Positions 1 to 64,000 of a DNA stretch of 64,000 nucleotides are shown here, in pieces. The notes below the pieces were generated by a model that searched no databases, was not told the DNA's origin, and was given only the letters and a program-made list of their open reading frames with translations. Within the stretch, counting starts at the first letter, position 1, and every line of letters starts with the position of its first letter. Origin of the DNA: an uncultured Nitrospiraceae bacterium (GTDB lineage: Bacteria > Nitrospirota > Thermodesulfovibrionia > Thermodesulfovibrionales > SM23-35); the NCBI GenBank assembly GCA_963718855.1, contig CAVRAA010000009.1, positions 430,014 to 494,013 of the forward strand, given 5' to 3'. The translations under genes and the position numbers were made by a program.

Positions 1-807
1 ATCTTTCAGTTCCTCCCGCAACGGCTCTTTCTTTTCGGGTTTTTTCACCTCGGACGAAACCCCGTGCCCGCTCCGGGTATAACACTGTATTTCAGAGCTC
101 TGGTAATCAATGACGATATGGGAGTCCTTTTGAAACACCTTGAGCTTCCGCTGTTTTTGGGGAGATAAACGGCTCACCGTAGCAAGCGCCGCACAGCCGT
201 TCTGAAACTCAAGCCATGCCTTTGCAACATCGATCTTGTCGGTGAGGACCTTCGCGCCCGTCGCCCATATCCTTTTGATCGGCTGGGCAACAAGGCTCAG
301 CATGATGTCGATGTCATGAATCATGAGATCGAGGGTAACGTCAACGTCGGTCCCTCTTCCAAGAAAAGGCGAGAGCCGCTCGGACTCGATAAACACCGGC
401 GCGTGGATCAAGTCGGAAGCCGCTATTATTGCGGGGTTATATCGCTCAAGGTGACCTACCTGAATAAGACAGCCTGATTTTTTTGCATCTCTTATCAGCG
501 TATCTGCTTCTTTGACCGTCGTTGTTATCGGCTTCTCTATAAGAATATCCTTCCCTGCCTTCAGGCAGTCGCGGGCGACAGCATAATGGGTTGTCGTAGG
601 GGTAACAATGCTGAGGGCGTCGGTGCTATCAATAAGGTCTTTATAAAGGGAGAACGCCTTGCAGCCGTATTTCGCCGCGATTTCATCAGCCCTTGCCGTA
701 TCACTGTCGGCAACGCCGACAAGCACAGCGCCCTCAAGATCGGAATAAATCCGCGCGTGGTGCTGCCCCAGATACCCGACCCCGATAACCCCTACCCTAA
801 CAGCCAA
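1..807 (-). CDS. Gfo/Idh/MocA family NAD(P)-dependent oxidoreductase (3' end lies outside the window)
   Basis: My own minus-strand translation. TTG start at 807 is preceded by AGGAGG. The N-terminus MAVRVGVIGVGYLGQHH is a Rossmann GxGxxG, followed by ILIEKP, typical of the family. Absent from the ORF track because it is open at the window edge. Confidence 0.8.
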   Translation of the reverse strand, partial: MAVRVGVIGVGYLGQHHARIYSDLEGAVLVGVADSDTARADEIAAKYGCKAFSLYKDLIDSTDALSIVTPTTTHYAVARDCLKAGKDILIEKPITTTVKEADTLIRDAKKSGCLIQVGHLERYNPAIIAASDLIHAPVFIESERLSPFLGRGTDVDVTLDLMIHDIDIMLSLVAQPIKRIWATGAKVLTDKIDVAKAWLEFQNGCAALATVSRLSPQKQRKLKVFQKDSHIVIDYQSSEIQCYTRSGHGVSSEVKKPEKKEPLREELKD

Positions 808-874
808 CCGTCCTCCTGTTATGAACTGCTTCTGGATCTTTGTCATTCCCCATTCGAACATGTTCGCTACGGAT

Positions 875-985
875 GACGGGATGGAATTGTATTTTCGCGG
901 ATTTAGCCCGATGCAATCGGGGGACCTCGGAGGTCCCGATGAATATCGGGACCGAGAATGAGCGAAAAGACAGTTCCATCCTGTC
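875..985. repeat. MITE/REP-like element: 16-bp terminal inverted repeat enclosing three short GC hairpins
   Basis: gacgggatggaattgt (875-890) matches the reverse complement of acagttccatcctgtc (970-985) at 14 of 16 positions. Internal hairpins are cccgatgcaatcggg, gggacctcggaggtccc and cccgatgaatatcggg. Confidence 0.4.
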
Positions 986-1002
986 AGTTCTTTTTTTCGG
1001 CA

Positions 1003-2013
1003 TCATAGGGAATTACTCACCTTTTTTATCTCTTCCAGTTTTTTCAGCGCCATGCCCGAATCAATCGACTCCGCCGCAATGCTGAAGGCATCCTTGAAAT
1101 CTTCTGTCTTTCCTCCAACCACAAGAGCGACAGCGGAATTCATGAGGACGATATCGCGCTTCGGGCTTTTTTCACCCTTGAGAATCGAGAGGGTAATAGC
1201 TGCATTATCATTTTTGTCGCCTCCGCGGATATGCTCGATCGTTGTCCTCCATATCCCGAAATCCTCGGGTGCTATTACGAAGTTGTCAACTTCCGAATCT
1301 TTCCAACGTGAAACTTTTGTTTTATCGGTAACGCTCACCTCATCGAGACCGTCCTCGCCATGGACAACCATTGCATGAATGGCTCCGAGATTACCGAGGA
1401 CCATGGCAAGCGTCTCCGTAAGCTTATCAGCAAACACTCCGAGAATCTGCCTTTTCGCGCCTGCGGGATTTGTAAGGGGACCGAGGATGTTGAAGATCGT
1501 CCGTATTCCCATCTCGCGGCGCGGTCCGATAGCGTACTTCATCGCCGGATGGAATAACGGAGCAAAGAGAAAACCGAATCTGGTATCGAAAAGGCATTGT
1601 TCAACCTTCCCCGGAGGCAAATCTATTTTCACACCCAAAGCCTCAAGAACATCAGCGCTTCCCGAGCGGCTCGATACGGAGCGGTTGCCGTGCTTCGCAA
1701 CCGGCAATCCTGTACCTGCAACCACAAAAGCAACCGTAGTAGAGATATTGAAGGTATGAGACATATCACCGCCTGTCCCGCAGGTATCGAGAACGCCTTC
1801 AGGTGCCCTGATAGTGGTCGCCTTCTCCCTCATGATCTTCGCCGCCCCTGTTATCTCCTCGACGGTTTCTCCCTTCACCCTGAGTGCGGAAAGAAACGCT
1901 CCAATCTGGGCATCCGTAGCCTTCCCCTCCATGATTTCCCGCATGCATTCCGCCATCTCGCTTTCGGAAAGGTTGATGTTGTTCACAAACATATGGATCG
2001 CTTCTTTGATCAT
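1003..2013 (-). CDS. trpD: anthranilate phosphoribosyltransferase
   Basis: 336-aa ORF with the GTGGD motif (DTCGTGGDMSHTFNISTT) and KHGNRSVSSRSGSADVLEALG. Sits in trpE-trpG-trpD order. Confidence 0.95.
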   Translation of the reverse strand: MIKEAIHMFVNNINLSESEMAECMREIMEGKATDAQIGAFLSALRVKGETVEEITGAAKIMREKATTIRAPEGVLDTCGTGGDMSHTFNISTTVAFVVAGTGLPVAKHGNRSVSSRSGSADVLEALGVKIDLPPGKVEQCLFDTRFGFLFAPLFHPAMKYAIGPRREMGIRTIFNILGPLTNPAGAKRQILGVFADKLTETLAMVLGNLGAIHAMVVHGEDGLDEVSVTDKTKVSRWKDSEVDNFVIAPEDFGIWRTTIEHIRGGDKNDNAAITLSILKGEKSPKRDIVLMNSAVALVVGGKTEDFKDAFSIAAESIDSGMALKKLEEIKKVSNSL

Positions 2014-2019
2014 CGCGTT

Positions 2020-2592
2020 CTATGACACTCTCAAACCGAGGAAATTTTTCAGAAGGTCTTTGCCGGACGTTGTGAGAATGGACTCGGGGTGGAACTGCAC
2101 TCCCTCGAGCACAAACTGTTTATGACGGACCCCCATGATTTCTCCGGCATCCGTCCATGCGGTAATGTCGAGACAATCAGGGAGGGTCTCCCTTTTTATG
2201 AGGAGGGAATGATACCGCGTTGCTTCGAACGGATTCGGCAGCCCCTTGTAGAGCGTTTTGCCGTCGTGGTGAATCGATGAAGTCTTTCCGTGCATAAGCC
2301 TTGGGGCCCGTATGATATCCCCTCCGTATGCGGCGCCTATGGATTGATGGCCAAGGCATACCCCCAGAATCGGAATCGCTCCTGCAAAATGCCTCACCAC
2401 CGCTATCGAGATCCCGGCCTCTTTCGGCGTGCAGGGCCCTGGTGAGATAACAATTCTTTCAGGGTCCAGCTTCTCTATTTCCTGAATGGTGATTTTGTCA
2501 TTCCTGAAAACCCGTATCTCCTCTCCCAGCTCGCCAAAATACTGCACGAGGTTATAGGTAAAGGAATCGTAATTGTCGATCATCAATAACAT
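2020..2592 (-). CDS. trpG: anthranilate synthase component II (class-I glutamine amidotransferase, TrpG/PabA type)
   Basis: 190-aa ORF with the catalytic triad context GVCLGHQ ... FHPES. Flanked by trpE and trpD. Confidence 0.9.
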
Positions 2593-2597
2593 GATAG

Positions 2598-2632
2598 AAG
2601 TTAAAAGTGAAAAGTTAAGAGTGAAAAGTTAT
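2598..2632. repeat. heptamer-built repeat (GAAAAGT/TAAGAGT units), left arm bracketing the four-helix-bundle gene
   Basis: gaagttaaaagtgaaaagttaagagtgaaaagtta is made of the same 7-nt units as 3013-3042 but in inverse orientation. The same unit type occurs at 4632-4714 and 24508-24542. Confidence 0.6.
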
Positions 2633-3006
2633 TACCTCTTAACATCGACAGTTCTCCTCTCTTTTGATGTTTTCACAATGGCTGATAAGATATTTTTCAG
2701 ATTTTCAGACTCCTCTAGGATTTCCTCGATATTTATATCTTTCAGGAGACCGGCATCTCTTATTAATCTCAACCAGTAATTTGACTCCCTGGCTTCTTTT
2801 AAAGCAATGTTCATCTTAAATATGAAATCATCTTTACTGAAGGCACCAGTTGCCTCTTCAACATTTGCACCAATCGACGTTCCGGACTTCATTAATTGAC
2901 GCCCAAGAACAAACCCCGCAGTATCTTTGGGCAATTTTATTGTCAGTTTTATTATATTGATTGAGAATTCGTAAGCCCTTTCTTTTATTTTCTTATCATC
3001 TTTCAT
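2632..3006 (-). CDS. four-helix-bundle protein (the family encoded in 23S rRNA intervening sequences)
   Basis: 124-aa ORF with GRQLMKSGTSIGANVEEA ... DFIFKMNIALKEARESNYWLRL, the signature of the family. Lies exactly between the trpE stop and the trpG start. Confidence 0.8.
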   Translation of the reverse strand: MKDDKKIKERAYEFSINIIKLTIKLPKDTAGFVLGRQLMKSGTSIGANVEEATGAFSKDDFIFKMNIALKEARESNYWLRLIRDAGLLKDINIEEILEESENLKNILSAIVKTSKERRTVDVKR

Positions 3007-3012
3007 AAGTCT

Positions 3013-3042
3013 TAACTTTTAACTTTCAACTTTTAACTCTTA
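3013..3042. repeat. heptamer-built repeat, right arm bracketing the four-helix-bundle gene (overlaps the trpE stop codon)
   Basis: taacttttaactttcaacttttaactctta is an inverse-orientation copy of the unit type seen at 2598-2632. Confidence 0.6.
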
Positions 3043-4563
3043 CCCTAACTCCGTTTCTGCCATTTCGACTGCCCGCATCATCCCCATCGCTTTATTGACC
3101 GTCTCTTCATATTCTTTCTCCGGGACAGAATCCGCGACAATGCCGGCGCCGGCCTGAACATATACCCGGTTGCCCTTTATAATGAGCGTTCTTATCGTTA
3201 TGCAGGTGTCCATATTCCCCGAATAGCTGAAATATCCGACAGCTCCGGCATATGGCCCTCGTTTCGTTGGTTCAAGCTCCTGTATAATCTCCATCGCCCT
3301 CACCTTCGGAGCGCCTGTCACTGTTCCCGCCGGGAAACATGCCCCCAATACATCGAAAGCATCGAGCCCCTTGCCGAGCGTCCCTTCCACATTCGAGACA
3401 AGATGCATAACATGACTGTACCGCTCGACATTCATCAGTTCCGTAACCTTCACCGATCCGGTCTCTGCAACCCTTCCGACATCGTTTCTGCCAAGGTCTA
3501 CCAGCATGATATGCTCCGCCATTTCTTTGGGATCTCTCTTGAGTTCCTCCTCAAGGGACCTGTCCTCTTCTTCGGTTTCACCACGTTTCCGGGTGCCTGC
3601 AATCGGCCGCAGAATAATTTTATTCCCTTCAAGGCGGACCAGAATTTCAGGAGACGACCCCACAAGCTTTGCATCTCCGGTGTCGATGTAATACATATAG
3701 GGGGAGGGGTTGATGACCCGAAGCGCCCTGTAAATGTTGAACGGAGGGATAGCAAATGGACGGTCGAATCGCTGTGACAAAACCACCTGGACCACATCTC
3801 CGGACATGACATACTCCTTCCCCTTGACGACCGCCTGTTCAAACGCATCCCGGGTGGTGAAGGATGACGCATATGCGGAAAGCGCCTCAGCGCTGCCTGA
3901 GTGAACGGATGACAAATCGGGCGACTCTTTTCCTTTGCCCCTTGTTTTTCGGAGAGAAGGTCTTGAACTTCTCAGTTTCTCGATAATGGCATCTATTTTT
4001 TCTTCAGCTTCCTGATATGCCTCCTCAGGAGACCTGTTGCTGAGGTCAGCATTCGAGACGACCTTTATTTTTCCTTTCAGGTTGTCGAATATAACAACCG
4101 TATCAGTGCTCATAAGGAATATATCGGGAAGTCTGAGTCCCTTCTTTTTGTCAGCGGGGATGTTCTCAAAAAATCTCACCGTGTCATAGCCGATATAGCC
4201 GACGAGGCCGCCGAAGAACCTCGGCAGGCCCGGGACATCAACCGGGCGGTACGCCTTGATTTCCTTTTTTATCACTTCAAAAGGATTCTCCGACTCAAAT
4301 ATCCGGGACCCTGCAACGCGGTCTTTTATCTCGACTTTTTTCCCCCAACTCCGGATCACCCGCGATGGTTTCGACCCCAGAAAAGAATAGCGCGCCCACT
4401 TTTCGCCTCCCTCAACGCTCTCGAGCAGGAATGAAGGTGAACCGCCGAGTTTCATGGCAGCTGATACAGGGGTATCAGTATCGGCAAGTATCTCCCGGTA
4501 GACAGGGACAAGGTTCCCCCGGGAAGAGAGGGATATAAAATTCTTCAGGTCCGGGATCAGCAT
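3040..4563 (-). CDS. trpE: anthranilate synthase component I
   Basis: 507-aa ORF with the N-terminal LLESVEGGEKWARYSF motif and a chorismate-binding C-terminal half (GAPKVRAMEII, YAGAVGYFS). Confidence 0.95.
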   Translation of the reverse strand: MLIPDLKNFISLSSRGNLVPVYREILADTDTPVSAAMKLGGSPSFLLESVEGGEKWARYSFLGSKPSRVIRSWGKKVEIKDRVAGSRIFESENPFEVIKKEIKAYRPVDVPGLPRFFGGLVGYIGYDTVRFFENIPADKKKGLRLPDIFLMSTDTVVIFDNLKGKIKVVSNADLSNRSPEEAYQEAEEKIDAIIEKLRSSRPSLRKTRGKGKESPDLSSVHSGSAEALSAYASSFTTRDAFEQAVVKGKEYVMSGDVVQVVLSQRFDRPFAIPPFNIYRALRVINPSPYMYYIDTGDAKLVGSSPEILVRLEGNKIILRPIAGTRKRGETEEEDRSLEEELKRDPKEMAEHIMLVDLGRNDVGRVAETGSVKVTELMNVERYSHVMHLVSNVEGTLGKGLDAFDVLGACFPAGTVTGAPKVRAMEIIQELEPTKRGPYAGAVGYFSYSGNMDTCITIRTLIIKGNRVYVQAGAGIVADSVPEKEYEETVNKAMGMMRAVEMAETELG

Positions 4564-4608
4564 ATTGACAAAATCTGTCCTTTCTTAGTATTTTTAAAGG
4601 TGACGTTT

Positions 4609-4638
4609 ATTATAGCCTATTGCTTTCTTACAAGTTAA
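4609..4638 (-). promoter_or_regulatory. candidate sigma70-type promoter of the trp operon
   Basis: On the minus strand there is a perfect TATAAT (4614-4609), 18 nt downstream of TTAACT (4638-4633). The trpE ATG is about 45 nt further on, after AAAGGA. Confidence 0.35.
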
Positions 4639-4714
4639 GAGTTGAAAGTTAAAAGTTAAAAGTTTACAATTCCTTGCCTCACACTTCTAACTCTTAACTT
4701 TTAACTTTTCACTT
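4632..4714. repeat. long imperfect hairpin built from GTTAAAA/GTTGAAA heptamers (an empty version of the cassette arms)
   Basis: The left arm 4632-4663 matches the reverse complement of the right arm 4683-4714 at 27 of 32 positions (hand count). The loop is about 19 nt. Confidence 0.6.
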
Positions 4715-4719
4715 ACCGT

Positions 4720-4795
4720 GCGGGAATAGCTCAGCTGGTAGAGCACAACCTTGCCAAGGTTGGGGTCGCGGGTTCGAGTCCCGTTTCCCGCTCCA
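4720..4795 (+). tRNA. tRNA-Gly (anticodon GCC)
   Basis: Cloverleaf folded by hand: acceptor GCGGGAA/TTCCCGC, D arm GCTC-AGCTGGTA-GAGC, anticodon arm CAACC-TTGCCAA-GGTTG, T arm GCGGG-TTCGAGT-CCCGT, encoded CCA. Confidence 0.9.
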
Positions 4796-4811
4796 TCTTT
4801 CTAAACATAAG

Positions 4812-4915
4812 AGTAGTAAGTAGGTAGTAGTAGTAGGTAGTAGGTAGTAGGTAGTAGGTAGTAGGTAGTTCCCTACATTCTATCTACTACCTACTACCTA
4901 CTGTTTACTGTCTAC
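4812..4915. repeat. tandem GGTAGTA heptamer tract folding back on its complement (long imperfect hairpin between the two tRNAs)
   Basis: (ggtagta) is repeated about six times at 4830-4869, followed at once by ctactacctactacctact in inverse orientation. Confidence 0.6.
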
Positions 4916-4924
4916 TTTCTCAAG

Positions 4925-5000
4925 GGCGGCGTACCCAAGTGGCTAAGGGGGAGGTCTGCAAAACCTTTATGCAGCGGTTCAAATCCGCTCGCCGCCTCCA
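4925..5000 (+). tRNA. tRNA-Cys (anticodon GCA)
   Basis: Acceptor GGCGGCG/CGCCGCC, anticodon arm GAGGT-CTGCAAA-ACCTT, T arm AGCGG-TTCAAAT-CCGCT, encoded CCA. Confidence 0.85.
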
Positions 5001-6817
5001 ATCAGCAACGATTCAAGCAGTGCCGGATCAATTTTCCTGCGCTGAAAATATTCCTTCTCGAGCGTTTCTATATAGAATCTGTCGAGCCCGCTGTTGTTGA
5101 GAAAGTCCTCCCTCAATGAGCCGTCTTTGTTTTCAAGGATCAGGGGTAACAGATGATTGAGATACAGCGATTCTTTTCTCAGATCAATAAACACCTTATC
5201 GAACAGTTTTTTCGTCACACCGCCGGCAACCCCTTTCTCTGCAAGTTCCCGTGATATGTCCTCCCGTGTCTTTTCACGTCCTTTGGCAGTATCCAGCCCC
5301 GGGAAGAAACTCCGCATCCTTTCTTTAAGGGCAGCATACACATACCGATAAATCTTTTCTTCATCCGCGATGGCCTTGATCTCTGAAATGACGTCCCGCA
5401 GGGATGCATCGCCCGCAGAAATCTTTTTCATTCCCTTCGACAGTGCGCTGATCTTTCTTTTGCCGTAGCTCGTAACGTATTTATTGCGGAGCAGTTCTTT
5501 GATAAAGAGATCGTCAAAGAGTTTTGCATCAAATGCATCGAATTCCTTTTTATTCCCCATGAGGCTCCTCAGGGCGTCTTCCGTAAATTCGATATTTTCC
5601 ATAAAGGCTATCTGGCTCAATAAGGTGGAGACATTGTCATACCTGTCGAAGTAGGTCGCGATGGATGTAAATTCCTCAAAGAGGTTGAAATCGTTTGTTT
5701 CACGGACAATCTCGTCGCATGCCCTGACAGTATCGAGAAGGATCTGCTCAAAACCTTTGTCCCCCTTTGAATCCGCTATCTGTTTCGCCTTGATCAACCG
5801 GACAATATCTTCATTGATGATGTGTCTTTTCAGGCTGGGGTCCTTAAAAAAAAGGCTCTGGAGTATTGCCCGCGTTTCCTTGAGGTAATCGGGCTCTTCG
5901 ATCTCCTGAATCTTTCGCCCTTTTAGAAGAAGATCATCGAGGGTTTCGAACAGTACACTGGGGATATTATTTCTTATGCCGAGAGTTTTCAGCCTCCCGA
6001 GCTTCGCATATTCTGACTGCGGAAGGGTATCCTTCAAAATTCCGCTGAGCAGGATATCGCGGTACTCATCGACCACACGCTTGTTCTCAGGGTGTCGGTA
6101 CATGATGTCGATCTTCATACGTTCCTGTTGGTAACGGTCAATGCGGCAGCGTGCAACGATCTCCTCCATATAGAGTTCCTCATTCGAAGAGAGGGACCTT
6201 TCCCCTGCGTAGAGTCCGGAATACGCCTTGTAGAACTCCTGGTTTCCTGCATGGATAAGCTTGAAGATCAGCACCTGCGAGTGCTTTTCGTCCAATTCGG
6301 ATAAAAAATGTGCGAGGAGAGAGGTGTCCATATTTTCGGTGATAAAATACGTCCGCTTGAGGAACTTCCCGACGGCCCCGAGGATGTCCTGCTGCCTCTT
6401 TTTGTACTCACCGCTGAAATCCGATGAAACGAAGAAATAGTAATTCTTGACCGCATGCCCCTGCAGAAAAAGACGGTAAAAAGACTCCCGTCCTTCGACA
6501 TCGTTCGTGAAAACCACCCGTTCGCCCGCATCGAGGAACGCCCCGAACATGATAAGCCTGTTGGCTATTTCCCTCTTCATCAGGTCCTTGAACGGTTTTT
6601 CCACGCCGAACATGTATTCGCAGAAACTTCCGCCGATCCCTTTGTAATGGAGCCCTTCTTCCGTAATGGTGAATTCGTTCCCCCTGGAGAAGAACCTTAC
6701 CCCTTGCGGGCTCTCTTCATAAAAATAGGTTTTATAGGCCCCTTCACCGCCGAGGAAGGCGAAATATTCTACCGGGCCGATATTTCCATGCAGTCTCACA
6801 TCGCTGATCATGAACAA
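4979..6817 (-). CDS. hypothetical protein (612 aa, soluble, no motif I can place)
   Basis: A long uninterrupted ORF with ordinary composition. Its last ~22 nt overlap the 3' end of tRNA-Cys on the opposite strand. Confidence 0.6.
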   Translation of the reverse strand: MFMISDVRLHGNIGPVEYFAFLGGEGAYKTYFYEESPQGVRFFSRGNEFTITEEGLHYKGIGGSFCEYMFGVEKPFKDLMKREIANRLIMFGAFLDAGERVVFTNDVEGRESFYRLFLQGHAVKNYYFFVSSDFSGEYKKRQQDILGAVGKFLKRTYFITENMDTSLLAHFLSELDEKHSQVLIFKLIHAGNQEFYKAYSGLYAGERSLSSNEELYMEEIVARCRIDRYQQERMKIDIMYRHPENKRVVDEYRDILLSGILKDTLPQSEYAKLGRLKTLGIRNNIPSVLFETLDDLLLKGRKIQEIEEPDYLKETRAILQSLFFKDPSLKRHIINEDIVRLIKAKQIADSKGDKGFEQILLDTVRACDEIVRETNDFNLFEEFTSIATYFDRYDNVSTLLSQIAFMENIEFTEDALRSLMGNKKEFDAFDAKLFDDLFIKELLRNKYVTSYGKRKISALSKGMKKISAGDASLRDVISEIKAIADEEKIYRYVYAALKERMRSFFPGLDTAKGREKTREDISRELAEKGVAGGVTKKLFDKVFIDLRKESLYLNHLLPLILENKDGSLREDFLNNSGLDRFYIETLEKEYFQRRKIDPALLESLLIGGGERI

Positions 6818-6886
6818 AATATATCACAGGATCGGGGGAATATGCTATGAGATGAACGAACGTCAGGCAACAGGAGCAGGGTTAAT

Positions 6887-6976
6887 GAAGAACCCCGCAG
6901 CAGAGCTGCGAGGTATCTTATCGTAAGGAGTTACTATTTTCATATTCGCTCGCTAAACCCGCAGCTAGCTGCGAGG
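6887..6976. repeat. two copies of a ccgcagc-NNN-gctgcg(a)gg hairpin; the first belongs to a family also present at 45467-45493
   Basis: Compare gaagaaccccgcagcagagctgcgagg (6887-6913) with gaagaaccctgcggcagagaccgcaggg (45467-45493). The second hairpin, cccgcagctagctgcgagg (6958-6976), overlaps the stop of the 452-aa gene. Confidence 0.45.
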
Positions 6977-8323
6977 AATGCGCTCGCTATCCGATTCAGG
7001 CGGGTTGACGGAATCGGTCCGGCCTTTTGAGAGCGTCTTCAGGTCTGCGAAGATATCCTTAATGCCCTGATACCGGTCTTCTCTCACTTTTCTGAGACAC
7101 CTGATAACAATTTCATCGAGCCAGTCAGGAACGTCTTCCACGAGATCGGCAACACTGACTGATCCAATGCCCTCAAGGCTTCCGGTGAGCATTTCATAAA
7201 GAATTACTCCTGCTGAATAGATATCCGCACTCTCGTCCGGGGCAATCCCTCTGACAATTTCGGGCGGGGCGTAGGGAGGAGACTGACGCCTTTTGAGAAA
7301 TGAGATATTGTTCCGCGCATCGACAGCGATATTGTCAGGGCTTAAAAGCCCGTATTGCAGGCCGTTCTTGTATGCCTCCTGAAGACCCCTCAGTATCTGT
7401 ACCCAGAGCTTCAGGCCAAGTCTCGCCTCTATTTTTCCATTCCGGATAAAACCCCTCAGCGCTGTTTTCCCTGCCGGCATTTCTTCCTCCTCAAATTGAG
7501 GTTGCAGAGAAAGCGCCAGAGACTGCAGTCTCTTGTTTACATCCTTATAAACGGGGGAAACAGACTCTATCTCCCTGAAAACATCCATCGCTTTTTGCGG
7601 CTGCCCTGTTTCTTCAAGGAGCATGGCATATAAATAGAAGTCTTCAAGCGTAGCACGGTCCGGTTTCTTTTCGAAGAGATGAATCTGCAGCATTTCAGCG
7701 GCTTCGCTGAACATGCCTTCCTGTTTGAGAAGCATGGCAGCTTTTTTATATTCACCGGCTTCCCTGTAAGCCTTCACTGCATACATTGTTTTCCCTGCCT
7801 GCTCCATCACTTTTGCCACATCGATTTTCTTCCCCGCCTTATCATAGAGGGTTGCCGCCTCATCGAACTCACCTTCCAGCATCGCCACTTCCGCAGCGTC
7901 ATCGAAACTGCCCGCCTTTGCATACATCTCCTTGGACTTATCGGTCATCCCTAACGCATCATAAAGCAGGGCAGCCTGACGGTAATCTCCGCCCTTCTCA
8001 TAAAGCGCTGAAGCCTTCCGATAGTCTTTCAGCTTTTTTTCATAGACACGCGCTGCCGAGACAAAACTACCCGTTTTTTCGAGCCCTTCAGCTTCTTTCC
8101 GGTAATCCTCAATCACAGTGGTCTTCAGCTTCTTTGCAATGGTCTGTTTGTAGATGAATCTGATCAGAAAAAATAAAGCGACGAGGACAGGAACAATGAT
8201 GATGAGAGACAGGGCAAAAAGCCCTTTGCTCGCCCCTTCGGGCAAAGGCTCATTGAAGGCTGGTTGCCCGACAGACGGGATGCCGAAGCGAAATACGAAA
8301 TCAATCAGCAGGGCGGTAATCAA
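6965..8323 (-). CDS. membrane-anchored protein with TPR-like helical repeats and a C-terminal Ser/Thr-kinase C-lobe remnant (predicted pseudokinase)
   Basis: One TM segment (LFALSLIIIVPVLVALFFLI), then repeated A/K/E-rich helical pairs, then YGLLSPDNI ... APPE ... DIYSAGVILYEMLTG ... R. This is a kinase C-lobe without a Gly-loop, VAIK Lys, HRD Asp or DFG. Confidence 0.6.
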   Translation of the reverse strand: MITALLIDFVFRFGIPSVGQPAFNEPLPEGASKGLFALSLIIIVPVLVALFFLIRFIYKQTIAKKLKTTVIEDYRKEAEGLEKTGSFVSAARVYEKKLKDYRKASALYEKGGDYRQAALLYDALGMTDKSKEMYAKAGSFDDAAEVAMLEGEFDEAATLYDKAGKKIDVAKVMEQAGKTMYAVKAYREAGEYKKAAMLLKQEGMFSEAAEMLQIHLFEKKPDRATLEDFYLYAMLLEETGQPQKAMDVFREIESVSPVYKDVNKRLQSLALSLQPQFEEEEMPAGKTALRGFIRNGKIEARLGLKLWVQILRGLQEAYKNGLQYGLLSPDNIAVDARNNISFLKRRQSPPYAPPEIVRGIAPDESADIYSAGVILYEMLTGSLEGIGSVSVADLVEDVPDWLDEIVIRCLRKVREDRYQGIKDIFADLKTLSKGRTDSVNPPESDSERIPRS

Positions 8324-8364
8324 GAAATACCTCCGCGTTCATCTATTTTGTATATTATCATAAC

Positions 8365-8401
8365 CCCCTCACCCTTGCCCTCTCCCGCCAGGGGAGAGGG
8401 A
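8365..8401. repeat. REP-like hairpin ccctcacccttgccctctccc-N-gggagaggg (family also at 45394-45429)
   Basis: A near-identical 30-mer occurs at both sites. It translates as SPLPSPARGEG in the spurious 5' extension of the ORF. Confidence 0.55.
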
Positions 8402-8455
8402 TACACTTTCCCTGCTCATATTGCCGAAAAGAGCCATTTTGGCTATGATAGGGTT

Positions 8456-10387
8456 ATGAGAAAGCTTTTTATTTGTATCTTCTTTGTTGCTTCCTGCATG
8501 TCCGTCCATAGCAGCGAGACTGACGGCAAGTCGCTGCTGAAGAGAGGCAAACACGAACTCGACCAGAAACAGTTCCAGAGCGCTATTGGCCATTTATCCG
8601 CTGCTGAGCGGGAGTTTCCTTTACTCGGGGATTATGCCCTGTTATGGCTCTCAGATGCCTATCATGAAACGAACAATCACGGAGAGGCATTGAACACAGT
8701 CCGGGCTTTGCTGAAAGAATATCCCCGCTCCCCGCTAGTCCAAAAAGCGCGCATCAGGGAGATTACAGAAGGACAAGAGCTTGAAGAAGACGTCCTTCGA
8801 TTGTTCGAAGCATATCTGAAAGATTACCCTGACGATGCCGATATGAAATATCTGTTTGCCCAATGGCTGAAGAAAAATGGACAGGAAGAAAAGGCTAAAA
8901 AACTATTTAAAGATATCTATATCGCTGCAGGGCCTTTCGCCAAATCCGCGTACGATGAATTGTCTGCTTCAGATATCAGTGCCAACGACATGGTCAGGCG
9001 GGCCTCGAATCTTATCGACAGGATGAATTATAAAACCGCTGAGTCCGCCTTAAGGGGTGCGCTGACTGAAGATGACGGGACATTGGAGAAAGAAATCTTC
9101 CGGAACCTCGGCCTGACACTCTTCAGGCAGAAGAGATATCAGGAAGCAGCAGAGATCTATAAAAAGGTGAACGACAGATACTGGGAGGTGCGTTCCCTGT
9201 ATCGTGCCGGGCAAAAAGACGTCATCAATGATGCAATGGATGACCTCCTCAAAAGCAAAGACAAACGGATTGGCTCTGTTCTCACTGCAGTCGCCGCTGA
9301 TAAGAGGAGGGAGGGGGACACCGACGACGCTGTCCGTCTCTACCGGAAGATTATCGACCGCTATCCTTCGGACAAAGAAGATGCGCTCTGGGGCATAGGA
9401 TGGACGTACTTTATGAATGGAGATTACAAGGAAGCGCACGAGGTTTTTGCAAGGCTTTATTCCTCCTACGAAAACCGGAAATACCTTTACTGGAAAGCCC
9501 GCAGTCTGGAAGCCGGCGGTGAGGATGCAACAGATATATATTCGGCTCTCCTGAACAATGAACGGGATTTCTACAGCCTCATGACCTATAAAAAACTTAA
9601 AGGCGGCGGCGGAAAATTGGTGAAAAGCCAGTCGCAGAAGATGTTCAAATCCGTCATGACTGCCGGAACCATTTCCGGAAAGCAGAAAAAGAACGACAGA
9701 ATAGAGGCCCTCCTGGATCTCGGTTTCTCCCGGGAGGCATTATCCGAGCTGATTGCGCTGTCCAGGAATATCAATTCGATGGAAGACATCGTCTATGCCT
9801 GTTCGAAATTCCAGGAACTCGGAAGTTATGACTATTCTGTCAGGCTCGCAAAAAAACTACCCCCTACGGAAAGCCTGCATCAGTTTCTCTACCCCCGCGC
9901 ATACTGGACCACAGTCGAGGGACTTGCTCAACGGCACGACATCGATCCGCTCCTGGTCCTTGCGATTGTCAGGGAAGAAAGCAGGTTCGATGCTGACGCG
10001 CGCTCGGTTGCAGGGGCATTGGGTCTCATGCAGCTCATGCCAAAGACCGCATACCGGCTGGACAACCATCTTGGGCTGGGGATAGACAATTCCTACGAGA
10101 TATTGAATACAAAGAATAACCTCCATCTCGGCACCTACTACCTGAGTTCCCTGGTAAAGGAATTCGGCTCGTACACGTATGCAATTGCAGCCTATAACGC
10201 CGGGGAGGAAATAGTGAAAAAATGGCGCAAACAGAGGAGATACCGTTCTGCGGACGAATTCATTGAGGATATCCCGTATGAGGAAACCCGGAACTATGTA
10301 AAACGGGTACTGACCTCCCTGTTTGAATATAAACGCATCTCATCAGCCGGAGACGACGCGATAGAGATCTCGATCGAAAAGCTATAG
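8456..10387 (+). CDS. soluble lytic murein transglycosylase (Slt70-like: TPR/superhelical N-domain + SLT catalytic domain)
   Basis: Start moved to MRKLFICIFFVASCMSVHS (signal peptide). Catalytic region ESRFDADARSVAGALGLMQLMP ... AYNAGEE. Confidence 0.85.
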   Translation: MRKLFICIFFVASCMSVHSSETDGKSLLKRGKHELDQKQFQSAIGHLSAAEREFPLLGDYALLWLSDAYHETNNHGEALNTVRALLKEYPRSPLVQKARIREITEGQELEEDVLRLFEAYLKDYPDDADMKYLFAQWLKKNGQEEKAKKLFKDIYIAAGPFAKSAYDELSASDISANDMVRRASNLIDRMNYKTAESALRGALTEDDGTLEKEIFRNLGLTLFRQKRYQEAAEIYKKVNDRYWEVRSLYRAGQKDVINDAMDDLLKSKDKRIGSVLTAVAADKRREGDTDDAVRLYRKIIDRYPSDKEDALWGIGWTYFMNGDYKEAHEVFARLYSSYENRKYLYWKARSLEAGGEDATDIYSALLNNERDFYSLMTYKKLKGGGGKLVKSQSQKMFKSVMTAGTISGKQKKNDRIEALLDLGFSREALSELIALSRNINSMEDIVYACSKFQELGSYDYSVRLAKKLPPTESLHQFLYPRAYWTTVEGLAQRHDIDPLLVLAIVREESRFDADARSVAGALGLMQLMPKTAYRLDNHLGLGIDNSYEILNTKNNLHLGTYYLSSLVKEFGSYTYAIAAYNAGEEIVKKWRKQRRYRSADEFIEDIPYEETRNYVKRVLTSLFEYKRISSAGDDAIEISIEKL

Positions 10388-10493
10388 ACTTTCGTTTTGC
10401 CGTTTTGGTATTTTAGGTACGATGGTTTTTAACAGGACCCTCTTTGATGACGACCAGGTTATAGATCAACCACAAAATGGGAAAAAGGAGGCT

Positions 10494-10721
10494 ATGCCGT
10501 TGGAAAAATTGAAGACTTTGGAAGATAAAATCACCTCAGCGATTGAGCGGGTCAAGACCCTTAAGGAAGAAAAAGCAGTCACCGACAGAAGGATAAAAGA
10601 ACTCGAACAGCTGCTCAACGAGAAGAATGAGGAGGTGGAACAGCTGAAGGGAGAAAAGAATTCGATCAAAAGCCAGCTCGAATCCCTCCTTCACGAGATC
10701 GAAACGCTCGAATTAGCGTAA
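10494..10721 (+). CDS. zapB: coiled-coil cell-division protein, ZapB-like
   Basis: Start moved to MPLEKLK, after AAAGGAGG. The protein is 75 aa of uninterrupted heptad coiled coil, immediately upstream of zapA. Confidence 0.5.
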   Translation: MPLEKLKTLEDKITSAIERVKTLKEEKAVTDRRIKELEQLLNEKNEEVEQLKGEKNSIKSQLESLLHEIETLELA

Positions 10722-10732
10722 AGCATACGGAC

Positions 10733-10999
10733 ATGGGAAGCACCGAGGTCTACATCTTAGGTCAGAAATATACGATAAAGGGAGACGCGCCTGAGGAGTA
10801 TATCAGGGAAATCGCTTCCTTTGTCGATAAAAAGCTGAAAGAAGTGCATAACTCCATACCGAATATCACGCCTGTGAAGGCGTCAATTCTGGCCGCCCTC
10901 GACATCGCAGACGAACTCTTCAAACTCAGGAGCGAACAGGAAGTGATGACGAAAACCATCGAAGAAAAAGCGGAACGACTGGCCTCGCTGTTTGATTAG
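10733..10999 (+). CDS. zapA: cell division protein ZapA
   Basis: 88 aa. Matches the ZapA pattern: V.I.G..Y.I.....EEY+..+A..VD.K+ ... A+L.AL.+ADEL. Confidence 0.8.
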   Translation: MGSTEVYILGQKYTIKGDAPEEYIREIASFVDKKLKEVHNSIPNITPVKASILAALDIADELFKLRSEQEVMTKTIEEKAERLASLFD

Positions 11000-11064
11000 A
11001 CTCAGATATTTCCCGCCTTCGCCGGTCCCGATAAGACAGTTGTAACCCTCAAAAAAAGCATTTT

Positions 11065-11097
11065 TGTAATATTCCTGTAATATTTCTTTGCTATAGT
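11065..11097 (+). promoter_or_regulatory. Pho-box-like operator + -10 (TGTAATattccTGTAAT, 10 nt, TATAGT)
   Basis: Half-sites start at 11065 and 11076 (11-bp register). The -10 is at 11092-11097 and the ATG at 11104, 6 nt later, with no SD. Confidence 0.6.
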
Positions 11098-11103
11098 ACC
11101 TCC

Positions 11104-11538
11104 ATGGCAAGCGACAAAATAAAGGTCCTTTTTGTCTGTGTTCATAATTCAGCAAGAAGTCAAATGGCCGAAGCATTTCTAAACCATTACGGCGGAAATG
11201 TATTTGAAGCAGAAAGCGCGGGGTTGTCACCCGGCGAGCTGAATCCAGCGGTAGTAAACGTGATGAAAGAAGAAGGGTTCGATATTTCAGCCAATAAAAC
11301 AAAACGCGTATTTGATTTTGTGAAATCGGGAAAGACGTTTCATTATGTGATTACCGTCTGCGATCAGGCAACTGCCCAAAAGTGTCCGGTATTTCCCGGG
11401 ATAACCAAACGTCTCCACTGGTCGTTTGAAGATCCGTCTTCGTTTGCGGGAACATATCAGGAAAAGATGTCAAAAACCCGCGACGTGCGGGATAAGATAA
11501 AGTCCAGCGTACTCGAATTTATCAGGTCACTTTCATAA
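11104..11538 (+). CDS. arsC: arsenate reductase / low-molecular-weight phosphotyrosine phosphatase family (thioredoxin-coupled ArsC type)
   Basis: P-loop [16 protein letters not shown] (CX5R) plus the downstream Cys pair context ([14 protein letters not shown]). Paralogue at 56193-56627. Confidence 0.85.
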
Positions 11539-11715
11539 TTTGTCCAATTATTCGTTGAAGGAATCTACACGTCTCGTTCTTCCTCCGTATCTGAAAGATG
11601 CCTCTAAAGGCAGATGGTTCAGCCAGAAAATTCCAAATAACTCCTTATTGTTCTTCTATTGACAGCTTCCCATAAATATATTAATGTATATACAAAACTA
11701 CATACGAGGTAATTT

Positions 11716-11976
11716 ATGAAATTTGCAAATGTGAAAGAACTCCAGAAAGATGCATCTCGCATTATCAGTCTTGTTGAAAAGGGAGAGGATGTTATCATCA
11801 CCAAACGAGGCAAACCTGCTGCCGTTATATATCCGCTCAGTGAAGATACGATTGAGGATTATATGATTCAGCATAGCCCCAGCATCCGAAAAAAGATTGA
11901 AGAAGGGCTGAAAGACAGCAGAGAGGGGAAAATTATACCCCTGAGAGATATCATAAAGGCAAGAAAGCGTGCCTGA
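11716..11976 (+). CDS. type II antitoxin, Phd/YefM family
   Basis: 86 aa, N-terminal MKFANVKELQKDASRIISLVEKGEDVIITKRGKPAAVI. Overlaps the downstream toxin by 8 nt. Confidence 0.8.
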   Translation: MKFANVKELQKDASRIISLVEKGEDVIITKRGKPAAVIYPLSEDTIEDYMIQHSPSIRKKIEEGLKDSREGKIIPLRDIIKARKRA

Positions 11977-12235
11977 ATTCAGGGTCGTCTTTACTGTAAA
12001 AGCACAGAAGGACTTATCTGATTTACCTGAACACGAGATAGACCAAATCCTTTCATCTTGTTTGAGACTCGAAAGAAATCCTCATCCAGACGGTAAGCAT
12101 ATCAAGAAACTCAAAGGATACAAGGATCTGTATCGCCTCAGGATAGGGGATTACAGGGCAGTCTTTGAATGGCAAAGGAATACTGTTACCGTTGTTAGGT
12201 TGTTGACCAGGCAGGATTTCGGGAAAAGGTATTAA
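11969..12235 (+). CDS. relE: type II toxin, RelE/ParE family
   Basis: 88 aa with LKGYKDLYRLRIGDYRAVFEWQRNTVTVVRL, the RelE/StbE core pattern. Confidence 0.8.
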   Translation: MPEFRVVFTVKAQKDLSDLPEHEIDQILSSCLRLERNPHPDGKHIKKLKGYKDLYRLRIGDYRAVFEWQRNTVTVVRLLTRQDFGKRY

Positions 12236-12336
12236 TGAATCAATATCTTCCTCCTCCTTTTTCAAAGCTGACATAATGGTACAGAGTACAAACCATAATC
12301 AGAACAGATAATTCTGTACTTGATGTCAGCCGTTGC

Positions 12337-12367
12337 TGTCATTGCGAGCCGAAGGCGAAGCAATCTC
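12337..12367. repeat. half-copy of the cattgcgag...gcaatctc REP family
   Basis: tgtcattgcgagccgaaggcgaagcaatctc. A full palindromic copy lies at 15605-15681 and another half-copy at 14693-14720. Confidence 0.5.
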
Positions 12368-12432
12368 ATCTTCTATTCTTTACTATGTATCATAGCTGTC
12401 CAAGATATTCAGGACAGCTTCATTCGAGACAA

Positions 12433-14439
12433 TTAACCCATCCTCCGCAGGTTGCCCCTGATTTTGATAAAAAAGGGAAGGTGATCAGTGTCTATGTCGC
12501 GTCACTGTTTGATGTCCGAAAGGAGTGAGAAGTAAAAGCGCATGTAGTGCCGACTACCCCCTTGAAAACCTTGCGTTGAACTGCAATAATTTCGCACGAT
12601 GTATTTACGAAGACGTTGCCGCATCAAGGACGGGGTAAAGTATGAATCATGGGCACTGGTAGAATCCGTGCGGACGGCGCGAGGGCCACGTCAAAGGACA
12701 GTGGTAACAGTCGGTAAACTTCCCGGCCTGGATGAAGAGGAGAAGATTGGCTGGGAAGAGATAGGCCGTGTGCTTGATGGCAAGCCGGCGCCAACAGCGA
12801 CTCTGTTTAGGCAAGAGCCCGATATCCCTTCCTGGGCTACAGTCAATATCAAGGGCATACAAGTAGAGCGGCTTCGACATTTTGGAGATGTCTACCTCGG
12901 CCTTGCTCTTTGGAAGAGGCTGGGTCTTGAAAAGTTCTGCGAACAACATATACCTTCCGGCAGAGAAGATATTCCCTGGTCGGTAATGGCAGCTGTTCTT
13001 GGTCTCGCCAGATTCTGCGTCCCGTCGTCAGAACTGCAGATAGCAGATTCATGGTACGGCAAGACGGCACTTGATGATCTTCTTGGGGTGCCTGCCGAGA
13101 AGATTAACGATGATCGGTTATATCGTGCACTGGATGCGCTTCTTCCTCACAAGGACGCATTGTGCAAGCATTTACAGAAAAGATATGGGGAGCTGTTCGG
13201 CGTCAAATTCGATTTTCTTATTTATGACATTACTTCCACATATTTTGAGGGATCTGGGAAAGCCAACATCCAGGCAAAGAGAGGTTACAGCAGAGACGGC
13301 CGGCCTGACTGCGTGCAGGTCTGCATCGGACTGGTGGCCAGCGTCGAGGGGTTACCCCTTGCCTTTGAAGTTTTTGACGGAAACCGTACTGATGTAACCA
13401 CGGTCGAAGAGATGGTTGAGCTTATGCAGAACAAATACGGGAAAGCGGAGCGAATATGGGTAATGGACAGGGGGATGGTAAGCGAAGAAAACATAGAGTC
13501 CTTACAGAGCTGTGGCGCCCGCTACCTTGTTGGCACACCTAAATCCATGCTCAGAAAATTCGAGCATGAGCTTATTGATAAAGACTGGCAGGAGGTTCAG
13601 CCAGGGGTAGAGGTCAAACTTTGTTCTGCCCCCGATGGCACGGCGGAAAGTTTTGTTGTGTGCCGCTCGGAAGGGAGAAAAGATAAAGAAACAGCCATTC
13701 TGAACCGGTTCATTACACGATTGGAAGCGGGGCTTGATAAACTTAAGCAGCAGGCTGATCAGGGAAGACTCCGGGACCGGCAGAAGGCAGACCGCAGGAT
13801 CGGGCGTCTTCTGGAGAGAAACAGCCGGGCCGCATCTCTCTTTGACATCACGGTAGAAGAACAGGGAACGGGCATTGAGAAACGCCTGAAGGTAATCATC
13901 AAAAAACACGAAGACCGCTATGAGTGGCTCCTTTCCACCAGCGGCAGCTACCTTCTTCGCACTAACTGGACAGAGAAATATCCCAGGGAGATATGGAAAA
14001 CATATATTCAGCTTACTCAGGTAGAAGATGCCTTCCGGACCGCCAAGAGCGAGCTGGGGATGAGGCCGATCTATCATCATAAAGCGGATCGCACACAGGC
14101 TCATATCCTCGTGTGCTTTCTGGCACTGGTGCTGTGGCGGACACTTCAGCAGTGGATGGAGTGTTCAGGGCTGGGCACTGCTCCGAGGAAACTCCTTGAG
14201 GAACTGCGTGAGGTAAAGTCTCTCGATGTGCTTTTGCCTTCACGTGAAAACAAAACAATCCGGCTGCGAGTTGTGAGCACTGCGCCTCCTGGTCTGAAAA
14301 TTTTGCTTCAGCATTTGAAGCTGCCGCTGCCTAGCAGACCAAAGATCGTTGAAAATGTAGTGCCGACTTTGGCCGGGTGATCGAGCTAACTTATTGATTT
14401 GTAAAAACTTTGAATTTCAAACTGCGGAAAATGGGTTAA
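12433..14439 (+). mobile_element. IS1634-family (IS4-like) insertion sequence, about 2.0 kb
   Basis: The terminal inverted repeat ttaacccatcctccgcaggttg (12433-12454) matches the reverse complement of 14418-14439 at 19 of 22 positions (hand count). It contains a single DDE transposase ORF. I could not find a clear target-site duplication. Confidence 0.7.
12599..14380 (+). CDS. IS1634-family DDE transposase
   Basis: 593 aa: YDITSTYFEG ... GYSRDGRPDCVQVCIGL ... VMDRGMVSEEN ... YLLRTN ... YIQLTQVEDAFRTAKSELGMRPIYHH. Confidence 0.85.
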   Translation: MYLRRRCRIKDGVKYESWALVESVRTARGPRQRTVVTVGKLPGLDEEEKIGWEEIGRVLDGKPAPTATLFRQEPDIPSWATVNIKGIQVERLRHFGDVYLGLALWKRLGLEKFCEQHIPSGREDIPWSVMAAVLGLARFCVPSSELQIADSWYGKTALDDLLGVPAEKINDDRLYRALDALLPHKDALCKHLQKRYGELFGVKFDFLIYDITSTYFEGSGKANIQAKRGYSRDGRPDCVQVCIGLVASVEGLPLAFEVFDGNRTDVTTVEEMVELMQNKYGKAERIWVMDRGMVSEENIESLQSCGARYLVGTPKSMLRKFEHELIDKDWQEVQPGVEVKLCSAPDGTAESFVVCRSEGRKDKETAILNRFITRLEAGLDKLKQQADQGRLRDRQKADRRIGRLLERNSRAASLFDITVEEQGTGIEKRLKVIIKKHEDRYEWLLSTSGSYLLRTNWTEKYPREIWKTYIQLTQVEDAFRTAKSELGMRPIYHHKADRTQAHILVCFLALVLWRTLQQWMECSGLGTAPRKLLEELREVKSLDVLLPSRENKTIRLRVVSTAPPGLKILLQHLKLPLPSRPKIVENVVPTLAG

Positions 14440-14515
14440 CCTATTGAAATCGTAGTGTTTTGGAACGGTTTTGCTGTCGCTTTGAAATCAGGCTCCCTAT
14501 GCTGTCCAAAAAACG

Positions 14516-14612
14516 CTGGATATTGTCATACCGGCGAAAGCCGGTATCCAGTGACGTTAGCAATTCAATAAGGCTAAAAGTCGCTGGATTCCGGGTCGAG
14601 CCCGGAATGACA
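14516..14612. repeat. paired REP hairpins (ctggat-attgtcataccggcgaaagccggtatccag / ctggattccgggtcgagcccggaatgaca)
   Basis: The same two-hairpin architecture recurs at 39096-39185. It underlies the spurious ORF 14460-14777. Confidence 0.5.
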
Positions 14613-14692
14613 CCAAAAATTTACGGGTTTCACTTCTCTCAAATGCTGTCCAAGAAATTTATTTTGAACAAGAGTGACTATGTATATAAGGA

Positions 14693-14720
14693 GAGATTGC
14701 CGCGCTTCGCTCTCAATGAC
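14693..14720. repeat. half-copy (opposite arm) of the cattgcgag...gcaatctc REP family
   Basis: gagattgccgcgcttcgctctcaatgac. Confidence 0.45.
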
Positions 14721-14960
14721 GACCGAAATCCCAAGAACTGGTACTGTCTATTACCTACGGTAACTATTGGTTTTTGAATATTACCGATTTTCACTCTTCG
14801 CAGGTGTTGTTCGCACCTATATACAAATGTTTCCCCCTGTTGCTTTCATAAAGAAACCAGAATCTAAAGCAAATCGTACCAGGGCTTGACATATGACGTA
14901 GGCAATAAGATTATTTACACATAATATTGTGTTATAATTATGTGTAAATGGAGGTGTGAT

Positions 14961-15158
14961 ATGGCTACGAATCTCGCATTAGACGATGGACTGATTGCTG
15001 AGGCCCAAAAGGTCGGGCATCATAAAACAAAAAAAGACGCGGTAACAACTGCATTGAAAGAATACGTTGCGAGGAAAAAACAGATTGAAGTAATCGGCTT
15101 GTTCGGCAAAATCGATTTCGACAAAACCTATGACTATAAAAAAGCAAGAACGAGATGA
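14961..15158 (+). CDS. vapB: type II antitoxin, VapB family
   Basis: Start moved to MATNLALDD, after GGAGGTG. 65 aa. The stop overlaps the start of the PIN toxin (ATGA). Confidence 0.7.
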   Translation: MATNLALDDGLIAEAQKVGHHKTKKDAVTTALKEYVARKKQIEVIGLFGKIDFDKTYDYKKARTR

Positions 15159-15547
15159 AAGTCCTCGTTGATACGTGCGTTTGGTCTAAGGTCCTCAGAT
15201 ATAAAGCTTCAGACCTGGAGACAGCAGAGAGAATCAAGGAACTCATAAAGAACGGCACAGTAGTCATGATTGGGCCGATCCGACAGGAACTTCTCTCCGG
15301 AATATCCAATCTCTCACAATTCAACAAATTGAAAGAGGTGCTTTCTGCATTTCAGGATATTCCGCTTGAAAGCAAACACTTTGTGAAGGCTGCTGAATTC
15401 AGCAATATATGCCGAAAAAATGGCATTCAGGGTTCAACGATTGATTTTCTGATCTGCGCTGTAGCAACCATTCAAAACCTAATTATTTTTACCACCGATA
15501 AAGACTTCGAAAATTACAAAATATATTTGCCGATAAAATTGCTCTGA
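15155..15547 (+). CDS. vapC: type II toxin VapC (PIN-domain ribonuclease)
   Basis: 130 aa. Has the N-terminal acidic residue in MKVLVDTCVW and a C-terminal FTTDKDF, the PIN acidic quartet context. Confidence 0.85.
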   Translation: MKVLVDTCVWSKVLRYKASDLETAERIKELIKNGTVVMIGPIRQELLSGISNLSQFNKLKEVLSAFQDIPLESKHFVKAAEFSNICRKNGIQGSTIDFLICAVATIQNLIIFTTDKDFENYKIYLPIKLL

Positions 15548-15604
15548 GAAAATTTTTATTTTTTCATAGACGCCTAATATTTCTCAAATCCAACGGTAAA
15601 CCCC

Positions 15605-15681
15605 TGTCCTTGCGAACGAAGTGAAGCAATCTCGCATCTCAGGGTTGAGATTGCCACGGTCGCATCGACCTCGCAATGACA
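15605..15681. repeat. complete palindromic copy of the cattgcgag...gcaatctc REP family
   Basis: tgtccttgcgaacgaagtgaagcaatctc ... gagattgccacggtcgcatcgacctcgcaatgaca. Confidence 0.55.
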
Positions 15682-15770
15682 CGTGTATCAAACCTGCAAG
15701 AGAGTTATCGTCGGATTTCGTATTTATTGCCTTGAACCTTACCGTCTTGCATGGATATAATCACTCCATC

Positions 15771-16601
15771 ATGAAAAACCTCTGGAGCATACGGATGAGA
15801 GCATCCAAAAGAGTAGAGAGTAGTAAGCATGAAGCAGGTAGGGGAAAAGAAATCCATATCTCCGGCGCAGAGGGGCTTTATGAAGCATCGAATATTCAAA
15901 AGGCAGTAACGCGCTCAATCGAAAGGGCGCTCACCCATCCGAAAGGCAAGGCAGATAAAATCACCGTCACGATTGAAGAAATAAAGCGGAAACCGCTCGA
16001 AATATCATCGCTGCCTGTTGCAACGCTCGATTGTGATACACCGACCGAAGCAGAACATCAGATACTGCATATCCTTCTTTCTCTGGGGATTTCAAAAAAG
16101 GCGGTTAATGCAGCTTTCACGGCGATTAAAAATGGAGGGATGCGGGGCGCGACAATCATAACCTCTCAAAAGGGCATACAGCTTGAACCCGACAAAAAAA
16201 GAGGCGTGCGGGCATCGAGACTTGGGGTTACGAAAACAGCATCAACAAGCCTCTCGCTGCGACTTTCGCGGCATGGTATTAATACCGATGTGGTGAAAGA
16301 GGCATTGATTCTTGCATCAAAGGTCATGGCACACAGATACATCGTTGCGGAATTGTGCATCTCCGATGACCCCGGGTATACCACCGGGTATGTGGCTTCA
16401 AAAAAATACGGGTATGTCCGGATACCGCATATAAAAAAGAAGGGAAGCAGACACGGAGGAAGGGCTTTTTTTATACAGAAATCGGCTGATGCCGGAGATA
16501 TTATCCATTACCTTGAAGAGACTCCTGTCATGGTGGTAAATGCTGCAGCATGCAAAGGTATTCTATCGATTGATGAAATCCTCGATCATACTCATCTGTA
16601 A
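15771..16601 (+). CDS. bioW: 6-carboxyhexanoate--CoA ligase (pimeloyl-CoA synthetase)
   Basis: Start moved to MKNLWSIRMRAS. Shows HISGAEGL, KRGVRASR, KEALILASKV and ELCISDDPGYTTGYVA, which line up with my recollection of Bacillus BioW. Confidence 0.8.
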   Translation: MKNLWSIRMRASKRVESSKHEAGRGKEIHISGAEGLYEASNIQKAVTRSIERALTHPKGKADKITVTIEEIKRKPLEISSLPVATLDCDTPTEAEHQILHILLSLGISKKAVNAAFTAIKNGGMRGATIITSQKGIQLEPDKKRGVRASRLGVTKTASTSLSLRLSRHGINTDVVKEALILASKVMAHRYIVAELCISDDPGYTTGYVASKKYGYVRIPHIKKKGSRHGGRAFFIQKSADAGDIIHYLEETPVMVVNAAACKGILSIDEILDHTHL

Positions 16602-17457
16602 CCCTGCTGCAAAAAGCATGTCCGAATCTAAAATCGAGCGGGCCCGCCGCCTTCTCGAACAAAAGGATTATCGCGTAGAACTGCTTCTTACGAAACAGCG
16701 CGGAGAGGCCGAACAGCTGGCAAAAGATGCAACGAAAAGTGCGCCCCATATGATCATTGCAGCAGGCGGCGACGGTACATTCAATGAGGTTGCGAACGGT
16801 ATTGCAGGCTCTGAAATACCTATGGCGATCCTTCCGATGGGGACCACCAATGTTCTTGCAAAAGAGCTCGGCATACCGGACACCGTCGAAGGCGCCCTTG
16901 AAGCGGCGCTGAACAACAAACCGAAAAGCGTTTCGCTCGGCAGAATCGTTATCGTTCGTGATGCGACTCCGGTCGCGCGTTATTTCATTTTAATGGCTGG
17001 GATCGGGTTTGACGGAGAGGCGGTCTACGGGATAAATGAAACATTCAAAAAAATTTCCGGGAAGGGCACCTATCTTTATAGCGGAATAAAGACGCTCTTG
17101 CGGTTCGATCCCGATAATCTTGCGGTGACCGTCGATGGGAAAACATATACCGCTTTTTCCGTTATTGTGGGGAACGCGTCCAAATATGGCGGGAATTTCA
17201 AAGTTACTCCCGACGCCCGGCTTACCGAACCCACCTTTGATGTCTGCCTGTTTAAGGGGAAAAAACGTGTTGACACGTTCCGTTATATACTTGGCATCGT
17301 AACGGGAAGCCATCTGAAGTTTGGCGATGTGGAATATCTCAAGGCCAGACACATTGCAATAAAAGGCCACGCTCATATTCAGATCGACGGCGATTACTTT
17401 GGCATGACGCCTGCAGAGATATCGATTGTCCCCAACGCCCTCAGACTCATTTTTTAA
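16573..17457 (+). CDS. diacylglycerol-kinase-family lipid kinase (YegS/BmrU type)
   Basis: Start moved to [13 protein letters not shown]. Motifs [16 protein letters not shown] and [14 protein letters not shown]. Confidence 0.8.
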
Positions 17458-18684
17458 TCACTCCGCCGCCGATTACGGTCTCCCCGTCATAGAAGACAGC
17501 GCTCTGGCCCGGTGCAGGCGCCCACTGAGAAGCATCAAACATGACTCGAACAACATCGATTGGTAATCCCCCCATCCCCCCTTTCCGCACCCCGGCGGAT
17601 TCGCAGAGGCGAAAGTAAAGTGGGGTGAGAGAGGATTTGCCTCTAAGAATAATGTCGCCGGTTCTTCCTTCATCGTTGAGCGAACCTTTACCGATGCTCT
17701 GAATGCCAAGCCTATTTCATCCGAACTTCCTAAGGATGGCACGAGGGGGTTAATCCAGTTGAGATCGCCAACGGAAAACTCTTTCTTCATTGCAGTATCG
17801 CGGGGACCTACGTATAGGGTGTTTGACGGGACATCGATATCGGCAACATAGAGCGGCTCTGGAGACGCGATACCCATCCCCTTTCTCTGGCCGATGGTAT
17901 ACCCGAATATTCCTTTATGAGTCCCTATCACTTTGCCATTCATATCGACAATCGGCCCCGGTTTTCCGGCAGCAGAAGCATGTTTCTCAATAAACGCAAG
18001 GTAGTTGTTGTCTTCTATAAAACATATTTCCTGGCTTTCAGTACTGTCTGCTGCAGGCAGCCTAAGTTGTTGTGCCAGTTGCCGGACCTCTTCTTTTTTA
18101 TAGAACCCCAGAGGCAATAACAGCCTTTTCAATTCTTCCTGTTGCAAGGCATACAGGAAATAGGACTGGTCCTTCTTCGGATCAATCCCTTTCTTAAGAA
18201 TGAAATAATGAGCAAGGCGTTCAAATCCCCCCTTACCCCCCTTTTCTAAAGGGGGGGCTGAACGGGTTAATTGATGGGTTGTTGTGGTCTCTGCTTCCAC
18301 TCTCGCATAATGTCCGGTTGCAATGAATTCAGCTCCCTGCTCGTCTGCCTTTGCTATAAGGTATGGGAACTTGATGAAGCGGTTGCAGAGTATGCATGGA
18401 TTCGGGGTCAGACCTTTCATGTATGCATCGATAAACGGTTCGATCACTTTTGTGTGAAAAGCATCCCTTACATCAATGGTACTGTGTGGTATGCCCAGTG
18501 CCCGTGCGTTTCTCGCCGCAGATTCGATTGAATCGAGGGAACAGCACAGTCTGCATGAAGTTTCCCCGCTTGCGTTCCGCATCAAAAACGAAACCCCCTC
18601 AACTTCATATCCCTGTTTTTTCAGGAGATATGCTGCTACAGAAGAATCCACCCCTCCGCTCATTCCAACAACAACCTTAGCCAT
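17447..18684 (-). CDS. mnmA: tRNA 2-thiouridine(34) synthase MnmA, reading frame broken near the 3' end by a repeat insertion
   Basis: PP-loop [10 protein letters not shown] and DQSYFLY are present. The conserved C-terminus ([34 protein letters not shown], stop at 17447) is in a different frame from the upstream part. The switch falls inside the repeat at about 17565-17640. Confidence 0.75.
17565..17640. repeat. G-rich hairpin repeat (KGGxGG family) inserted in the mnmA coding sequence, not a multiple of 3
   Basis: Minus-strand ...gcggaaaggggggatggggggatt. Related to 18222-18262 and 26358-26432. Translates as [13 protein letters not shown] in the ORF track. Confidence 0.5.
18222..18262. repeat. 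G-rich hairpin repeat (KGGxGG family) inserted in frame in mnmA
   Basis: Minus-strand cagccccccctttagaaaaggggggtaaggggggatttg. Adds about 20 aa ([14 protein letters not shown]) between the conserved ATGHYARV and KDQSYFLY blocks. Confidence 0.5.
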
Positions 18685-18701
18685 AGTAACAATATAACAG
18701 A

Positions 18702-18730
18702 TTGACCTGCTACCCTGTAATTATTACAAT
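18702..18730 (+). promoter_or_regulatory. candidate sigma70 promoter of aroK (TTGACC, 17 nt, TACAAT)
   Basis: -35 at 18702-18707, a 17-nt spacer, -10 at 18725-18730. The ATG at 18742 has no SD in between. Confidence 0.5.
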
Positions 18731-18741
18731 ACTCTTCAGCC

Positions 18742-19258
18742 ATGAAAAATATTGTCCTCACCGGCTTTATGGGAGCCGGCAAAACAGCTGTCGGAAAAGA
18801 GCTTGCTCATATCCTCGGCATAAAGCTCATCGATGTTGACACGGAGATAGAGAAATCTGAACAGATAACGATTAACGAGATTTTCAGTGAGTTCGGAGAG
18901 CCGAGGTTCAGGGAAATTGAAACGATGATGATAAAGACAGCTTGCCGCCGGGAAAAATCTCATCATCTCTACCGGAGGCGGTGCTGTCCTGAAGCAGGAA
19001 AATATGGATACACTGCGTGAAAACGGAGTCATTGTATGTCTCATGGCTTCACCCGAAACGATACTTAAGAGGACCAGCACGAGCAATGACAGGCCTCTGC
19101 TGAAGGTAGAAAACCCTTTAGAGAAAATCAACCAGCTTCTGACCTTCAGAAAGCCGTTTTACGAAAAAGCGGATATCATGATTGATACAGAGAATAAAAC
19201 TCCCCTGCAGATTGCAGAGGAAATCATTGGGAAAATCCGGGAGACAACTGCGGGATGA
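18742..19258 (+). CDS. aroK: shikimate kinase, split by a +1 frame change near 18934-18940
   Basis: ORF 18742-19020 carries the Walker A motif GFMGAGKT. ORF 19004-19258 carries the C-terminal half. In the second frame, AGKNLIISTGGGAVLKQENMDTLRENG reads through from 18938, restoring a normal AroK. Confidence 0.75.
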
Positions 19259-19260
19259 TC

Positions 19261-19315
19261 GTAGCCGCAGGCTTTAGCCTGCGTAGACCCTGCGCAAACT
19301 AAAGTTTGCGGCTAC
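19261..19315. repeat. REP family gtagccgcaggcYttagcctgcg...cgcaaactaaagtttgcggctac
   Basis: Two nested hairpins inside an outer gtagccgc/gcggctac stem. Further copies at 20525-20579 and, degenerate and inverted, at 34814-34868. Confidence 0.6.
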
Positions 19316-19385
19316 AATATATTAGGGTTAATAATCGCGGCAGACCAACCTGATCGGGGAATCCAGACATTAAGGGATATACACC

Positions 19386-20465
19386 ATGGAAAAAATAAGG
19401 GTTGAACTTGGGGAAAGAAGTTACGACATTATCATAGGGAGCAATATCCTCGATAACCTCGGAGAGAACCTCAAGGCATTAAACCTAAGCCCCAGAGCAG
19501 CCATTGTAAGCAACCCGACTGTATTTTCGCTCTATGGGGAACGTGTAGCAGAAGCTGTCAGAAAGTCGGGGTTCAATGTTGTAACGGTTACTGTCCCGGA
19601 CGGTGAGGAATATAAAGACCTCCTCCGGATACAGCAAATATATGATAACCTCCTTGCACACAAACTCGACAGGTCTTCAGCGCTGATCGCATTGGGTGGA
19701 GGGGTAATCGGCGACATGACCGGTTTTGCTGCATCCACCTATATGAGAGGGATTTCCTACATCCAGGTTCCTACCACGCTGCTTGCCCAGGTAGACAGTT
19801 CCGTCGGCGGCAAAACAGGGGTAAACCATAGTCTCGGGAAGAACATGATAGGGACGTTCTGGCAGCCGGGGCTCGTATGGATTGATGTGGAAACTCTGCA
19901 AACCTTGCCGAAAAGAGAAGTCCTGGCCGGCCTTGCCGAGGTGATCAAATACGGCATTATTTATGACAAAGGGTTGTTCGATTTTATCGAGACCAACAGG
20001 GACATGATTCTCAACCTCGACCATAATGCGCTGACTCACATCATCAAACGCTCATGCAAAATAAAGGCAGAAGTCGTAGCAAAGGATGAGAGAGAGTCGG
20101 GTTTACGGGCGATACTGAATTACGGACATACCATAGGACATGCAATAGAGACAGTTACCGGCTATACACACTTTCTCCACGGAGAGGCCGTCGCAATCGG
20201 GATGTACCGTGAGGCTGTGCTCTCTCACCTGCTCGGGTTTGTCGGGAAAGAGCAGGTTGTGAGAATTAAAACGGTGATAGACGCATTCGGCCTCCCCTCG
20301 GAAATGCCCCCGGAGGTCGGCGTCGACAGTTTGCTTGCCTCGATGCAGCTCGATAAAAAAACGGTTGCAGGTCAGTTGAAATTCATCCTCCCCGAGAAAA
20401 TAGGAGCTGTCCGCATACACAGGGGAATAAGTGAAAAGGCTATAAGAGAATCATTGCTATCCTGA
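19386..20465 (+). CDS. aroB: 3-dehydroquinate synthase
   Basis: 359 aa: GGGVIGDMTGFAA, VPTTLLAQVDSSVGGKTG, and the metal ligand context GHTIGHAIE ... HGEAVAIG. Confidence 0.9.
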   Translation: MEKIRVELGERSYDIIIGSNILDNLGENLKALNLSPRAAIVSNPTVFSLYGERVAEAVRKSGFNVVTVTVPDGEEYKDLLRIQQIYDNLLAHKLDRSSALIALGGGVIGDMTGFAASTYMRGISYIQVPTTLLAQVDSSVGGKTGVNHSLGKNMIGTFWQPGLVWIDVETLQTLPKREVLAGLAEVIKYGIIYDKGLFDFIETNRDMILNLDHNALTHIIKRSCKIKAEVVAKDERESGLRAILNYGHTIGHAIETVTGYTHFLHGEAVAIGMYREAVLSHLLGFVGKEQVVRIKTVIDAFGLPSEMPPEVGVDSLLASMQLDKKTVAGQLKFILPEKIGAVRIHRGISEKAIRESLLS

Positions 20466-20524
20466 AGAACGCTCGTCGAACAATATCAATGAATTACCTG
20501 CAGCGTGCAGACTGTCCGTCAATG

Positions 20525-20579
20525 GTAGCCGCAGGCTTCAGCCTGCGCAAATACAACGCAAACTAAAGTTTGCGGCTAC
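20525..20579. repeat. second copy of the gtagccgcaggc...gcggctac REP
   Basis: gtagccgcaggcttcagcctgcgcaaatacaacgcaaactaaagtttgcggctac. Confidence 0.6.
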
Positions 20580-20595
20580 ATTATGGGGAACCCTG

Positions 20596-21591
20596 CTAAT
20601 CGAGAATCAGATGCAGCAGCTTGCAGATGATCCATGCAAGGATAAGGCATGCGGGAAGTGTAAGAAACCAGGCTAATACGATACTCTTGCCTATCCCCCA
20701 CCTTACTGCAGAAAACCTCTTCGACGCACCAACCCCCATTATCGTGGATGAAATAACATGGGTGGTTGACAAAGGAAGCCCTATTCTTGATGCAACTTCT
20801 ATTACTGTAGCGGCGGCAGTCTCTGCAGCAAACCCATGAATCGGCCTGAGTTGCACAAGCTTTACCCCGAGGGTCTTGATGATTCTCCACCCTCCTGCTG
20901 CGGTACCGAACGCCATCGCTGTCGCGCAGAGTACGATGACCCAGATCGGGACATGAAAATCAGGGAGGTGGTAATAACTGACCAGCGCCATTGTTATGAT
21001 ACCCATTGTTTTCTGGGCATCGTTGCTGCCGTGGCTGAATGCCATATAGGCTGCAGACACGATCTGAAGCCTTCCAAAAATATTACTGACTAATGTCGGT
21101 GTGGATTTTTTGAAAAGCCACATGAGAAAGTACATCAATAAAATACTCAAGGCAAACCCGATGAGAGGAGAGAGGAACAGCCCTATGAGGACCTTATACA
21201 CCCCTTTCGAAATAATAACGCTGAATCCTGATGTGGCAATTGCCGCGCCAACCACACCCGACAGGATCGCATGGCTTGAAGAGGTGGGAAGCCCGAGATA
21301 CCATGTGATTAAATCCCAGACAATGGCAGCTATCAAGGCGGCAATAATGGTGACCTGTGTAATAGAAACAGCCTGAACAAGACCGGATCCTACGGTTTTT
21401 GCAACTGCTGTGCCTGACAGCGCACCCACCATATTTAATCCAGCTGCCATTAAGACGGCAACCTTAGGCGTTAGAACCCTCGTGGATACTGATGTGGCAA
21501 TCGCATTCGCGGTATCGTGAAAGCCATTGATAAAATCGAAAATAAGGGCAAGGACGATAACGCAGAGGAGTAAGAAAAATGTTTCAGGCAT
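20596..21591 (-). CDS. pit: inorganic phosphate transporter, PiT family
   Basis: 331 aa, polytopic. Duplicated GFHDTANAIATSV / GSNDAQKTMGII signature of PiT/PHO4 carriers. Confidence 0.9.
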   Translation of the reverse strand: MPETFFLLLCVIVLALIFDFINGFHDTANAIATSVSTRVLTPKVAVLMAAGLNMVGALSGTAVAKTVGSGLVQAVSITQVTIIAALIAAIVWDLITWYLGLPTSSSHAILSGVVGAAIATSGFSVIISKGVYKVLIGLFLSPLIGFALSILLMYFLMWLFKKSTPTLVSNIFGRLQIVSAAYMAFSHGSNDAQKTMGIITMALVSYYHLPDFHVPIWVIVLCATAMAFGTAAGGWRIIKTLGVKLVQLRPIHGFAAETAAATVIEVASRIGLPLSTTHVISSTIMGVGASKRFSAVRWGIGKSIVLAWFLTLPACLILAWIICKLLHLILD

Positions 21592-22201
21592 TTTTGAGGA
21601 CTATCGCTTCCAGTATGTTGGCAACATCCTCACATTTGTCTGATGCGTCTTCGAGGTGTTCATAAATCTCTTTCCATTTAATAATGAGGATTGGGTCTTT
21701 TATTTCTTCAAACAAATGTCCGAGGGCGTCTCTGAACCCTCTGTCTATCCTGTTTTCGAGCTTATTGATCTCGATGCAGTATTCCTGGATATGGGAGTAA
21801 TTCTTTTCTCTCAGTTTCTTTATCGCCTTTTCAACAAACTCAACGGTTGTAAGGAGGTCCTTCGACATGGTAATCGCCCATTTCGTTGATTCCTTCAATT
21901 TAAATACCGTGAGCCTGTCGGCTGCGCCCCAGATAAGGTCAAGGATATCGTCTATTGATGAGGCAAGGGAATGAATGTCTTCCCTGTCTATGGGGGTTAC
22001 GAATGTCTTATTCAGTTTTTTGATGATATCATGGGTAAGAACGTCGCCGTCCTGCTCCAGTTCATGTATCTCTCTTGCCCAGGCATCCAGCGTAGTGAAA
22101 TGCTCCATAATGCCGACCAGGAGGGTTGCCGCATGGGTCACATTTGCCGCAGCATTCTCAAAAATCACAAAAAAATCTGTTTCTTTCGGAAATATTTTCA
22201 T
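21584..22201 (-). CDS. DUF47-family PhoU-like protein (Pit accessory / phosphate transport regulator)
   Basis: 205 aa, helical: E..GD.+.H.I...L...F+TP+DRED. Overlaps the pit start by 8 nt. Confidence 0.8.
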   Translation of the reverse strand: MKIFPKETDFFVIFENAAANVTHAATLLVGIMEHFTTLDAWAREIHELEQDGDVLTHDIIKKLNKTFVTPIDREDIHSLASSIDDILDLIWGAADRLTVFKLKESTKWAITMSKDLLTTVEFVEKAIKKLREKNYSHIQEYCIEINKLENRIDRGFRDALGHLFEEIKDPILIIKWKEIYEHLEDASDKCEDVANILEAIVLKNA

Positions 22202-22236
22202 TACTTGCCTATTTAAGTACCTTAGAATATATAAAA

Positions 22237-22254
22237 ATTGATTTTAAAGTCAAT
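22237..22254. promoter_or_regulatory. 18-bp near-perfect palindrome ATTGATTTTAAAGTCAAT in the pit / phoB divergent intergenic region
   Basis: One non-complementary pair in nine (hand count). Lies between the two divergent starts at 22201 and 22307. Confidence 0.3.
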
Positions 22255-22270
22255 AAATGAACTCTTATCG

Positions 22271-22300
22271 TTGCATTAGAATAAAAAATAATGCTATAAG
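22271..22300 (+). promoter_or_regulatory. candidate phoB promoter (TTGCAT, 18 nt, TATAAG) abutting the start codon
   Basis: -10 at 22295-22300, then 6 nt, then ATG at 22307. No SD. Confidence 0.45.
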
Positions 22301-22306
22301 TAGTAT

Positions 22307-23005
22307 ATGGATGCACCGATACATATCCTTGTTGTCGATGATGAGGCCGACCTTTTAGAACTGGTATCGTATAACCTCAGGAAAGAGGGCTTCATTGTTG
22401 ATACCGCCGCTGACGGGGAGAAAGCTCTCAGTCAGATAAAGAAAGGCGCCTTTGCCTTATTGATCCTCGACCTTATGCTCCCGGGAATTCAGGGCATGGA
22501 ACTCTGCCGCATCGTGAGAAATGATCCGAAAACTGCCCGCCTGCCTATTATCATGCTGACCGCAAAAGGCGAGGAAGTCGACAGGGTATTGGGTCTTGAG
22601 ATGGGGGCCGACGATTATATGTCAAAACCCTTCAGCCCGAGGGAACTGATCGCACGGGTAAAAGCAGTCCTGCGGAGGTCAGTCGAAAAACCATTTTCAG
22701 AAAAGATCCTGAAGGTCGGCGAACTTGAAATCGACAGGGAACGGTATACTGTTTCCCTCAAAGGAGAGCCGGTAAAACTGAGCGCAACAGAATTCAAGCT
22801 GCTCCTTTTTCTCGCTGAACGAAAAGGTAAAGTCTTCAGCAGGGATCAGCTTCTTGACGCAGTATGGCGGGATGAGGCCTTTGTCGAGCCGAGGACAGTC
22901 GATGTGCACGTCAGGAGGTTACGGTCCCAGATCGAAGATGACCCTGCGCACCCCAGATACGTTAAAACAATGCGCGGCATCGGCTACTCATTCAGTGAAA
23001 AATAA
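22307..23005 (+). CDS. phoB: OmpR-family response regulator, PhoB-like (canonical receiver)
   Basis: VVDDE, ILDLMLPG, MLTAK and SKPF are all present. Winged-helix C-terminus RTVDVHVRRLR ... MRGIGYSF. Translationally coupled to the kinase (ATGA overlap). Confidence 0.85.
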   Translation: MDAPIHILVVDDEADLLELVSYNLRKEGFIVDTAADGEKALSQIKKGAFALLILDLMLPGIQGMELCRIVRNDPKTARLPIIMLTAKGEEVDRVLGLEMGADDYMSKPFSPRELIARVKAVLRRSVEKPFSEKILKVGELEIDRERYTVSLKGEPVKLSATEFKLLLFLAERKGKVFSRDQLLDAVWRDEAFVEPRTVDVHVRRLRSQIEDDPAHPRYVKTMRGIGYSFSEK

Positions 23006-24792
23006 TGAAACATGTCCTTTTCAGGAGGATTTTTCTCGCCTATCTCATCACAGCCCCCCTCCTTCTTCTGTTTCTTGAGCTGTATCTCTCAAGCTCTATA
23101 AAAGACAACTACATAGCAAACCTCAGATCGGGGCTTATAATACAGGCAAGCCTGATCGCCGACCAGATACCGACTGCCTCTCCGGCTGACCTTGACGATT
23201 TCTGCAAACGATTCAAAGAAAAAACAGACGCACGGATTACCATCATCGACGATTCAGGCCGTGTTCTGGGAGACTCCGACGAACCATCCGTAATGATGGA
23301 GAACCACTCCGACCGGCCTGAAATTAAGGAAGCCGCCATCAGCGGCGTGGGGACCTCCATCAGGCGAAGCAAGACCCTGCAGAAGGACCTCTTCTATCTC
23401 GCTGTCTCGACCACACAGGATTCACGGGAAAGGTTCCTGCGCCTGTCTATCCCCCTGCATGACGTAGAGAATGCCATGAATACGATACGGTTCAGGATAA
23501 TCATCGCTTCCCTGGCAGTCTCGTTCGTGGTCATCGTATTTGGGCTCATTCAGGTGAGAAGGATCACAAAATCGATCGAGGAAATCACCGACTTTTCGAA
23601 AGAGGTTGCTGCCGGCAATTTCAAAAGAAGATTATTGCTTGCGGGAAAAGACGAACTTGGTGAACTGGGGAAGAACATCAGTAATATGGCCAGGGAATTA
23701 CACGAAAGGCTCACCCTGAGCGAAGAAGAAAAACGCAGGTTCGAAGCGATCCTCAAAAATATGTCGGACGGGCTCATTCTGGCCGACACAAAAGGGAAGA
23801 TTATCCTCGTGAATGACGCCTTGAAGAATCTCTTCGGCATCCCGCACGCCATTGAAGGCAAAACAGTCATGGAAGCCCTGCGAAAAGGAGAACTGATGGA
23901 AGTCATCGAGGAAGTCGCAATAAGCAGGGAAAGAATATCGCGCGGAATAGAGATAGCCACCCCGAGAGATCTCTATCTCCTGATGACCGCCGCCCCATTC
24001 TACTCTCAGGACTTTGGAGGGGATTTATCCGGAATCGTTCTGACATTTCATGATATTACGAGGCTCAAGAAACTCGAAGAGGTGAGAAAGGATTTTGTCG
24101 CGAATGTCTCCCATGAGATAAAGACCCCCATCACTGCGATAAAAGGCTTTGCCGAAACACTCATCGAGGGCGCGCTCGACGATAAAGAAAACGCGAAGAA
24201 GTTTCTTGAAACGATCAAGAACCACAGCGAACGTTTGAATTCTCTCGTGAGCGATCTTCTGACCCTCTCAGGCATAGAACTCGGGGACATCCAGATAGCG
24301 AAACAGGACGTCAATATTGAGGAAGTGATCGATTCTGTTTTTACCACCCTCGGAGAAAAGGCGCGGAGCAAGGGATTGTATCTCAAAAAACAGATTGCAG
24401 CGGAGATCAGCGTCATGAGAGCGGACAGGGACAGATTGATACAGATACTGCTGAACCTGGCTGATAACGGCATCAAGTTTACGGAAAAAGGTGGGATAAC
24501 AATAGGAGTGAAAAGTGAAAAGTTGAAAGTTGAAAGTGAAGGAGAAAAAGACTTCATTCAACTGACTGTGAACGATACCGGAACCGGCATCCCCCAAAAA
24601 CACCTCTCCCGTCTCGGGGAGCGTTTCTATAGAGTCGACCGGGCGCGCTCAAGAGAGCTCGGGGGAACAGGCCTCGGACTCGCGATCGTCAAGCATCTCG
24701 TAAAGGCGCATGGCTGGGAAATGAAAATCGAAAGTGAAGAGGGGAAAGGCACAGCAGTACATATTCTCTGTCCCATCAAGGAAACAGCATAA
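23005..24792 (+). CDS. phoR: sensor histidine kinase, PhoR-like (2 TM + extracytoplasmic domain, HAMP, PAS, HisKA, HATPase_c)
   Basis: H-box FVANVSHEIKTP, N-box NLADNGIKFT, G1 DTGTGI, G2 GGTGLGLAIV. Confidence 0.85.
   Translation: MKHVLFRRIFLAYLITAPLLLLFLELYLSSSIKDNYIANLRSGLIIQASLIADQIPTASPADLDDFCKRFKEKTDARITIIDDSGRVLGDSDEPSVMMENHSDRPEIKEAAISGVGTSIRRSKTLQKDLFYLAVSTTQDSRERFLRLSIPLHDVENAMNTIRFRIIIASLAVSFVVIVFGLIQVRRITKSIEEITDFSKEVAAGNFKRRLLLAGKDELGELGKNISNMARELHERLTLSEEEKRRFEAILKNMSDGLILADTKGKIILVNDALKNLFGIPHAIEGKTVMEALRKGELMEVIEEVAISRERISRGIEIATPRDLYLLMTAAPFYSQDFGGDLSGIVLTFHDITRLKKLEEVRKDFVANVSHEIKTPITAIKGFAETLIEGALDDKENAKKFLETIKNHSERLNSLVSDLLTLSGIELGDIQIAKQDVNIEEVIDSVFTTLGEKARSKGLYLKKQIAAEISVMRADRDRLIQILLNLADNGIKFTEKGGITIGVKSEKLKVESEGEKDFIQLTVNDTGTGIPQKHLSRLGERFYRVDRARSRELGGTGLGLAIVKHLVKAHGWEMKIESEEGKGTAVHILCPIKETA
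24508..24542. repeat. GAAAAGT/TGAAAGT heptamer tract lying in frame inside the phoR ATP-binding domain
   Basis: gtgaaaagtgaaaagttgaaagttgaaagtgaagg encodes VKSEKLKVESEG between the N-box and G1-box. It is the same unit type as the arms at 2598-2632, 3013-3042 and 4632-4714. Confidence 0.55.
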
Positions 24793-24826
24793 GTCACCTG
24801 ATTGTCTCATTCTTTCCATAATGCAG

Positions 24827-24881
24827 TGTAACCGAAATTTAATCTTCCCTTAATATTCCTGTAACATTCCTACAGTAAATT
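24827..24881 (+). promoter_or_regulatory. Pho-box-like array, 4-5 half-sites in 11-bp register (TGTAAC, TTTAAT, CTTAAT, TGTAAC, TACAGT)
   Basis: Half-sites start at 24827, 24838, 24849, 24860 and 24871. A TAAATT -10 candidate follows at 24876-24881. Confidence 0.55.
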
Positions 24882-25006
24882 AATTCAATGCATTTTTGGT
24901 GCTCATTGCGGAAAACGATAAACCAATTACGACATCCAAAGATACATCATTGAGCGTAAAAGTTAATGCAATGGCATTAATAACTTATTCAGAAGGAGGA
25001 AAGAGG

Positions 25007-26164
25007 ATGAAGAGAAAGTTTTCAGTATTCGCAGTAATCCTGTGCTGCATGACGTTGTTGATAAGTTCATCAATAGTGTCGGCCGCAGAGGAAAAGGCAG
25101 TGGAGCAGACAGATATCGATAAGGTTGTCAAGGCGTTGAAAGGGTTCAAATTCGGAATGTTATATTATCTGTCGTACCAGAATGGGGAGACGGGGGACCT
25201 GGATAACGGCACAGGCTACAGCCAGTTCACCATCAAAAGAGGATATTTCAGGGTAACAAAGGAAATTCTTCCCTGGTTCGATGCGCACGTAACGTTCGAT
25301 GTGACTACAATCAAGGATCCGGAAGATGTAGGTGATCCCGCGAACAATTACGACGGGTCTATCGCCGTGAGGATCAAATATGCATACGGCAAAATCAAGC
25401 TTCCCGACTTCGCTTTCTTCACCAAGCCGTTCGTCGAAGTCGGCGTGGTCCATATGCCATGGCTCGACTTCGAAGAGCATATCAACATGTACCGGGCCCA
25501 GGATACGATGTTTATGGAAAGAAACAGCCTCTTCAATTCCGCAGACCTCGGCGTTACCTTCGTCTCTCTCTTCGGCGGAGAAATGCCCAAGGAATATCAG
25601 GAGAAGGTGAGCAGTTATTATCCGGGACGTTATGGAAGCATGTCCGTTGGAATTTACAACGGCGCAGGATATCATGCATCGGAAAAGAATCAGAACAAGC
25701 CTGTTGAGGCGCGGCTGACAGTAAGGCCCCTACCTGACATCGTTCCCGGTCTCCAGCTCTCTTATTTCGGTCTCTGGGGGAAAGGCAATAAAGATACCGA
25801 TCCGGACTGGACTGTGAATAACGGAATGGTGAGCTTTGAGCATGAATATGTTGCAGTGGCCGGACAGTATTACGAGGGCAAAGGCAATCAGAAGGGCGAC
25901 GACGAATTCGACAAAGACGGATATTCGATCTTCGCGGAAATTAAACCGCTCAATAAATTCAGCATCATCGGCCGTTATGACCAATTTGATCCGAACGACG
26001 ATGCCGACGACGATGAGAACACGCGTTATATCATCGGCGCCGCATACCACATAGACAAACGGCACAAGAATATGGTCATTCTTGATTATGATACCGTCGA
26101 TTATGAGCAGAAAGATAAAACCGACGATAAAAGAATACAGCTGACATTACAGGTAGCTCTTTAA
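25007..26164 (+). CDS. outer-membrane beta-barrel porin (possibly phosphate-selective OprO/P type, from context)
   Basis: Start moved to MKRKFSVFAVILC (signal peptide, AGGAGGA upstream). Alternating beta-strand pattern, many D/N/G turns, C-terminal strand QLTLQVAL. Lies directly downstream of phoBR. Confidence 0.55.
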   Translation: MKRKFSVFAVILCCMTLLISSSIVSAAEEKAVEQTDIDKVVKALKGFKFGMLYYLSYQNGETGDLDNGTGYSQFTIKRGYFRVTKEILPWFDAHVTFDVTTIKDPEDVGDPANNYDGSIAVRIKYAYGKIKLPDFAFFTKPFVEVGVVHMPWLDFEEHINMYRAQDTMFMERNSLFNSADLGVTFVSLFGGEMPKEYQEKVSSYYPGRYGSMSVGIYNGAGYHASEKNQNKPVEARLTVRPLPDIVPGLQLSYFGLWGKGNKDTDPDWTVNNGMVSFEHEYVAVAGQYYEGKGNQKGDDEFDKDGYSIFAEIKPLNKFSIIGRYDQFDPNDDADDDENTRYIIGAAYHIDKRHKNMVILDYDTVDYEQKDKTDDKRIQLTLQVAL

Positions 26165-26192
26165 GCCAAATAAAGAGCTTGCTACCCCTCTG

Positions 26193-26222
26193 CCCTCCCG
26201 CCCCCCGGGAGGGTTTTTTTTT
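26193..26222 (+). terminator. rho-independent terminator after the porin gene
   Basis: 8-bp GC stem ccctcccg/cgggaggg, 5-nt loop, then 9 T. Confidence 0.75.
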
Positions 26223-26357
26223 CATGAGCATTAAGAAAAGGTGGGGTCTCAATTTCTGAAGCCGGATCACGGATAATCCCGACGAGGCTGCAGACGAAGC
26301 GGAAGCCTCGCCTCCGAATTATCAAGGCGTTCATAAGTATGAAGACATTGATTATGA

Positions 26358-26432
26358 AATCCCTCCTAACCTCCCTTTGCCAAAGGGAGGAAATACGCCC
26401 CTCTTTGGCAAAGAGGGGATGGGGAGATTTTT
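26358..26432. repeat. double hairpin of the KGGxGG repeat family
   Basis: ctccctttgccaaagggag and cccctctttggcaaagagggg, followed by atggggagattt. Underlies the spurious ORF 26352-26711. Confidence 0.5.
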
Positions 26433-26589
26433 CAATAATGAGGCCTTACTTATGCACTCCTTAGTAAGTAAAAACAGTATAATCGGAAAGAAGGCACATA
26501 CAATGGACAAAGGTAGTTTATCCGGCTTCAGAAATTGAGCCCGGTTCCTGTAGAAGATATTTTCCAAGGAAAGTGAAATAGAATATCCA

Positions 26590-27831
26590 ATGCAACCGAA
26601 AAATAATTTCCTCTGGGGAGTCGCAACTTCCGCCTTCCAGCTTGAAGGATCACCGCATGCTGACTGGACGTCCTGGGACGCCATTCTGGATACGACTCCG
26701 AATGTAACCAATCATTACGTCCTCTACAGAGAAGACCTTGAGCTCCTGAAAGAGCTCGGCGTCAACGCATACCGGTTCTCGATAGAATGGAGCAGGATAC
26801 AGCCAAGGGAGAATGTGTGGGACGAGAAGGCAATCGAGCATTATCAGGAGATCATCAATATCCTCAATGAAAACCATATTGAGCCTATGGTTACGCTGCA
26901 CCATTTTACCCATCCGCTATGGTTCATCAAAAAATATCCCTGGCATAGCGATGCATCTGTCGACAAGTTCCTCGAATATACGGAGAAAATAGTATCCGCG
27001 ATCAAAGGGGTCCGGTACTGGATTACATTCAATGAGCCGTATGTTCTCCTTTTAGGCGGATACCTCGAAGGGTGCATGCCACCCGGCATCAGCAATCCTT
27101 CGCTGGCACTCAAAGCGCTGGAGAACATTCTCATATGCCATGGAAAGGCGTTCGACATGATCCATGCCAAAGTGCCCGGCGCCATGGTGAGTGTTGCGCA
27201 CAACATGGCGGCCCTTGCACCATGGGACAGATGGAACCCTTTCGACAGGCTGATTGCTGATATCGCAAAATATTTTTACAACCATTCGCTCCTCGACGCC
27301 TTTTTGACCGGCAGATTATACGTCAAATTCCCTTTCAGAAAACCGATCGAGCTCACTGTGCCGATTAAAGACAAACTCGACTTTTTCGGGGTGAATTACT
27401 ACACGAGGGTGCACATGCGATTTAACCCGTTCAAAAAGATGGGGGTCGAACTGAGGCACAGGGACATCGACGGATACGGCCTCACCGACATGGGATGGGA
27501 AATACACCCGCGCGGCCTCGCAAAGGTCCTGAGATATGCTTCGAAGCTGAACGTTCCCCTGCTCATCACCGAGAACGGCATCGCGACGCACAATGACCGG
27601 AAAAAAATAAAATTCATAAAGAGGCATATCGACACCATTGAACAGTGCATTCAGAACGGAATCGATGTGAGAGGCTATTTCTACTGGTCATTGATCGACA
27701 ACTACGAATGGCTGCAGGGACTTGATGCCCGGTTCGGCCTCTATCAGGTGGATTTCAATACCCTTGAGCGCAAACCCACCAAAGCAGCTTTATACTATTC
27801 ATATCTCATCAAAAGCAGAGCCCAGTTGTAA
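26590..27831 (+). CDS. glycoside hydrolase family 1 (beta-glucosidase type)
   Basis: 413 aa. Acid/base TFNEP and nucleophile ITENG motifs. N-terminal FLWGVATSAFQLEG. Confidence 0.9.
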   Translation: MQPKNNFLWGVATSAFQLEGSPHADWTSWDAILDTTPNVTNHYVLYREDLELLKELGVNAYRFSIEWSRIQPRENVWDEKAIEHYQEIINILNENHIEPMVTLHHFTHPLWFIKKYPWHSDASVDKFLEYTEKIVSAIKGVRYWITFNEPYVLLLGGYLEGCMPPGISNPSLALKALENILICHGKAFDMIHAKVPGAMVSVAHNMAALAPWDRWNPFDRLIADIAKYFYNHSLLDAFLTGRLYVKFPFRKPIELTVPIKDKLDFFGVNYYTRVHMRFNPFKKMGVELRHRDIDGYGLTDMGWEIHPRGLAKVLRYASKLNVPLLITENGIATHNDRKKIKFIKRHIDTIEQCIQNGIDVRGYFYWSLIDNYEWLQGLDARFGLYQVDFNTLERKPTKAALYYSYLIKSRAQL

Positions 27832-27848
27832 CAATAATTTCACACTTC

Positions 27849-27881
27849 CTTCATACTCCTGTAATTAATAAAACTTATCAT
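27849..27881 (+). promoter_or_regulatory. Pho-box-like operator + -10 (CTTCATactccTGTAAT, 10 nt, TATCAT)
   Basis: Half-sites at 27849 and 27860, -10 at 27876-27881, ATG at 27889 (7 nt later, no SD). Confidence 0.5.
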
Positions 27882-27888
27882 AGTATTA

Positions 27889-28581
27889 ATGTTATTGTGT
27901 GATTTTCATATTCACACGACGTACTCTGACGGCGCAGTGGAGTTGAGAAAAACTGTTGACCTCTTCGGACAGGCCGGGTTCGACGCCATTGCCATTACAG
28001 ACCATGTGGTCAACGGCGACAGCTCGTTCGGAAAGCTGGCCCACCGCTTCCGCTTCACGGTAAACGAAGATAACTTTGAGGCATACGCCTCTCACGTCAG
28101 GCAGGAGGCCGAACGGGCATGGGACAAGTACGGTATGCTCATCATCCCCGGCGTAGAGATCAGCAAAAACTATATTTCTTCTGATAAGTCAGCGCATTTC
28201 CTTATCCTCGACATTAAGGAGTTCATCCCTGCCTGCTGGAGTTACGAAAAGATATTTCTCGAGGCAAAGGCGCAGAAGGCTCTCATTATCGCCTGCCATC
28301 CGCATCACAGTTCAGAGATGGCGACAAGGGATACGCTCTTCCTCTGGAACAACAGGGAGAAGTACGCCAAATATATCGACGCCTGGGAGGTTGCGAACAG
28401 GGACGATGTCTTCAATGTGATAAGCCTGAAAAAATACCCGTATATCGCGAACAGCGATTTCCACAGGGTCCGGCATCTCTACTCATGGAAGACGCTCCTG
28501 AACTGTGAAAAGAATGCGGAATCCATAAAGCAGTGCATACGGCATAACAAGGGAGTGGCTATAACGCTGTTCCGGAACTGA
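27889..28581 (+). CDS. PHP-domain metal-dependent phosphoesterase
   Basis: CDFHIHTTYSDG at the N-terminus, ITDH, and later H-containing motifs (ACHPHH, NSDFH). Confidence 0.8.
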   Translation: MLLCDFHIHTTYSDGAVELRKTVDLFGQAGFDAIAITDHVVNGDSSFGKLAHRFRFTVNEDNFEAYASHVRQEAERAWDKYGMLIIPGVEISKNYISSDKSAHFLILDIKEFIPACWSYEKIFLEAKAQKALIIACHPHHSSEMATRDTLFLWNNREKYAKYIDAWEVANRDDVFNVISLKKYPYIANSDFHRVRHLYSWKTLLNCEKNAESIKQCIRHNKGVAITLFRN

Positions 28582-28592
28582 AAGGAGAAACG

Positions 28593-29811
28593 ATGGAGAT
28601 ATTTTATTTTTTTGCGGGGCTGTCAATGATAGGATTAGTGGCGTACGGATTCCAGATATGGGCAATCCGGTCGGCAATGAAAGCGAACGGCAAAGGGCCG
28701 GACACAGACAAGGCATCTTTGCCTTCAGCTCAACCCGGCGTTTCAGTTCTCAAGCCCCTGAAAGGGCTCGATGATAATTTGTTCGACAATATCGAGAGCA
28801 TCTGTCTGCAGGAGTACCCTGCATATGAAATCATTTTTTCATTGCAGGATTATAATGACCCTGCCTACAAAGTCGCCAGGAAGGTGAAGGAGAAATATCC
28901 GGAGAAAGATATCTCGATCATTATTGAACAGTGTAATGCAGGGCTGAATCCGAAGGTGAATAATCTTATTCCGGCATATACCGCTGCAAAATATGAGCAC
29001 ATCCTGATCAGCGACAGCAACGTGATGCCTGAAAAGGGTTACATAACAGAGATAATGAAACATATGGCAGATCCGCAGGTAGGGCTTGTCAGCAACCTGA
29101 TAAAGGGCGTCGGCGGAAGATCGGTCGGATCTATACTCGAAAATATTCATTTGAACTCCTTTATTATGGGCAGCGTCTGCTTCCTCGATTCGTTCCTTAA
29201 AATGCCGTGTGTCGTGGGCAAATCAATGCTTATGCGGAAAAAAGACCTTGAGGAGATCGGAGGCTTCAGGGCGGTGAAAGACGTCCTTGCCGAAGATTAT
29301 ATCATCGGCAAGAAGGATACAGGAGACCGGTAAAAAAGTTGTCCTGTCAAGCCACATGATAAAAAACGTGAATCATTATTGGGGCCTGCGGAAGTTCATC
29401 AACAGGCATACGAGATGGGGAAAGCTTCGGTGGAAAATAGGCGGGATAAAATACCTTTCTGAACTGCTCGGCAACGCAGTCTTCATGTCCTTTCTGCCGA
29501 TGATCCTGTGGGAATTGTCGGCAAGAACGATAGCTCTGGCGGCCTTTGTCAGCACGATGAAAATAGCGGGAGATGTCTATGTGGGCAGGCAGATCAAAAC
29601 GGAAATGAACCGCCTCCTCTATGTATTCTCCCCGATGAAAGATCTCGTCATAGGGGTCATCTGGTTTATCCCCCTTCTCAGCAACACGGTAGTATGGAGA
29701 GGAAACAAATATATCATAGGCAGGGATTCGAAATTGTCCCCATGCCCTGAAACAGGCTTGTGGTCATGGCGATACAGGCTTGTGGATTCGATAAGAACGA
29801 GATTTGCATAA
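28593..29811 (+). CDS. GT21-type (ceramide-glucosyltransferase-like) lipid glycosyltransferase, interrupted by a 1-nt frame change near 29311-29318
   Basis: VLKPLKGLD, ISDSN and LAEDY lie in ORF 28593-29333. The INRHTRWGKLRW ((Q/R)xxRW) motif lies in ORF 29287-29811. Removing one base in aagaaGgatacag gives ...AEDYIIGKKIQETGKKVVLS... Confidence 0.75.
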
Positions 29812-29820
29812 GACCTGAAA

Positions 29821-29864
29821 TGTAACATCTCTTTCATATTCCTGTAATATGCGTCTGCTAAGAT
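29821..29864 (+). promoter_or_regulatory. Pho-box-like operator + -10 (TGTAAC, TTTCAT, TGTAAT in 11-bp register; TAAGAT)
   Basis: Half-sites at 29821, 29832 and 29843. -10 at 29859-29864. Confidence 0.5.
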
Positions 29865-29886
29865 GAAATCAGAAAGGAGATTGAGA

Positions 29887-30084
29887 ATGAATATGTCAAC
29901 TGCAAACCAGGAGCTCACAAAGTTACACAGACACGAAACAGCATGCCCCTATAACGGGATCACGGTCTGCACCGCTTCTTTGTCGGCAATGGCAATCGAT
30001 GCGTATCGGCAAAATATCTGCTGCAGCACCGACAACTTTGACAACTGCCCTATTTTCCTTGCAAAGGTGTTGAGAAAACTCTGA
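29887..30084 (+). CDS. small 4-Cys protein (65 aa), paralogue of 30183-30416
   Basis: Start moved to MNMSTANQ, after AAAGGAGA. Pattern CPY-x5-C ... CC-x7-C-x-I-F. Has its own operator. Confidence 0.5.
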   Translation: MNMSTANQELTKLHRHETACPYNGITVCTASLSAMAIDAYRQNICCSTDNFDNCPIFLAKVLRKL

Positions 30085-30107
30085 ACATGCCTTTGCAACC
30101 CGGTTCC

Positions 30108-30164
30108 GGTAACAAAAACTTCATCCGTTTGTAACAGTCCTGTAACAGACAATGTGTTATTGTT
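30108..30164 (+). promoter_or_regulatory. Pho-box-like operator (GGTAAC at 30108; TGTAACagtccTGTAAC at 30130/30141) + TGTTAT/TATTGT -10 candidates
   Basis: Offsets are 22 and 11 bp. The gene start at 30183 has AAAGGAGG. Confidence 0.55.
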
Positions 30165-30182
30165 AAAAGAAAGGAGGTACCG

Positions 30183-30416
30183 ATGCATTTTAGCCGTATT
30201 TTCACATTATGTCCCTATCTCTCAGGCAGTCTTGAAGGCATTGTATGCAACGCCGCTCTGACATTGGTAAGAAACATCAGCGATATCGACCCTGACATGT
30301 GTATCACCAGGCATTTCGAACTCTGCCATATCTATATCTCCAAGCTTGGGGAGATGAACGCATTTCCGGCTTTCACCGAGACCGGGTGCGGACAGATTCC
30401 TTTAACCGAAATGTAA
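30183..30416 (+). CDS. small 4-Cys protein (77 aa), paralogue of 29887-30084
   Basis: CPY-x9-C ... C-x7-C-x-I-Y. Same order and spacing class as the upstream gene. Confidence 0.5.
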   Translation: MHFSRIFTLCPYLSGSLEGIVCNAALTLVRNISDIDPDMCITRHFELCHIYISKLGEMNAFPAFTETGCGQIPLTEM

Positions 30417-30455
30417 CATTCCCGTCATAACGCTGTAACACTGCCCTCGTATGAT
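30401..30455 (+). promoter_or_regulatory. Pho-box-like array of four half-sites (TTTAAC, TGTAAC, CGTCAT, TGTAAC) + TATGAT
   Basis: Half-sites start at 30401, 30412, 30423 and 30434. -10 at 30450-30455. ATG at 30462 (6 nt later, no SD). Confidence 0.6.
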
Positions 30456-30461
30456 AGTAGC

Positions 30462-30779
30462 ATGGTAACTCTTAACGATAACCATGGGCAGAACATTCAA
30501 TGCCCATTCTGCAACTCCGAAGCCCTCTACAAATATGGAAAAATCAGGACAGGCAAGCAGCGTTATCTGTGTATCATGTGCGGGAAACAGTTCACTCCTT
30601 CAAGCCGGAGATGCATCGTGAAAAACAGACCTGTCTGCCCGGAATGCGGCGGATTAATGCATCTTTACAAAAGAGAAGGCGATACAGTGAGATTCAGGTG
30701 TGCATGCTATCCGAAATGCAGAACATATTTCAAGAAAATGGAAATACAGGAGGTCCCTCGTGAGCTATTACATGCATAA
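30462..30779 (+). CDS. double zinc-ribbon protein (IS1 InsA-like CxxC...CxxC ribbon + topoisomerase-type C4 ribbon)
   Basis: CPFCNS ... GKQRYLCIMCGKQF, then CPECGG ... FRCACYPKCRTYF. Confidence 0.55.
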   Translation: MVTLNDNHGQNIQCPFCNSEALYKYGKIRTGKQRYLCIMCGKQFTPSSRRCIVKNRPVCPECGGLMHLYKREGDTVRFRCACYPKCRTYFKKMEIQEVPRELLHA

Positions 30780-31131
30780 TGTTCCCGGAAGGCTGAGAAT
30801 TAAGACTCCCTTTATCAAAGGCAGGGAAAAGTCCGCGCAGCATGTAGAAGTATTTCTGCGGCAGATACGGGGAGTATTTTCGATCTCTACAAACACCGTT
30901 ACCGGAAGTGTTGTTATCAATTACGACCAGAACAGGATCACTGTCGGCGAGTTGCTGAAGATTCTTCAGACAAGAGGCATATTTGATCCCTCGAAGGCCG
31001 TAACGAACGAACAGTACATACACAATACTGCTTCCAAGGCCGGCAATATTGTCTATAAGGCTTTTCTGGGTACAATCGTGGAGCAGACCCTTCAGGGTTC
31101 TCCACTCGCACTCCTCGGCCTGCTTATTTAG
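30760..31131 (+). CDS. HMA2-like (Cys-less ferredoxin-fold) domain protein
   Basis: GTG start after CAGGAGG. VPGRLRIKTPFIKG ... VFSISTNTVTGSVVINYD is the same N-terminal pattern as in 62834-63313, the ATPase N-terminus and 63847-64000. Confidence 0.5.
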   Translation: MSYYMHNVPGRLRIKTPFIKGREKSAQHVEVFLRQIRGVFSISTNTVTGSVVINYDQNRITVGELLKILQTRGIFDPSKAVTNEQYIHNTASKAGNIVYKAFLGTIVEQTLQGSPLALLGLLI

Positions 31132-31236
31132 GCAATCACCCCTTAGCCCGCCTAGTTATCTTTTTATTCTTAATTTATTCTTTGCAGCGTCGTCAGGCAG
31201 TGCCTTGGAGAAATTGAGGATATACTCCGTCCATGG

Positions 31237-31653
31237 ATGCAGCCCATCTTTGACAACCTTGATGTCATCGTAAAGACGCCTTTTGAAAGAAAGGACGATA
31301 CCAATGTCTCAAAATACCGCAGTCTTGACTACCTTATCGAATCGGGGATCGTGCATATTGAACCGCTCATGTACATACGCGGGAGGAGCTTGCCCGGGAA
31401 ATTCCTTATTATCGATGAAGCTCAGAACCTGAGGCCCCTCGACGTAAAAACGATCCTTACCCGGGCCGGAGAAGGGACAAAAGTAGTGCTTACCGGCGAC
31501 CTCCATCAGATCGACACACCCTATCTTGATACCTACAGCAATGGGCTTGCCTACCTAATCAGCAAATTCATTAACGAACGTTTTTTCTGTTACCTGAATC
31601 TCAGGAAAAGCGCCCGATCTGCCCTTGCAGAGCGGTCCGCCGAGCTCCTGTGA
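31237..31653 (+). pseudogene. 3' remnant of a PhoH-like ATPase gene
   Basis: Only the C-terminal ~140 aa are present (LIIDEAQNL Walker B, VVLTGDLHQID). There is no Walker A and no N-terminal domain upstream. Confidence 0.6.
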
Positions 31654-31873
31654 GATGAGAGAGGCTGCTTTTGCCAGACCGTCTTTGATGCATTCGAGGG
31701 CTTGGAGGGCCAGCAGTTTTCTGTCTTGCGAATGTCTGGACACCGCTGCGATATCATTGATGATCGGGCTAAAAAACAGGACTGCACGGATAGGCCGCAT
31801 TCCAAGGAGATTCCAGAAGATACGTCGGCGGATGCGGCTCCGGCAGAACGTCCCTACACTACCTCGCCCGGGT

Positions 31874-31895
31874 CCGAACCGCTCATGCGGTTCGG
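31874..31895 (-). terminator. hairpin 20 nt downstream of the TonB-dependent receptor stop
   Basis: Perfect 9-bp stem ccgaaccgc/gcggttcgg with a 4-nt loop. No clear U-tract. Confidence 0.4.
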
Positions 31896-31915
31896 CTGCT
31901 GTGTAGTTTCCGCGG

Positions 31916-34720
31916 TTATATGCCGTACGATATGCTGAAAGCAACGCTCATGCCTTCCTTATACCGCTGATAGGTTTTTCCTCCCTGGGTAAACAGGACT
32001 TCTTCATCAAGCAGGTTCTTGGCTGCAAGTTTCATTCCCCAGTTGCCAAAGCGCTTGATCATGATAAGATCAAGCCAATTCGTCGGCTCCTCAATGATGT
32101 CAGGCAGACCAAGAACGCCGACATCGCTTATCCTTTCACCCACGTAATTATAGAGGAGACGGGTGGTGAGGTCCCAGTTCTTGAGGGTGTATTCCAAAAC
32201 AAGATTGGCTATGTGGTCCGACTGTCCCTGAAGGGACCGCGACTGTGAGGTCATATTTACTGTGTGAATTCCCGCAGGCTTTATATCGACACTGGAATCG
32301 ATATAGGAATAGTTGGCAAAGATGCTGAAAGGAGTCAGAAAAGAATGGACAAACCCCAAATTCTTTCTCACCTCAAGCTCAATACCGTAATTTTCCGCCT
32401 GTAACGAATTTTGGTAGGTGCTTCTGAACACGGTACTGCTGCTGATCTCCCTTGTCCTCTCGATCGGATCATCGATATCCTTGTAGAAAAGGCTTACGGC
32501 AAGAAGATCTTCCGGACTCAGGAACCATTCCCATCTAAAGTCGTAACTGGTGATAAGGGCGCGTTGCAGGTCCGGGTTCCCGATTGTTTCAATGCCGGTA
32601 GCAGAGTCCCTGAATAGAAATGGCGCGATCTCCCTGAACTCAGGCCGGTTGACAGTGCGGGCAAAGCCAAGGCGCAGATTCATATCTTTGGTCAGACTGT
32701 AAATAAGGTTGACAGAAGGAAAATAATCCGTATCCTTATTGCTCACATTTACCGGGGTAAAAGGCGGAGAGGTATCCTCGTGATCAAATCCATCAAGCGT
32801 CTGGTCTGATTTTTCGATTCTGAGACCGCCGACGAAACGCAGATTTTCCAAAAAGAACTTGGAAGTATCTGCCATAAGATACCCGGCGGTAATTTGGTGG
32901 TCCGCCTCATAATGGTCTGAGGGGTGGGTATTCTCCTGAATCTGTATGCCATTCTGATAGATATTTCTTGGGATAAAAATACTCTCAGGGTCCTGGGTAA
33001 GGTCAATACCTGCATAACTGCCCGCAAACTGGAAACTCCGGTAGTCGAATGTCCTGTCACGATAGGATACAGCGGGACCGAACTTTGCTTTCAAGGGATG
33101 ACCGATTAATCCCCCAAAATCCAATTCCCAGTCAAACCCGGCCTCATAACTGTCTTCTTCGAGCTCTGTATACGATCGGGACCCGCTCTTCCCGGACGGA
33201 TAGAACATAAATTCATAAGGAGGAGTCCTGTTAACCGTATAGATCACCTCCCTCAAATCCGGCTCATCAAGGGTCGAATTGCCGTAGCCCAGCCTCCATT
33301 TTATGGTGCTGTCGAGCCCCTTAATCGGGGTGGCAAAAGGAAGCCCTGCAAAGTAATGGCTGCCGGAAAGCTGGCCCGAATAGATCCCCTCCTCGCTCCA
33401 GTAAAGACGTTCTGTCTTTGTATTCAGTTCATCTGTAGGTGCAGGATCGCCATATTTATTTTCATCGACAAAGCCCGCTGACGACCTTACCTGGTCTTTA
33501 GCCTTTCTCGTATAAAGATTCTTGAATGATACTTTGTGTTCAGGGGTAAATTCATAGCCCATATTCAGTATGCCGCTCCAGTTATAGGTCTCTTCCCAAT
33601 AGGTAAAATCCTGATTTTTCTGTATTTCCAGGCCGGTGTCCTGCGGAGTATAGCTGAAGAGTTCCTCATCCCTTGTCTGATAATCTGCGTCGTACGTGAG
33701 ATCGAAAACAAAACCGAATTTATCGAATTTATTGCCGATATGAAAATTCGCTCCATACGCGGGCGGAGCTGTTTTGGTATTTGTATTCCATATGTTGGGG
33801 AATGATTCGCCGAAATTCTCCAGTTCCTGCGGGGTATAATTCCCGCCGATAACCTTCTTATCCGGTATACTGTCAGGCAGTTCACGCGCTCCATCGTCAA
33901 AACCAAGCCAATCGAGGTCTCCACCTTTATAGGTTTTGAAATCCTTCCCCGTTGTCTCGGCGTTATACTCTGTTGAAGCAGAAATCTTCACCTCAAAGGT
34001 ATCAGGATAATCTTTCGTGGTTATCTGTACAACCCCGGCGGTAAACTCCCCCGGCAGGTCTGGAGTATAGGATTTAACAACATTCACCGATTCGACCACA
34101 TCGGCAGAGAAGAGGTCCAGAGGCACCACTTTCTTTTCTGTCTGGGTTGACGGCAGCGCGGTGTCATTGAGCGACGCCGAGGTATACCGCTCACCAAGTC
34201 CACGTATATAAACAAATTTATCGTCTACAATGGTAATGCCGGGCGCTCTTTCAATAACCGAGGCCACGTCCGAATCCGGCTGCTTCGCAATCGTTTCAGC
34301 GCTCACACTGTCTGTAACCGCCGGAGCTTTCTTTCTGATAAGAAGCTGGGTGGCCTCAGTCGCTTTCACCGCTTCCACCACAACCTCTACCACGGTCACA
34401 TCGGCTTCTTTGGGATTCAGCGAAAGATCAATGCGCGTTGGTTTGCCCGGCGTTACGGTAATGTCTTTCACACGCTGTCCCTGATACTGCGGATAGAAGA
34501 CCCTGATTTCGTATTTCCCTGGCGGCAAGGAAACACCGTATTTCCCGTCAACATCGGTAAAGGCCTTCTTGCCCGACTCCAAAACCTCTATGCCGGCATC
34601 GATCAGGGGCTCGCCTGTTTTGCTGTCTATGATGACTCCGCTGATGACCCCTGTTGACTCTGCAAAAACAAAAGAAGGAAGGAACAGACATACTACGATT
34701 AAAAAAAGCAGTTTCTTCAC
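31916..34720 (-). CDS. TonB-dependent receptor with N-terminal carboxypeptidase-regulatory-like domain
   Basis: Start moved to GTG (VKKLLFLIVVCLF signal peptide) after GGAGG. GVISGVIIDSKTGEPL...GKYEIRV, then the plug (VYIRGLGERYTSASLND), then a long beta-barrel. Confidence 0.85.
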   Translation of the reverse strand: MKKLLFLIVVCLFLPSFVFAESTGVISGVIIDSKTGEPLIDAGIEVLESGKKAFTDVDGKYGVSLPPGKYEIRVFYPQYQGQRVKDITVTPGKPTRIDLSLNPKEADVTVVEVVVEAVKATEATQLLIRKKAPAVTDSVSAETIAKQPDSDVASVIERAPGITIVDDKFVYIRGLGERYTSASLNDTALPSTQTEKKVVPLDLFSADVVESVNVVKSYTPDLPGEFTAGVVQITTKDYPDTFEVKISASTEYNAETTGKDFKTYKGGDLDWLGFDDGARELPDSIPDKKVIGGNYTPQELENFGESFPNIWNTNTKTAPPAYGANFHIGNKFDKFGFVFDLTYDADYQTRDEELFSYTPQDTGLEIQKNQDFTYWEETYNWSGILNMGYEFTPEHKVSFKNLYTRKAKDQVRSSAGFVDENKYGDPAPTDELNTKTERLYWSEEGIYSGQLSGSHYFAGLPFATPIKGLDSTIKWRLGYGNSTLDEPDLREVIYTVNRTPPYEFMFYPSGKSGSRSYTELEEDSYEAGFDWELDFGGLIGHPLKAKFGPAVSYRDRTFDYRSFQFAGSYAGIDLTQDPESIFIPRNIYQNGIQIQENTHPSDHYEADHQITAGYLMADTSKFFLENLRFVGGLRIEKSDQTLDGFDHEDTSPPFTPVNVSNKDTDYFPSVNLIYSLTKDMNLRLGFARTVNRPEFREIAPFLFRDSATGIETIGNPDLQRALITSYDFRWEWFLSPEDLLAVSLFYKDIDDPIERTREISSSTVFRSTYQNSLQAENYGIELEVRKNLGFVHSFLTPFSIFANYSYIDSSVDIKPAGIHTVNMTSQSRSLQGQSDHIANLVLEYTLKNWDLTTRLLYNYVGERISDVGVLGLPDIIEEPTNWLDLIMIKRFGNWGMKLAAKNLLDEEVLFTQGGKTYQRYKEGMSVAFSISYGI

Positions 34721-34813
34721 GTGGACCTCCGCAATAGTATCGATATTTAATGAAAACCCTGAGTCAAAAGCGCAGGGCCTCAATGCACAGGAAAAAGACC
34801 GTCGGAATATGTT

Positions 34814-34868
34814 GTAGCCGCGAACTTTAGTTTGCGCAGCATATACACAGGCGAAAGCCTGCGGCAAC
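34814..34868. repeat. third, inverted and degenerate copy of the gtagccgc...gcggctac REP
   Basis: gtagccgcgaactttagtttgcgcagcatatacacaggcgaaagcctgcggcaac. Confidence 0.5.
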
Positions 34869-34939
34869 CATCGTGACACAGCCTTCACGTCGGGCAACAC
34901 CATTCGTCTCCTGGAACGATTTTCCAGTGACGCGCTGTA

Positions 34940-35359
34940 TCAGTTCTGCTTCAGTTGTTTGGTCAGCAATGAAATAGTGACGGCCCGACCCTCTCTGGCG
35001 CGGTCCATCGCCTGCACTGCGAACCCGTAGCGTGCATCGTCTTTGATATCAACAAACAGGGTGTGGTCATTTTTTGCCGCGAACATCCTTTTCAGTCTTT
35101 CAGGAAGCTGATCTATCGGGACCTCGGTTTTATTCACGAACACCCTGTCTTTCGACAGAACCTGCAACACCAAAGGCTCCTGTTTGCTTGAGGACTGCAC
35201 TTCCTTTTTTTCCTGCTTTGGCAGGTGTGTCCAGAATTCCCTCATCAGCAGTGGAGTAACCACCATGAATATGATGAGCAGGACAAGTACAACATCCACA
35301 AGCGGTGTGACGTTCATTTCCGGAGCTTTTCTTTTTCCTGAAGCAATATTAAATGCCAT
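34940..35359 (-). CDS. exbD: biopolymer transport protein ExbD/TolR
   Basis: 139 aa: NVTPLVDVVLVLLIIFMV, one TM segment plus a periplasmic domain. Confidence 0.85.
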   Translation of the reverse strand: MAFNIASGKRKAPEMNVTPLVDVVLVLLIIFMVVTPLLMREFWTHLPKQEKKEVQSSSKQEPLVLQVLSKDRVFVNKTEVPIDQLPERLKRMFAAKNDHTLFVDIKDDARYGFAVQAMDRAREGRAVTISLLTKQLKQN

Positions 35360-35780
35360 GGAGTGACTCCGCCTCCTGTCTGTGCTTTGCTCCTACCATA
35401 AAGCCTGTTCCCTGAAATCCAAGGTCCTGTGCCTTATCGAGGACAGGACGTATCTTGACAAACTCCAGTGAAGCATCGGCATTGATGAGAAGCCGCCTTT
35501 CAGGGTTCTCGTTGTGCAGGAGGGCGAGCGCATTGCCAAGGGCATCAATGCCGTCTTGCTGCTGGTCATCCATGAAGTACTGCCCGTCAGCCGTTATGCT
35601 GATTTTCATCGGCTCCTGTTTATACTTCACTTTCGGATCAGGATTAAACACCCCGGGCAGGGTCACGGGAATCTGTTCGAGCATCCTCGGTATCACAACC
35701 ATAAAGATAATCAGGAGCACCAGGCAAACGTCCACGAGCGGTGTAACGTTTATGTTCGGACTAATTTCTCTCCTTTGCAA
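35349..35780 (-). CDS. exbD: biopolymer transport protein ExbD/TolR (second copy)
   Basis: 143 aa: NVTPLVDVCLVLLIIFMV. Confidence 0.85.
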   Translation of the reverse strand: MQRREISPNINVTPLVDVCLVLLIIFMVVIPRMLEQIPVTLPGVFNPDPKVKYKQEPMKISITADGQYFMDDQQQDGIDALGNALALLHNENPERRLLINADASLEFVKIRPVLDKAQDLGFQGTGFMVGAKHRQEAESLHGI

Positions 35781-36414
35781 CGCTCTCCTCCATCTTCTCT
35801 ATGAGTTCTCCTGCTATTGTCTTGAGAATCCTCTCTTCCCTGTCGAACTGCGAAGCGAGAAAATAAAAAATCATAACTGCGGGGATCGCGACAAAAAGAC
35901 CGAGGGCTGTCTCGACAAGCGCTTCGGAAATTCCGGCAGAAACCGCCGTCAGGCCACCGGTTCCTGATGCGGCTATTCCCCTGAACGCGGAAACGATACC
36001 GATAACCGTGCCGAGCAGTCCGATAAAAGGAGCGGTTGAGCCTACTGTTGAGAGGACGGTGAGCCCCCGCCTCATCTCCTGCGTGAGCGCTTCAAAATAC
36101 CGCTCAAGTTTGTTGCTCACCTTCTTCGGATCTTTGTCTTTCAGGAAATCCCCTATCCCCTTTCCGACCACTTTCGCAGCATAACTTGAGGGGAACTGCA
36201 GGCTTAAATCAAACGTTGCCTGATATTTGGGGTTGCTGAGAAGCACCTCAGCCTGTTTAATGAATTCCCGTGAGGTCTTGCGGTGCCGGGATAGCACAAT
36301 AAACCTTTCGATAAAAACAGCAAGCGACAGCAGTCCCATGATAATCAAAACTACAGCCACCCCTTTTGCGAGGGGACTCATTGCGCTCCACATCTGAATC
36401 CAGTTAAATTCCAT
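35761..36414 (-). CDS. exbB: MotA/TolQ/ExbB proton-channel protein
   Basis: 217 aa, 3 TM segments: APFIGLLGTVIGIVSAF ... GISEALVETALGL. Confidence 0.9.
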   Translation of the reverse strand: MEFNWIQMWSAMSPLAKGVAVVLIIMGLLSLAVFIERFIVLSRHRKTSREFIKQAEVLLSNPKYQATFDLSLQFPSSYAAKVVGKGIGDFLKDKDPKKVSNKLERYFEALTQEMRRGLTVLSTVGSTAPFIGLLGTVIGIVSAFRGIAASGTGGLTAVSAGISEALVETALGLFVAIPAVMIFYFLASQFDREERILKTIAGELIEKMEESVAKERN

Positions 36415-36464
36415 GACGTTCCTCCTTAGTACGTTTCTCTTCCTTCATTCTTACGACGAACAGC

Positions 36465-37175
36465 CTATGCCGCCACCTTAAACGGAATCTTGACAATGTG
36501 ATATATAGTTATGGGTTTGTTGTTGTAATATGCAGGTTTAAATTTCCATTTTTTCACCGCATCCGTTGCTGCGCTGATGAATGGCTCTTCTCCCTTCATC
36601 ACTTCGACCTTTCCAACATTCCCCTGTGTATCAATTATTATTTTTAGAACTACCATTCCCATCAGTCCTTTGTTCCTTGCCTCAGACGGATATTTTGGTA
36701 TCGGATTATTCTCAAGGGGTTGCGGAGGTATTGCTTCTTCAGGCAACCGGATAGGCTCAGGAGCCTGAGGCGTTTCGACCTTTCCCCCCTCTGCTCCCAA
36801 AGGGTCAAACTTATTGGGATCATATTTCCCGTAGACAGCCACTCCCTTGTCCTTGCCGGGGTCGGCTTCCTTTGGAGGAGCATCAGGCACCACGGTTGGG
36901 GCGAGAATTTCCTGAACAACGGGTTGGCTGACCTCGACCACTTTCATGTCTTTCGGAACAACAGGGGCCGGTTTCGGTTCCTCCGGTTTGACCACTTCCT
37001 CAACAAAATCCACATCCACCTGCTTCTGGCTTTCTTCCGGCAAAACCGAAACATTGCCCCTCAGTATCGAAACAGCATAAAAAAGCAGCAAATAACAGAC
37101 TACCGCCAGAAGAACAGAGACACCCCATCTCCTAAAGGAAAAGCCTTGACCTTCCTGATATACGTCGTCGAACAT
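36465..37175 (-). CDS. tonB: energy transducer TonB
   Basis: N-terminal TM anchor, Pro/Glu/Lys-rich spacer (EEPKPAPVVPKD...), C-terminal YPSEARNKGLMGMVVLKIIIDTQGNV. Confidence 0.8.
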   Translation of the reverse strand: MFDDVYQEGQGFSFRRWGVSVLLAVVCYLLLFYAVSILRGNVSVLPEESQKQVDVDFVEEVVKPEEPKPAPVVPKDMKVVEVSQPVVQEILAPTVVPDAPPKEADPGKDKGVAVYGKYDPNKFDPLGAEGGKVETPQAPEPIRLPEEAIPPQPLENNPIPKYPSEARNKGLMGMVVLKIIIDTQGNVGKVEVMKGEEPFISAATDAVKKWKFKPAYYNNKPITIYHIVKIPFKVAA

Positions 37176-37176
37176 A

Positions 37177-37752
37177 TTATTTATAGCTGAAGACCTTATA
37201 GGCGCCGTTCAATTCAAAAACAGCCCCGAACATCTTCACTTCTCCTTCCTTTCCTTCTTCATCCCGCACAGTAAGAACAGGCTCGCCATGTACTCTGGCA
37301 TCCTGATATGCTACGGGCTCCTCCGAAAAACGAACGTTGACAAACTCAAGCGGCTTCCCGCCGTACTTCACCAGCAGCCCTGCAAGCGCAAAAGAAGACT
37401 TTTGATGCAGATCGCCCCAGAAAAATTCAAAGGGCATTCTGACTTCAGGCCTGCTCCACCTGGAATACGGCCAATAATATCGTTTAAATTCATCTGCGCT
37501 CAGCGCCAGTGCCTCCAATGTTTTCACGTCTTTGTGCGCCACCTTTTCCAGAACCTCTTTGCATAATTCATCAATGGAAGGTCTTGCATTGACAAGGCCC
37601 TGTTCCTCTTGCATGTCCTGCGGTGCAACAGGAGTCAAAGGTTTGTCTACCCCGGCCATACACGAAGTTAAAAGAAAAAAAAGGAGTCCCGCCAGGGAAA
37701 GATGTTTGACGTTCCTGCGGGATAACTGATTACCGTTTTGCCTTGCCAACAC
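37177..37752 (-). CDS. hypothetical lipoprotein, first gene of the TonB operon
   Basis: Lipobox-like LLTSC after a hydrophobic segment. No other recognisable motif. Confidence 0.45.
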   Translation of the reverse strand: MLARQNGNQLSRRNVKHLSLAGLLFFLLTSCMAGVDKPLTPVAPQDMQEEQGLVNARPSIDELCKEVLEKVAHKDVKTLEALALSADEFKRYYWPYSRWSRPEVRMPFEFFWGDLHQKSSFALAGLLVKYGGKPLEFVNVRFSEEPVAYQDARVHGEPVLTVRDEEGKEGEVKMFGAVFELNGAYKVFSYK

Positions 37753-37862
37753 AGAAAACTCCTTTCATGCCATACGTTGCCACTCTATTGTTAGATCGTT
37801 GCTGATTTTTTTGGACCTGGATCATACCGCATCACCATCGGAAGTGCTTGTTGAAACACTTC

Positions 37863-37907
37863 ATGTTAACAGTTCTTTTATTACAGCAATGTTACAGAAC
37901 GATGAAA
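37863..37907 (-). promoter_or_regulatory. Pho-box-like operator on the minus strand (TTTCAT, TGTAAC, TGTAAT in register) + TAACAT
   Basis: Reverse complements of atgaaa (37902-37907), gttaca (37891-37896) and attaca (37880-37885). -10 candidate at 37868-37863. Confidence 0.5.
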
Positions 37908-37968
37908 TATCAATAAACAATTCATATGTTCCCTAAAACATTCCTTCTTGCGAGACTCGCCAACCATC

Positions 37969-38877
37969 TCATTTCTTCAACTCTGCATCGATCATCTGCT
38001 GGAAACCCTCGATGCTCCGGTTAGCGAGACGTTTGCCGTTCACAAAGATCGTTGGAGTACCGGTCACCCCGGCAGCGCTCCCGTTCTGAACGTCATTCTG
38101 GACTACTGCCTGAACAGATTGATCATTCATATCTTTCTTAAATCTATCGAGGTTGAGGTTCAGTTCCCTGGCAATATCAAGGAACTTCTGATCGCTCAGG
38201 GAACTCATATTTTCAAAAAGCTCGTGGTGATATTCCCAGAACTTCGCCTGCCGGTGTGCGGCAAGGACCGCAGATGAAGCCTTGCGGGCTAACGGATGCA
38301 TTTCGAGCGGAAAGTTCTTGAAAACGAGCTTCACTTCTTTCGGATATTTCTCCAGCACCTGCTGGAGGAGCGGCTCAAGCCGCGCGCAGTAGGGTCATTG
38401 GTAATCGCTGAAGACAGCGATTGTTACCGGTGCGTTTTCAGCCCCTTTGAAGGGCAAGCCCGAAACATCGATTCTGTGTACCAGATCGAGCTGGATGATT
38501 TTCGCAAGGTTCTGAGAGCTGCTTGTGAGAATCAACCTGTTGCTCTTGCCGGAAAAACTCAGCCTGTCAAACTCCGTTCCAATGGGAATGGTCTGGGTCA
38601 CCCTGTCCTCTGCAGCCGAATATACCGATACCGCTCCTGAGGAGAGAATAAAGGCCCATCTGCCATCGTCGGACTGGACAACGTCAAGGGGAGATCCCTC
38701 CAGCGTGAACTGTTTTTTCTCCTTCCACTCCAACTCAGCGCCCGAAAGGGCGGGAAAAGCCAGGAAGGAGATCAGGAGCAATACAAGGAGCCCGGCAACA
38801 GAAATGCTTCTGCCTTTCTGTTCCAATAACAAATACTTTCTCAGTCGTGCCAACACAAACAATTTTCTTCGTATCAT
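37969..38877 (-). CDS. DsbA-family thiol:disulfide oxidoreductase with predicted selenocysteine (UPYC active site), membrane-anchored / periplasmic
   Basis: ORFs 38395-38877 and 37969-38358 share one frame and are separated only by TGA (38397-38395). Read-through gives ...VTIAVFSDYQ-U-PYCARLEPLLQQVLEKYP... ...GTPTIFVNG, so the TGA sits at the first Cys of CxxC. Confidence 0.65.
38350..38394 (-). promoter_or_regulatory. candidate bacterial SECIS region downstream of the in-frame UGA
   Basis: The mRNA reads UGA-CCCUACUGCGC-GCGGC-UUGA-GCCGC-UC-CUCCAGC-AGGU-GCUGGAG. That gives two hairpins, the second with a GGU-containing apical loop. Confidence 0.4.
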
Positions 38878-38954
38878 GCGTTCCCTCTTTTTCCGGTGAG
38901 ATGACTTGGGTCTTCTCTCACGATTTTTGCAGCCACAAAACGAGCTACACGAAT

Positions 38955-38998
38955 ACTTTATCCGATCGATGTTACAGGGATATTACGGGCGTGTTAAG
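38955..38998 (-). promoter_or_regulatory. Pho-box-like operator on the minus strand (CTTAAC, CGTAAT, TGTAAC in register) + TAAAGT
   Basis: Reverse complements of gttaag (38993-38998), attacg (38982-38987) and gttaca (38971-38976). After 10 nt, the -10 lies at 38960-38955. Confidence 0.55.
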
Positions 38999-39095
38999 TT
39001 ATGTTAAAGATAGTGCTTCGCCTGTTGCCCAACGAAATCCCTTTGAAAGAAACGGCCAGTCATATTAACCCGGCAACTAAATACTTTAAAAAATC

Positions 39096-39185
39096 GTCAT
39101 TGTCCGGCTTGACCGGACAATCCAGAACCGAAAGCTTTCGGGATTGAAAAACCTGGATTCCCCGATCAAGTCGGGGAATGACAAG
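39096..39185. repeat. second copy of the paired ctggat...atccag REP hairpins
   Basis: tcattgtccggcttgaccggacaatccag ... ctggattccccgatcaagtcggggaatgaca. Confidence 0.5.
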
Positions 39186-39304
39186 CACAGGAGATTCATA
39201 TGTTTACTTGCCAGAGTAATAGTATCTCCGGCTTTGGGATAGAGATTGAATATCATCGTGCCACAGGAGAGTTAATGGTCTGCAGAATTTACTGATAGAT
39301 ATGT

Positions 39305-39330
39305 ATCCGCAGGGCCGAAGCCCTGCGGAT
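39305..39330 (-). terminator. strong hairpin just downstream of the pilin gene
   Basis: Perfect 11-bp stem atccgcagggc/gccctgcggat with a 4-nt loop (UUCG on the transcribed strand). Confidence 0.55.
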
Positions 39331-39346
39331 AGTTCAGGCTGTAATT

Positions 39347-39850
39347 TTAGTAGTGTACGGTCACACCGACTACGTCGTTGTAAGTTCCGGAAGATACGGA
39401 AGCGCCTGCCAGTAAGCGGGCGTTCACGGTATGCGGCTGGGCTGCGCCGTTGCCGGTATCAGCAACCGGAATGCCGAATGCATAAGTTCCGCCATATCCC
39501 ATATCACCCCATTCTTCCGGATCGCCATTAGGCGTAAAAAGCACATATGGCATGCTCTCTAGGCCCTGCGCAATCGTTCTGTACCCGGCAGCATAGTGCT
39601 GTCCTGCATCAAGGGTAATATTATAGGGCGTCAAATTCGTACAGGTAACAGAAACCCCTCCTGTCATATTGATTTCAGCCCCTGAGTAGGGGCCAAAGGC
39701 TACTGCAGTAGTTGTCACCGAGCATACTGCACCTACAGTGGCGCTCACATCGAGCGTTCCGGTGGCTGTTGCTGCATGCGCTGAACCAAAACCTGCAAGA
39801 CCGAGTGACAGCATCATTGCTGTCGTAAGTAATAGTTTCTTCACTTTCAT
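39347..39850 (-). CDS. spore-coat-U (SCPU) domain pilin, Csu-type
   Basis: Signal peptide, then ...VCSVTTTAVAFGPY ... VSVTCTN..PYNITLDAG ... GTYNDVVGVTVHY. This is the SCPU pattern with the conserved Cys pair. Confidence 0.8.
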   Translation of the reverse strand: MKVKKLLLTTAMMLSLGLAGFGSAHAATATGTLDVSATVGAVCSVTTTAVAFGPYSGAEINMTGGVSVTCTNLTPYNITLDAGQHYAAGYRTIAQGLESMPYVLFTPNGDPEEWGDMGYGGTYAFGIPVADTGNGAAQPHTVNARLLAGASVSSGTYNDVVGVTVHY

Positions 39851-39941
39851 CGTCTTTCTCCTTTTTTCATCTGTTTCAGTTTGTTAGAATCTCCTTTGAC
39901 CCTCCCCTATGGAGAGGGCCAAAGAATGTGTCATTGTTTTG

Positions 39942-42900
39942 TTACTGACAGTTTGCATCTCCAGCGTCTGCTGCGCCGTCGCAGTCATTGTCCAATGTGT
40001 CAGCGCATGTTGCATTGCCGACAGGGCCTTCTACGCCAGGCGTACCTGCCACACAGTTATTGGATGGAGCGCCGTTAGAGCAGGTGATAAGACCCGCCCT
40101 CTTGCATACTCCTACACCGCAGGTTGTCCTTACTGCCGCGATGCTCTCGTCTGTCGAGCCGTCACAGTCGTTATCCTGGCTGTCGCAGACTTCCGCTGAC
40201 GGCGTGCCAGGGGTACAGCTGTTGACCATCTGTCCGTTTGTGCAGGTTGACTGTCCTGATCTTACGCATGCGCCTACGCCGCAGGTTGTCGCTGTGGTGA
40301 GGCCATCGTCAACCGTGCCGTCACAGTCGTCGTCGATGCGGTTACAGGTTTCTGTGCCTGCTGGTTTCGGGGTGCAACTGTCGACCATCTGCCCGCCTGC
40401 ACAGGTTGCCGTGCCGCGCGCTACACATGCGCCTAAACCGCAGGTTGTCCTTACCGCCGCGATGCTCTCGTCTGTCGAGCCGTCGCAGTCATTGTCCTGA
40501 CCGTCGCAGACTTCCGCTGACGGTGAAGCCGGTGTGCAGGTATTGCCTCCCCATAGGCCTGCCGTGCAGGTTTCGGTTCCGGTCCTTGCGCAGCCGCCGA
40601 TACCACAGCTTGTCTGGCGAGTCACGCCATCGTCTACCTGTCCGTCGCAGTCGTCGTCAATGTTATTGCATGTCTCGGCTGCCGAGGCGCCCGGTGTACA
40701 GGTCTGGGCCATCGCTCCGCCGATACATTCATTGTAAGCAGCTCTCTTGCATGCGCCTTCACCGCAGGTTGTGCGGAGCATAACCGGCGCGATGCCTTCG
40801 TCTGTCTGTCCGTCACAGTCATTGTCAGCGCCGTCGCAGACTTCTTCTCCTGTAGGAATACAGGACACGATAGTGAGGCTGCCGTCTACCGATGTGCCGG
40901 GAATCTCATTGGCATTGACATCAACAAGTTCGCTGAAGGTAATATCCAGCAGAGTGCTGCCCAGGTTTGTTCCGGTTGTACATACAAGCTTTACTATGCT
41001 GCCGCTGCCCGCTCCGAGGCCGCTATTCGCCGGGTCATACCCTATAACGCTTATCTGTCCTGCAGACGGGTTGTCATCAAAAGACCACCCTGCGTTTAAC
41101 GAACCAGCGGCGGATGCTGTACAGTTGAGCATGGCAGGATTGTAGCTTACGGTAAACTGGAATGCAGCAACGCCTGCTGCATCACTAATGCTAATCGGGA
41201 TTTCGACCGGGATACCCGGAACATAGCTCACAGTGGGCGTTGAAATCAACCTTGGTTCTACACAGTCGATGTCAGAACCGTCTGCTGCGCCGTCGCAGTC
41301 GTTGTCGATTGAGTCACTGCAGGTCGCGTTTCCGAATGGCCCTTCTGTCTGCGGCGCGTTCGGCACACAGGTGCTGGCAAGCGCATGGTTCGGAAGCACG
41401 CATACCATCTCTCCCGTTGAAGCACATGCACCTACACCGCAGGTTGTCGGCGTCGGCACATAGTTTTCATCAGAGGTGCCGTTGCAGTTTTCGTCTACGT
41501 CGTCACAGTCGTTGTCGGTCCCTGTCGTGGCCCCCGGTGTGCAGTTATCCACCATCACGCCATTCTGGCAGGTTGACTGACCTGTTCTGGCACAAACACC
41601 GACGCCGCAATTTGTGGGGACAGTTGCGATTCCATCATCTACTGTTCCATTGCAATTATTGTCGATACCGTCGCAAACTTCAACGCCTGTCGGCGTACAG
41701 CTGTTGATCGTAACACTTCCGGCAGTTGCTGCACCGGGAATCACCTGTGCATTGACGTCTACAAGTTCACTGAATGTGATATTCATGGGTGTGCTGCTTC
41801 CATATGTACCGATAGCGGAACATACAAGCACAACCAGGCTTCCGCTGCCTGAAGCGATTCCATTATTTGACGGGTCGCTCCCTAAAACAGCTATCTGACC
41901 GGCAATCGGATTATCGTCAAAAGTCCATCCCGCTGTTAAAGCCCCGGTGCCTGCTGCTGTACAGTTGAGCACCGCAGGATCGTAGGTAACGGTGAACTGG
42001 AATGCCGCTATGCCGGTTGCATCGTCAACAGTGATCGGAATGTTGACTGCCGCGCCTCTGTCAGCAGATATCTCAGGGATATCAACTGCCCGAGGCTGAA
42101 CGCAGTTGACGTCTGCGCCGTCTGCTGCGCCGTCGCAATCGTTGTCGGTCGAGTCACCGCAGGTTGCATCACCAAACGGCCCTTCTGTCTGAGGAAGGTT
42201 CGGCCTGCAGGTGTCGGCAAGTGCATGGTTCGGCAGTACGCAGGCCATTTCACCGGTTGATGCACATGCGCCTACTCCGCAGGTTGTCGGAGTCGGCACA
42301 TAGTTTTCATCGGATGTGCCGTTGCAGTTTTCGTCTACGTCGTCACAGTCGTTGTCGGTCCCTGTCGTGGCGCCCGGTGTGCAGTTGTCCACCATCACTC
42401 CGCCCTGGCAGGTTGACTGTCCTGTTCTGGCGCAAACACCTGCGCCGCAGGTGGTCGGAACAGGTGCGATACCGTCATCGGCTGTGCCGTCGCAGTCATC
42501 GTCGATATTGTTGCATGTTTCTGTCGATGGGGTACCCGGTGTGCAGTTGTCCACCATCACGCCGCCCTGACAGGTTGATTCGCCTGTTGCAGCACATGCA
42601 CCCTGACCGCAATTGGTCGGGACTGCAGCGATTCCGTCATCCACCGTGCCGTCGCAGTCGTCATCAATGTTATTGCATATCTCTGTTGCGCCCGGATAAA
42701 CTGCATTGTTGTTATCATTGCAGTCAACTTCACCGCAAGCGCCGCCTTCGATGGCATACGTGTCATTATCAGCATCGGTACATGCGGAACCATTGACAGT
42801 AAATGTGCACCCACCGGTTATTGCAGGAATTGCTTCGTCTATGTACTCATCGCCGGTGTCCGGTGTTCCGTCCGGGTCTACCAGGAAGACAAAACCCTCC

Positions 42901-43322
42901 GGATACCCGCCTGCCATGCCCACTGGGGTGCTGCTTCCAGCGGTTCCCATGACAGTACAGGTAAATGTTGCGATGAGTCCGCTGCCCGGTGCGATGCCGA
43001 CACCGGTTCCATCGTTCAGCAGAATTCTGAAGTCGCCTGCCAGGTCACTGGTAGATATGCCAAATCCAGTGAACAGGCCCCCCCTTGTCGCTGCGGTACA
43101 ATCCAGCACTGCCTGATTAAAATTCAAACCGAGCTGAAGACCGGTCAGCGTGTCCGGCTCGCCGTCAAAATCCCATTCCCCGTAAACAGGGAATTGGACT
43201 GTCGCGCCCGGGTCTGCATTGGGCGGGCAGCCGTTTATCCACAGCTCGTTCGCCGCATACGCATTCGCTGAGAATACAAGAAGCAGGGCAAACAGTATCA
43301 AGAGTATTTTAGCCCTTTTCAT
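39942..43322 (-). CDS. secreted scaffoldin-like protein: three cohesin-like modules separated by MopE-type Cys-rich repeats
   Basis: Signal peptide. Cohesin-like blocks at about 43250-42780, 42100-41690 and 41270-40855 (AAFQFTVTYDPAVLNC...GSGSLVVLVC...). Between and after them lie CNNIDDDCDGTVDDGIA.VPT.CG.G.C..TG.STCQGG repeats. About one residue in ten is Cys. Confidence 0.65.
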   Translation of the reverse strand: MKRAKILLILFALLLVFSANAYAANELWINGCPPNADPGATVQFPVYGEWDFDGEPDTLTGLQLGLNFNQAVLDCTAATRGGLFTGFGISTSDLAGDFRILLNDGTGVGIAPGSGLIATFTCTVMGTAGSSTPVGMAGGYPEGFVFLVDPDGTPDTGDEYIDEAIPAITGGCTFTVNGSACTDADNDTYAIEGGACGEVDCNDNNNAVYPGATEICNNIDDDCDGTVDDGIAAVPTNCGQGACAATGESTCQGGVMVDNCTPGTPSTETCNNIDDDCDGTADDGIAPVPTTCGAGVCARTGQSTCQGGVMVDNCTPGATTGTDNDCDDVDENCNGTSDENYVPTPTTCGVGACASTGEMACVLPNHALADTCRPNLPQTEGPFGDATCGDSTDNDCDGAADGADVNCVQPRAVDIPEISADRGAAVNIPITVDDATGIAAFQFTVTYDPAVLNCTAAGTGALTAGWTFDDNPIAGQIAVLGSDPSNNGIASGSGSLVVLVCSAIGTYGSSTPMNITFSELVDVNAQVIPGAATAGSVTINSCTPTGVEVCDGIDNNCNGTVDDGIATVPTNCGVGVCARTGQSTCQNGVMVDNCTPGATTGTDNDCDDVDENCNGTSDENYVPTPTTCGVGACASTGEMVCVLPNHALASTCVPNAPQTEGPFGNATCSDSIDNDCDGAADGSDIDCVEPRLISTPTVSYVPGIPVEIPISISDAAGVAAFQFTVSYNPAMLNCTASAAGSLNAGWSFDDNPSAGQISVIGYDPANSGLGAGSGSIVKLVCTTGTNLGSTLLDITFSELVDVNANEIPGTSVDGSLTIVSCIPTGEEVCDGADNDCDGQTDEGIAPVMLRTTCGEGACKRAAYNECIGGAMAQTCTPGASAAETCNNIDDDCDGQVDDGVTRQTSCGIGGCARTGTETCTAGLWGGNTCTPASPSAEVCDGQDNDCDGSTDESIAAVRTTCGLGACVARGTATCAGGQMVDSCTPKPAGTETCNRIDDDCDGTVDDGLTTATTCGVGACVRSGQSTCTNGQMVNSCTPGTPSAEVCDSQDNDCDGSTDESIAAVRTTCGVGVCKRAGLITCSNGAPSNNCVAGTPGVEGPVGNATCADTLDNDCDGAADAGDANCQ

Positions 43323-43381
43323 GCTCCCTCCTTTTTCCGTAATTTTTCATAACGTCCTCCATTATTGTTCTATCGTTCTGG

Positions 43382-44902
43382 TTATTCCAGACAGCATGTT
43401 ATTGTTGCGTCTTTGCCCAATGCGTAACGTGTTATCTTCGCAACATCTGTGGCGTTTACGACTCCACTATTGTTTGTATCCGCACATGACTGCACGGCAT
43501 CCTTGCCCAAAGCTATTCTTGTTGCTTTGGCTACGTCAGCGGCAGTAACCGCAGCATTATAGTTAAGATCTCCTACGAGCTGCTTTGCTGCGCCGAAAGA
43601 GGTCCAGCCATATGTCCAGTCATTGTCCGGGTCAACCGCGCCGATAAAGTCAACTGCTTCAAAGAAACCGTCTGCCGGAGGAGTTGCAACCGGGATTGTG
43701 CCGTTTGCAAGCGGTGAACTGGGCGCAGGCGCAAAGTTGGGCATATATTTTTGTGTTGTAGCAACAGCACCGTAAATGTCAATCGGCAGTGGATTGCAGA
43801 GCTGGCAATCAACCGTCTGAAGATTTGTCCATAATCCGGCGGTAATCGCATTCTGGGCAGCGGTATTGTATTGTGCAGCGCCGCCTTTGTTTCCGTAGAC
43901 GCAGCCGTTGCTTAATACTAAGTTTCCGGCATTGATCTGGTTGATTGTTTCCGTATCGTCGACTCTTACGCCGAAGTCTTTGAAGCCGGTAATAACAAAA
44001 TTCTTGATCGTGCCTGCGGTGCCGCGTCTCAGTCTCATGCCAAAGGTGCTTTCCGTTCCATAGGTCGTGTTCGGATCCCCGACAAAGGTCAAATTGTAGA
44101 TCGTGGGGTTTGAGCGCGGCGTATTAGTGTGTCCGAACTCATAGTTGTCAGCCTCTATGCCGGCGTCTGCCTCGTCTGCTCTCTGCGAAACGATAACAAA
44201 CTGGGCTTTACCCTGCCATCCCTCTGTCCAGTCAAAAGAGTCGTCACGACACCAGGTGCCGATCATGTACTTCATATTGACCGTGCCGCCGAACATCTCG
44301 ATGCAGTCATCCTTATTCATAAGCACCTGAACGTGGTCAACCGTCGTGCCATTGCCGACGCCATGGAAGGCGATGCCGTTCAGCTCGCTGGTTTCGGTGA
44401 ACAGATGGCCGGCATACTCAATGCGCACATACTGGAGATGCCCTGAGTTGTCTGCAGGGTCTGATCCACCATATAACCCGGTGGTTCCTTCGATACCGGC
44501 TTCACCGCCCGGAACATTAATCGGGGCATACCCGCCGATAATAACTCCGCCCCAGAGACCTCTGTCCAGGAGCCCGCCGAATTTTACTCTCGATGTGGTA
44601 AAAACAATCGGCTGTGATGAAGTGCCGATTGCATGGATCTTTGCCCCTCTTTCAACAACCAGGGTGCCGATAGTTGACTCGTCGCCGTAAATCTTTACTC
44701 CCGGCTGAATCGTAAGTTCAGCAGGCGCCTTAACAAAAACCGTGCCGCTCAGAAGATACTCGGTATCCGCCGGGGTGCCGGTCGGTCCCAATGTCGTATT
44801 CGTTGTGATGTCGCCGCCGATTGTGGTAATCGCCGACGCGGTGTTCAACGACATAAGGATTAACGACAATGCAATTAAAAATAATGTCCATCCCTTTCGC
44901 AT
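43382..44902 (-). CDS. secreted beta-helix-like protein with C-terminal dockerin-like duplicated Ca-binding loop
   Basis: Start moved to MRKGWTLFLIAL, after AAGGAGAGG. The C-terminus is GDLNYNAAVTAADVAKATRIALG ... ADTNNSGVVNATDVAKITRYALG, i.e. two DxNxNxxxxxxD-helix segments. Confidence 0.6.
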   Translation of the reverse strand: MRKGWTLFLIALSLILMSLNTASAITTIGGDITTNTTLGPTGTPADTEYLLSGTVFVKAPAELTIQPGVKIYGDESTIGTLVVERGAKIHAIGTSSQPIVFTTSRVKFGGLLDRGLWGGVIIGGYAPINVPGGEAGIEGTTGLYGGSDPADNSGHLQYVRIEYAGHLFTETSELNGIAFHGVGNGTTVDHVQVLMNKDDCIEMFGGTVNMKYMIGTWCRDDSFDWTEGWQGKAQFVIVSQRADEADAGIEADNYEFGHTNTPRSNPTIYNLTFVGDPNTTYGTESTFGMRLRRGTAGTIKNFVITGFKDFGVRVDDTETINQINAGNLVLSNGCVYGNKGGAAQYNTAAQNAITAGLWTNLQTVDCQLCNPLPIDIYGAVATTQKYMPNFAPAPSSPLANGTIPVATPPADGFFEAVDFIGAVDPDNDWTYGWTSFGAAKQLVGDLNYNAAVTAADVAKATRIALGKDAVQSCADTNNSGVVNATDVAKITRYALGKDATITCCLE

Positions 44903-45115
44903 TTTTTCCTCTCCTTCTTTTTTTAAAGGTTCATACATCGAAAGACCATCCCCAGGAAACATCGATACGCATCACCCCTCCTTTCTGATAAGCAGACCAG
45001 GAAACACATCACCCCCCTTCAAAGCATCTTCATTTATATATGGATAGACCGGACGCAGCCTGCTTCATCGTGCGGCAAACTGATTGAGACACCGCGCACG
45101 AAGTCTTTAAGGAAC

Positions 45116-45181
45116 ATGATACCCGGATGTCTTTACATGACGATGACACTATTGTGACAATCAGGTTATCGATTCATTACC
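45116..45181 (-). promoter_or_regulatory. Pho-box-like array of five half-sites on the minus strand (GGTAAT, GATAAC, TGTCAC, TGTCAT, TGTAAA) + TATCAT
   Basis: The plus-strand hexamers start at 45176, 45165, 45154, 45143 and 45132, exactly 11 bp apart. After 10 nt, the -10 lies at 45121-45116. Confidence 0.6.
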
Positions 45182-45283
45182 ATACCTCAGAGGCGCGTGA
45201 AGCGGCTTCAGATAAGGCGGGACAAGGATTGCCTGTAATTTTACGAAAGCAGATTTATCAGGAAGGAAGCAGATGTCATCGAA

Positions 45284-45327
45284 TTTAACACGACTGTAAC
45301 ATCCCTGTAACATGACTCTGTTATTTT
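45284..45327 (+). promoter_or_regulatory. Pho-box-like operator (TTTAAC, TGTAAC, TGTAAC in register) + TATTTT, facing the chaperone-usher genes
   Basis: Half-sites start at 45284, 45295 and 45306. -10 candidate at 45322-45327. Confidence 0.55.
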
Positions 45328-45393
45328 ATGGCGTCATGGCAATTCAGCTCATTGGGCACATCTCTATGCTGCCCGCTGAATCTGCAGACATTA

Positions 45394-45493
45394 CCCTCAC
45401 CCTTGCCCTCTCCCCTCAAGGGAGAGGGAACGTAAGAATGAGGGGAGGGGATTAAGGGGAACTCGTGAAGAACCCTGCGGCAGAGACCGCAGG
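45394..45493. repeat. composite of three REP types in the 5' leader of the chaperone gene
   Basis: ccctcacccttgccctctcccctcaagggagaggg (compare 8365-8401), gaggggaggggatt (KGGxGG-like) and gaagaaccctgcggcagagaccgcaggg (compare 6887-6913). Confidence 0.5.
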
Positions 45494-45529
45494 GCGTAAT
45501 ATTTATTAATATCTCAACGGAGGTGTACC

Positions 45530-46321
45530 GTGTATCGAAATTTTATGCTTGTAACGTTCACCATATTATTCTTTCTGATGCATTCCCATGCCGTTGCAGG
45601 CTCGTTTAAGGCTGTACCGGTGAGGCTCTTCGTGGATGTGAAATCCAATACTGCTGTCCTCAAGATTATCAATCAGGGGGATGACAGGGTAACGGTGCAG
45701 CTTGACGCCAGGAGTTGGCGGCAGGATGAAACCGGGCAGGACATGTATGAGGACACCGGAGACATCATCTTCTTTCCCAAGATCGCGCATATTGAAAAAA
45801 ACGAGGAGCGGATAATTCGCATAGGATACAAAGGAAAACAGGGATCTGTCGAAAAAACATACCGGTTATTCATGCAGGAACTGCCTGTCACCAAACCAGG
45901 CGGGATGGCGCTCCAGCTGGCCTTGACGATAACAATTCCCATTTTTGTAGAGCCGGAAAAAGAAGAGAAGGCGGGCTGGACCGCGGAGACCGCAGAATTC
46001 TCAGAGGAGACACTCAGGATAAAGGTCAGAAACAGCGGCAACAGGCACATCGTGGTCAGCAAGATCACGGCGGTCGGGCTCGATGAAGCCGGCAGGGAGG
46101 TATTCTCAAAAGATGCGGCCGGATGGTATACCCTCGCGCGTACGTCAAGAATATATGCCGTCCCGATACCGTATGAAGAATGCCTGAAGGTGACAACGAT
46201 CAAGGTGAAAACCGATCTGGAGAAAGACAGCAGGACCTTCACCCTGGATGTGGGTCAAGAGATGTGCACCCGGAAACCGGAGAGTGAAAAAAACAGAATA
46301 AAGGAGAAGGCATCGCATTAG
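45530..46321 (+). CDS. periplasmic pilus chaperone (PapD/CsuC-like)
   Basis: Signal peptide, then an Ig-like N-domain pattern (F.A.PVRLF.......AVLKI.N.GD..V.VQ) and YRLFMQELP. Confidence 0.8.
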   Translation: MYRNFMLVTFTILFFLMHSHAVAGSFKAVPVRLFVDVKSNTAVLKIINQGDDRVTVQLDARSWRQDETGQDMYEDTGDIIFFPKIAHIEKNEERIIRIGYKGKQGSVEKTYRLFMQELPVTKPGGMALQLALTITIPIFVEPEKEEKAGWTAETAEFSEETLRIKVRNSGNRHIVVSKITAVGLDEAGREVFSKDAAGWYTLARTSRIYAVPIPYEECLKVTTIKVKTDLEKDSRTFTLDVGQEMCTRKPESEKNRIKEKASH

Positions 46322-46367
46322 CAAAGGTCATGATTCCGAATTGCTATGCCAGAAAAAAAGACACATC

Positions 46368-48694
46368 ATGTCCAGGCGACTTATCGCGCTCCTGATCCTT
46401 CTCTGTTTTCATTCATATTCATACGGGTCGGAACGGGCCGTTATGAGGGTGTTCCTTAATAATCAGGAAAAAGGGGACTTCTTTTGCATCATGGCTGATG
46501 GAGGCAGACTGCTCTTTTCACCGGGAGATATGCTCGCAATAGGTTTACAAAGATACCCGAAGGGGCTGAAACCGGAGAGGATGGACATGTGTATCTCGAT
46601 TCCCTTTCTCCTGGGGTAACATTCGAACTGGACAAGAATGCATCTGCTATTTACATTATTGCAGAGCCTCGTTTGCTCAAAAAGAACACGGTCGATCTCT
46701 CCTATAAAAGAGAGGAAAGGGTGTTTCACGCAACAGACGCTTCAGTATTTTTCAATTACGGCCTTGCTTACACAGCCGGCAGCGATTTTGATTTCACCTC
46801 CATGACCATCCCGATGGAATTAGGCATTCGTACTGACGGCTATCTCGGCATCTCCAACTTCATGTACGACAAAAGCGACTACGACGAGAAGTTTGTAAGG
46901 CTTTTGACCAGTGTCATACGGGATGATACGGACAGGCTCAGACGATACACGATCGGAGATTTCTATGCCTTTTCCGGCCAGCTGGGGAGTGGGGCGATTT
47001 TAGGCGGACTCAGCGTAGCCAGAAATTTCTCGATGAGTCCTTTCTTTATCAGGCATCCCGGTCTGGACATCACCGGCATGTTGAATACGACCTCGGATGT
47101 CCGGATATACGCAAATGACATGCTCGTGAAGGACACGAAGCTAACGCCCGGGGAATTCGAATTTCTGAACATTCCCAACATCCATGGAGCAGGGGAAATC
47201 TCGTTTGTTGTCAGGGACGCCTTTGGGCGGGAAGAAACGCTTCCAATACCTTACTATATATCGACCGCGCTCCTGAAACCCGGCCTGCATGATTACAGCT
47301 ATAATCTCGGGTTCAAACGAAAGGAGTTCGGCCGCGAAAGTTTTGAGTATGATGAACCAGCCTTTCTCGGGTTCCACAGGGTCGGTTTTTCGCGAACGTT
47401 TACCGGAGGAGTCAGGGCAGAGTTCGACAAAAACTGCGTGAACGCGGGACCCACTGCAGGGTTTCTGCTCGGGGACCTCGGAGAACTCGACACCTCCCTT
47501 GCCCTGAGCAATGCCGATGGACGATTCGGATACGGATTTTCTGCAAACTATTCCTATGCGGGCAGACATTTCAGCGGACGAATCTTCATGAAGGGTCTCA
47601 GCAGGGATTACGCGAATCTTGTGGTATCCCACTCTGATGACAAACCGCGCTTCGAAAGCTGGGCCAGCCTCGGTTTCAATCACAACAGGTTCGGTTCAGT
47701 ATCTGTTGCCTACTCTGCCGCAGATCGTTACAAAGGGACAGATATCGAGAGGGCTTCACTCTTTTACCACAGAAGGGTCGTCAGGAATGTATCATTGGAC
47801 GTTATAGCCAGCAGGACAGACGCGGAGGACCGTACCTACGAGGTTTTTGCCGGACTGACGTTTATCCTCGGCAAAGACACCTCAGGGAATCTGGGCTACA
47901 GAGCGCAGGATGACGCTTCGATCATGACTGCAAGACTTCAGCAGAACCCGCCCCTTGACAGAGGCTTCGGCTACAGGGTAACCGTTGACAGGAGAGACAA
48001 CGACGAGGACACCTATCAGGACAACATTGAAACCGATGCAGATGGCTTCCTGCAGTACCGGGGTCCATACGGTGTCTATTCAGCGGAATACAGGAGAGCC
48101 GCTGGAGAGAATAGTTATACAGTCGGCACATCCGGCGGCCTTGTTTTTATCAAGAACTCTCTCCATTTCACAAGACCCGTCACCGACGGCTTTGCACTTG
48201 TCAAGGTAGGAGACTTCGAAAATGCCCATGTCTACTACAATAACCAGGAAGCAGGGACAACCGACAGAAACGGTGAGATCATTATCCCCAATCTCATATC
48301 ATACTATCCCAACAGCATCTCCATTAATGATACGGATTTCCCGGTCAACTACACAATCCCGGCAATCGAAAAACTCGTCACCATTCCGTTCAGGGGCGGC
48401 GGCGTAGTCACATTCGACATCCGAAAACTGCAGGCCTTTACAGGCCGGCTGTACATCGTGGAGAAAGATGCAAAAATTGAAGCTGAATACTGGGGATTGG
48501 ATATCCAGGCCGATGACCGCGCGGTGGAAGCTGTCGTAGGCAAGAAAGGTGAGTTTTACATGGAAAATATCGCTGCAGGCAGATACCCTGCACGGCTTTT
48601 CGCAGGAGAAAAGGAATGTATTTTTACCATAACAATACCGTCAAGCGACGAGGCCATGGTAGACATGGGGGAGGTCAGCTGTGAAATGCATTAG
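46368..48694 (+). CDS. outer-membrane pilus usher (CsuD-like), frame change near 46575-46590
   Basis: ORF 46341-46619 carries the signal peptide and N-terminal domain (MSRRLIALLILLC...). ORF 46589-48694 continues with YLDSLSPGVTFELD and a ~700-aa barrel. The two are in different frames. Confidence 0.8.
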
Positions 48695-49130
48695 TGTTCT
48701 CGTTATAGTGTTTGCGTTAATTGTGGCCGCAGCGGCACAGGGCGAAGCATGCTCTATTACAACCTCACCTGCCCATTTCGGGAATTATGATCCGACGGCA
48801 TCCGCGCCTCTCGATACGGTTGGGAATATCAGCGTAACCTGTGATTCCGGCACCCCGTTCACCATAAAATTGGATTCAGGGCAGAATTCGACTGGAGGGT
48901 TTGACAGACAGATGCGCTCTTCGGCAGGTGATTTCTCGCTCGATTACAACCTCTTCAGAGATTCTGCCCGCACAGAAGTCTGGGGGGACGGCACCGGCAG
49001 CACCTTCATCCAGGCAGGCGTCGGTACCGGAATACCAGCCCAGTTCAATCTCTACGGCCGCATTTCCGGACGACAGAATGTCAAGGCAGATATCTATAAT
49101 GATTCGATCATCGTAACGGTGGAATGGTGA
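48681..49130 (+). CDS. spore-coat-U (SCPU) domain pilin subunit
   Basis: ACSITTSPAHFGNYD ... ISVTCDSGTPFTIKLDSG ... DYNLFRDSARTEVWG ... YNDSIIVTVEW. Confidence 0.85.
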   Translation: MKCISVLVIVFALIVAAAAQGEACSITTSPAHFGNYDPTASAPLDTVGNISVTCDSGTPFTIKLDSGQNSTGGFDRQMRSSAGDFSLDYNLFRDSARTEVWGDGTGSTFIQAGVGTGIPAQFNLYGRISGRQNVKADIYNDSIIVTVEW

Positions 49131-49200
49131 GAGAACAGTAAGCCAGAGCTTGCTTTGAAGGCTGGAAAAAGCTTTCCGCCCCGCACACAAGAAAAGAGAG

Positions 49201-49254
49201 TTAACAAAATATTAACCCGATCTTCATAACCACGTAACAAAAATAATGTAAGTT
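49201..49254 (+). promoter_or_regulatory. weaker Pho-box-like array (TTAACA, TTAACC, ..., CGTAAC) upstream of the atypical regulator
   Basis: TAAC cores end at 49205, 49216 and 49238 (offsets 11 and 22). TAAGTT lies 10 nt after the last. Confidence 0.35.
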
Positions 49255-49346
49255 ATCCGGCATGCTGTCAGAATCTTTGAAAGAAAACGGCTTATTGTGC
49301 GCTGGGATTCATACATCCTGTAGTGATAGGGGAAGCGTTTTTTTCT

Positions 49347-50087
49347 ATGGCTAAAGCAACCTATATCCTGCTTCTGAGTGATAACCCGCATACGGCAAAA
49401 AACCTCACCGGTACATTGGCCAGGGAGGGTTTTATTGTTGATACAGTTGCCGATGCTGAAAACGTCCTCTCAAGCATAAAAAAGAGGACGTATGATCTGA
49501 TAGTGCTGAATCCGGTGTCGCTCGGGATGAAGGGCCTGGACCTCTGCCGCACCCTGAAAAATGACACGCAAACAGCAAAAATACCGATTATCGTCATCGC
49601 TGTCACCAAAGATGAAGTCGACACAGTGCTCAGTCTCGAAATCGGCGCCGATGATTATATGACCGAACCGGTGAATATCAAGGAACTGGCAGCAAGGATA
49701 AACGCAGTAATGAGAAGAACACGGACAAAGGTGACTGATATGAAGATTCTGCAGAGAGGAGAAATTGTCATAGACACGGAAAAATGCGCAGTGCGAAAAA
49801 ACGGCAGGAAAATTGTATTAACTGCTCAGGCCTACAAACTATTATGCTTCCTTGCAGAAAGCCAGGGGAAGGTATTCAGCCGTGAACAGCTCCGGGATGA
49901 GGTCTGGAACCGGACCACCTTCGTCGGATTGAGAACGATTGACGTGCATATAAGAAAATTGAGAGAAAAACTGGAGCAAAGCCCTTCGCATCCTGAATAT
50001 ATTAAGACATTCCGTGGCATCGGATATTTCTTTGATCGTGGTCAGCCCTCTCAAAAAGACGATGAATCGCAGAATACGCTGCAATAA
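49347..50087 (+). CDS. OmpR/PhoB-family regulator with degenerate (non-phosphorylatable) receiver domain
   Basis: Aligned by eye to the PhoB at 22307: DD becomes SD, phospho-Asp ILDLMLPG becomes VLNPVSLG, T becomes A, and SKPF becomes TEPV. The winged helix is conserved (RTIDVHIRKLR ... FRGIGYFF). Confidence 0.8.
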   Translation: MAKATYILLLSDNPHTAKNLTGTLAREGFIVDTVADAENVLSSIKKRTYDLIVLNPVSLGMKGLDLCRTLKNDTQTAKIPIIVIAVTKDEVDTVLSLEIGADDYMTEPVNIKELAARINAVMRRTRTKVTDMKILQRGEIVIDTEKCAVRKNGRKIVLTAQAYKLLCFLAESQGKVFSREQLRDEVWNRTTFVGLRTIDVHIRKLREKLEQSPSHPEYIKTFRGIGYFFDRGQPSQKDDESQNTLQ

Positions 50088-50098
50088 ATTTACACAAT

Positions 50099-50142
50099 TG
50101 TAATATTCATTTCACAATCCTGCAATAAATTGCCTTTAGACT
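50099..50142 (+). promoter_or_regulatory. Pho-box-like operator (TGTAAT, TTTCAC, TGCAAT in register) + TAGACT
   Basis: Half-sites start at 50099, 50110 and 50121. -10 candidate at 50137-50142. Confidence 0.45.
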
Positions 50143-50184
50143 AGCAGAGAATGCCCCAAAGCCTTAACTTCAAATACGGAGGAA

Positions 50185-51673
50185 ATGATGAAAACAGTGA
50201 GGACATTTTTGATAATTTTCGCCCTGCTGCTCATGTCAGCGAATGCGTTTGCAGCAACCGTTTCTATTCCGGGTACATATGCAGATGCAAGTGCGCCTGT
50301 GCAACTCCCAATTAATGCACAGTGGGATTTCGCGCTGACCGCATTTCAATTTACCATTACTTACAACCCGTCGGTGCTCACTTGCACCGGAGCATCATTA
50401 GGAGATGTATTATCGGCAGCCGGAGGATGGTCTGTCAGTGTGAATACCCTTTCAGGTCAGATAGGCGTATTAGGGAATGATGCAAATGGAATCGGCATCT
50501 CACCAGGTAGTGGAAATCTCGTAAAACTTCAGTGCACCGTTGTCGGGAACGAGGGCGACAGCACATCCCTTCAATTCACGGGCACAAACGTATTGGTTGA
50601 TACTGATATAAACGAGTATGTGCCTGCAACCACTGCGGGAATACTCACAATTGGCGCATGCGTACCCTCGGAAGAACGATGCGACAGGCTGGACAATGAC
50701 TGCGATGGGCAGGTGGATGAGGAGATTGCCCCTGTGCCGACCACCTGCGGCATTGGTGCATGCTCAACTACCGGCCAAGCAACCTGTCAAAATGGTCAGC
50801 TGGTTGACAGCTGCCGACCTCCTGCTGAGGGGCCTTTTGGCGATCCGACATGCGACGATCTGGCGGATAATGACTGCAACGGATTTACCGATAGTAACGA
50901 TCCGAACTGCATTGAATGTGTCCCCTCCGAAGAACTATGCGACGGGCTGGACAATGACTGCGACGGTCAGGTGGATGAGGAGATTGCCCCTGTGCCGACC
51001 ACCTGCGGCGTTGGTGTGTGCTCCTCAGGAGGCCAGTTAATCTGCGACGGGGGACAGATGATTGATACCTGCACCCCGGGCATGCCGCAGGCTGAAGGAC
51101 CTTCCGGAAGCAGAACGTGCAGTGACAGCCAGGGACAATGACTGCGATGGTTCCATTGATTCTTCCGATCCCGGCTGCCTCGTGCAGCCAACAGGAATGG
51201 ACCGCTGGGTCGGGAAATGGTTCAGCATTAAAAGGACAATGAAGGGCAGCGCTTTTCGCGCGACTGATTCAAAATTTTTAACGGACAAAAGCAGCGGGAG
51301 TGGCTATCTATACATCTGGGGATGGGACCTGAATGCCGAACTATTGCGATTTGATTACTATGAATTCATGGAATACGACGATATCTGGCATGTGAACACC
51401 GACGCTTTTCACTTCTTTGCCGGCACTGATGACAAATTCCTCTTCTGGTACAACAGTGCAGATGCCACCTCTGAAGCAGGATTAAACGGATTGATCGACG
51501 GAAAGGTGAAAGACGGAGAATTGCAGAGCGCCAGCATCAAGACATTAGGTGGTCTGTATCTCGATGTCAGTGACGATTATACCCGTTACTCCGCCGGCGA
51601 ACAGACGCTGAACGGAAGGATGATCGATGCGTCGAAAGTACCGGTGCCATTCAGCGTAATAATACCGCGATGA
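50185..51673 (+). CDS. secreted cohesin-like + Cys-rich-repeat protein with conserved C-terminal domain; 1-nt frame change near 51130-51135
   Basis: ORF 50185-51141 ends ...TCSDSQGQ*. Removing one G from caGGGac gives TCSDSQDNDCDGSIDSSDPGC, which continues into ORF 51062-51673. Confidence 0.65.
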
Positions 51674-51722
51674 ACGATAAATACAATTTATCCAACAAAA
51701 GCATATATTGTGTGGAGGGAGC

Positions 51723-54700
51723 ATGAAAATAACTAAAATAGCATTGATTCTGTTCATTTTATTGGTAGGTTCAGCCCAAGGATTTGGAGCAAGTGTCTCA
51801 ATCTCCAACAGTGCTGCAGACGCAGGTGCAGCCGTCCAGATTCCCATTAACGGCAGTTTTGATTTTCCGCTGACATCGTGCCAGTTCACAATCACGTACA
51901 ATCCTTCCGTGCTGAATTGCACTGGTGCAGTATCAGGAGACTTAACAGGCGGTTGGACAGTTTCTACAAATGCATTGACAGGCGAGATGAGAGTGCTTGT
52001 GAACGATGGAACCGGAAATGGTATTGCTCCAGGAAGCGGTAATCTGGTTAAGCTCAATTGCACTGCTGCCAGCAATCCCGGGGCCTCCACCCCCGTAACA
52101 TTTAGCGGGGTAAATGTGTTAGTGGACATAGACATAAACGAATACATTCCTACAACAACGCCGGGAACCTTTACGATCAATGGCGGTTGCATCCCTACAA
52201 CCGAAGTATGCGATGGAGTAGACAATGACTGCGATGGCCAGATTGACGAGGGCGTAAAGAACACCTATTATCGCGATGTCGATAACGACACCTTCGGTAA
52301 CCCCAACGATACAACCCAGGCTTGCACCATTCCCCAGGGCTATGTCTCCAACAATACCGACTGCAATGACAGCAACCATGCAGTAAAGCCCGGTGCGACA
52401 GAAACCTGTAACAATATCGATGACAACTGTGATAGCACAATCGACAATGGCATCGCATCAACACCAACCACCTGTGGTGTAGGCTTTTGTGCCTCAACAG
52501 GCCAGTCGGCCTGCCAAGGAGGCCAGATGGTGGATACCTGCACTCCGGGGACTCCGCAGACAGAAGGACCCTTCGGCAACGCTACCTGCTCGGACTCATC
52601 AGACAACGACTGTGACGGTGCAACCGATGCGGCTGATTCAGGATGCATACAGCAGTGCGTGCCCTCGACCGAAGTATGCGACGGTGTGGACAATGACTGC
52701 GACCAGCAGACGGATGAAGGCATCGCTGCTGTGCCGACTACCTGCGGAATAGGCGCTTGTCAGAGGTTAGGACAGAGCACCTGCCAGTCCGGCGAGATGG
52801 TTGACAGTTGTACCCCGGGCACCTTGTCATCAGAAACCTGCAATGGTATTGACGACGATTGTGACGGAACAGTTGATGATGGGGTAAAAAACACCTATTA
52901 CCGCGACGCTGATAATGACACTTTTGGAAACCTCAATAATACAACACAGGCTTGCACTCTGCCCCAGGGCTATGTCTCCAACAATACCGACTGCAATGAC
53001 AGCAACCCTGCAGTAAAGCCCGGTGCGACAGAAACCTGTAACAATATCGATGACAATTGCGATGGCCAGACTGATAACGGGATCGCGTCAACACCGACCT
53101 CCTGTGGAACAGGCGCTTGTGCCTCAACCGGCCAGTCAATCTGCCAGGGTGGCCAGATAATCAATACCTGCACATCGGGTAACCCTCAGACTGAAGGGCC
53201 CTTTGGGAATGCCACCTGTTCGGACTCCTCGGATAACGACTGTGACGGCACAACTGATGCGGCTGATTCAGGATGTGTGGAGGTCTGCACTCCTTCCACC
53301 GAAGTCTGTGACGGTGTGGATAATGACTGTGATGATCAAGTAGATGAAGGGGTAAAAAACACTTATTACCGCGACGCTGATAATGACACCTTTGGAAACC
53401 CTAATGATACAACGCAGGCATGTACCCTTCCGCAGGGCTATGTTTCCAATAACACCGACTGCAATGACAGCAACCCTGCGGTAAAACCCGGTGCAATAGA
53501 AACCTGTGACAGCGTAGACAATAATTGCGATGGCCAGACAGACAACGGCATCGCTTCTGTACCGACCACCTGCGGCGTAGGCGCATGTGCTTCTGCAGGC
53601 CAGTCAATCTGCCAGGGTGGCCAGATGGTCGATACCTGCAAATCAGGGAACCCTCAGACTGAAGGGCCCTTTGGGAATGCGACCTGTTCGGACTCAACGG
53701 ATAACGACTGTGACGGCTCGACCGATGCATCTGATTCAGGGTGCGCTCAACAGTGTACTCCTTCTACTGAAGTATGTGATGGCGTAGACAACGACTGTGA
53801 CAGTCAGATTGATGAGGACATCGCTGCTGTGCCGACTACCTGCGGCGTAGGCGCTTGTGCTGCAAATGGCCAGAGCACCTGTCAGGCCGGACAAATGGTT
53901 AACAGTTGCATTCCGGGGACTCCTCAGGCCGAGGGTCCGTTCAGCAATGCTACCTGCTCGGATTCATCAGATAATGACTGTGATGGCTCAACTGACACTG
54001 CCGATTCAGGATGCGTTCAGCAGTGCACTCCTTCCACAGAGGTCTGCGATGGGGCAGATAACGACTGTGACGGTCAGATTGATGAAGACATCGCTGCTGT
54101 ACCGACCACCTGCGGCGTAGGCGCATGTGCTTCTACAGGCCAGTCAGTCTGCCAGGGTGGTCAGATGATCAATACCTGCACACCAAGTAACCCTCAGACT
54201 GAAGGGCCGTTTGGCAATCCGACCTGTGCAGACTCCTCGGATAACGACTGTGACGGCACAACCGATGCATCTGATTCAGGATGTGTTGAGGTCTGCACTC
54301 CTTCTACTGAAGTATGTGATGGCGTAGACAACGACTGTGACGGTCAGATTGATGAAGACATCGCTTCTGTACCGACGACCTGCGGCGCAGGCGCTTGTGC
54401 TTCTGCAGGCCAATCAATCTGCCAAGGGGGCCAGATGGTCAATACCTGCACCCCGGGTGACCCTCAGACTGAAGGTCCGTTTGGTAATCCGACCTGTTCG
54501 GACTTATCCGACAACGACTGCGATGGTGCAGTTGACACGGCTGATTCTGGATGTGTAGAGGTCTGCGCTCCTTCCACCGAAGTCTGTGACGGTCTGGATA
54601 ATGACTGTGATGGCCAAGTTGATGACGACATCGCTGCCGTACCGACCACCTGTGGAGTGGGCATCTGTGCTGCAAATGGCCAGAGCACCTGTCAGGCCGG

Positions 54701-56054
54701 ACAAATGGTTAACAGTTGCATTCCGGGGACTCCTCAGACCGAGGGTCCGTTCGGCAATCCGACCTGCTCGGATTCATCAGATAATGACTGTGATGGCTCA
54801 AGCGATGCATCTGATTCAGGATGCGGTCAGCAGTGCACTCCTTCCACAGAGATCTGCGATGGGATAGACAATGACTGTGACAGTCAGATTGATGAAGACA
54901 TCGCTGCCGCGCCGACTACCTGCGGCGTAGGCGCTTGTGCTTCTACAGGCCAATCAATCTGCCAGGGTGCCCAGATGGTCAATACCTGCACACCGGGTAA
55001 CCCTCAGACTGAAGGTCCGTTTGGTAATCCGACCTGTTCGGATTCATCAGATAATGACTGTGACGGCTCGACCGACGCATCTGATTCAGGATGCGTTCAG
55101 CAGTGCACTCCTTCCACAGAGGTTTGCGATGGGGTAGATAACAACTGTGACGGTCAGATTGACGAGGATATTGCTGTTGTGCCGACAACCTGTGGGGTAG
55201 GCGCTTGCACTGCAAATGGCCAGAGCACCTGTCAGGCCGGACAAATGGTTAACAGTTGCATTCCGGGCACTCCGTCACCGGAAATATGTAACACTATCGA
55301 TGACAATTGCGACGGCACGGTCGATAACGGCGTCGCATCGACTCCGACGACCTGCGGGATAGGCGCCTGTGCTTCTACCGGCCAGATGGTCTGCCAGTCC
55401 GGCCAAATGGTTGACACCTGCACTCCGGGCGCTCCCCAGACAGAAGGGCCGTTGGGCAACCCCACCTGCTCGGATTCCGCTGACAACGACTGCGACGGCT
55501 CAACCGATGCATCTGATTCCGGATGTTTGATTCAACCGGCTGATATGAGTCAATGGACCGGAAAATGGTTCAGCATCAAGGAACGGGGGTCTCAGACTGC
55601 CGGTCGGTCGGGTCAGCAGGGGATTACCTTTAGTGTGCCTGACGCCAAGTTCGGGAAAGAGAAAAACAGCGGGAGCGGAAATGGATATATGCACATCTGG
55701 AACTGGGACCCCGGCACCAGGGCACTGCATTTCGATTACTATACCTTTATCGAAGATAAAGGCACATGGGATACCTACACCGATACTCTACAGTTTTTTG
55801 CAGGAACGGATATGAAATTTTTGTTCCTTTACCATAGATCCCATAACAATCAGGTAACCGCTTTTAACGGGGAGATTGAAGGTAAGATAAAAAAGGGAGC
55901 GTTACAAGGCGCAACTCTTAAAACATTCGGCGGATATTACTTGGATATCAGTGACGACGAAACCTCTTACTCCGCTGGGAACGAAGCCATGACCGGAAAA
56001 ATGATTGATGCATCGAAGGTGCCGGTGCCGTTCAATGTAATAATACCGCGCTAA
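51723..56054 (+). CDS. giant secreted protein: N-terminal cohesin-like module, about 1,100 aa of MopE-type / DNDCDG Cys-rich repeats, conserved C-terminal domain
   Basis: Start moved to MKITKIALILF, after GGAGGGA. Contains YYRD.DNDTFGN...DCNDSNPAVKPGA.E.C units and six consecutive 90-aa units. The C-terminus is shared with 50185-51673 (ends VPVPFNVIIPR). Confidence 0.7.
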   Translation: MKITKIALILFILLVGSAQGFGASVSISNSAADAGAAVQIPINGSFDFPLTSCQFTITYNPSVLNCTGAVSGDLTGGWTVSTNALTGEMRVLVNDGTGNGIAPGSGNLVKLNCTAASNPGASTPVTFSGVNVLVDIDINEYIPTTTPGTFTINGGCIPTTEVCDGVDNDCDGQIDEGVKNTYYRDVDNDTFGNPNDTTQACTIPQGYVSNNTDCNDSNHAVKPGATETCNNIDDNCDSTIDNGIASTPTTCGVGFCASTGQSACQGGQMVDTCTPGTPQTEGPFGNATCSDSSDNDCDGATDAADSGCIQQCVPSTEVCDGVDNDCDQQTDEGIAAVPTTCGIGACQRLGQSTCQSGEMVDSCTPGTLSSETCNGIDDDCDGTVDDGVKNTYYRDADNDTFGNLNNTTQACTLPQGYVSNNTDCNDSNPAVKPGATETCNNIDDNCDGQTDNGIASTPTSCGTGACASTGQSICQGGQIINTCTSGNPQTEGPFGNATCSDSSDNDCDGTTDAADSGCVEVCTPSTEVCDGVDNDCDDQVDEGVKNTYYRDADNDTFGNPNDTTQACTLPQGYVSNNTDCNDSNPAVKPGAIETCDSVDNNCDGQTDNGIASVPTTCGVGACASAGQSICQGGQMVDTCKSGNPQTEGPFGNATCSDSTDNDCDGSTDASDSGCAQQCTPSTEVCDGVDNDCDSQIDEDIAAVPTTCGVGACAANGQSTCQAGQMVNSCIPGTPQAEGPFSNATCSDSSDNDCDGSTDTADSGCVQQCTPSTEVCDGADNDCDGQIDEDIAAVPTTCGVGACASTGQSVCQGGQMINTCTPSNPQTEGPFGNPTCADSSDNDCDGTTDASDSGCVEVCTPSTEVCDGVDNDCDGQIDEDIASVPTTCGAGACASAGQSICQGGQMVNTCTPGDPQTEGPFGNPTCSDLSDNDCDGAVDTADSGCVEVCAPSTEVCDGLDNDCDGQVDDDIAAVPTTCGVGICAANGQSTCQAGQMVNSCIPGTPQTEGPFGNPTCSDSSDNDCDGSSDASDSGCGQQCTPSTEICDGIDNDCDSQIDEDIAAAPTTCGVGACASTGQSICQGAQMVNTCTPGNPQTEGPFGNPTCSDSSDNDCDGSTDASDSGCVQQCTPSTEVCDGVDNNCDGQIDEDIAVVPTTCGVGACTANGQSTCQAGQMVNSCIPGTPSPEICNTIDDNCDGTVDNGVASTPTTCGIGACASTGQMVCQSGQMVDTCTPGAPQTEGPLGNPTCSDSADNDCDGSTDASDSGCLIQPADMSQWTGKWFSIKERGSQTAGRSGQQGITFSVPDAKFGKEKNSGSGNGYMHIWNWDPGTRALHFDYYTFIEDKGTWDTYTDTLQFFAGTDMKFLFLYHRSHNNQVTAFNGEIEGKIKKGALQGATLKTFGGYYLDISDDETSYSAGNEAMTGKMIDASKVPVPFNVIIPR
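53750..55370 (+). repeat. six consecutive ~270-bp (90-aa) coding tandem repeats inside the giant gene
   Basis: The 50-mer ggccagagcacctgtcaggccggacaaatggttaacagttgcattccggg recurs starting at 53868, 54678 and 55218. The offsets of 810 and 540 are multiples of 270. Confidence 0.7.
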
Positions 56055-56066
56055 ACGATGATGATA

Positions 56067-56109
56067 AAGAAGCGGCAGGCCCCGGCAACGGCACGCCGCT
56101 TCTTTTTTT
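56067..56109. terminator. rho-independent terminator between the convergent giant gene and arsC-like gene
   Basis: 10-bp stem aagaagcggc/gccgcttctt, an 18-nt loop, then a T-run on the plus strand. Confidence 0.7.
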
Positions 56110-56192
56110 GCTTTTGCACAATACTTAAAGAAACGTGCAATACAAAACATCCCCGAATAATGACAATGTGAAGGTAGGTATTTGCCGGGGCA

Positions 56193-56627
56193 TTAAGAAG
56201 ACTGCTTGATAAATTCCTGCACCATGGATTTGATATTCTCTCGGATAACACGCGTCTTCGCCATTTTTTCCTCATGGCTTCCGACAAACGATGAAGGATC
56301 TTCAAATGACCAGTGGAGTCTCTTCGTTACACCCGGGAAAACCGGACATCGTTGAGCAGTTGCCTCATCACAGACACTGATTACATAGTGGTACAATTTA
56401 CCGGCCTTCACCAAATCAAACACCGTGCTCGCCTGCTTGGCTGAGATATCAATCCCTTCTTCTTTCATGGCTTCAACCGCAAGGGGATTTAATTCTCTTG
56501 CCTCAAATCCTGCACTTTCCGCCTCGAAGCGGTCTTCTCCGTAGTAATTGAGGAACGCTTCAGCCATCTGACTTCTTGCTGAATTATGAACACACACGAA
56601 TAATACCTTAATTGTATTTTCCCCCAT
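56193..56627 (-). CDS. arsC: arsenate reductase / LMW-PTP family, paralogue of 11104-11538
   Basis: [25 protein letters not shown]... is collinear with the first copy over all 144 aa. Confidence 0.85.
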
Positions 56628-56633
56628 TCTTCA

Positions 56634-56666
56634 AGAATACCAGAGAAATGTTACAGGAATATTACA
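56634..56666 (-). promoter_or_regulatory. Pho-box-like operator + -10 on the minus strand (TGTAATattccTGTAAC, 10 nt, TATTCT)
   Basis: Reverse complements of attaca (56661-56666) and gttaca (56650-56655). -10 at 56639-56634. ATG at 56627 (6 nt later, no SD). Confidence 0.6.
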
Positions 56667-56728
56667 TGCCCAACGACTAAGGCCCGTAGAATAGTACCGG
56701 CAGGGTGCCTTTCAGTTCAGGCAGCGCT

Positions 56729-57277
56729 TCACACTTTCGACAGCAGCTTAATCGCTGCGCCGATCAGCGCCGCCTGCTCTTTACTGATCTCTCCGATCTG
56801 CCCGCGCCTCTCCGTCATTCGCCGAAACCGGGTAAAATCTGTGGGCAAGTCCTCGCTATCTACCAAAAACGCGATCCTTTGGATAATTCTCCTTATGTGC
56901 TCCGGAGACTTTACTCTTCCTTTCGACTTGGCAAAATAGAGCACCTTCATCTTCCCGCGTATCCTGTCATAATCCACGTCTGTTACCCGATGGACCGCGA
57001 GGACGATGTAGTCGCCCAGCGCCTGCCAGAAGACTTCATCATATCCCTGCCATTTCGGCAGAAAGAAGCGAAGTAATGCCGGGTTTGTCTTCCCGTTTTG
57101 CGGGAGGCTTTTATAAAGCAACACCGGAAATTTCCCGACCGTCGTTTCGTCTATCTGTTCGAGCATATCGAACAAGTTACGCCTCTGCTGCTTGCGCAAT
57201 AGTTTGTCTATTTGCTCTAATGTGCTGCCCTGTCCGGGGATCATACCAACTTTGTCGATTGCATTCAGAATATCCAT
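56729..57277 (-). CDS. hypothetical protein (182 aa from the MDILNAIDK start)
   Basis: An ORF of ordinary composition, with GAAGGGG upstream of the internal ATG. I recognise no motif. Confidence 0.4.
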   Translation of the reverse strand: MDILNAIDKVGMIPGQGSTLEQIDKLLRKQQRRNLFDMLEQIDETTVGKFPVLLYKSLPQNGKTNPALLRFFLPKWQGYDEVFWQALGDYIVLAVHRVTDVDYDRIRGKMKVLYFAKSKGRVKSPEHIRRIIQRIAFLVDSEDLPTDFTRFRRMTERRGQIGEISKEQAALIGAAIKLLSKV

Positions 57278-57393
57278 ATTCGTGCCCCTTCTATTCTCTG
57301 TTCGTATTCGTTCATCCGCAGATATGTATTTTGGCAGCCACCTTGGACTGCGTTCCCGCAGTCTCGGAGCAGCATGCATTTTCAGTGGGCAAC

Positions 57394-57639
57394 CTATGTA
57401 TCTTTGAATTCATTTTCCGCTGAATGGACATTACATTGTTCCTTCATCCTCTTGATTACGAGGACAGACAGGAAATCCTTTATACGTGCATGTTCCTTTA
57501 AGGACATCAGTTCATTTTCATACAGCTGTCTGAGGAAATCCTCACGCATGCCGAGGTCTGTTGCAAGATAATGAATTGCTGACAGGTGCTGTCGTCTTTC
57601 GAATTCTGTGTCATATAAGATTGTTGTTGTCACTATCAT
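57394..57639 (-). CDS. hypothetical small protein (81 aa)
   Basis: An ORF immediately downstream of metK on the same strand. No motif recognised. Confidence 0.35.
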   Translation of the reverse strand: MIVTTTILYDTEFERRQHLSAIHYLATDLGMREDFLRQLYENELMSLKEHARIKDFLSVLVIKRMKEQCNVHSAENEFKDT

Positions 57640-57659
57640 TCCCCCATACGCATGAAATA

Positions 57660-58871
57660 TTACCGTTCGGTCCGGGCTGCAGCGTCCTGCAGAAGCGAAA
57701 CTTTATCGGTTATCTCCCAAGGGAGGCCGATATCCATGCGTCCCACATGTCCATATGAGGCAAGTTTTCTATAAAAGCCGCCTTTGATTGTTGAGGGCAG
57801 ATACCTCAAATTAAACTGCCTTACTATTGCGGCAATGCGGAAGTCAAAAGTCCATTCGACCAGCAATGCAATTTCTTCATCAGAGATTTTCCCGGTACCA
57901 AAGGTCTCTACCTGAATACTCACAGGGCCCGCGATGCCAATGGAATAGCTGAGCTGGATTTCACACTCATCGGCGATGCCGGCAGCGACAATATTCTTTG
58001 CTGCATACCGGGCAGCATATGCCCCAACCCTGTCAATACGCAAGGGGTCTTTTCCGCTCAGGGCCGCGCCGCTATGCCTTGAATACTCGCCGTAGGTATC
58101 GATTGCGTTTTTTCTGCCGGTCAGGCCTGAATGCACGGAAGGCCCTCCGGTAATGAAGGGACCATCAGGGTTCACAAATATCCTGCTTTTCTCATCAGGG
58201 GTTATCGCCTCGTCGCGGAAGACCGGGCGAATAACGTACTCCATAATATCGTCCCGGAGTCTTTTCAGTCCGGGCTCTGCAGAGTCATTCTGGCTGGCTA
58301 TAACAGTAATGGTGTGGATCCTGAATGGCCTTCGGTTCCTGAATTCGATCCCAACCTGGGTTTTTCCGTCAGGGGCGATGTAAGGCAAAATCTTCTGGAG
58401 TCTCACAGAAGTAAGTCTTCTGGCAATTTTATGCGCAAGCCAGATCGGCAACGGCATAAAGGCAGACGTCTGGTTGCAGGCAAAGCCAAATGCCGTAACC
58501 TGGTTCTTAACCGGTATACGCCCGATTTCCTCATCAGTAAGATTCTTTTCATCAAACGTGCGGTACTCCTCTGAAGGCAGTTCCTTAAGGCTGGTTACAA
58601 TGCTGCAGGTCTTGCCGCTGAAAGAGCTGCTGTCATAGCCTATTTGGCTGATCACTTTTCTTGCAACAGCGGGGAAATCTATGGTTGCGTCAGATGCGAA
58701 CCGTGCTGCTATAAAAATAATAGCGGTTGCGACCGCGCACTCCGCGATTACCCGGGAAAAAGGGTCATGTTCAAGAAACTGGTCTACAATGCCGTCACTG
58801 ATCTGATCGCAGAGTTTATCAGGATGTCCTTCTGTTACAGATTCGGATGTGAACATGAAATCTTTTTTCAT
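57660..58871 (-). CDS. metK: S-adenosylmethionine synthetase (methionine adenosyltransferase)
   Basis: FTSESVTEGHPDKLCDQISD, GDQG-region equivalents, GGPSVHSGLTGRK and GGAALSGKDP. The start overlaps the ATPase stop by 4 nt. Confidence 0.85.
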   Translation of the reverse strand: MKKDFMFTSESVTEGHPDKLCDQISDGIVDQFLEHDPFSRVIAECAVATAIIFIAARFASDATIDFPAVARKVISQIGYDSSSFSGKTCSIVTSLKELPSEEYRTFDEKNLTDEEIGRIPVKNQVTAFGFACNQTSAFMPLPIWLAHKIARRLTSVRLQKILPYIAPDGKTQVGIEFRNRRPFRIHTITVIASQNDSAEPGLKRLRDDIMEYVIRPVFRDEAITPDEKSRIFVNPDGPFITGGPSVHSGLTGRKNAIDTYGEYSRHSGAALSGKDPLRIDRVGAYAARYAAKNIVAAGIADECEIQLSYSIGIAGPVSIQVETFGTGKISDEEIALLVEWTFDFRIAAIVRQFNLRYLPSTIKGGFYRKLASYGHVGRMDIGLPWEITDKVSLLQDAAARTER

Positions 58872-61800
58872 TGGTTGCTCCTCATCGGAAGAAATTCTGC
58901 CTGTATATCATGCATTGCGGGGGCCCGCTCGCTGCTTTTTGTTGCTTCGTTTATCATAAGAGGAAGAAAAGCGCTTACTCCAATCACCAAACCGTCGATG
59001 AGACCTATGGGCGTAAGACCGAGAAGGCTTCTGAGCCCGGGGAAAGTCATCGCCGCTATCTGCAGGGCAAACGAACCCCCGAGCGCCCAATTCAGGTATG
59101 TATTCGAAGGCAATTTCTCTTTGCCAAATATCACCGCTCTATCAGCACGGCAGCTGATCGCGTGGAGGAGCTGCCCCACGGTGAGACTCGAAAAGGCAAG
59201 GGTCCCTGCCTGCGGACCAATGCCATACCGCGCTATCCCATAGCCGTATGCGCTGAGGCTCCCGGCGCTGATTACTGCCGACTCAAAGGCTATCCGCTTA
59301 AAATCCGCCGTCTGCATGATCGCTTCGTTGGGATCACGGGGCGGCCTGCTTAATACATCGGGCTCCGGCGGTTCAAGCGCAAGGGCAAGTCCCGGGAAGA
59401 TATCGGATAACAGGTTGATCCAGAGCAGCTGCATGGTATTCAGCGGCTGGCCGAGTCCAAGGGTAATGGCGGCAAACATGACCATGATTTCGCTCATGTT
59501 TGTAGCGAGTAGAAAATGCACTGATTTGCGGATATTGTTGTAAATTGTCCTTCCATGGCTGACTGCGATAATCATCGTCTGGAGATTATCATCTTCCAGA
59601 ATTACATCCGCAACCTCGCGGGCAACATCCGTGCCGGTATGCCCCATGGCGATGCCAATATCAGCGGCTTTCAATGCAGGACCGTCGTTGATGCCGTCAC
59701 CTGTCATCGCCACGATCTTTCCAGCGCTCTGCAGTGACTGTACTATCTGCAACTTGTGGGAAGGACTGACCCGTGCAAAGACGTGCGCCCTCTCGCAAAG
59801 GGCCTTGAGTATCTCCGGGGGGATATCGGCAAGATGCCGCGAGTCCAGTATTTCCAGCTGCTCACCTTTGCTCAAATTCAGTTCTCTTGCTATTGCATAG
59901 GCTGTCGGACTCTGATCTCCGGTGATCATAATCGTGTCTATGCCCGCATGATGGAAATCGCCAATCAGCTTCTTTACCCCTTTCCTGACAGGGTCTGCCA
60001 GGCCGACAATACCAAGCCATGTGAGTCCAGAGAAAAACATCTCTTCTCCGTTTTCAGGCGTAGTGTTCTCCCTGTGAGCATAGGCCAGGCCCAGCACCCG
60101 GAACGCCTTCCCTGCCATATGTTCATTTTCCAGTTCAAAAAAGAGCTTGTCCTCCTCCGACAAAGGGATCCGATCGCCGTCTTTCATATACCAGTCGCAG
60201 AGAGCAAGCACCTCCCTCGGGCTCCCTTTGACAGCGATAATTTTCCGGTTCCTAAAGTCTTCGATTATAGGTTCCTCCCCAGCGCTGTCTGCAACCGCTG
60301 ACGCATATTCATGAAGCGACATTTCTTGTATGCTGTGGGAAGTCAGCATGACATTCCTGTTTTCAGAGCGGTGGACGACCTTTAATAATGGAGCGTTTTT
60401 TCGCACCTGTCCAATATCTACCCCGGCTTCTATCGCCATGTGCATGAAAGCGTTTTCTGTCGGGCTGCCGGTAATGACATAGTCCCCGTTCTGATGAATT
60501 ATTTCACTCTCATTGCAGAGGACAGATACATGGATAAGCATCAGGAGTTCATTACAGGCATACGGGCTGACACCTGTATGATCAGAAATGAATTTCCCGT
60601 CAGAAACCTGGAAGAGTTTCGTGCCAATGAAGATCTCCCGCACGGACATCCTGTTCATCGTCAACGTTCCTGTCTTGTCCAGGCATATTGTCTGAACAGA
60701 TCCGAGGGTCTCGACAGCTTCGAGATGACGTATCAGGACATTGTGCCTCCGCATGTTTCTGATGCCGAGAGCGAGTGTTGTGGTCGCGACTGCGGGAAGA
60801 CCTTCGGGAACTGCTGCGACAGCAAGGGCTATGGACGTCTTCAGCATCTCCAGAAATCCATATCCGTAGAGAATTCCAATACAGAAAACAACCCCGCAGA
60901 CAACCCCGCTGATGAGGACAAGCTGGCCGCCCATCTGGTCAAGTTTTCTTTCCATCGGAGTCTCAGGAGGTTTTGCCTTTCCGAGGATCGTCTGTATATT
61001 GCCCATTTCCGTAAATCTGCCTGTGGCCACCACAACAGCAACTCCCTGCCCTCCTGTGACAAGCGTCCCCATAAAAACCATATTTGTTTTTTCTGCCAAT
61101 GGAACATGGTCCTGCAAAATCGGTGGTATGGTTTTTTTGACCGGCATGCTTTCACCTGTCAGGGCCGATTCATCAACGCTCAGGTGTTCAGCCTCCAGGA
61201 GTCTCGCATCGGCAGCTACATAGGTCCCGGGTCTGAGGATAAGGAGGTCGCCGGGGACGATATCCCCTGAGCTCACAGCATGTACTTTCCCTTCCCTGAG
61301 GACCAAAGCAGAAGGTCTTACAAGGGTTTTTAATGAATGGATGGTCTTTTCCGTCCCGCTTTCAGAGGCATAACCAATGAAGGCATTAACCCCTATGACA
61401 GCTACAATCACGAGTGCATCGGCAAGCCCTCCGGTAGCAAGGGAAATGACAGCTGCAACACCGAGAAGACCTACAGGGATGGACTTCAGCTGGCTGATAA
61501 AAATACTGAACCCGGAACGCGGGACTGATTCAGGAAGAATATTGGGTCCATAGTGTTTCAGGTTTTCCCTCGCGACTCCGGCTGACAACCCTGTCTCTTT
61601 GTCGGTGCAAAGGACCTCCATGACAGAGGCGGGATTCATCTGGTGCCATTGTGCGACTCTTTGCGGTGCAGCCTTAATGATACTTTGCCGGAATTTTCTT
61701 CTCGACTGCTTTGCAGCGGAAAACCCCTTGACGCCTTTTCGTTGAGAGGCGCCAGTGTGCACCTTAAGCCTCTCCGGCTGGAAAGGCACGTGCGGTTTTT

Positions 61801-62062
61801 CACAGTGCAATGCGTATTTGGATGCTATCTCATAAAGAATGACAGCAATATCAGAATGGGTTTTATCTGAATTAAAAAAAACAAGAATGTTGCCTGTCAG
61901 GGTATTGATGGAAAAGTGCTGTATGCCATCCCTGCCGGAAAGGCCGGATTCGATCCGCTGTTTAAGCAGCTCCGAACGGAAGAGCCCCTGTATATTATAG
62001 CGCGCTCTCCCTTTGACAGAGACGTGCATTGTCTTGACCACAGGCATTAACTCCGCAGGCAA
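58868..62062 (-). CDS. P2-type cation-transporting ATPase with N-terminal HMA2-like extension
   Basis: TGES, [8 protein letters not shown] (TM4), [35 protein letters not shown]. The N-terminus [16 protein letters not shown] ... [10 protein letters not shown] resembles the HMA2-like ORFs. Confidence 0.9.
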   Translation of the reverse strand: [1064 protein letters not shown]

Positions 62063-62075
62063 TCGCTGCTGTTAT

Positions 62076-62762
62076 CTATTCTCCCCCTCTTTTTCTGGAT
62101 CGCGAAATCTCCGACTTCGTTTTGGCAGTATCGGAGGCAGTCTTTGCTTTCTGAGTGCCTGAAGTTGGCTTCGCTTGCGGGACTGCAGCGCTGAGAACCT
62201 CCTTGACTCCTTCAACAACGCCGACAAGCATGTCCTTCACAGACCTTACCGCGGTATTCCCTATCAGGCCCGCAGCTTCAATCGCTCCGCCGACCGCAAC
62301 TTTTGCGACATCTTCAACGTTCCCGCCGATCTCCTTTGTGGCTTCGATGACTCCGTCAACCGCTCTTCTTGCAACCAGCCCGACATCGGCTCCGATCTCA
62401 GCAGCGCCTTTTACGGCGCCTTTCACCGTCTGCCCGGATACTGTCAAGACATCTCCGCCAACGTCGCTGATACCCATCACAATGCCCTTCGCAACGCTTT
62501 TTGTGCTGAGAATAAGCCCTGTGCCGACCTCTTCGGTTGCTGCAATAGCACCCTTTATCACATCTTTGGATAGATGCACGCCTTCGCTGGCGACCGTTCC
62601 GGTTGCCTTCAGGGTATTCGACACCGTGTTTCTCACAAGGCTGACGATTTCAGCCTCTATTTCGTTAATACCTTTGAGACTGCTTATAATGCCGTCTTTG
62701 ACAGACAAGCCCGCTTTTCCCATCGATTTTTCAGTCGTTCCTGTGGTTGCTTTCTTTGCCAT
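62076..62762 (-). CDS. repetitive Gly/Val/Ala/Lys-rich protein (amphipathic repeat pattern), function unknown
   Basis: Start moved to MAKKATTG, after AAGGAGGGG. Recurrent V.KG.+.A..E+G motifs run throughout. Confidence 0.45.
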   Translation of the reverse strand: MAKKATTGTTEKSMGKAGLSVKDGIISSLKGINEIEAEIVSLVRNTVSNTLKATGTVASEGVHLSKDVIKGAIAATEEVGTGLILSTKSVAKGIVMGISDVGGDVLTVSGQTVKGAVKGAAEIGADVGLVARRAVDGVIEATKEIGGNVEDVAKVAVGGAIEAAGLIGNTAVRSVKDMLVGVVEGVKEVLSAAVPQAKPTSGTQKAKTASDTAKTKSEISRSRKRGGE

Positions 62763-62833
62763 GAGTCCCCTCCTTTTCTTCTCAAACAATTTTCTACGGT
62801 GGTTGATATGAGCTAGTGAGTAATATTTGTCCT

Positions 62834-63313
62834 TTACACTTCTTTGGCCTGGGCCTTTAAAAAAATGTTGAGTGCATACCAGAGTGCTGTATACCACGCA
62901 GGCGCAGTGAAGTTGCCCCGGCTTATTTGAATAACGCTGAGTCCCACAAGGGTCAACAAAGCAAGATCCGGTACATTTGCAAAACCTTTGGTCGAAACAA
63001 TTACCCTGCTGTTTACATCCCTAAATGTTTCCGATACCTTTCGTGAAATGTATGTCTGTTTTTCAAAAGGTTTTACGTCTTCGATCCTGAAAAGATTGCC
63101 CTGCTCAGCGTATGCTGCGATCTTTCTGGAATTCAATTCATGAATCACCAGAACGCTCGCAGTCAGAGCATTTACCACAACCCTTGCGATTCCTTCATAT
63201 CCGGACATCTGCTTGTGCACATCGTCAAAATAACGCGCATCTCCTTTTTTTGAAGGTATCTTGACCCTGAGCCTGCCTGGGATGACATGGCTTACATACG
63301 CATCAGGCAGCAT
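62834..63313 (-). CDS. HMA2-like domain protein with C-terminal membrane segments
   Basis: VIPGRLRVKIPSKKGD ... VVVNALTASVLVIHE, then hydrophobic C-terminal segments. Confidence 0.5.
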   Translation of the reverse strand: MLPDAYVSHVIPGRLRVKIPSKKGDARYFDDVHKQMSGYEGIARVVVNALTASVLVIHELNSRKIAAYAEQGNLFRIEDVKPFEKQTYISRKVSETFRDVNSRVIVSTKGFANVPDLALLTLVGLSVIQISRGNFTAPAWYTALWYALNIFLKAQAKEV

Positions 63314-63319
63314 TTCGGT

Positions 63320-63622
63320 CTACGTTCCTTCCGGGGCAACAGACTCCGCTACTTCTTCCTGAAGGTCCTCCGTCTGGGCTTTCGCTTCAGCCAATTCGGA
63401 TTGTACTTCAGCCATAAGGTCCTCAACTACCTCTTTGGTTTCGGCAAACGTTTCTACTCCTTTTTGATACAGAAGGACACCGCTTTTCAGCGCTGCTTTC
63501 GCCAAGGGCTTAGCGATGTTTGCCAGGACCGGGATGACTGCGGGAGCAAGCACGGAAGCCCCTACGCCGATCGCAAGGCCGGTTAATATATTGCCTTTGA
63601 ACCCGTTATTAAAAAGACCCAT
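63320..63622 (-). CDS. small membrane protein with acidic coiled C-terminus (I recall similar proteins as DUF5132; unverified)
   Basis: 100 aa: GLAIGVGASVLAPAVIPVLANIAKPLAKAALK, then an E/A-rich helix. AGGGAGGA lies upstream. Confidence 0.4.
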   Translation of the reverse strand: MGLFNNGFKGNILTGLAIGVGASVLAPAVIPVLANIAKPLAKAALKSGVLLYQKGVETFAETKEVVEDLMAEVQSELAEAKAQTEDLQEEVAESVAPEGT

Positions 63623-63784
63623 AGATGATCCTCCCTTTGTTGTTGAATGGAATATGAGCTACCGATTGTGTGTACTCCTTAAACACAGAATTGTATGCCT
63701 GTCAAGGAAGTACTCAATTTAAGGATATAACCATCGGACAGCAAAGTCTACAAACTCTTTCATTACTTTCCTAAGAGGACGGAA

Positions 63785-63839
63785 TGTCATCAATACTTAA
63801 CATTTCGTTCATACTCATGTAAAAAACGTATGGTTTAAT
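63785..63839 (+). promoter_or_regulatory. Pho-box-like array (TGTCAT, CTTAAC, GTTCAT, TGTAAA in register) + TTTAAT
   Basis: Half-sites start at 63785, 63796, 63807 and 63818. -10 at 63834-63839. ATG at 63847 (7 nt later, no SD). Confidence 0.5.
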
Positions 63840-63846
63840 GAATAGC

Positions 63847-64000
63847 ATGATTAATAGGAAGAGCTGCATTCCGATGGAAAGCACAGAAATTGTGTACAAA
63901 GTAATTTTCCATACCAAAGGATATATACGACTGGAGGTGCCTTCCCTGAGGAAGCTCTCCTGGTCGTATCTTTACAGGAACTTCAAAAAGTCCCCGCCTT
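63847..64000 (+). CDS. 5' part of a gene with an HMA2-like N-terminus (continues beyond the window)
   Basis: My own translation: MINRKSCIPMESTEIVYKVIFHTKGYIRLEVPSLRKLSW... Same G(R/Y)(L/I)R(L/V) pattern as the other HMA2-like ORFs. Confidence 0.4.
   Translation, partial: MINRKSCIPMESTEIVYKVIFHTKGYIRLEVPSLRKLSWSYLYRNFKKSPP

Follow-up and report, generated by a model that had tools for sequence, protein, structure and literature searches.

We found arrays of an 11-bp direct repeat in 14 promoter regions of a 64,000-nucleotide stretch of DNA (the window) from the genome of an uncultured Thermodesulfovibrionia bacterium (Nitrospirota), and we put the probability that this motif is the Pho box of the lineage at roughly 85%. 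Surface-protein, pilus, TonB-uptake and arsenate-reductase genes, together with a phosphorylation-dead copy of PhoB, are probably under phosphate control. The first-pass annotation had listed 14 sites of a phased repeat; all 14 coordinates check out, and the arrays contain two to five units (Table 1). Each unit consists of a 7-bp core, (T/C)(G/T)TAA(C/T)A, and four variable bases. The unit matrices from the window sites and from the pstS promoters of relatives both read T-G/T-T-A-A-C/T-A, followed by low-information positions, with lower matrix scores at 38955, 45116, 49201 and 63785. Pairs of the half-site (T/C)(G/T)T(A/C)A(C/T) set 11 bp apart (YKTMAY-N5-YKTMAY) occur 26 times in the window versus 1.82 expected, and TGTAAY-N5-TGTAAY with at most one mismatch occurs nine times versus 0.44 expected. 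The phasing proposed earlier is real, as the histogram of half-site spacings has its maximum at 11 (26 pairs), with a second, smaller peak at 22 and about three pairs at most other spacings. All but one of the pairs (25/26) lie within the 14 promoter regions, every one aimed at its downstream gene; the sole stray pair (47131, minus strand) is within the usher gene.

At all 14 promoters, a -10-like hexamer begins 16 bp past the start of the proximal unit (17 bp for 30141). The end of the proximal 6-mer is therefore 10 nt from the -10, in agreement with the gap of about 10 nt first reported, and the array occupies the -35 position, as in a Pho box. A scan for this architecture, in which a proximal unit had to have further units upstream of it and T[AT]NNNT at +16, returned 10 sites in the window, all of them intergenic, versus 0.05 in Markov-shuffled sequence, and no site in the window beyond those already listed. 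We give hardly any credence to the idea that the arrays arose by chance, reflect base composition or are the remnants of a dispersed mobile repeat. The window does contain a DDE transposase and rearrangements, but none of 100 shuffles reached 26 pairs (the maximum was seven), the orientation is strict and the distance to the -10 is fixed. Furthermore, the sequences around the arrays are unrelated between sites, with the repetition confined to the 11-bp units, and arrays are kept at orthologous promoters in relatives whose RR2 (the PhoB copy) is only about 60% identical. The shuffles, the architecture scan and the conservation across relatives refute the artefact and mobile-repeat reading.

Table 1. 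Pho-box-like arrays and regulatory genes in the window (positions are those of the window; L001 is the closest relative)
Feature	Position	Strand	Units and score	-10-like hexamer	Target or remark
Array	11065..11097	+	2, TGTAATATTCC TGTAATATTTC; 15.3 bits	TATAGT	ArsC-like gene 11104-11538; leaderless-looking, ATG 6 nt past -10
PiT (PHO4) and PhoU_div genes	20596..22201	-			Divergent from phoB
RR1, phoB-like response regulator	22307-23005	+			Presumed binder
Cache/HAMP/PAS histidine kinase	23005-24792	+			Presumed sensor
Array	24827..24881	+	4	TAAATT	Porin 24896-26164
Array	27827..27881	+	4	TATCAT	PHP phosphoesterase 27889-28581, then GT21 glycosyltransferase 28593-29811
Array	29821..29864	+	3	TAAGAT	Small Cys-rich protein, probable start 29887, end 30084
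Array	30108..30163	+	4; best pair 24.2 bits	TATTGT	77-aa Cys protein 30183-30416; truncated relative to 128-aa L001 homologue
Array	30401..30455	+	4	TATGAT	Leaderless InsA-like zinc-ribbon gene 30462-30779 and HMA_2 gene (to 31131)
Array	37864..37907	-	3; 22.9 bits	TTAACA	Operon 37752 down to 31916: 191-aa protein, TonB, ExbB, ExbD, ExbD, TonB-dependent receptor
Array, weaker	38955..38998	-	3	TAAAGT	DsbA-like gene 38877-37969 (-); in-frame TGA at CXXC motif
Array, degenerate	45116..45181	-	Up to 5, proximal TGTAAAGACAT	TATCAT	44962 down to 39347: dockerin/beta-helix, cohesin-MopE, SCPU genes
Array	45284..45327	+	3	TATTTT	PapD chaperone, usher, SCPU pilin (45530-49130)
Array, G-poor	49200..49254	+	4	TAAGTT	Upstream of RR2
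RR2, orphan PhoB paralogue	49323..50087	+			Probable start 49368
Array	50088..50142	+	4, ATTTACA TGTAATA TTTCACA TGCAATA	TAGACT	Cohesin/MopE-repeat genes 50185-51141 and 51708-56054
Array	56634..56666	-	2; 17.7 bits	TATTCT	Leaderless ArsC-like gene 56627-56193
Array, weaker	63785..63839	+	4, proximal TGTAAAAAACG	TTTAAT	Gene from 63847, past window end; putative HMA2-like (first-pass label)

The pst operon of this genome lies outside the window, and the motif is tied to canonical Pho genes through relatives. In the closest one, the syntenic locus L001, DNA identity is 87-90% and PhoB is 96% identical; pstS-pstC-pstA come after the small-Cys-protein genes, and pstS has four perfect TGTAAY units in 11-bp register immediately upstream. 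Among Nitrospirota pstS promoters, in-register arrays of at least two units are present in 23 of 24 and of at least three units in 21 of 24, while in-register units occur in 25 of 734 control 200-nt windows. The array takes the form TGTAAC-TTTAAC-TGTAAC-TGTAAY, 5 nt, TATTGT in 23/24, and the operon behind it in L013 scores above the NCBIfam cut-offs for PstS, PstC, PstA, PstB and PhoU. A matrix trained on the Nitrospirota pstS promoters alone, with L001 excluded, has 11 matches in the window (at least 12 bits) versus 0.37 expected. The check suggested earlier, whether the motif stands upstream of canonical Pho genes, thus came out in favour of the Pho-box reading when run on these relatives. 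In other phyla, 27/48 pstS promoters carry 11-bp (T/C)GT(A/C)A(C/T) pairs versus 7/1619 control windows.

The E. coli Pho box (pstS, phoA, phoE) is built alike, from head-to-tail tandem 11-bp units of a 7-bp core and a 4-bp spacer, with the array standing in for the -35 element and the proximal 6-mer ending 10 bp from the -10. In E. coli pstS, as here, 16 bp separate the start of the proximal unit from that of the -10. The cores are related but not the same, being CTGTCAT in E. coli and TGTAAC/T here. Bacillus PhoP repeats read TT(A/T/C)ACA and cyanobacterial SphR repeats PyTTAAPyPy(T/A). These and the repeats of Streptomyces PhoP, which has 11-nt direct repeat units (PMC2275107), are likewise tandem direct repeats of about 11 bp whose unit number varies by promoter and to which a PhoB/PhoP-type regulator binds; our TTAAY core is close to the SphR half-site, whereas lineage and consensus set all three apart. 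Our literature search found no experimental definition of a Nitrospirota Pho box.

The phoB-phoR label given to the presumed regulators is probably right. RR1 is an OmpR-type regulator (Pfam REC and Trans_reg_C) paired with a HisKA/HATPase kinase; its best NCBIfam family is PhoB (TIGR02154), with a score of 273.6, below the curated equivalog cut-off of 296.2, and its top solved relative is RegX3. In an alignment with E. coli PhoB, RR1 retains the acidic pocket, Asp, Thr and Lys, as well as all four of the base-contacting residues T194, V197, R201 and R219 summarised in PMC3973317. The kinase reaches the PnpS cut-off (401 versus 400) and, at 290.4, is below the cut-off of 334.2 for the proteobacterial PhoR (phoR_proteo). 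Linkage to phosphate transport is seen in the divergent PiT and PhoU_div genes, both correctly named in the first-pass annotation, and in the L001 pstSCA genes 8 kb downstream. The phoB promoter is of the sigma-70 type (TTGCAT ... TATAAG), leaderless-looking and without a Pho box, and the PiT/PhoU_div promoter also lacks one. As in E. coli, the targets include a porin and pstSCAB-phoU; unlike in E. coli, phoBR is apparently not autoregulated, the kinase combines a periplasmic Cache-like domain with HAMP, several targets are leaderless-looking and the regulon cargo is different.

The cargo (HMA_2, MopE-repeat, DsbA, TonB and ArsC-like proteins) is largely metal- or redox-flavoured and therefore suggests another reading, in which some other OmpR-family regulator, answering for instance a metal, envelope or redox-stress signal, uses the arrays as its operators. 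Many members of this family read similar 11-bp direct repeats. We consider this very unlikely, as the same array with the same -10 spacing is conserved at pstSCAB-phoU in 23/24 relatives, the phoBR locus is flanked by an array both in the window and in L001, and RR2 is the only further family member encoded in the window.

Arrays are kept in relatives at the orthologous porin, small-protein, ArsC-like, PapD, RR2, cohesin and TonB-operon promoters. The porin gene is preceded by the same array in L001, L003, L017, L022 and L025, and homologues of the small Cys-rich protein (29887-30084) in L001, L014 and L019 are likewise downstream of arrays. The PHP and GT21 genes proved to be rightly labelled; the latter is split in the window and intact in L001. 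A homologue of the first gene of the TonB operon in L088 is preceded by a matching array. The in-frame TGA in the DsbA gene bears out the label Sec-DsbA. This gene and the TonB system belong, with the cohesin/dockerin proteins, chaperone-usher pili and ArsC-like proteins, to an island. In one MAG, the contig that carries the island also has pstSCAB-phoU, a few kb away from it. Within the island, the 45284 array is kept in L083, L085 and L090, the 49200 array in these and L091, and the 50088 array at seven orthologous promoters in loci of five relatives. In L083, the array before the beta-helix gene is weaker and made up differently (GTTAACA TTTTATA TTTCATC TGTAAAA and TATCAT), and L088 has none at the position matching 45116.

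The atypical regulator that had been noted at 49347 is indeed a second regulator with a degenerate receiver. By its sequence (47% identity to the PhoB of this lineage; best family PhoB), RR2 is a recent paralogue of that regulator. Its phospho-acceptor Asp is replaced by Asn, Thr by Ala and Lys by Glu, and the loss is conserved in the RR2 clade (P0121-P0132), where Asp becomes Asn (Ser/Lys in two), Thr becomes Ala/Ser and Lys becomes Glu/Ala. No kinase gene adjoins RR2 in the window or in loci L083-L091. Atypical or aspartate-less OmpR/PhoB-family regulators with ALR domains, such as ChxR and HP1043/HsrA, are known (PMC4395418, PMC3960148, PMC8345958). RR2 resembles these two in being an orphan with REC and winged helix and in lacking the phospho-acceptor Asp and further catalytic residues. 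It differs from them as a recent copy of the lineage's PhoB with a near-identical recognition helix, encoded behind a Pho-box-like array within a putatively Pho-controlled island; its own activity is putative.

RR2 shares most of the DNA-reading residues of PhoB, and the sites can therefore not be assigned to one or the other by sequence. RR2 could bind some of them. A broader proposal, which we find rather doubtful, is that some or all arrays, especially those of the island (45116, 45284, 49201 and 50099), are operators of RR2, which would act on them in its unphosphorylated state, as a partner of PhoB (feed-forward or heterodimer) or as its competitor. RR2 retains T194, V197 and R219 and a recognition helix (RTIDVHIRKLR, of the form RT(V/I)DVHIRKLR) close to that of PhoB, and the RR2 clade is found only beside cohesin/MopE genes, usually also beside SCPU/PapD/usher genes. 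The promoters on both sides of RR2 share a conserved G-poor array (ATTTACA / TKTAATA / TTTCAYA / TGCAAYA), and RR2 departs from PhoB by Lys for R201 and Gly for E191; in PhoB, R201 reads guanine and E191 is in the sigma-4-facing patch (PMC3973317). However, T in place of G is also found in pstS and porin arrays, where unit 2 is nearly always NTTAAY and usually TTTAAC, and, in the window, island sites have G at position 2 about as often as the other sites do. The PapD and TonB-operon arrays consist of canonical TGTAAC units, and DNA binding by RR2 is putative.

Under the Pho-box reading, we infer as follows which protein binds the arrays, in which direction it regulates and to what signal. Upon phosphate limitation, the Cache/HAMP/PAS kinase would phosphorylate the PhoB orthologue, whose dimers would bind head-to-tail to the two to five tandem units and, as PhoB does at class II promoters in E. 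coli, recruit the sigma-70 holoenzyme. The 14 window promoters would be switched on and their products would follow: the porin, the PHP phosphoesterase and GT21, the small Cys-rich and HMA_2 proteins, two thioredoxin-type ArsC-like proteins, the TonB-ExbBD-receptor operon, Sec-DsbA, the cohesin/dockerin/MopE-repeat surface proteins, the chaperone-usher pili and RR2.

This mechanism is already known; less ordinary are the conserved Pho-box-rich island and the PhoB paralogue without Asp inside it. Tentatively, the Pho response might have two tiers. Phosphorylated PhoB may induce, through canonical TGTAAC boxes, a conserved surface-scavenging island (cohesin/dockerin/MopE-repeat proteins, Csu-type pili, TonB uptake, a dedicated selenocysteine DsbA and ArsC-like proteins), and it may induce RR2 (R201K, E191G) as well. 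RR2 may then read, independently of phosphorylation, the G-poor operator at the cohesin promoter and its own, and lock in or damp expression of the island. If true, a master two-component regulator would have spawned a phosphorylation-blind copy of itself with a common operator.

We found in-register arrays of an 11-bp unit, whose core reads (T/C)(G/T)T(A/C)A(C/T)A, at all 14 promoters where the first-pass annotation had placed a phased operator and probable Pho box. YKTMAY-N5-YKTMAY pairs occur 26 times in the window, compared with 1.82 expected from dinucleotide-preserving shuffles (7 in the top shuffle), and the strict pattern TGTAAY-N5-TGTAAY with at most one mismatch gives 9 matches against 0.44 expected. 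In the histogram, same-strand half-site spacings cluster sharply at 11, with a lesser rise at 22. Among the YKTMAY pairs, 25/26 lie within the 14 promoter regions, every region facing its downstream gene, and the lone stray pair is within the usher gene. A -10-like hexamer (TATAGT, TATCAT, TATGAT, TAAGAT and TATTCT are among those found) starts 16 bp past the start of the promoter-proximal unit in 14/14 promoters (17 bp at 30141), with a gap of 10 nt from the end of the proximal 6-mer. A scan for this architecture returned 10 matches, all intergenic, versus 0.05 in Markov-shuffled sequence. It added no site in the window to those already annotated, and matrix and architecture scans of the window, including the phoB and PiT promoters, gave no further ones. 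Enrichment, orientation and the fixed -10 offset confirm the phased operator at the 14 promoters. Readings of the arrays as chance occurrences or as a mobile repeat were rejected.

Gene labels were checked with Pfam and NCBIfam, and both support the earlier assignments (see the table).

Genes and regulators checked in the window
Feature	Coordinates	Strand	Remarks
LMWPc protein	11104		top family thioredoxin-type ArsC
PiT and PhoU_div	20596-22201	(-)	divergent from RR1; Pfam/NCBIfam
RR1, OmpR-type regulator	22307-23005		top NCBIfam family PhoB
Cache/HAMP/PAS kinase	23005-24792		attains PnpS cut-off (401 vs 400)
Porin, GH1, PHP phosphoesterase, GT21	24896-29811
Small Cys-rich proteins, InsA-like zinc ribbon, HMA_2 protein	29863-31131
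TonB-ExbB-ExbD2-receptor operon	37752-31916	(-)
DsbA	38877-37969	(-)	in-frame TGA at CXXC
Dockerin, cohesin and MopE-repeat proteins, PapD, usher, SCPU	39347-56054
RR2, second OmpR-type regulator	49323-50087		PhoB paralogue
LMWPc protein	56627	(-)	top family thioredoxin-type ArsC

The pst operon is absent from the window. An exact-sequence look-up of the window's PhoB matched no contig, and by its homologues the organism belongs to the uncultured Thermodesulfovibrionia/Nitrospirota. The syntenic relative L001 carries a PhoB 96% identical to that of the window, is collinear with 19.7-30.4 kb at 87-90% DNA identity, and beyond this stretch runs on into pstS, pstC and pstA. Immediately upstream of its pstS stand TGTAACAGAAA TGTAACGGAAC TGTAACATTCT TGTAATAATTC, then 5 nt, then TATTGT. 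Nitrospirota pstS loci were retrieved from the genome collection with L001 PstS as the query, and the count was limited to 24 promoters with sufficient upstream sequence. At least two in-register units are present in 23/24 of these and at least three in 21/24, while 200-nt control windows from these loci gave 25/734, many of the 25 being adjacent Pho promoters. The common array is TGTAAC-TTTAAC-TGTAAC-TGTAAY with a 16-bp offset to TATTGT, as in the window. In one relative (L013), the genes 3' of the array encode PstS, PstC, PstA, PstB and PhoU, each above its curated cut-off. A unit matrix trained only on the pstS promoters of 22 genomes, L001 excluded, gave 11 pair matches of at least 12 bits in the window against 0.37 expected, all on the annotated sites. 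The presence of the array at pstS promoters of relatives supports the Pho-box interpretation; operators of another regulator, responding to a different signal, were considered and rejected. Other phyla (Syntrophales, Syntrophobacterales, Synergistota and others) have (T/C)GT(A/C)A(C/T) pairs at 11 bp in 27/48 pstS promoters and in 7/1619 control windows, so the half-site is this lineage's version of a Pho box that occurs widely.

L001 synteny stops at 30357, where L001 continues to pstSCA and the window instead to a truncated Cys protein. Up to 31653 the window then has an InsA-like zinc-ribbon gene behind a Pho box, a gene for an HMA_2 protein and, at 31237-31653, the C-terminal part of PhoH. 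The break suggests that a rearrangement displaced the pst operon. The GT21 gene (28593-29811), a single 405-aa protein in L001 (87-90% identity), consists of two overlapping ORFs in the window; the split is a frameshift, meaning either a pseudogene or an assembly error. In another relative, L002, phoBR directly follows zapA. Here about 11 kb lies in between (11000-22300), including the Pho-box ArsC-like gene and a DDE transposase (12599-14380). A 23S rRNA intervening-sequence protein gene (2632-3006, minus strand) lies between trpE and trpG, which encode anthranilate synthase, and is missing there in L002.

RR1 scores 273.6 bits against the PhoB family, just below the equivalog cut-off of 296.2, and its closest solved relative is RegX3. 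E. coli PhoB binds 11-bp units head-to-tail. Its Arg201 recognizes a guanine, its Thr194 and Val197 touch thymines, Arg219 reaches between half-sites, and a Glu177/Glu191 acidic patch faces sigma-4 (PMC3973317). RR1 retains the receiver pocket as well as T194, V197, R201, R219 and E191 (E. coli PhoB numbering). The distance from box to -10 is the one found at E. coli pstS. Because the contact residues and this distance are kept, the best-supported model is that phosphorylated PhoB would activate the arrays under phosphate limitation in the textbook class II mode. In its way of working and by the tested features, the window system is a Pho box served by a PhoBR-type pair, with PhoB binding and phosphate induction predicted. 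The promoter of phoB itself (TTGCAT, 18 nt, TATAAG) has no Pho box, nor does that of PiT/PhoU_div. The start ATG lies 6-7 nt after the -10 at 11092-11106, 27876-27891, 30450-30464, 56625-56639 (minus strand) and 63834-63849, and likewise at phoB (22293-22309), suggesting leaderless mRNAs from these promoters. The pstS and small Cys-protein genes have leaders with AGGAGG instead.

In relatives, orthologous promoters carry arrays too. They are present at porin promoters (L001, L003, L017, L022 and L025), at small membrane protein and Cys-rich protein genes adjoining pstS, at an HMA2-like gene, and at an ArsC-like gene (L015). A P-type cation ATPase in the window (58868-62062, minus strand) has an N-terminal HMA_2, the domain of the Pho-box-driven small protein at 30700-31131. 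In the ArsC-like pair the CX5R loop is intact, as are the two cysteines downstream of it. Among metagenome homologues, the box is confined to the closest pair (76% and 73% identity), which share the two-unit leaderless layout of the window genes, and those of at most 68% identity, presumably from other lineages, have none. The box-ArsC association is thus lineage-specific, and the distant homologues double as a negative control.

A 25-kb island is kept as a block in the distant relative L083, a few kb from pstSCAB-phoU on one 266-kb contig. It comprises LMWPc, beta-helix/dockerin, cohesin-MopE, SCPU, PapD, usher, SCPU, RR2, two cohesin genes, Sec-DsbA and TonB-ExbBD-receptor. Across L083-L091, arrays are kept 5' of PapD, RR2, the cohesin genes and the first gene of the TonB operon. 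The array at the L083 beta-helix gene is weaker and of different composition, and L088 has none at that position. Huge secreted proteins of the window (39942-43322, minus strand, and 50185-56054, plus strand) carry, besides cohesin domains, 8-14 Cys-rich metal-binding repeats of the MopE type and have a dockerin/beta-helix partner at 43382-44962; this cohesin-dockerin system is non-cellulosomal. Sequence searches of the dockerin protein gave a dockerin module, a faint beta-helix and nothing else. The TGA of the DsbA-like gene, co-located with the Cys-rich MopE-repeat proteins, replaces the first Cys of CXXC (FSDYQ-TGA-PYC), is kept in L083 (15209-16036) and is followed about 14 nt downstream by a GC hairpin. 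A selenocysteine DsbA is the probable product.

RR2 and its homologues of 55-90% identity form a small clade, set off by a sharp drop to at most 50% against ordinary PhoBs. In this clade the phospho-acceptor Asp is replaced by Asn (in two members by Ser or Lys), Thr by Ala/Ser and Lys by Glu/Ala. Its members keep the wing and the recognition helix, RT(V/I)DVHIRKLR, and show two consistent changes relative to all PhoBs, R201K and E191G (E. coli numbering). All contexts recovered place RR2 amid cohesin/MopE genes, usually with SCPU/PapD/usher, and none has a kinase gene beside it. RR2 fits the aspartate-less receiver class that includes ChxR and HP1043 (PMC3960148, PMC8345958, PMC4395418), its oddity being that it is a close paralogue of its own lineage's PhoB. 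Unlike usual members, it stands behind a Pho-box-like array. That RR2 binds some of the sites, whether to share, modify or compete for the Pho box, seems rather unlikely to us. Its own promoter and the adjoining cohesin promoter share a conserved G-poor variant array, and only these two are clearly G-poor. Assigning sites to PhoB or to RR2 by sequence was rejected, as a hand count in the window gave G at unit position 2 in about 67% of non-island and 59% of island arrays, no usable difference.

In the literature searched, nothing relevant came up on a Pho box in Nitrospirae/Thermodesulfovibrio, on pstS in Thermodesulfovibrionia or on cohesin/dockerin in a Pho regulon. The mechanism is textbook and no new principle is involved; the worth lies in annotation and leads, mostly the regulon content and RR2. 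The aspartate-less PhoB paralogue is a candidate, amenable to testing, for a duplicated regulator that would share its operator with PhoB. Unit consensus, array layout and -10 distance provide a usable Pho-box model for uncultured Thermodesulfovibrionia/Nitrospirota, making the phosphate regulons of subsurface and sediment sulfate-reducer relatives predictable from MAGs. Phosphate scarcity is the probable trigger of the conserved island genes, giving a trigger to otherwise unexplained cohesin/dockerin and MopE-repeat proteins, archaic chaperone-usher pili, the TonB system and Sec-DsbA. It is likewise the probable trigger of the ArsC-like reductases, which is plausible because phosphate transporters let arsenate in.

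Follow-up and report, generated by a model that had tools for sequence, protein, structure and literature searches.

DsbA-like proteins with selenocysteine (Sec) at the first position of a UxxC redox motif have been catalogued since 2005. The family known as "DsbA-like protein form 1" (PF01323) was found in the Sargasso Sea metagenome, and members of the same class occur in the genomes of Anaeromyxobacter, Desulfovibrio and Desulfotomaculum (PMC1088965, PMC1794560, PMC5029168, PMC13188914). A complete Sec machinery is reported for the Thermodesulfovibrio genomes examined (PMC5389517), and selC has been described as nested in selB in the Nitrospirae (PMC8124441, as cited in PMC13188914). Structures of Cys-type relatives of the Thioredoxin_4 family include BdbD of B. 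subtilis (3eu3), a protein of Silicibacter pomeroyi (3gyk) and alpha-DsbA2 of Wolbachia (6eez); further Cys-type relatives are ScsC of Proteus, Salmonella and Caulobacter (4xvw, 4gxz, 7rgv) and DsbA/TsdA of C. diphtheriae.

The gene described here, located in the window (i.e., the whole 64-kb stretch of DNA that was analysed), adds a member to this known class. It very probably encodes a two-domain thiol-disulfide oxidoreductase, in which a leader and a small beta domain precede a thioredoxin-fold domain of the DsbA/BdbD/ScsC type and in which the nucleophile is Sec (U161-P-Y-C164); both the insertion of selenium and the export of the product are predicted. The earlier note on this DNA had proposed an exported, Sec-containing DsbA-like oxidoreductase with a UxxC motif and a SECIS element 3' of the UGA, and this proposal is now supported by Cys-containing homologues, by 66 contigs with TGA at the same column, by the published constraints on bacterial SECIS elements (bSECIS), by covariation and by a covariance model.

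Gene structure and protein fold

The gene and the parts of its product are as follows.

38877 to 37969, minus strand: predicted selenoprotein gene, complete, 302 codons with one internal UGA
38397 to 38395, minus strand: in-frame UGA, the predicted Sec161 codon and the U of U-P-Y-C; 66 orthologous contigs have TGA in this column and 17 have TGC or TGT
38388 to 38386, minus strand: UGC codon of Cys164, the resolving Cys of UxxC; invariant in alignments A1 and A2
38877 to 38737, minus strand: N-terminal leader, residues 1-47, with a basic n-region, hydrophobic VAGLLVLLLISFLAF, ALSGA and then the conserved ELEW; predicted helix at residues 27-39
38736 to 38458, minus strand: conserved N-terminal all-beta domain, residues ~48-140, two four-stranded sheets
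38448 to 37984, minus strand: catalytic domain of the DsbA/Thioredoxin_4 type, residues 144-298; contains UPYC and the cis-Pro loop GTPT

The gene starts with the ATG at 38877, preceded by a Shine-Dalgarno sequence GAGGG at 38887-38883. The ORFs 38395-38877 and 37969-38358 (both on the minus strand) lie in one frame, with the TGA at 38397-38395 as their sole separator, and the read-through product is ...APVTIAVFSDYQ-[TGA]-PYCARLEPLLQQVLEKYP...GTPTIFVNGKRL..., up to a second, terminal TGA (37971-37969). Since the Pfam families Thioredoxin_4 (103 bits) and DSBA (PF01323; 81.8 bits against a gathering cut-off of 25.6) both map to residues 144-298, the TGA falls at the first position of the CxxC motif, which here reads U-P-Y-C. 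The claim that the TGA replaces the first Cys of a DsbA-like CxxC motif is thus borne out by the single frame, by the Pfam placement and by the aligned Cys homologues. A scan of the window for other same-frame ORF pairs split by TGA yielded no further credible selenoprotein candidate. The window also encodes a P-type ATPase (58868-62062), the class of which has selenoproteins among its members, but this gene is free of in-frame TGA codons.

The TGA could also be a sense codon of a variant genetic code (code 4, where it means Trp, or code 25, where it means Gly), as gene callers supposed for the short orthologous contigs, and 44 of the best protein matches are indeed deposited with W at the Sec position. 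However, this W is a TGA mis-translated on short contigs, which was verified at the DNA level for two of them (L001 and L002), and the code-4 translation of L001 overruns its true TGA stop. A variant code was rejected on the stop-codon usage of the window, where TGA closes 14 of the 46 ORFs, including trpD, aroB and the selenoprotein gene itself. The TGA-ended trpD and aroB reach within a few positions of the end of their family profiles, an internal TGA is absent from all other genes of the window, and Trp or Gly in the place of the CxxC nucleophile would inactivate the enzyme. We therefore give this explanation next to no probability.

The AF2 model of the product (pLDDT 91.5) has a DsbA fold, with BdbD, 3gyk and ScsC as its nearest structures. 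The features that define the Thioredoxin_4 class are all found in it, i.e., a thioredoxin fold that carries a helical insertion, a CxxC-type motif at the N-terminus of helix 1 (helix 163-177 begins just past U161) and a cis-Pro loop (GTPT at 273-276). The catalytic fold is shared with the Cys-type structures (TM-scores, normalised to the target, of 0.79-0.82 for the BdbD structure 3eu3 and for 3gyk), as are the cis-Pro loop and the placement of the redox motif where helix 1 begins. All the solved relatives use Cys, however, whereas Sec is predicted here. ScsC, like our protein, has an extra N-terminal module, but this is a helical trimerisation stalk, whereas that of the window protein is all-beta and propeller-blade-like. 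The beta domain resembles two YVTN beta-propeller blades, and the structure 1l0q was matched over profile positions 31-116, with 42 bits for the whole sequence and no single stretch within the E-value limit. The leader may act as an export signal or as a membrane anchor.

Like DsbA-like form 1, the protein has the DSBA/thioredoxin fold, a predicted Sec as the first residue of UxxC and homologues with Cys in that column, and its UGA is followed directly by a hairpin of the bacterial SECIS type. The original Sargasso family, however, was assigned to COG2761 (FrnE-type), whereas the window protein matches Thioredoxin_4 (PF13462) best and has an extra N-terminal beta domain of ~90 residues and a leader. 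The top NCBIfam match is NF041057 (DsbG-like / Rcas_1661 thioredoxin-like (seleno)lipoprotein), likewise an exported thioredoxin-like UxxC family. Membership of that family was rejected, since the score of 79.9 bits lies below the curated cut-off (190 bits) and the match is confined to the C-terminal profile positions 76-246.

Conservation of the TGA and other readings of it

The identical column is TGA in 64 of the 80 metagenome orthologue loci and in L001 and L002, i.e., in 66 contigs in total, and it is TGC or TGT in 17 loci. Because the codon recurs at this column in so many other contigs, it is not a chance stop. The best 120 protein matches contain 79 motif instances with Cys at the Sec column; the search among orthologues for Cys-containing versions, which had been suggested as a check, was thus positive. 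The closest orthologues are 56-58% identical over the full length, while the search of genome contigs returned distant Cys-type relatives only, with Desulforhabdus sp. TSK as the top match (43%).

These data also bear on the idea that the TGA is a true stop, in a pseudogene, through a sequencing error, or as the end of a 160-residue protein made of the N-terminal domain, with the downstream thioredoxin part either untranslated or separately started at the GTG at 38358. Standard gene calling does cut the gene into two ORFs at this codon, the window contains other damaged genes (a frameshifted HpnI at 28593-29811 and a PhoH fragment), and some termination at a Sec-UGA codon is expected as a by-product. 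However, the 66 independent contigs that share the TGA column each have an intact, conserved frame of 141 codons after it, and the downstream part of our gene retains Cys164 and the GTPT cis-Pro loop as well as the full-length identity to its closest orthologues. A fragment begun at GTG 38358 would be without the active site, and the covariation in the hairpins described below is specific to the TGA forms. The true-stop reading is essentially refuted and must be considered very improbable.

Another possibility is that UGA is read as Cys, either always or when selenium is scarce, by selC*, a tRNACys-UCA that acts as a tRNA-Sec-like opal suppressor, possibly helped by another SelB. In that case the gene would yield a DsbA-like enzyme with a plain CPYC motif, or Sec and Cys forms side by side. 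In E. coli, a form with an opal anticodon did translate UGA as Cys (PMC5389517), the TrpE encoded in the window places its source in the Nitrospirota, and many homologues function with Cys at the Sec position. Against this, the same study places the opal-anticodon forms that have their own CysRS* in a subgroup of the Desulfobacterales and does not show them for Nitrospirae, and every selC*-containing genome in it also had the full Sec system (PMC5389517). Furthermore, selC*, selB* and cysS* were not found within the window, and the closest relatives strongly retain TGA over TGC/TGT, which argues for selection of Sec itself. Decoding as Cys is accordingly improbable, and Sec remains the preferred assignment. 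Within the 64-kb window no selA, selB, selC, selD or tRNA-Sec was found by the tRNA search and by profile searches (30 proteins against NCBIfam and 20 against Pfam); the tRNAs of the window are tRNA-Gly and tRNA-Cys only.

Hairpins 3' of the UGA

The two hairpins that had been pointed out downstream of the UGA exist as claimed.

38383 to 38370, minus strand: hairpin H1, GCGGC-UUGA-GCCGC, 5 bp, begins 11 nt after the UGA, -7.9 kcal/mol
38367 to 38350, minus strand: hairpin H2, CUCCAGC-AGGU-GCUGGAG, 7 bp, loop 34 nt after the UGA, -11.3 kcal/mol

Published bSECIS constraints (PMC13188914) comprise a loop of 3-9 nt with a G among its first two nucleotides followed by G or U, a stem of 4-16 bp, a distance of 16-37 nt from the UGA and an MFE of -7.5 kcal/mol or lower. 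H2 satisfies all of these, although its spacing lies near the upper limit of the model, whereas the UUGA loop of H1 has no G at either of its first two nucleotides and breaks that rule. Among the orthologues the constraints are satisfied by 57 of 60 Sec forms but by only 3 of the 17 Cys forms (p = 5e-10). In the three exceptional Cys forms (L036, L037 and L039) the segment is near-identical to that of the Sec forms, which fits a retained remnant, or "fossil SECIS".

Both hairpins are present in all Sec forms. Across the alignment pairing is retained in 95.5% of the cells for H2 and in 80.7% for H1, and changes on both sides affect 9 of the 12 pairs (4 of 5 in H1 and 5 of 7 in H2). The covariation score of 0.318 compares with 0.138 for shuffled alignments (none of 500 reached 0.318) and with at most 0.078 when the pairing partners were slid. 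Synonymous sites are constrained as well. The choice between the Leu codons CUC and CUG depends on the base that begins the codon opposite (28 cases of GAG with CUC, 19 of CAG with CUG), and Val, where it is encoded, has the codon GUG in 56 of 56 Sec forms against 9 of 14 Cys forms (p = 1.7e-4). RNAalifold retained H2 only; H1, which is the less regular of the two, rests on explicit pair counts.

A covariance model had been asked for as a formal check of the SECIS, and a model built from 53 sequences that excluded the window recovered the site (38397-38346, minus strand) at 77.6 bits (E = 5.6e-26), with nothing above 10.1 bits elsewhere in the window; since the hairpins sit within a conserved coding segment, this score reflects protein conservation in part. 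The Rfam search of the site gave no family at the gathering or E-value threshold and no match to a bacterial SECIS family. Single-sequence folding against shuffles gave z-scores of -1.45 (71 nt) and -2.35 (52 nt), a measure that is uninformative because the confirmed E. coli fdhF SECIS also reaches just -1.33.

Like the fdhF element, the signal proposed here is formed by coding sequence 3' of the UGA, and the apex of H2 (GC-AGGU) resembles that of fdhF (GCA-GGUC-UGC). However, fdhF has one long hairpin with its loop 18 nt after the UGA, whereas the window has two short hairpins, of which the one with the consensus-like loop places it 34 nt away. The spacing of the minimal fdhF element reportedly equals the 11 nt between the UGA and H1 in our gene.

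By analogy with established bacterial Sec biology, a ribosome arriving at the UGA (38397-38395) would recode it instead of terminating, under the direction of a bipartite signal into which the mRNA just 3' of the codon may fold. Of the two hairpins, H2 with its bacterial SECIS hallmarks is the better candidate for the stem-loop that SelB binds, and it would recruit SelB-GTP-Sec-tRNA(Sec). H1 is probably an accessory or spacer element that brings H2 nearer to the UGA or holds it at a set distance. The oxidised enzyme would then contain a selenenylsulfide in place of a disulfide, and this should make thiol-disulfide exchange faster and favour isomerase or reductase chemistry in the periplasm of an anaerobe.

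Transcription, neighbourhood and significance

Two further features lie upstream of the gene.

39007 to 38970, minus strand: four direct repeats [T/G]TAA[C/T]A, spaced by 10, 11 and 11 bp, overlapping a -35/-10-like promoter
39179 to 39099, minus strand: two terminator-like hairpins at the end of the upstream SCPU / Cys-rich operon

Because the two terminator-like hairpins end the upstream Cys-rich operon, the selenoprotein gene is considered a separate transcription unit. The repeats are a candidate operator of the OmpR/PhoB type. They resemble a Pho box in that three to four (C)TGTAAYA direct repeats with a periodicity of 10-11 bp lie over the -35 region, but their sequence departs from the E. 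coli consensus, which is CTGTCAT. Of the "Pho-box-like operator" of the earlier note, the motif itself stands, as a real, OmpR/PhoB-typical direct repeat with an 11-bp period that is strongly over-represented in the window (11 sites against 0.43 expected). A PhoB/PhoR-like pair and pit are encoded in the same window, but as regulator of the repeats either of its two OmpR-family proteins (22307-23005 and 49323-50087) is as good a candidate as the other.

The same note had suggested that the enzyme is the dedicated folding catalyst of neighbouring proteins with well over a hundred Cys each. The actual counts are 82 and 118, and there is little to favour the idea itself, with the terminator-like hairpins lying between the genes. 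When the flanking ORFs of 84 loci were clustered, no recurrent neighbour of the Sec forms was found, and the MopE-type Cys-rich neighbour was common only to L017, the closest orthologue locus; a role dedicated to these proteins is for these reasons at best weakly suggested. One Cys subgroup shares a PhoH-like neighbour and further downstream neighbours.

In a broader scenario, which we regard as speculative and rather unlikely, the gene would represent a distinct, uncatalogued subfamily with a leader, a two-blade beta domain and a Thioredoxin_4 domain with U-x-x-C (mostly U-P-Y-C). This subfamily would be mainly Sec-containing (64 of the 80 closest environmental loci) and would use an unusual bipartite SECIS, with the covarying H1 as spacer at 11 nt and H2 at 34 nt. 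In the Nitrospirota genome of the window it would also be co-regulated, through the shared GTAAYA operator, with Cys-rich MopE/cohesin surface proteins, the disulfides of which the enzyme would form or shuffle.

As NCBIfam has no model that covers the subfamily, a widespread environmental selenoprotein goes unannotated. Databases carry its relatives as fragments or with a spurious active-site Trp, and standard annotation splits or truncates the gene. General knowledge of selenoproteins is unchanged by the window gene. The orthologues do provide a clean set of natural variants, with Sec in about 67, Cys in 17 and an apparent "fossil SECIS" in 3 Cys forms, which serves the study of SECIS elements within a conserved coding segment and of the interconversion of Sec and Cys. 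For the anaerobic Nitrospirota and their relatives, the selenoproteome gains a well-supported UxxC oxidoreductase that is predicted to be exported.

The in-frame TGA and its conservation

The ORFs at 38877..38395 and 38358..37969 on the minus strand share one frame and are separated solely by the TGA at 38397-38395. Translation confirmed the read-through product proposed in the earlier note, ...APVTIAVFSDYQ-[UGA]-PYCARLEPLLQQVLEKYPKEVKLVFKNFPL...GTPTIFVNGKRL...ELKK, which comprises 302 codons and ends at a second TGA (37971-37969, minus strand). Residues 144-298 match the Pfam families Thioredoxin_4 (103 bits) and DSBA (81.8 bits), so that the first TGA falls on the leading position of the CxxC redox motif of a DsbA-like fold, as had also been proposed. 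This UGA very probably encodes selenocysteine (Sec).

A protein search returned 1275 homologues. In the best 120 of these, 79 motif instances had Cys at the column of the TGA and 44 had “W”. The DNA of two W forms (orthologue loci L001 and L002) was checked; in both, the “W” stands for a TGA that gene callers using code 4 mis-translated on short contigs, and in L001 the mis-translation continues beyond the true TGA stop. A metagenome scan provided the 80 closest orthologue loci, in which the codon was read by a motif scan, followed by an RNA covariance model. The motif scan assigned TGA in 57/80 and TGC/TGT in 15/80 loci, the RNA model added seven TGA forms whose middle residues vary (UAYC, UQYC, UPAC, ULYC, and UPYS), and one locus (L083) had no assignable codon at the column. 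One Sec form (L060:784-835) reads U-P-Y-S, with Ser for the resolving Cys, reflecting either a different mechanism or an error in the sequence of its short contig. Cys-containing orthologues, which the earlier note had proposed to look for, do exist: 17 loci carry TGC or TGT at this column, among them Desulforhabdus sp. TSK and a Syntrophobacteraceae MAG.

TGA at this column was found in 66 contigs besides the window, all with an intact conserved downstream frame, which excludes both a sequencing error and a private nonsense mutation. Genetic codes 4 and 25 are likewise rejected, since TGA serves as the ordinary stop of 14 of the 46 window ORFs (including trpD, aroB, and the selenoprotein gene itself) and none of the other ORFs contains an internal TGA. 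Neither sel genes nor a tRNA-Sec occur within the 64-kb window. At the level of the lineage there is precedent for Sec decoding: the Thermodesulfovibrio genomes examined contain the complete Sec machinery (PMC5389517), and PMC13188914 cites a selC that lies within selB in Nitrospirae. Some tRNA-Sec-like selC* tRNA-Cys species are able to read UGA as Cys (PMC5389517), and the codon could accordingly specify Cys here; we consider this highly improbable and favor Sec.

Two hairpins downstream of the UGA

The two hairpins named in the earlier note do fold as described:

38383-38370, minus strand: H1, GCGGC-UUGA-GCCGC
38367-38350, minus strand: H2, CUCCAGC-AGGU-GCUGGAG

Both are present in every Sec form. 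The 5-bp H1, whose 4-nt loop varies, begins 11 nt past the UGA, and the 7-bp H2, with the loop AGGU in 55/60 sequences, begins 27 nt past it. In an ungapped DNA alignment of 57 distinct Sec sequences, 95.5% of the H2 and 80.7% of the H1 cells are paired, and both-sided changes occur in 9 of the 12 pairs, for example H2 pair 40:51 (GC 31/CG 25) and H1 pair 22:33 (CG 22/AU 17/GC 5). The covariation score of this alignment was 0.318, a value attained by none of 500 shuffles (0.138 after shuffling), and dropped to ≤0.078 when the 3' partners were slid. RNAalifold alone recovered H2, not H1. Because the hairpins lie within a conserved coding segment (A-R-L-E-P-L-L-Q/E-Q-V-L-E), synonymous sites were examined. 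At the Val codon that closes H2, all 56 Val-encoding Sec sequences use GUG vs. 9/14 Cys forms (p = 1.7e-4). The H2 3' arm has the Leu codon CUC opposite GAG (28 cases) and CUG opposite CAG (19 cases), and in H1 the Arg codons CGG/AGG covary with Pro CCG/CCU. Judged from these codon patterns, the constraints act on the RNA and not on the protein.

In the consensus for bacterial SECIS elements, the stem-loops for Sec insertion, the apical loop spans 3-9 nt above an upper stem of 4-16 bp, one of the first two loop nucleotides is a G (with G or U mostly coming next), the UGA-to-loop distance is 16-37 nt, and the MFE is ≤ -7.5 kcal/mol (PMC13188914, Fig. 2). H2 of the window agrees with it on all four counts (7 bp, loop A-G-G-U, spacing 34 nt, -11.3 kcal/mol); H1 (5 bp, loop UUGA, spacing 16 nt, -7.9 kcal/mol) departs from it solely in the loop G. 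The consensus was passed by 57/60 Sec forms vs. 3/17 Cys forms (Fisher p = 5e-10). These three Cys forms (L036:738-789, L037:978-1029, and L039:1912-1963) retain both hairpins, score 57-58 bits with the SECIS model, and are near-identical to neighboring Sec forms in the hairpin segment. From their sequences they look like recent Sec-to-Cys conversions with a fossil SECIS left behind, as has been described elsewhere (PMC1794560).

A formal covariance model, as the earlier note had called for, was built from 53 orthologues with the window sequence excluded. It matched 38346-38397 (minus strand) end to end (77.6 bits, E = 5.6e-26), a score that partly reflects coding conservation and is therefore a consistency check and not independent proof. 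No other match in the 64-kb window exceeded 10.1 bits, and the Cys forms scored progressively lower, from 58 to <15 bits. Rfam holds no family matching the hairpin site. The E. coli fdhF SECIS, of which the sequence was confirmed and folded, has an apex (GCA-GGUC-UGC) resembling that of H2 (GC-AGGU-GC), although its loop lies 18 nt from the UGA instead of 34 nt. Against shuffled sequences it scores z = -1.33, not better than the 52-nt window element (-2.35) and, consequently, single-sequence energetics cannot decide.

Protein architecture

The AlphaFold2 model (pLDDT 91.5, based on the protein alignment of homologues) has three parts. The leader is basic and then hydrophobic, ending in ...PALSGA ahead of a conserved ELEW. 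The conserved N-terminal domain of this subfamily (about residues 60-145 in the model; taken as about 48-140 for window 38458-38736) is predicted to form two four-stranded beta sheets and shows a weak profile link to the YVTN beta-propeller 1l0q (42 bits over the whole sequence, with no single stretch within the E-value limit). In the model it resembles two YVTN blades and might oligomerise into a complete propeller. In the DsbA-type domain, U161 is predicted at the N-terminus of helix 163-177, with a cis-Pro loop from GTPT. The closest solved structures are BdbD (3eu3), 3gyk, Wolbachia alpha-DsbA2, and ScsC proteins (target-normalised TM-score up to 0.82), all of which are Cys enzymes, unlike the protein predicted here.

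The best NCBIfam match, the Rcas_1661 thioredoxin-like (seleno)lipoprotein family, reached 79.9 bits, below its cut-off of 190, and the protein is therefore not a member. No NCBIfam model covers this DsbA-like subfamily, a gap that would account for the lack of the word selenoprotein in the source names listed with the homologues. The contig of one Sec-form orthologue carries a second thioredoxin_4 gene (L042:4339-5652), with Cys in its CPYC and a fused N-terminal multi-pass membrane domain that is VKOR-like by eye only.

Genomic setting and meaning

The window encodes large secreted cohesin proteins that bear numerous MopE-type “putative metal-binding” Cys-rich repeats (39942-43322, 50185-51141, and 51708-56054; 82, 20, and 118 Cys), alongside a dockerin protein (43382-44962). 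The two neighbors credited in the earlier note with well over a hundred Cys each contain 82 and 118. Such a cohesin/dockerin and Cys-repeat surface system is unusual in a Nitrospirota genome. Interleaved with these genes is a chaperone-usher pilus cluster (39347-39850 and 45530-49130) encoding a PapD-like chaperone, an usher, and two SCPU (spore coat protein U/Csu-type) subunits.

Repeats upstream of the gene and elsewhere in the window, with two paralogues, are:

39007-38970: four direct repeats [T/G]TAA[C/T]A upstream of the selenoprotein gene, spacing 10, 11, and 11 bp
11066-11082, 24850-24866, 30131-30147, 30413-30440, 37879-37895, 38970-38997, 45285-45312, 56649-56665: GTAAYA-N5-GTAAYA sites
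11104-11538 and 56193-56627: LMWPc (low-molecular-weight phosphatase/ArsC-like) paralogues, 144 residues each, motif upstream of both

The four repeats overlap a -35/-10-like promoter. The window has 11 occurrences of GTAAYA-N5-GTAAYA (11-bp period) vs. 0.43 expected, always intergenic and ahead of genes; the motif is thus genuine and marks out a local regulon. The genes behind it are the two LMWPc paralogues, a porin, an HMA_2 protein, the selenoprotein gene, and a hypothetical/TonB/ExbBD/receptor operon just downstream of the latter; it also lies in the region from which the Cys-rich operon and the PapD-usher-SCPU pilus operon diverge. Its pattern is typical of OmpR/PhoB-type regulators; the window encodes two (22307-23005 and 49323-50087), and next to one of them are pit and a gene for a PhoR/PnpS-like kinase. 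Of the Pho-box-like operator proposed earlier, the over-represented OmpR/PhoB-type repeat thus stands as a candidate operator, with either regulator as a candidate to bind it and phosphate as a possible signal.

The idea that the selenoprotein is a dedicated folding catalyst of its Cys-rich neighbors draws on their proximity and on possible co-regulation through the shared repeats. Against it, two terminator-like hairpins intervene between the upstream operon and the gene, a MopE-type protein adjoins the orthologue only at L017 (the closest, 56% identity) among 84 loci, and no neighbor is conserved among the Sec forms in these loci. A dedicated role thus stays a tentative proposal.

The window further contains trpD/E, aroB, mnmA, bioW, and metK; its TrpE shares 75-77% identity with MAG proteins of Nitrospirota and Thermodesulfovibrionales, which makes the source an uncultured Nitrospirota bacterium. 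An IS1634-family transposase gene lies at 12599-14380. The hopanoid glycosyltransferase gene hpnI is split into two overlapping ORFs (28593-29333, profile 10-234; 29287-29811, profile 233-371) by an apparent frameshift, reflecting a pseudogene or an assembly error. A PhoH-like ORF (31237-31653) matches no more than positions 81-200 of a Pfam profile with 205 positions and is a truncated gene fragment; full-length PhoH adjoins Cys-type DsbA homologues in six loci (L063, L064, L071, L076, L081, and L090).

UxxC “DsbA-like” selenoproteins have been described since 2005, initially from the Sargasso Sea; genomes of Anaeromyxobacter, Desulfovibrio, and Desulfotomaculum followed in 2006, and a 2016 count gave 45 such genes in 41 organisms (PMC1088965, PMC1794560, PMC5029168, PMC13188914). 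A 2026 review lists them with DsbG-like and thiol:disulfide-interchange selenoproteins (PMC13188914). The gene therefore fits a recognised class. The combination of beta domain and Thioredoxin_4, the dominance of Sec among the closest environmental relatives, and the twin-hairpin arrangement may each be new. The finding represents a solid, verified correction of the annotation rather than a surprise.

Follow-up and report, generated by a model that had tools for sequence, protein, structure and literature searches.

The closest described counterparts of the locus are β-helix surface proteins encoded beside a non-SusC TonB-dependent transporter in a phosphate-starvation context, as in ElpS/CC0171, BT4056/BT4055 and Fjoh_0546. 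ElpS (CC0170) of Caulobacter crescentus lies beside the transporter CC0171 (PMC2996285), and BT4056/BT4055 of Bacteroides thetaiotaomicron, involving the pectin-lyase superfamily, are adjacent in 621 genera (bioRxiv 10.1101/2023.03.17.533168). Members of the ElpS/BT4056 family are surface lipoproteins that are induced or released upon phosphate starvation in Caulobacter and Flavobacterium, and they have been proposed to serve the adjacent transporter as lids or as partners in substrate capture (PMC2996285; bioRxiv 10.1101/2023.03.17.533168). The window, i.e., the entire 64,000-nt stretch of DNA analysed here, encodes a β-helix protein beside such a transporter. Unlike the N-terminal lipoproteins ElpS and BT4056, this protein has no lipobox; it ends in a C-terminal dockerin, and cohesin scaffoldins are encoded alongside.

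Cohesin-dockerin pairs classically organise glycan-degrading enzymes. As in clostridial cellulosomes, the locus has cohesin matches, a dockerin with a duplicated calcium-loop/helix unit, and a multi-cohesin scaffoldin gene beside the gene for the dockerin protein. In contrast with those systems, the host is diderm, the locus has no carbohydrate-binding module, no glycoside hydrolase cargo and no anchor of the SLH or sortase type, Cys-rich MopE repeats serve as linkers, both modules carry conserved cysteines, and the genes sit in the context of a transporter and the Pho regulon. The locus is in this respect closer to non-cellulosomal cohesin/dockerin modules found outside cellulose degradation, such as the Archaeoglobus fulgidus cohesin, of which Peer et al. 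reportedly published a survey in 2009. To our knowledge, most of these modules have no assigned partner or physiological context, whereas the window allows a partner, a cargo family and a regulon all to be proposed. The repeats themselves resemble MopE of Methylococcus capsulatus, other PF11617 proteins and the NF033662 'acidic double-disulfide repeat' in having many tandem copies of DNDCDG / DCNDxNxxxxPGAxExC, with a score of about 25 bits against NF033662 that falls below its cut-off of 41. The copper site of MopE has not been demonstrated to reside in the DNDCDG motif and, unlike in MopE, the window repeats form linkers or stalks between cohesins.

Cohesin and dockerin modules of the locus

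The original prediction described a cohesin/dockerin pair set on MopE-type Cys-rich proteins, and this was borne out, with all of its domain calls for the cohesin, dockerin, MopE, SCPU and pilus families reproduced in HMM searches. The three-cohesin scaffoldin (39942-43322, minus strand; 1126 aa) has a signal peptide and cohesins at approximately residues 25-180, 410-545 and 690-825, with disulfide-rich, acidic MopE/DNDCDG repeats between them. Pfam detected the PF11617 MopE motif (152 bits, eight stretches) and PF00963 Cohesin (87.6 bits, two stretches) in this protein. The N-terminal third module alone reached 21.6 bits, under the Pfam cut-off of 24.1, but scored 82.5 bits against an HMM of its four sister modules, compared to 11.3 for the best of 1000 shuffles. 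The large scaffoldin (51723-56054, plus strand; 1443 aa) has one cohesin (37.2 bits), 23 DNDCD-type motifs that for much of the chain recur as units of about 90 aa (MopE, 295 bits, 14 stretches), and a 160-aa C-terminal domain. The small scaffoldin (50185-51673, plus strand) likewise combines a cohesin (34.2 bits) and MopE repeats (44 bits), both detected in 50185-51141, with a related C-terminal domain, which in the two proteins models as a closed calycin-like β-barrel. Although the domains of all three proteins predicted to be secreted were recovered, the small scaffoldin is not a single ORF, as a G run at about 51132-51134 carries a 1-nt frame break that divides the gene into two in the assembly; if restored, it would comprise about 496 aa.

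Against solved cohesins, the cohesin profile best matched 2xdh_A (E=3.4e-5), labelled 'COHESIN' in the search output and which we take to be the A. fulgidus cohesin, and also matched 5nrm_A and 4ums_A. The cohesin sequence patterns quoted in the original prediction are visible in the module alignment. Its statement that one residue in ten is Cys applies to the repeat parts of the two long scaffoldins (10.1-10.5%, with 10.5% in the three-cohesin protein) but not to the whole chains (7.3-8.1%); the three-cohesin protein as a whole is also strongly acidic (D+E 13.6%, K+R 2.2%). Pfam and NCBIfam searches detected no carbohydrate-binding module on any scaffoldin, and no cell anchor was identified for these proteins.

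The dockerin is borne by a 506-aa protein (43382-44902, minus strand) with a signal peptide, a PF28492 (Beta_helix_4) right-handed β-helix and a C-terminal type-I-like dockerin. The PF28492 assignment is a precomputed one for the identical protein; in our Pfam search, Dockerin_1 was the sole family matched (26.5 bits vs a cut-off of 22.9, residues 464-513 of the 526-aa ORF). The predicted type-I layout was confirmed by this match, by a match to a solved dockerin (2y3n_B, E=1.3e-3), and by two loop-helix units in which DxNxNxxxxxxD and DxNxSxxxNxxD are each followed by a helix. The AF2 model (pLDDT 94) consists of the β-helix and two helices (454-464, 484-494). The protein ends in ...CCLE, and the dockerin tail, with its conserved Cys and CCxE end, is present in 12 of 12 aligned close homologues (50-72% identity). 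The window as a whole thus has five cohesin modules on three MopE-repeat proteins and a single dockerin, implying either that other cargo exists or that some cohesins are idle.

A neighbourhood survey refuted chance adjacency of the two kinds of gene: in six of six independent lineages with a dockerin-bearing gene (the window, L001/3, L002/4, L086, L087/88 and L089-91), a cohesin gene adjoins that gene, so that their pairing cannot be attributed to chance. No cohesin or dockerin was found in the 78 other genome-scan loci with a dockerin-less homologue, or in L083/L084. By itself, this co-occurrence suggests that the cohesins and dockerin of the locus match as sockets and plug. It is conceivable, if highly improbable, that the modules are not mutual binders but independent structural or adhesive domains whose adjacency reflects shared regulation only. 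The modest dockerin score, the degenerate first loop (DLNYNAAVTAAD) and the unusual conserved cysteines in both cohesin and dockerin would fit such independence. It is, however, difficult to reconcile with the strict presence/absence coupling just described, with the dockerin standing in for another anchor on an otherwise conserved protein, and with the fusion of the β-helix and MopE partners in sister lineages, where nine Desulfobacterota-type homologues carry PF28492 and PF11617 on one chain.

The conserved transporter core and the exchange of anchors

Further along the same strand run, downstream from the dockerin gene, lie conserved partner genes that the original prediction left out (31916-37175, all minus strand). 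These encode a 995-aa TonB-dependent transporter (31916-34903) with CarboxypepD_reg, Plug and barrel domains in Pfam and a TIGR01782 score of 277 bits, together with TonB (36465-37175), ExbB (35761-36414) and two ExbD proteins (35349-35780 and 34940-35359), also assigned by Pfam. The TonB-ExbB-ExbD-ExbD order is identical in L001, L083 and L087, and the dockerin, cohesin and transporter genes are contiguous in L001 and L087. A small lipoprotein with the lipobox LLTSC (37177-37752, minus strand) is a conserved companion of the β-helix gene. In a genome scan of 80 loci from Acidobacteriota, Latescibacterota, Poribacteria, Myxococcota, Bdellovibrionota and Caulobacterales, 72 have a homologue of the window transporter, and 36 one of the small lipoprotein, no further than 10 kb from the β-helix gene; the small-lipoprotein homologue is also present in L083/L084 and L087. 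Within the same distance, a PhoB-like regulator occurs in 39 of the 80 loci and a PhoR/PnpS-like kinase in 22. Synteny shows that the conserved core comprises the transporter with its own TonB-ExbB-ExbD-ExbD, the small lipoprotein and the secreted PF28492 β-helix protein.

Members of PF28492 occur in Bacteroides/Phocaeicola, and those in Caulobacterales include lipoproteins. Based on fold class, this taxonomic spread and transporter adjacency, PF28492 is very likely the ElpS/BT4056 family, an equation drawn from the literature rather than from direct sequence comparison. The cargo is not the generic dockerin-tagged protein originally envisaged, but a PF28492 β-helix protein with a conserved transporter partner. 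Its signal peptide is an ordinary one, and the anchor has been swapped: the protein lacks a lipid anchor, has a dockerin instead, and is encoded alongside cohesin proteins. If this interpretation is correct, the plug-and-socket system of cellulosomes has been put to a non-cellulosomal use, replacing the usual lipid anchor of a transporter-partner β-helix protein.

Phosphate context and proposed function

Judged from its sequence, the whole region is a phosphate-starvation (Pho) island, which the original prediction had missed. Its Pho core (20596-26164) encodes a PHO4 transporter (20596-21591, minus strand), PhoU_div (21584-22201, minus strand), a PhoB-like regulator (22307-23005), a PnpS/PhoR-like kinase (23005-24792) and a porin (24896-26164), with a Pho-box-like site at 24848 upstream of the porin gene. 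In L083, the order is PHO4, PhoU_div, regulator, kinase, porin, β-helix, small protein, TonB, ExbB, ExbD, ExbD, transporter and GH1, so that the Pho core genes lie immediately next to the β-helix/TonB/transporter operon; the window contains the same flanking genes, and we read the L083 arrangement as the ancestral layout. PsiE and PhoX are found in L001, and PstSCA-type genes in L002.

The putative operators of the original prediction are real 11-bp-periodic direct repeats that resemble Pho boxes and are plausible response-regulator sites. In the divergent control region between the dockerin and chaperone genes (45133-45316), TGTCAC-N5-TGTCAT (45138-45159) is oriented towards the dockerin gene, and four tandem 11-bp units (45274-45316, including CTGTAACATCCCTGTAACAT) towards the chaperone gene. 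Eight Pho-box-like pairs were observed at no more than three mismatches vs 0.01 expected, and a half-site scan for the 11-bp repeats yielded 11 vs 0.32 expected. Such sites precede the small-lipoprotein/TonB genes, the DsbA-like gene, the genes for the chaperone and the porin, and both LMWPc genes. In L004 the motif also precedes the chaperone gene and a pstS-like gene, and in L087 the small-lipoprotein gene. No strict Pho box was found immediately upstream of the dockerin gene in the window or five relatives, the window having only the TGTCAC/TGTCAT pair there. The regulator said to be PhoB-like at 49347 (RR2, 49347-50087, plus strand) does belong to the OmpR/PhoB family, but it is an orphan scoring 192.8 vs a PhoB equivalog cut-off of 296. 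The true PhoB/PhoR-like pair is at 22307-24792, whose top-scoring assignments are PhoB (273.6 bits) and PnpS (401 bits vs a cut-off of 400). RR2 travels with the genes for scaffoldins that bear a cohesin and the C-terminal domain; in L087, which lacks pilus genes, its orthologue (61% identity) is flanked by the dockerin gene on one side and two cohesin genes on the other.

With moderate confidence, we favor the interpretation that the locus, in what is probably a Nitrospirota genome, is an elaborated Pho island in which a dockerin-tethered β-helix transporter partner is held by cohesin scaffoldins and the pilus is an accessory. The proteins would first be exported, with disulfide formation aided by the DsbA-like oxidoreductase of the operon, and the dockerin would then plug into cohesins in a calcium-dependent manner. 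Up to three β-helix units could in this way be held near the transporter on a long, very acidic, disulfide-knotted MopE/DNDCDG stalk, a tether that would replace lipid anchoring or the direct β-helix-MopE fusion of Desulfobacterota. Phosphate limitation probably drives expression through the PhoB/PnpS-like pair acting on the Pho-box-like 11-bp repeats, with RR2 probably providing a second input for the cohesin genes. As substrate, our best guess is a compound or mineral that contains phosphorus. Tethering to a protein of more than 1000 aa would, however, be an odd geometry if the β-helix has to cover the transporter as a lid.

A rather doubtful alternative is a mini-cellulosome-like degrader, in which the β-helix would be a polysaccharide or polyanion lyase or hydrolase displayed in multiple copies, its products would enter through the transporter, and the phosphate regulation would be either incidental or directed at a phosphorylated polymer (teichoic-acid-like material, eDNA or phosphoglycan). 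This would accord with the classical association of cohesin-dockerin with glycan-degrading enzymes, with a GH1 gene that flanks the operon in L083 and has a counterpart in the window (26590-27831), and with acidic clusters conserved within the β-helix that could be catalytic. The top structure matches of the β-helix are also polysaccharide-active (tailspikes, GH87, alginate epimerases and lyases), but these are generic, with E values of at least 3.5e-3 and TM scores of at most 0.34. Moreover, no glycan-enzyme NCBIfam model scored above threshold on the β-helix protein, for which Pfam gave Dockerin_1 alone, the scaffoldins have no carbohydrate-binding module, and ElpS had no enzymatic activity of its own in one study (PMC2996285). 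Were the polymer a phosphorus source, the degrader would merge with the tethered transporter partner that we favor.

Neighboring pilus, metal and thiol genes

Csu pili of Acinetobacter baumannii (CsuA/B, CsuC, CsuD, CsuE) are archaic chaperone-usher fibres regulated by the OmpR-family BfmR. The window has a comparable set: SCPU-domain pilin 1 (39347-39850, minus strand; PF05229, 82.7 bits), a PapD/CsuC-like chaperone (45530-46321, plus strand; PapD_N 54.7 bits; CsuC 5d6h_A, E=3.4e-6), an outer-membrane usher (46368-48694, plus strand; Usher 105.5 bits) and CsuA/B-like SCPU-domain pilin 2 (48681-49130, plus strand; PF05229, 122 bits; CsuA/B 5d6h_B, E=7e-9). The closest solved relatives of these proteins are CsuA/B, CsuE (its pilin domain) and CsuC, and an OmpR-family regulator gene is adjacent. 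The Csu-type set claimed originally is thus present, but its usher is not intact, as a T run (46544-46546) shifts its frame by 1 nt; the L004 orthologue is an intact 793-codon frame. The window also differs from A. baumannii in having two single-domain pilins only, with no two-domain CsuE-like tip adhesin, a Pho-box-like promoter, and a regulator that seems tied to the cohesin genes rather than the pilus.

Physical coupling of the cohesin scaffoldins to the pilus, whether through display on the fibre or through assembly by the pilus chaperone and usher, would make the two a single organelle. In L004, the dockerin protein, scaffoldin, pilin, chaperone, usher, pilin, regulator and cohesin protein are encoded in this order on one strand, their window counterparts being 60-66% identical; in both genomes a pilin gene directly follows the three-cohesin gene, and a Pho-box-like site precedes the chaperone gene. 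We nevertheless consider such coupling unlikely. Only two of the lineages show the linkage (the window and L004, plus the fragment L085) and two lack it: no pilin, chaperone or usher gene accompanies the contiguous dockerin, cohesin and transporter genes of L001 and L087, indicating that the cohesin locus is embedded in a pilus cluster, as had been claimed, only in a sub-lineage. Neither window pilin carries a cohesin or dockerin. The C-terminal domain, the sole unassigned scaffoldin domain, was dismissed as a link to the pilus since it models as a closed calycin-like barrel rather than a pilin domain of incomplete Ig fold, and the known substrates of chaperone-usher systems are pilin-fold subunits, not Cys-rich proteins of more than 1000 aa. 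The pilus genes are probably a co-regulated accessory and not part of the scaffold. On the interpretation that we favor, the operon, with its own Pho-box-like site, would have been added in a sub-lineage and would most likely encode a co-expressed adhesion organelle. Given the frame breaks in the usher and small scaffoldin, the system may be partly in decay in this strain.

A run of HMA_2, P-type ATPase, MetK and LMWPc genes occupies 56193-63313 of the window; it immediately adjoins the dockerin gene in L002/L004 and L086, and MetK and LMWPc are nearby in L089. This conserved run, the name of PF11617 as a putative metal-binding motif and the very acidic stalks (D+E about 14%, K+R about 2%) might point to metal handling, with the MopE repeats as ligands for copper or another metal, the transporter as importer of a metal or metallophore, and HMA_2 and the P-type ATPase completing a homeostasis island. 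We regard this as very unlikely. The context is one of phosphate (PHO4, PhoU_div, the PhoB/PnpS-like pair, PsiE, PhoX, PstSCA, and Pho-box-like sites shared with pstS), and a MopE protein was noted beside none of the 72 of 80 loci with the β-helix/transporter pair, MopE repeats having been outside that screen. The ATPase has Cation_ATPase_N and Cation_ATPase_C domains, which mark type II ATPases rather than the heavy-metal type, and the acidic DNDCDG motifs would suit structural calcium sites no less than copper sites.

The DsbA-like periplasmic thiol-disulfide oxidoreductase gene (37969-38877, minus strand) has a Pho-box-like site nearby (38969-38988) and an in-frame TGA (38395-38397) in place of the codon for the first CxxC cysteine. 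When this TGA is read through as Cys, the product matches Thioredoxin_4 (E=2e-29) and DSBA (E=7e-23), and two hairpins lie downstream of the TGA; the gene is a candidate selenoprotein gene or pseudogene.

Domain composition of the scaffoldins and the dockerin protein

ORF listing together with Pfam and NCBIfam scans reproduced all of the domain calls of the original prediction, which had placed a cohesin/dockerin scaffold within a Csu-type pilus cluster. The scaffoldins, i.e., the proteins carrying both cohesin modules and MopE-type repeats, are a secreted 1126-aa protein (39942-43322, minus strand; PF11617, 152 bits; cohesin, 87.6 bits in two stretches), a small scaffoldin ORF (50185-51141, plus strand; cohesin, 34.2 bits; MopE, 44 bits), and a 1443-aa protein (51723-56054, plus strand; cohesin, 37.2 bits; MopE, 295 bits in 14 stretches). 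All three passed the Pfam cut-offs for cohesin (PF00963, 24.1 bits over the whole protein) and for the MopE-type motif (PF11617, 27 bits), with the cohesin matches spanning four modules at a model coverage of 2-139. A fifth module, at the N-terminus of the 1126-aa protein, fell just short of the Pfam cut-off at 21.6 bits. The same module scored 82.5 bits against an HMM of its four sister modules (at most 11.3 bits in 1000 shuffles) and, by sequence, is clearly homologous to them, so that each of the three cohesin-like modules predicted for this protein is accounted for, two by Pfam and the third by the sister-module HMM. A profile of the five modules also matched solved cohesins (2xdh_A, E = 3.4e-5). 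The predicted frequency of about one Cys in ten residues holds for the repeat regions of the two long scaffoldins (10.1-10.5%), and both of these proteins are very acidic (D+E ~14%, K+R ~2%). The small scaffoldin had been described as one protein at 50185-51673; its cohesin and MopE content was confirmed, but the gene is broken by a one-base frame shift in a G run at 51132-51134. No cell anchor was identified on any of the scaffoldins.

A C-terminal domain of 160 aa without a Pfam match is common to the 1443-aa protein (domain at 55570-56054) and the split small scaffoldin (51190-51673). Searching exhaustively with a profile recovered 131 representatives (P0130-P0260), 75 of which are stand-alone secreted proteins of ~180 aa, while in 49 the domain lies at the C-terminus of longer secreted proteins; the hosts examined included cohesin/MopE proteins, multihaem cytochromes, a β-helix protein and Ig-rich proteins. 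Its model (pLDDT 91) is a closed β-barrel with about ten antiparallel strands, for which Foldseek found only weak calycin-like matches (nitrobindin, bacterial lipocalin and avidin). This calycin-like barrel is not a pilin fold, and the possibility that it is a chaperone-usher pilin domain and the scaffoldins are pilus tip subunits was rejected. The domain could hold a small hydrophobic ligand or act as an anchor.

The dockerin is located at the C-terminus of a secreted 506-aa protein (43382-44902, minus strand), which matches Dockerin_1 (PF00404) at 26.5 bits compared to a cut-off of 22.9. Type I dockerins consist of two ~22-residue segments, each with a 12-residue EF-hand-like loop (D/N at positions 1, 3, 5 and 12) followed by a helix. 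Both the profile match and the layout of the tail agree with this definition, as had been read from the translation: the loops are DLNYNAAVTAAD and DTNNSGVVNATD, each is followed by a helix (454-464 and 484-494 in the AlphaFold2 model), and the tail matches solved dockerins (2y3n_B, E = 1.3e-3). The first ~430 residues belong to PF28492 (Beta_helix_4), an assignment precomputed for this exact protein, for which 2008 homologues were found. AlphaFold2 models this region as a right-handed β-helix (pLDDT 94). No close solved relative was detected by Foldseek, whose matches were tailspikes and generic enzymes with a β-helix (E of at least 3.5e-3, TM of at most 0.34). The C-terminal appendages of PF28492 members vary, comprising T9SS domains, SLH, FN3, MopE repeats or, as here, a dockerin.

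A DsbA-like oxidoreductase (37969-38877, minus strand) is encoded in the same operon as the proteins with ~10% Cys in their repeat regions, and might help to fold these repeats. Its gene contains an in-frame TGA (38395-38397) exactly at the first Cys of the CxxC motif (…SDYQ[TGA]PYC…), after which the frame stays open for ~140 codons. The hairpin GCGGC-UUGA-GCCGC begins 14 nt past the TGA and is followed by CUCCAGC-AGGU-GCUGGAG (z = -2.0). The gene is therefore a candidate for a selenocysteine oxidoreductase and would otherwise be a pseudogene.

Cohesin-dockerin co-occurrence and the transporter partner

Six-frame translations of the window and the comparison loci L001-L084 were searched with HMMs built from the dockerin tail and from the cohesin modules, and loci L086-L091 were added from close homologues. 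In the loci searched, a dockerin was found only on the β-helix gene. The predicted association of the two modules extends to relatives: a cohesin gene adjoins the dockerin gene in 6/6 lineages available (the window; L001/L003 from a Nitrospiraceae MAG; L002/L004 from a Nitrospirota MAG; L086; L087/L088; L089-L091), and the HMMs detected neither module in the other 78 genome-scan loci or in L083/L084, two loci with a dockerin-less β-helix homologue. The dockerin tail is retained in 12 aligned close homologues (50-72% identity), including a Cys in the linker between the segments and a terminal CCxE. Furthermore, in nine Desulfobacterota-type homologues one chain combines the β-helix with MopE repeats, which is the pattern expected if, in the window lineage, non-covalent cohesin-dockerin contacts link these two partners; these fused relatives provide independent support for the pairing. 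The alternative that the cohesin and dockerin modules do not interact fits this cross-genome pattern less well. Based on co-occurrence, the dockerin would plug into the cohesins in a Ca2+-dependent manner. With five cohesins and one dockerin encoded at the locus, up to three β-helix units could be carried on the 1126-aa stalk and one on each of the other two scaffoldins.

Cohesins and dockerins also raise the possibility of a polymer-degrading mini-cellulosome. In cellulosomes, carbohydrate-active enzymes bear the dockerins, and the scaffoldin has a cell-wall anchor as well as a carbohydrate-binding module. The locus differs: its sole dockerin protein is the PF28492 β-helix protein, in which no Pfam family besides PF28492 and dockerin, and no NCBIfam model of a glycan-acting enzyme, was detected above threshold, and the scaffoldins contain only cohesins, MopE repeats and the calycin-like domain. 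A mini-cellulosome also fits the cross-genome pattern less well than a system built around a transporter, for which the gene neighborhood provides evidence.

The minus-strand gene run extends past 39347, where the originally predicted region ended, to include the DsbA-like gene, a small lipoprotein (37177-37752, minus strand; lipobox LLTSC, no family assignment), genes for TonB, ExbB and two ExbD proteins (minus strand), and a 995-aa TonB-dependent transporter (31916-34903, minus strand) in the same run as the β-helix gene. In a genome scan of one genome per species (80 loci; homologues of window genes counted within 10 kb of the β-helix gene), a transporter homologue was present at 72/80 loci, from Acidobacteriota, Latescibacterota, Poribacteria, Myxococcota, Bdellovibrionota, Caulobacterales and others. 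Homologues of the small lipoprotein (36/80, across phyla), a PhoB-like regulator (39/80) and a PhoR/PnpS-like kinase (22/80) were also found. These neighborhoods indicate that the conserved partner of the β-helix protein is the transporter, not the pilus. The gene order at the Nitrospirae locus L083 (PHO4, PhoU_div, regulator, kinase, porin, β-helix without dockerin, small protein, TonB, ExbB, ExbD, ExbD, transporter, GH1) looks ancestral. The flanking genes of L083 also occur in the window, at 20596-27831, implying that the operon has moved and been elaborated there.

A similar gene pair has been described in Caulobacter crescentus, where the surface lipoprotein ElpS (CC0170) is made only under phosphate starvation, the TonB-dependent receptor CC0171 adjoins elpS, and wide co-occurrence of both genes was noted (PMC2996285). 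A preprint on transporter "lids" reports that BT4056, which is homologous to ElpS, belongs to the pectin-lyase superfamily and lies beside BT4055, that its homologues adjoin a transporter in 621 genera, and that it is related to Fjoh_0546, seen in the exoproteome upon phosphate depletion (10.1101/2023.03.17.533168). PF28492 likewise includes Bacteroides and Phocaeicola members (in clusters named "hypothetical protein") and Caulobacterales lipoproteins. Since PF28492 shares fold class, transporter adjacency and taxonomic spread with these proteins, we infer that the window protein is of the ElpS/BT4056 type, a likeness drawn through the papers rather than through sequence; no Caulobacter protein was among the best 120 matches of a search seeded with a Caulobacterales homologue. 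The small lipoprotein is likely a third component of ElpS-type systems. The complex would capture or process a phosphorus source for the transporter.

The window protein shares its β-helix family and an adjacent TonB-dependent transporter with ElpS/BT4056-type partners, whereas the N-terminal lipobox of the latter is missing. Its N-terminus (MRKGWTLFLIALSLILMSLNTASA, followed by ITT) is a plain signal peptide without a lipobox Cys, while Caulobacterales homologues have one (LTAC, LVAC or LAAC). Given this difference, the dockerin looks like a replacement anchor, and the lipid tether appears to have been exchanged for a long flexible scaffold in evolution.

The pilus and the phosphate island

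The window encodes two SCPU pilins (39347-39850, minus strand, 167 aa; 48681-49130, plus strand, 149 aa), a PapD-like chaperone (45530-46321, plus strand), and an usher (plus strand, ending at 48694). Matches of the pilin and chaperone to CsuA/B (E = 7e-9), CsuE (E = 2.5e-8) and CsuC (E = 3.4e-6), and the clustering of SCPU-fold pilins, PapD-like chaperone and usher, are in line with an archaic (Csu/σ) pilus. All of these parts of the set originally described as complete are present, but the usher is frame-broken by 1 nt in a T run (46544-46546), with an intact 793-codon orthologue in a relative. No CsuE-like two-domain tip adhesin was recognized in the region, only the two single-domain SCPU proteins. 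Because the frame breaks in the usher and small scaffoldin genes both fall in homopolymers, assembly error is as likely as decay. Elsewhere in the window, a GT21 glycosyltransferase is apparently split into two ORFs (28593-29811) and PhoH is just a 138-aa fragment (31237-31653), which, along with the frame breaks, suggests assembly indel errors or ongoing gene decay.

According to the original model, the scaffold and pilus possibly form a coupled organelle. At L004, genes for the dockerin protein, three-cohesin scaffoldin, pilin, chaperone, usher, pilin, regulator and a cohesin protein lie on one strand, so that the pilus linkage is conserved in this relative (60-66% protein identity); compared to this layout, the block from the chaperone to the 1443-aa protein (45530-56054) is inverted in the window. 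Embedding in a pilus cluster therefore holds for the window and L004, but not for L001 and L087, where the cohesin, dockerin and transporter genes are contiguous without any pilus gene. A metagenome scan with the usher yielded no further pilus-linked locus beyond one 1.25-kb fragment from a close relative, and neither pilin carries a cohesin or dockerin. We conclude from these gene contents that the pilus is probably an accessory gained by a sub-lineage and not required by the scaffold; a pilus-coupled organelle fits the cross-genome pattern less well than a transporter-centered complex, with which the pilus is probably co-expressed under phosphate limitation.

On the far side of the inverted block, a run comprising HMA_2, a 273-aa protein, a P-type ATPase with an N-terminal HMA_2, SAM synthetase and LMWPc (56193-63313, minus strand) is split from the dockerin gene by this inversion. 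In L002/L004 and L086 the run directly precedes the dockerin gene; in L089, SAM synthetase and LMWPc are the only members seen, and three other genes separate them from the dockerin gene. A metal-handling system is again a poorer fit to the pattern across genomes than a complex serving phosphate acquisition.

To the left of the transporter, the window encodes a PHO4 phosphate transporter and a PhoU-like protein, a PhoB-like regulator (22307-23005) paired with a PnpS/PhoR-like kinase, and a porin, and the whole neighborhood is a phosphate-acquisition island. The sequences first noted as operators repeat directly at an 11-bp period, most clearly in CTGTAACATCCCTGTAACAT at 45294-45313, which forms part of four tandem units. 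With up to 3 mismatches, this pattern occurs 8 times in the window (0.01 expected), and a half-site scan gave 11 matches (0.32 expected). Most sites are found a short distance ahead of genes, namely both LMWPc genes and those for the porin, small lipoprotein, DsbA-like protein and chaperone. The motif also precedes a pstS-like gene and the chaperone gene in L004, the porin gene in L083, and the small lipoprotein gene in L087; pstS is a classic PhoB target. Upstream of the dockerin gene, the small cohesin gene and the gene of an OmpR-family response regulator (49347-50087, plus strand), only more degenerate pairs with an 11-bp period were found, and none of six loci showed a strict Pho box ahead of the dockerin gene. 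In the pilus-less L087, an orthologue of this regulator is flanked by the dockerin gene on one side and by two cohesin genes on the other, indicating that it belongs with the scaffoldin genes, and it may be their specific activator. Based on the motifs, putative phosphate control of the transporter, pilus and DsbA-like gene is well supported, and that of the cohesin and dockerin genes is plausible. Phosphate limitation would be the signal that switches the complex on.

Several smaller features were also noted. Two paralogous LMW phosphatase/ArsC-like genes (11104-11538, plus strand; 56193-56627, minus strand) each have a Pho-box-like pair 21 bp before the start codon (11064-11083 and 56648-56667); arsenate detoxification coupled to phosphate starvation is one possible reading. 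A G/C-rich inverted repeat (ccctctcccctcaagggagaggg … gaggggagggg) is present at 45380-45445, within the chaperone gene's long 5' leader, and could be a REP-like or regulatory hairpin. A DDE transposase (12599-14380, plus strand) and a PIN-domain gene (15155-15547, plus strand), left of the Pho island and ~6-8 kb from its first gene, may be relevant to rearrangements relative to L083.

A possible phosphate-starvation complex

Based on the data presented here, we tentatively propose, with well under even confidence, an extracellular, phosphate-starvation-induced complex of a diderm in which multiple ElpS-like proteins for capture or processing, plugged by cohesin-dockerin contacts onto long, calcium-binding, disulfide-knotted stalks, feed the dedicated transporter, while archaic pili of the same regulon hold the cell on a phosphorus-bearing surface. 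All of the parts are of known kinds, and cohesin-dockerin modules outside cellulosomes are already known. Indeed, these modules are widespread outside cellulose degraders, and to our knowledge few of the non-cellulosomal ones have a known partner or purpose. In the searchable literature, we found no description of a dockerin on an ElpS/BT4056-type partner, of cohesins on MopE-repeat stalks, or of such a cohesin-dockerin system within any diderm Pho island. The locus thus provides a concrete case of a dockerin on a family with a known genetic partner and trigger, with matching cohesins next door, and bears on what ElpS/BT4056 proteins do and whether sitting on the transporter is needed. If the proposal is true, it would assign a physiological role to non-cellulosomal cohesin-dockerin pairs and imply that the anchor of the transporter "lid" is evolutionarily interchangeable, being a lipid, a direct fusion, or a plug and socket.

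The alignments of both modules (A2 and A6) also revealed invariant Cys residues, at C473 (linker) and C503-C504 (end) of the dockerin and at two internal positions and one boundary position of the cohesins. Such invariant cysteines are, as far as we know, unusual for either module, and a disulfide-locked cohesin-dockerin complex is conceivable. The locus is a source of candidate orthogonal cohesin-dockerin pairs from a diderm, with conserved cysteines that possibly form disulfides.
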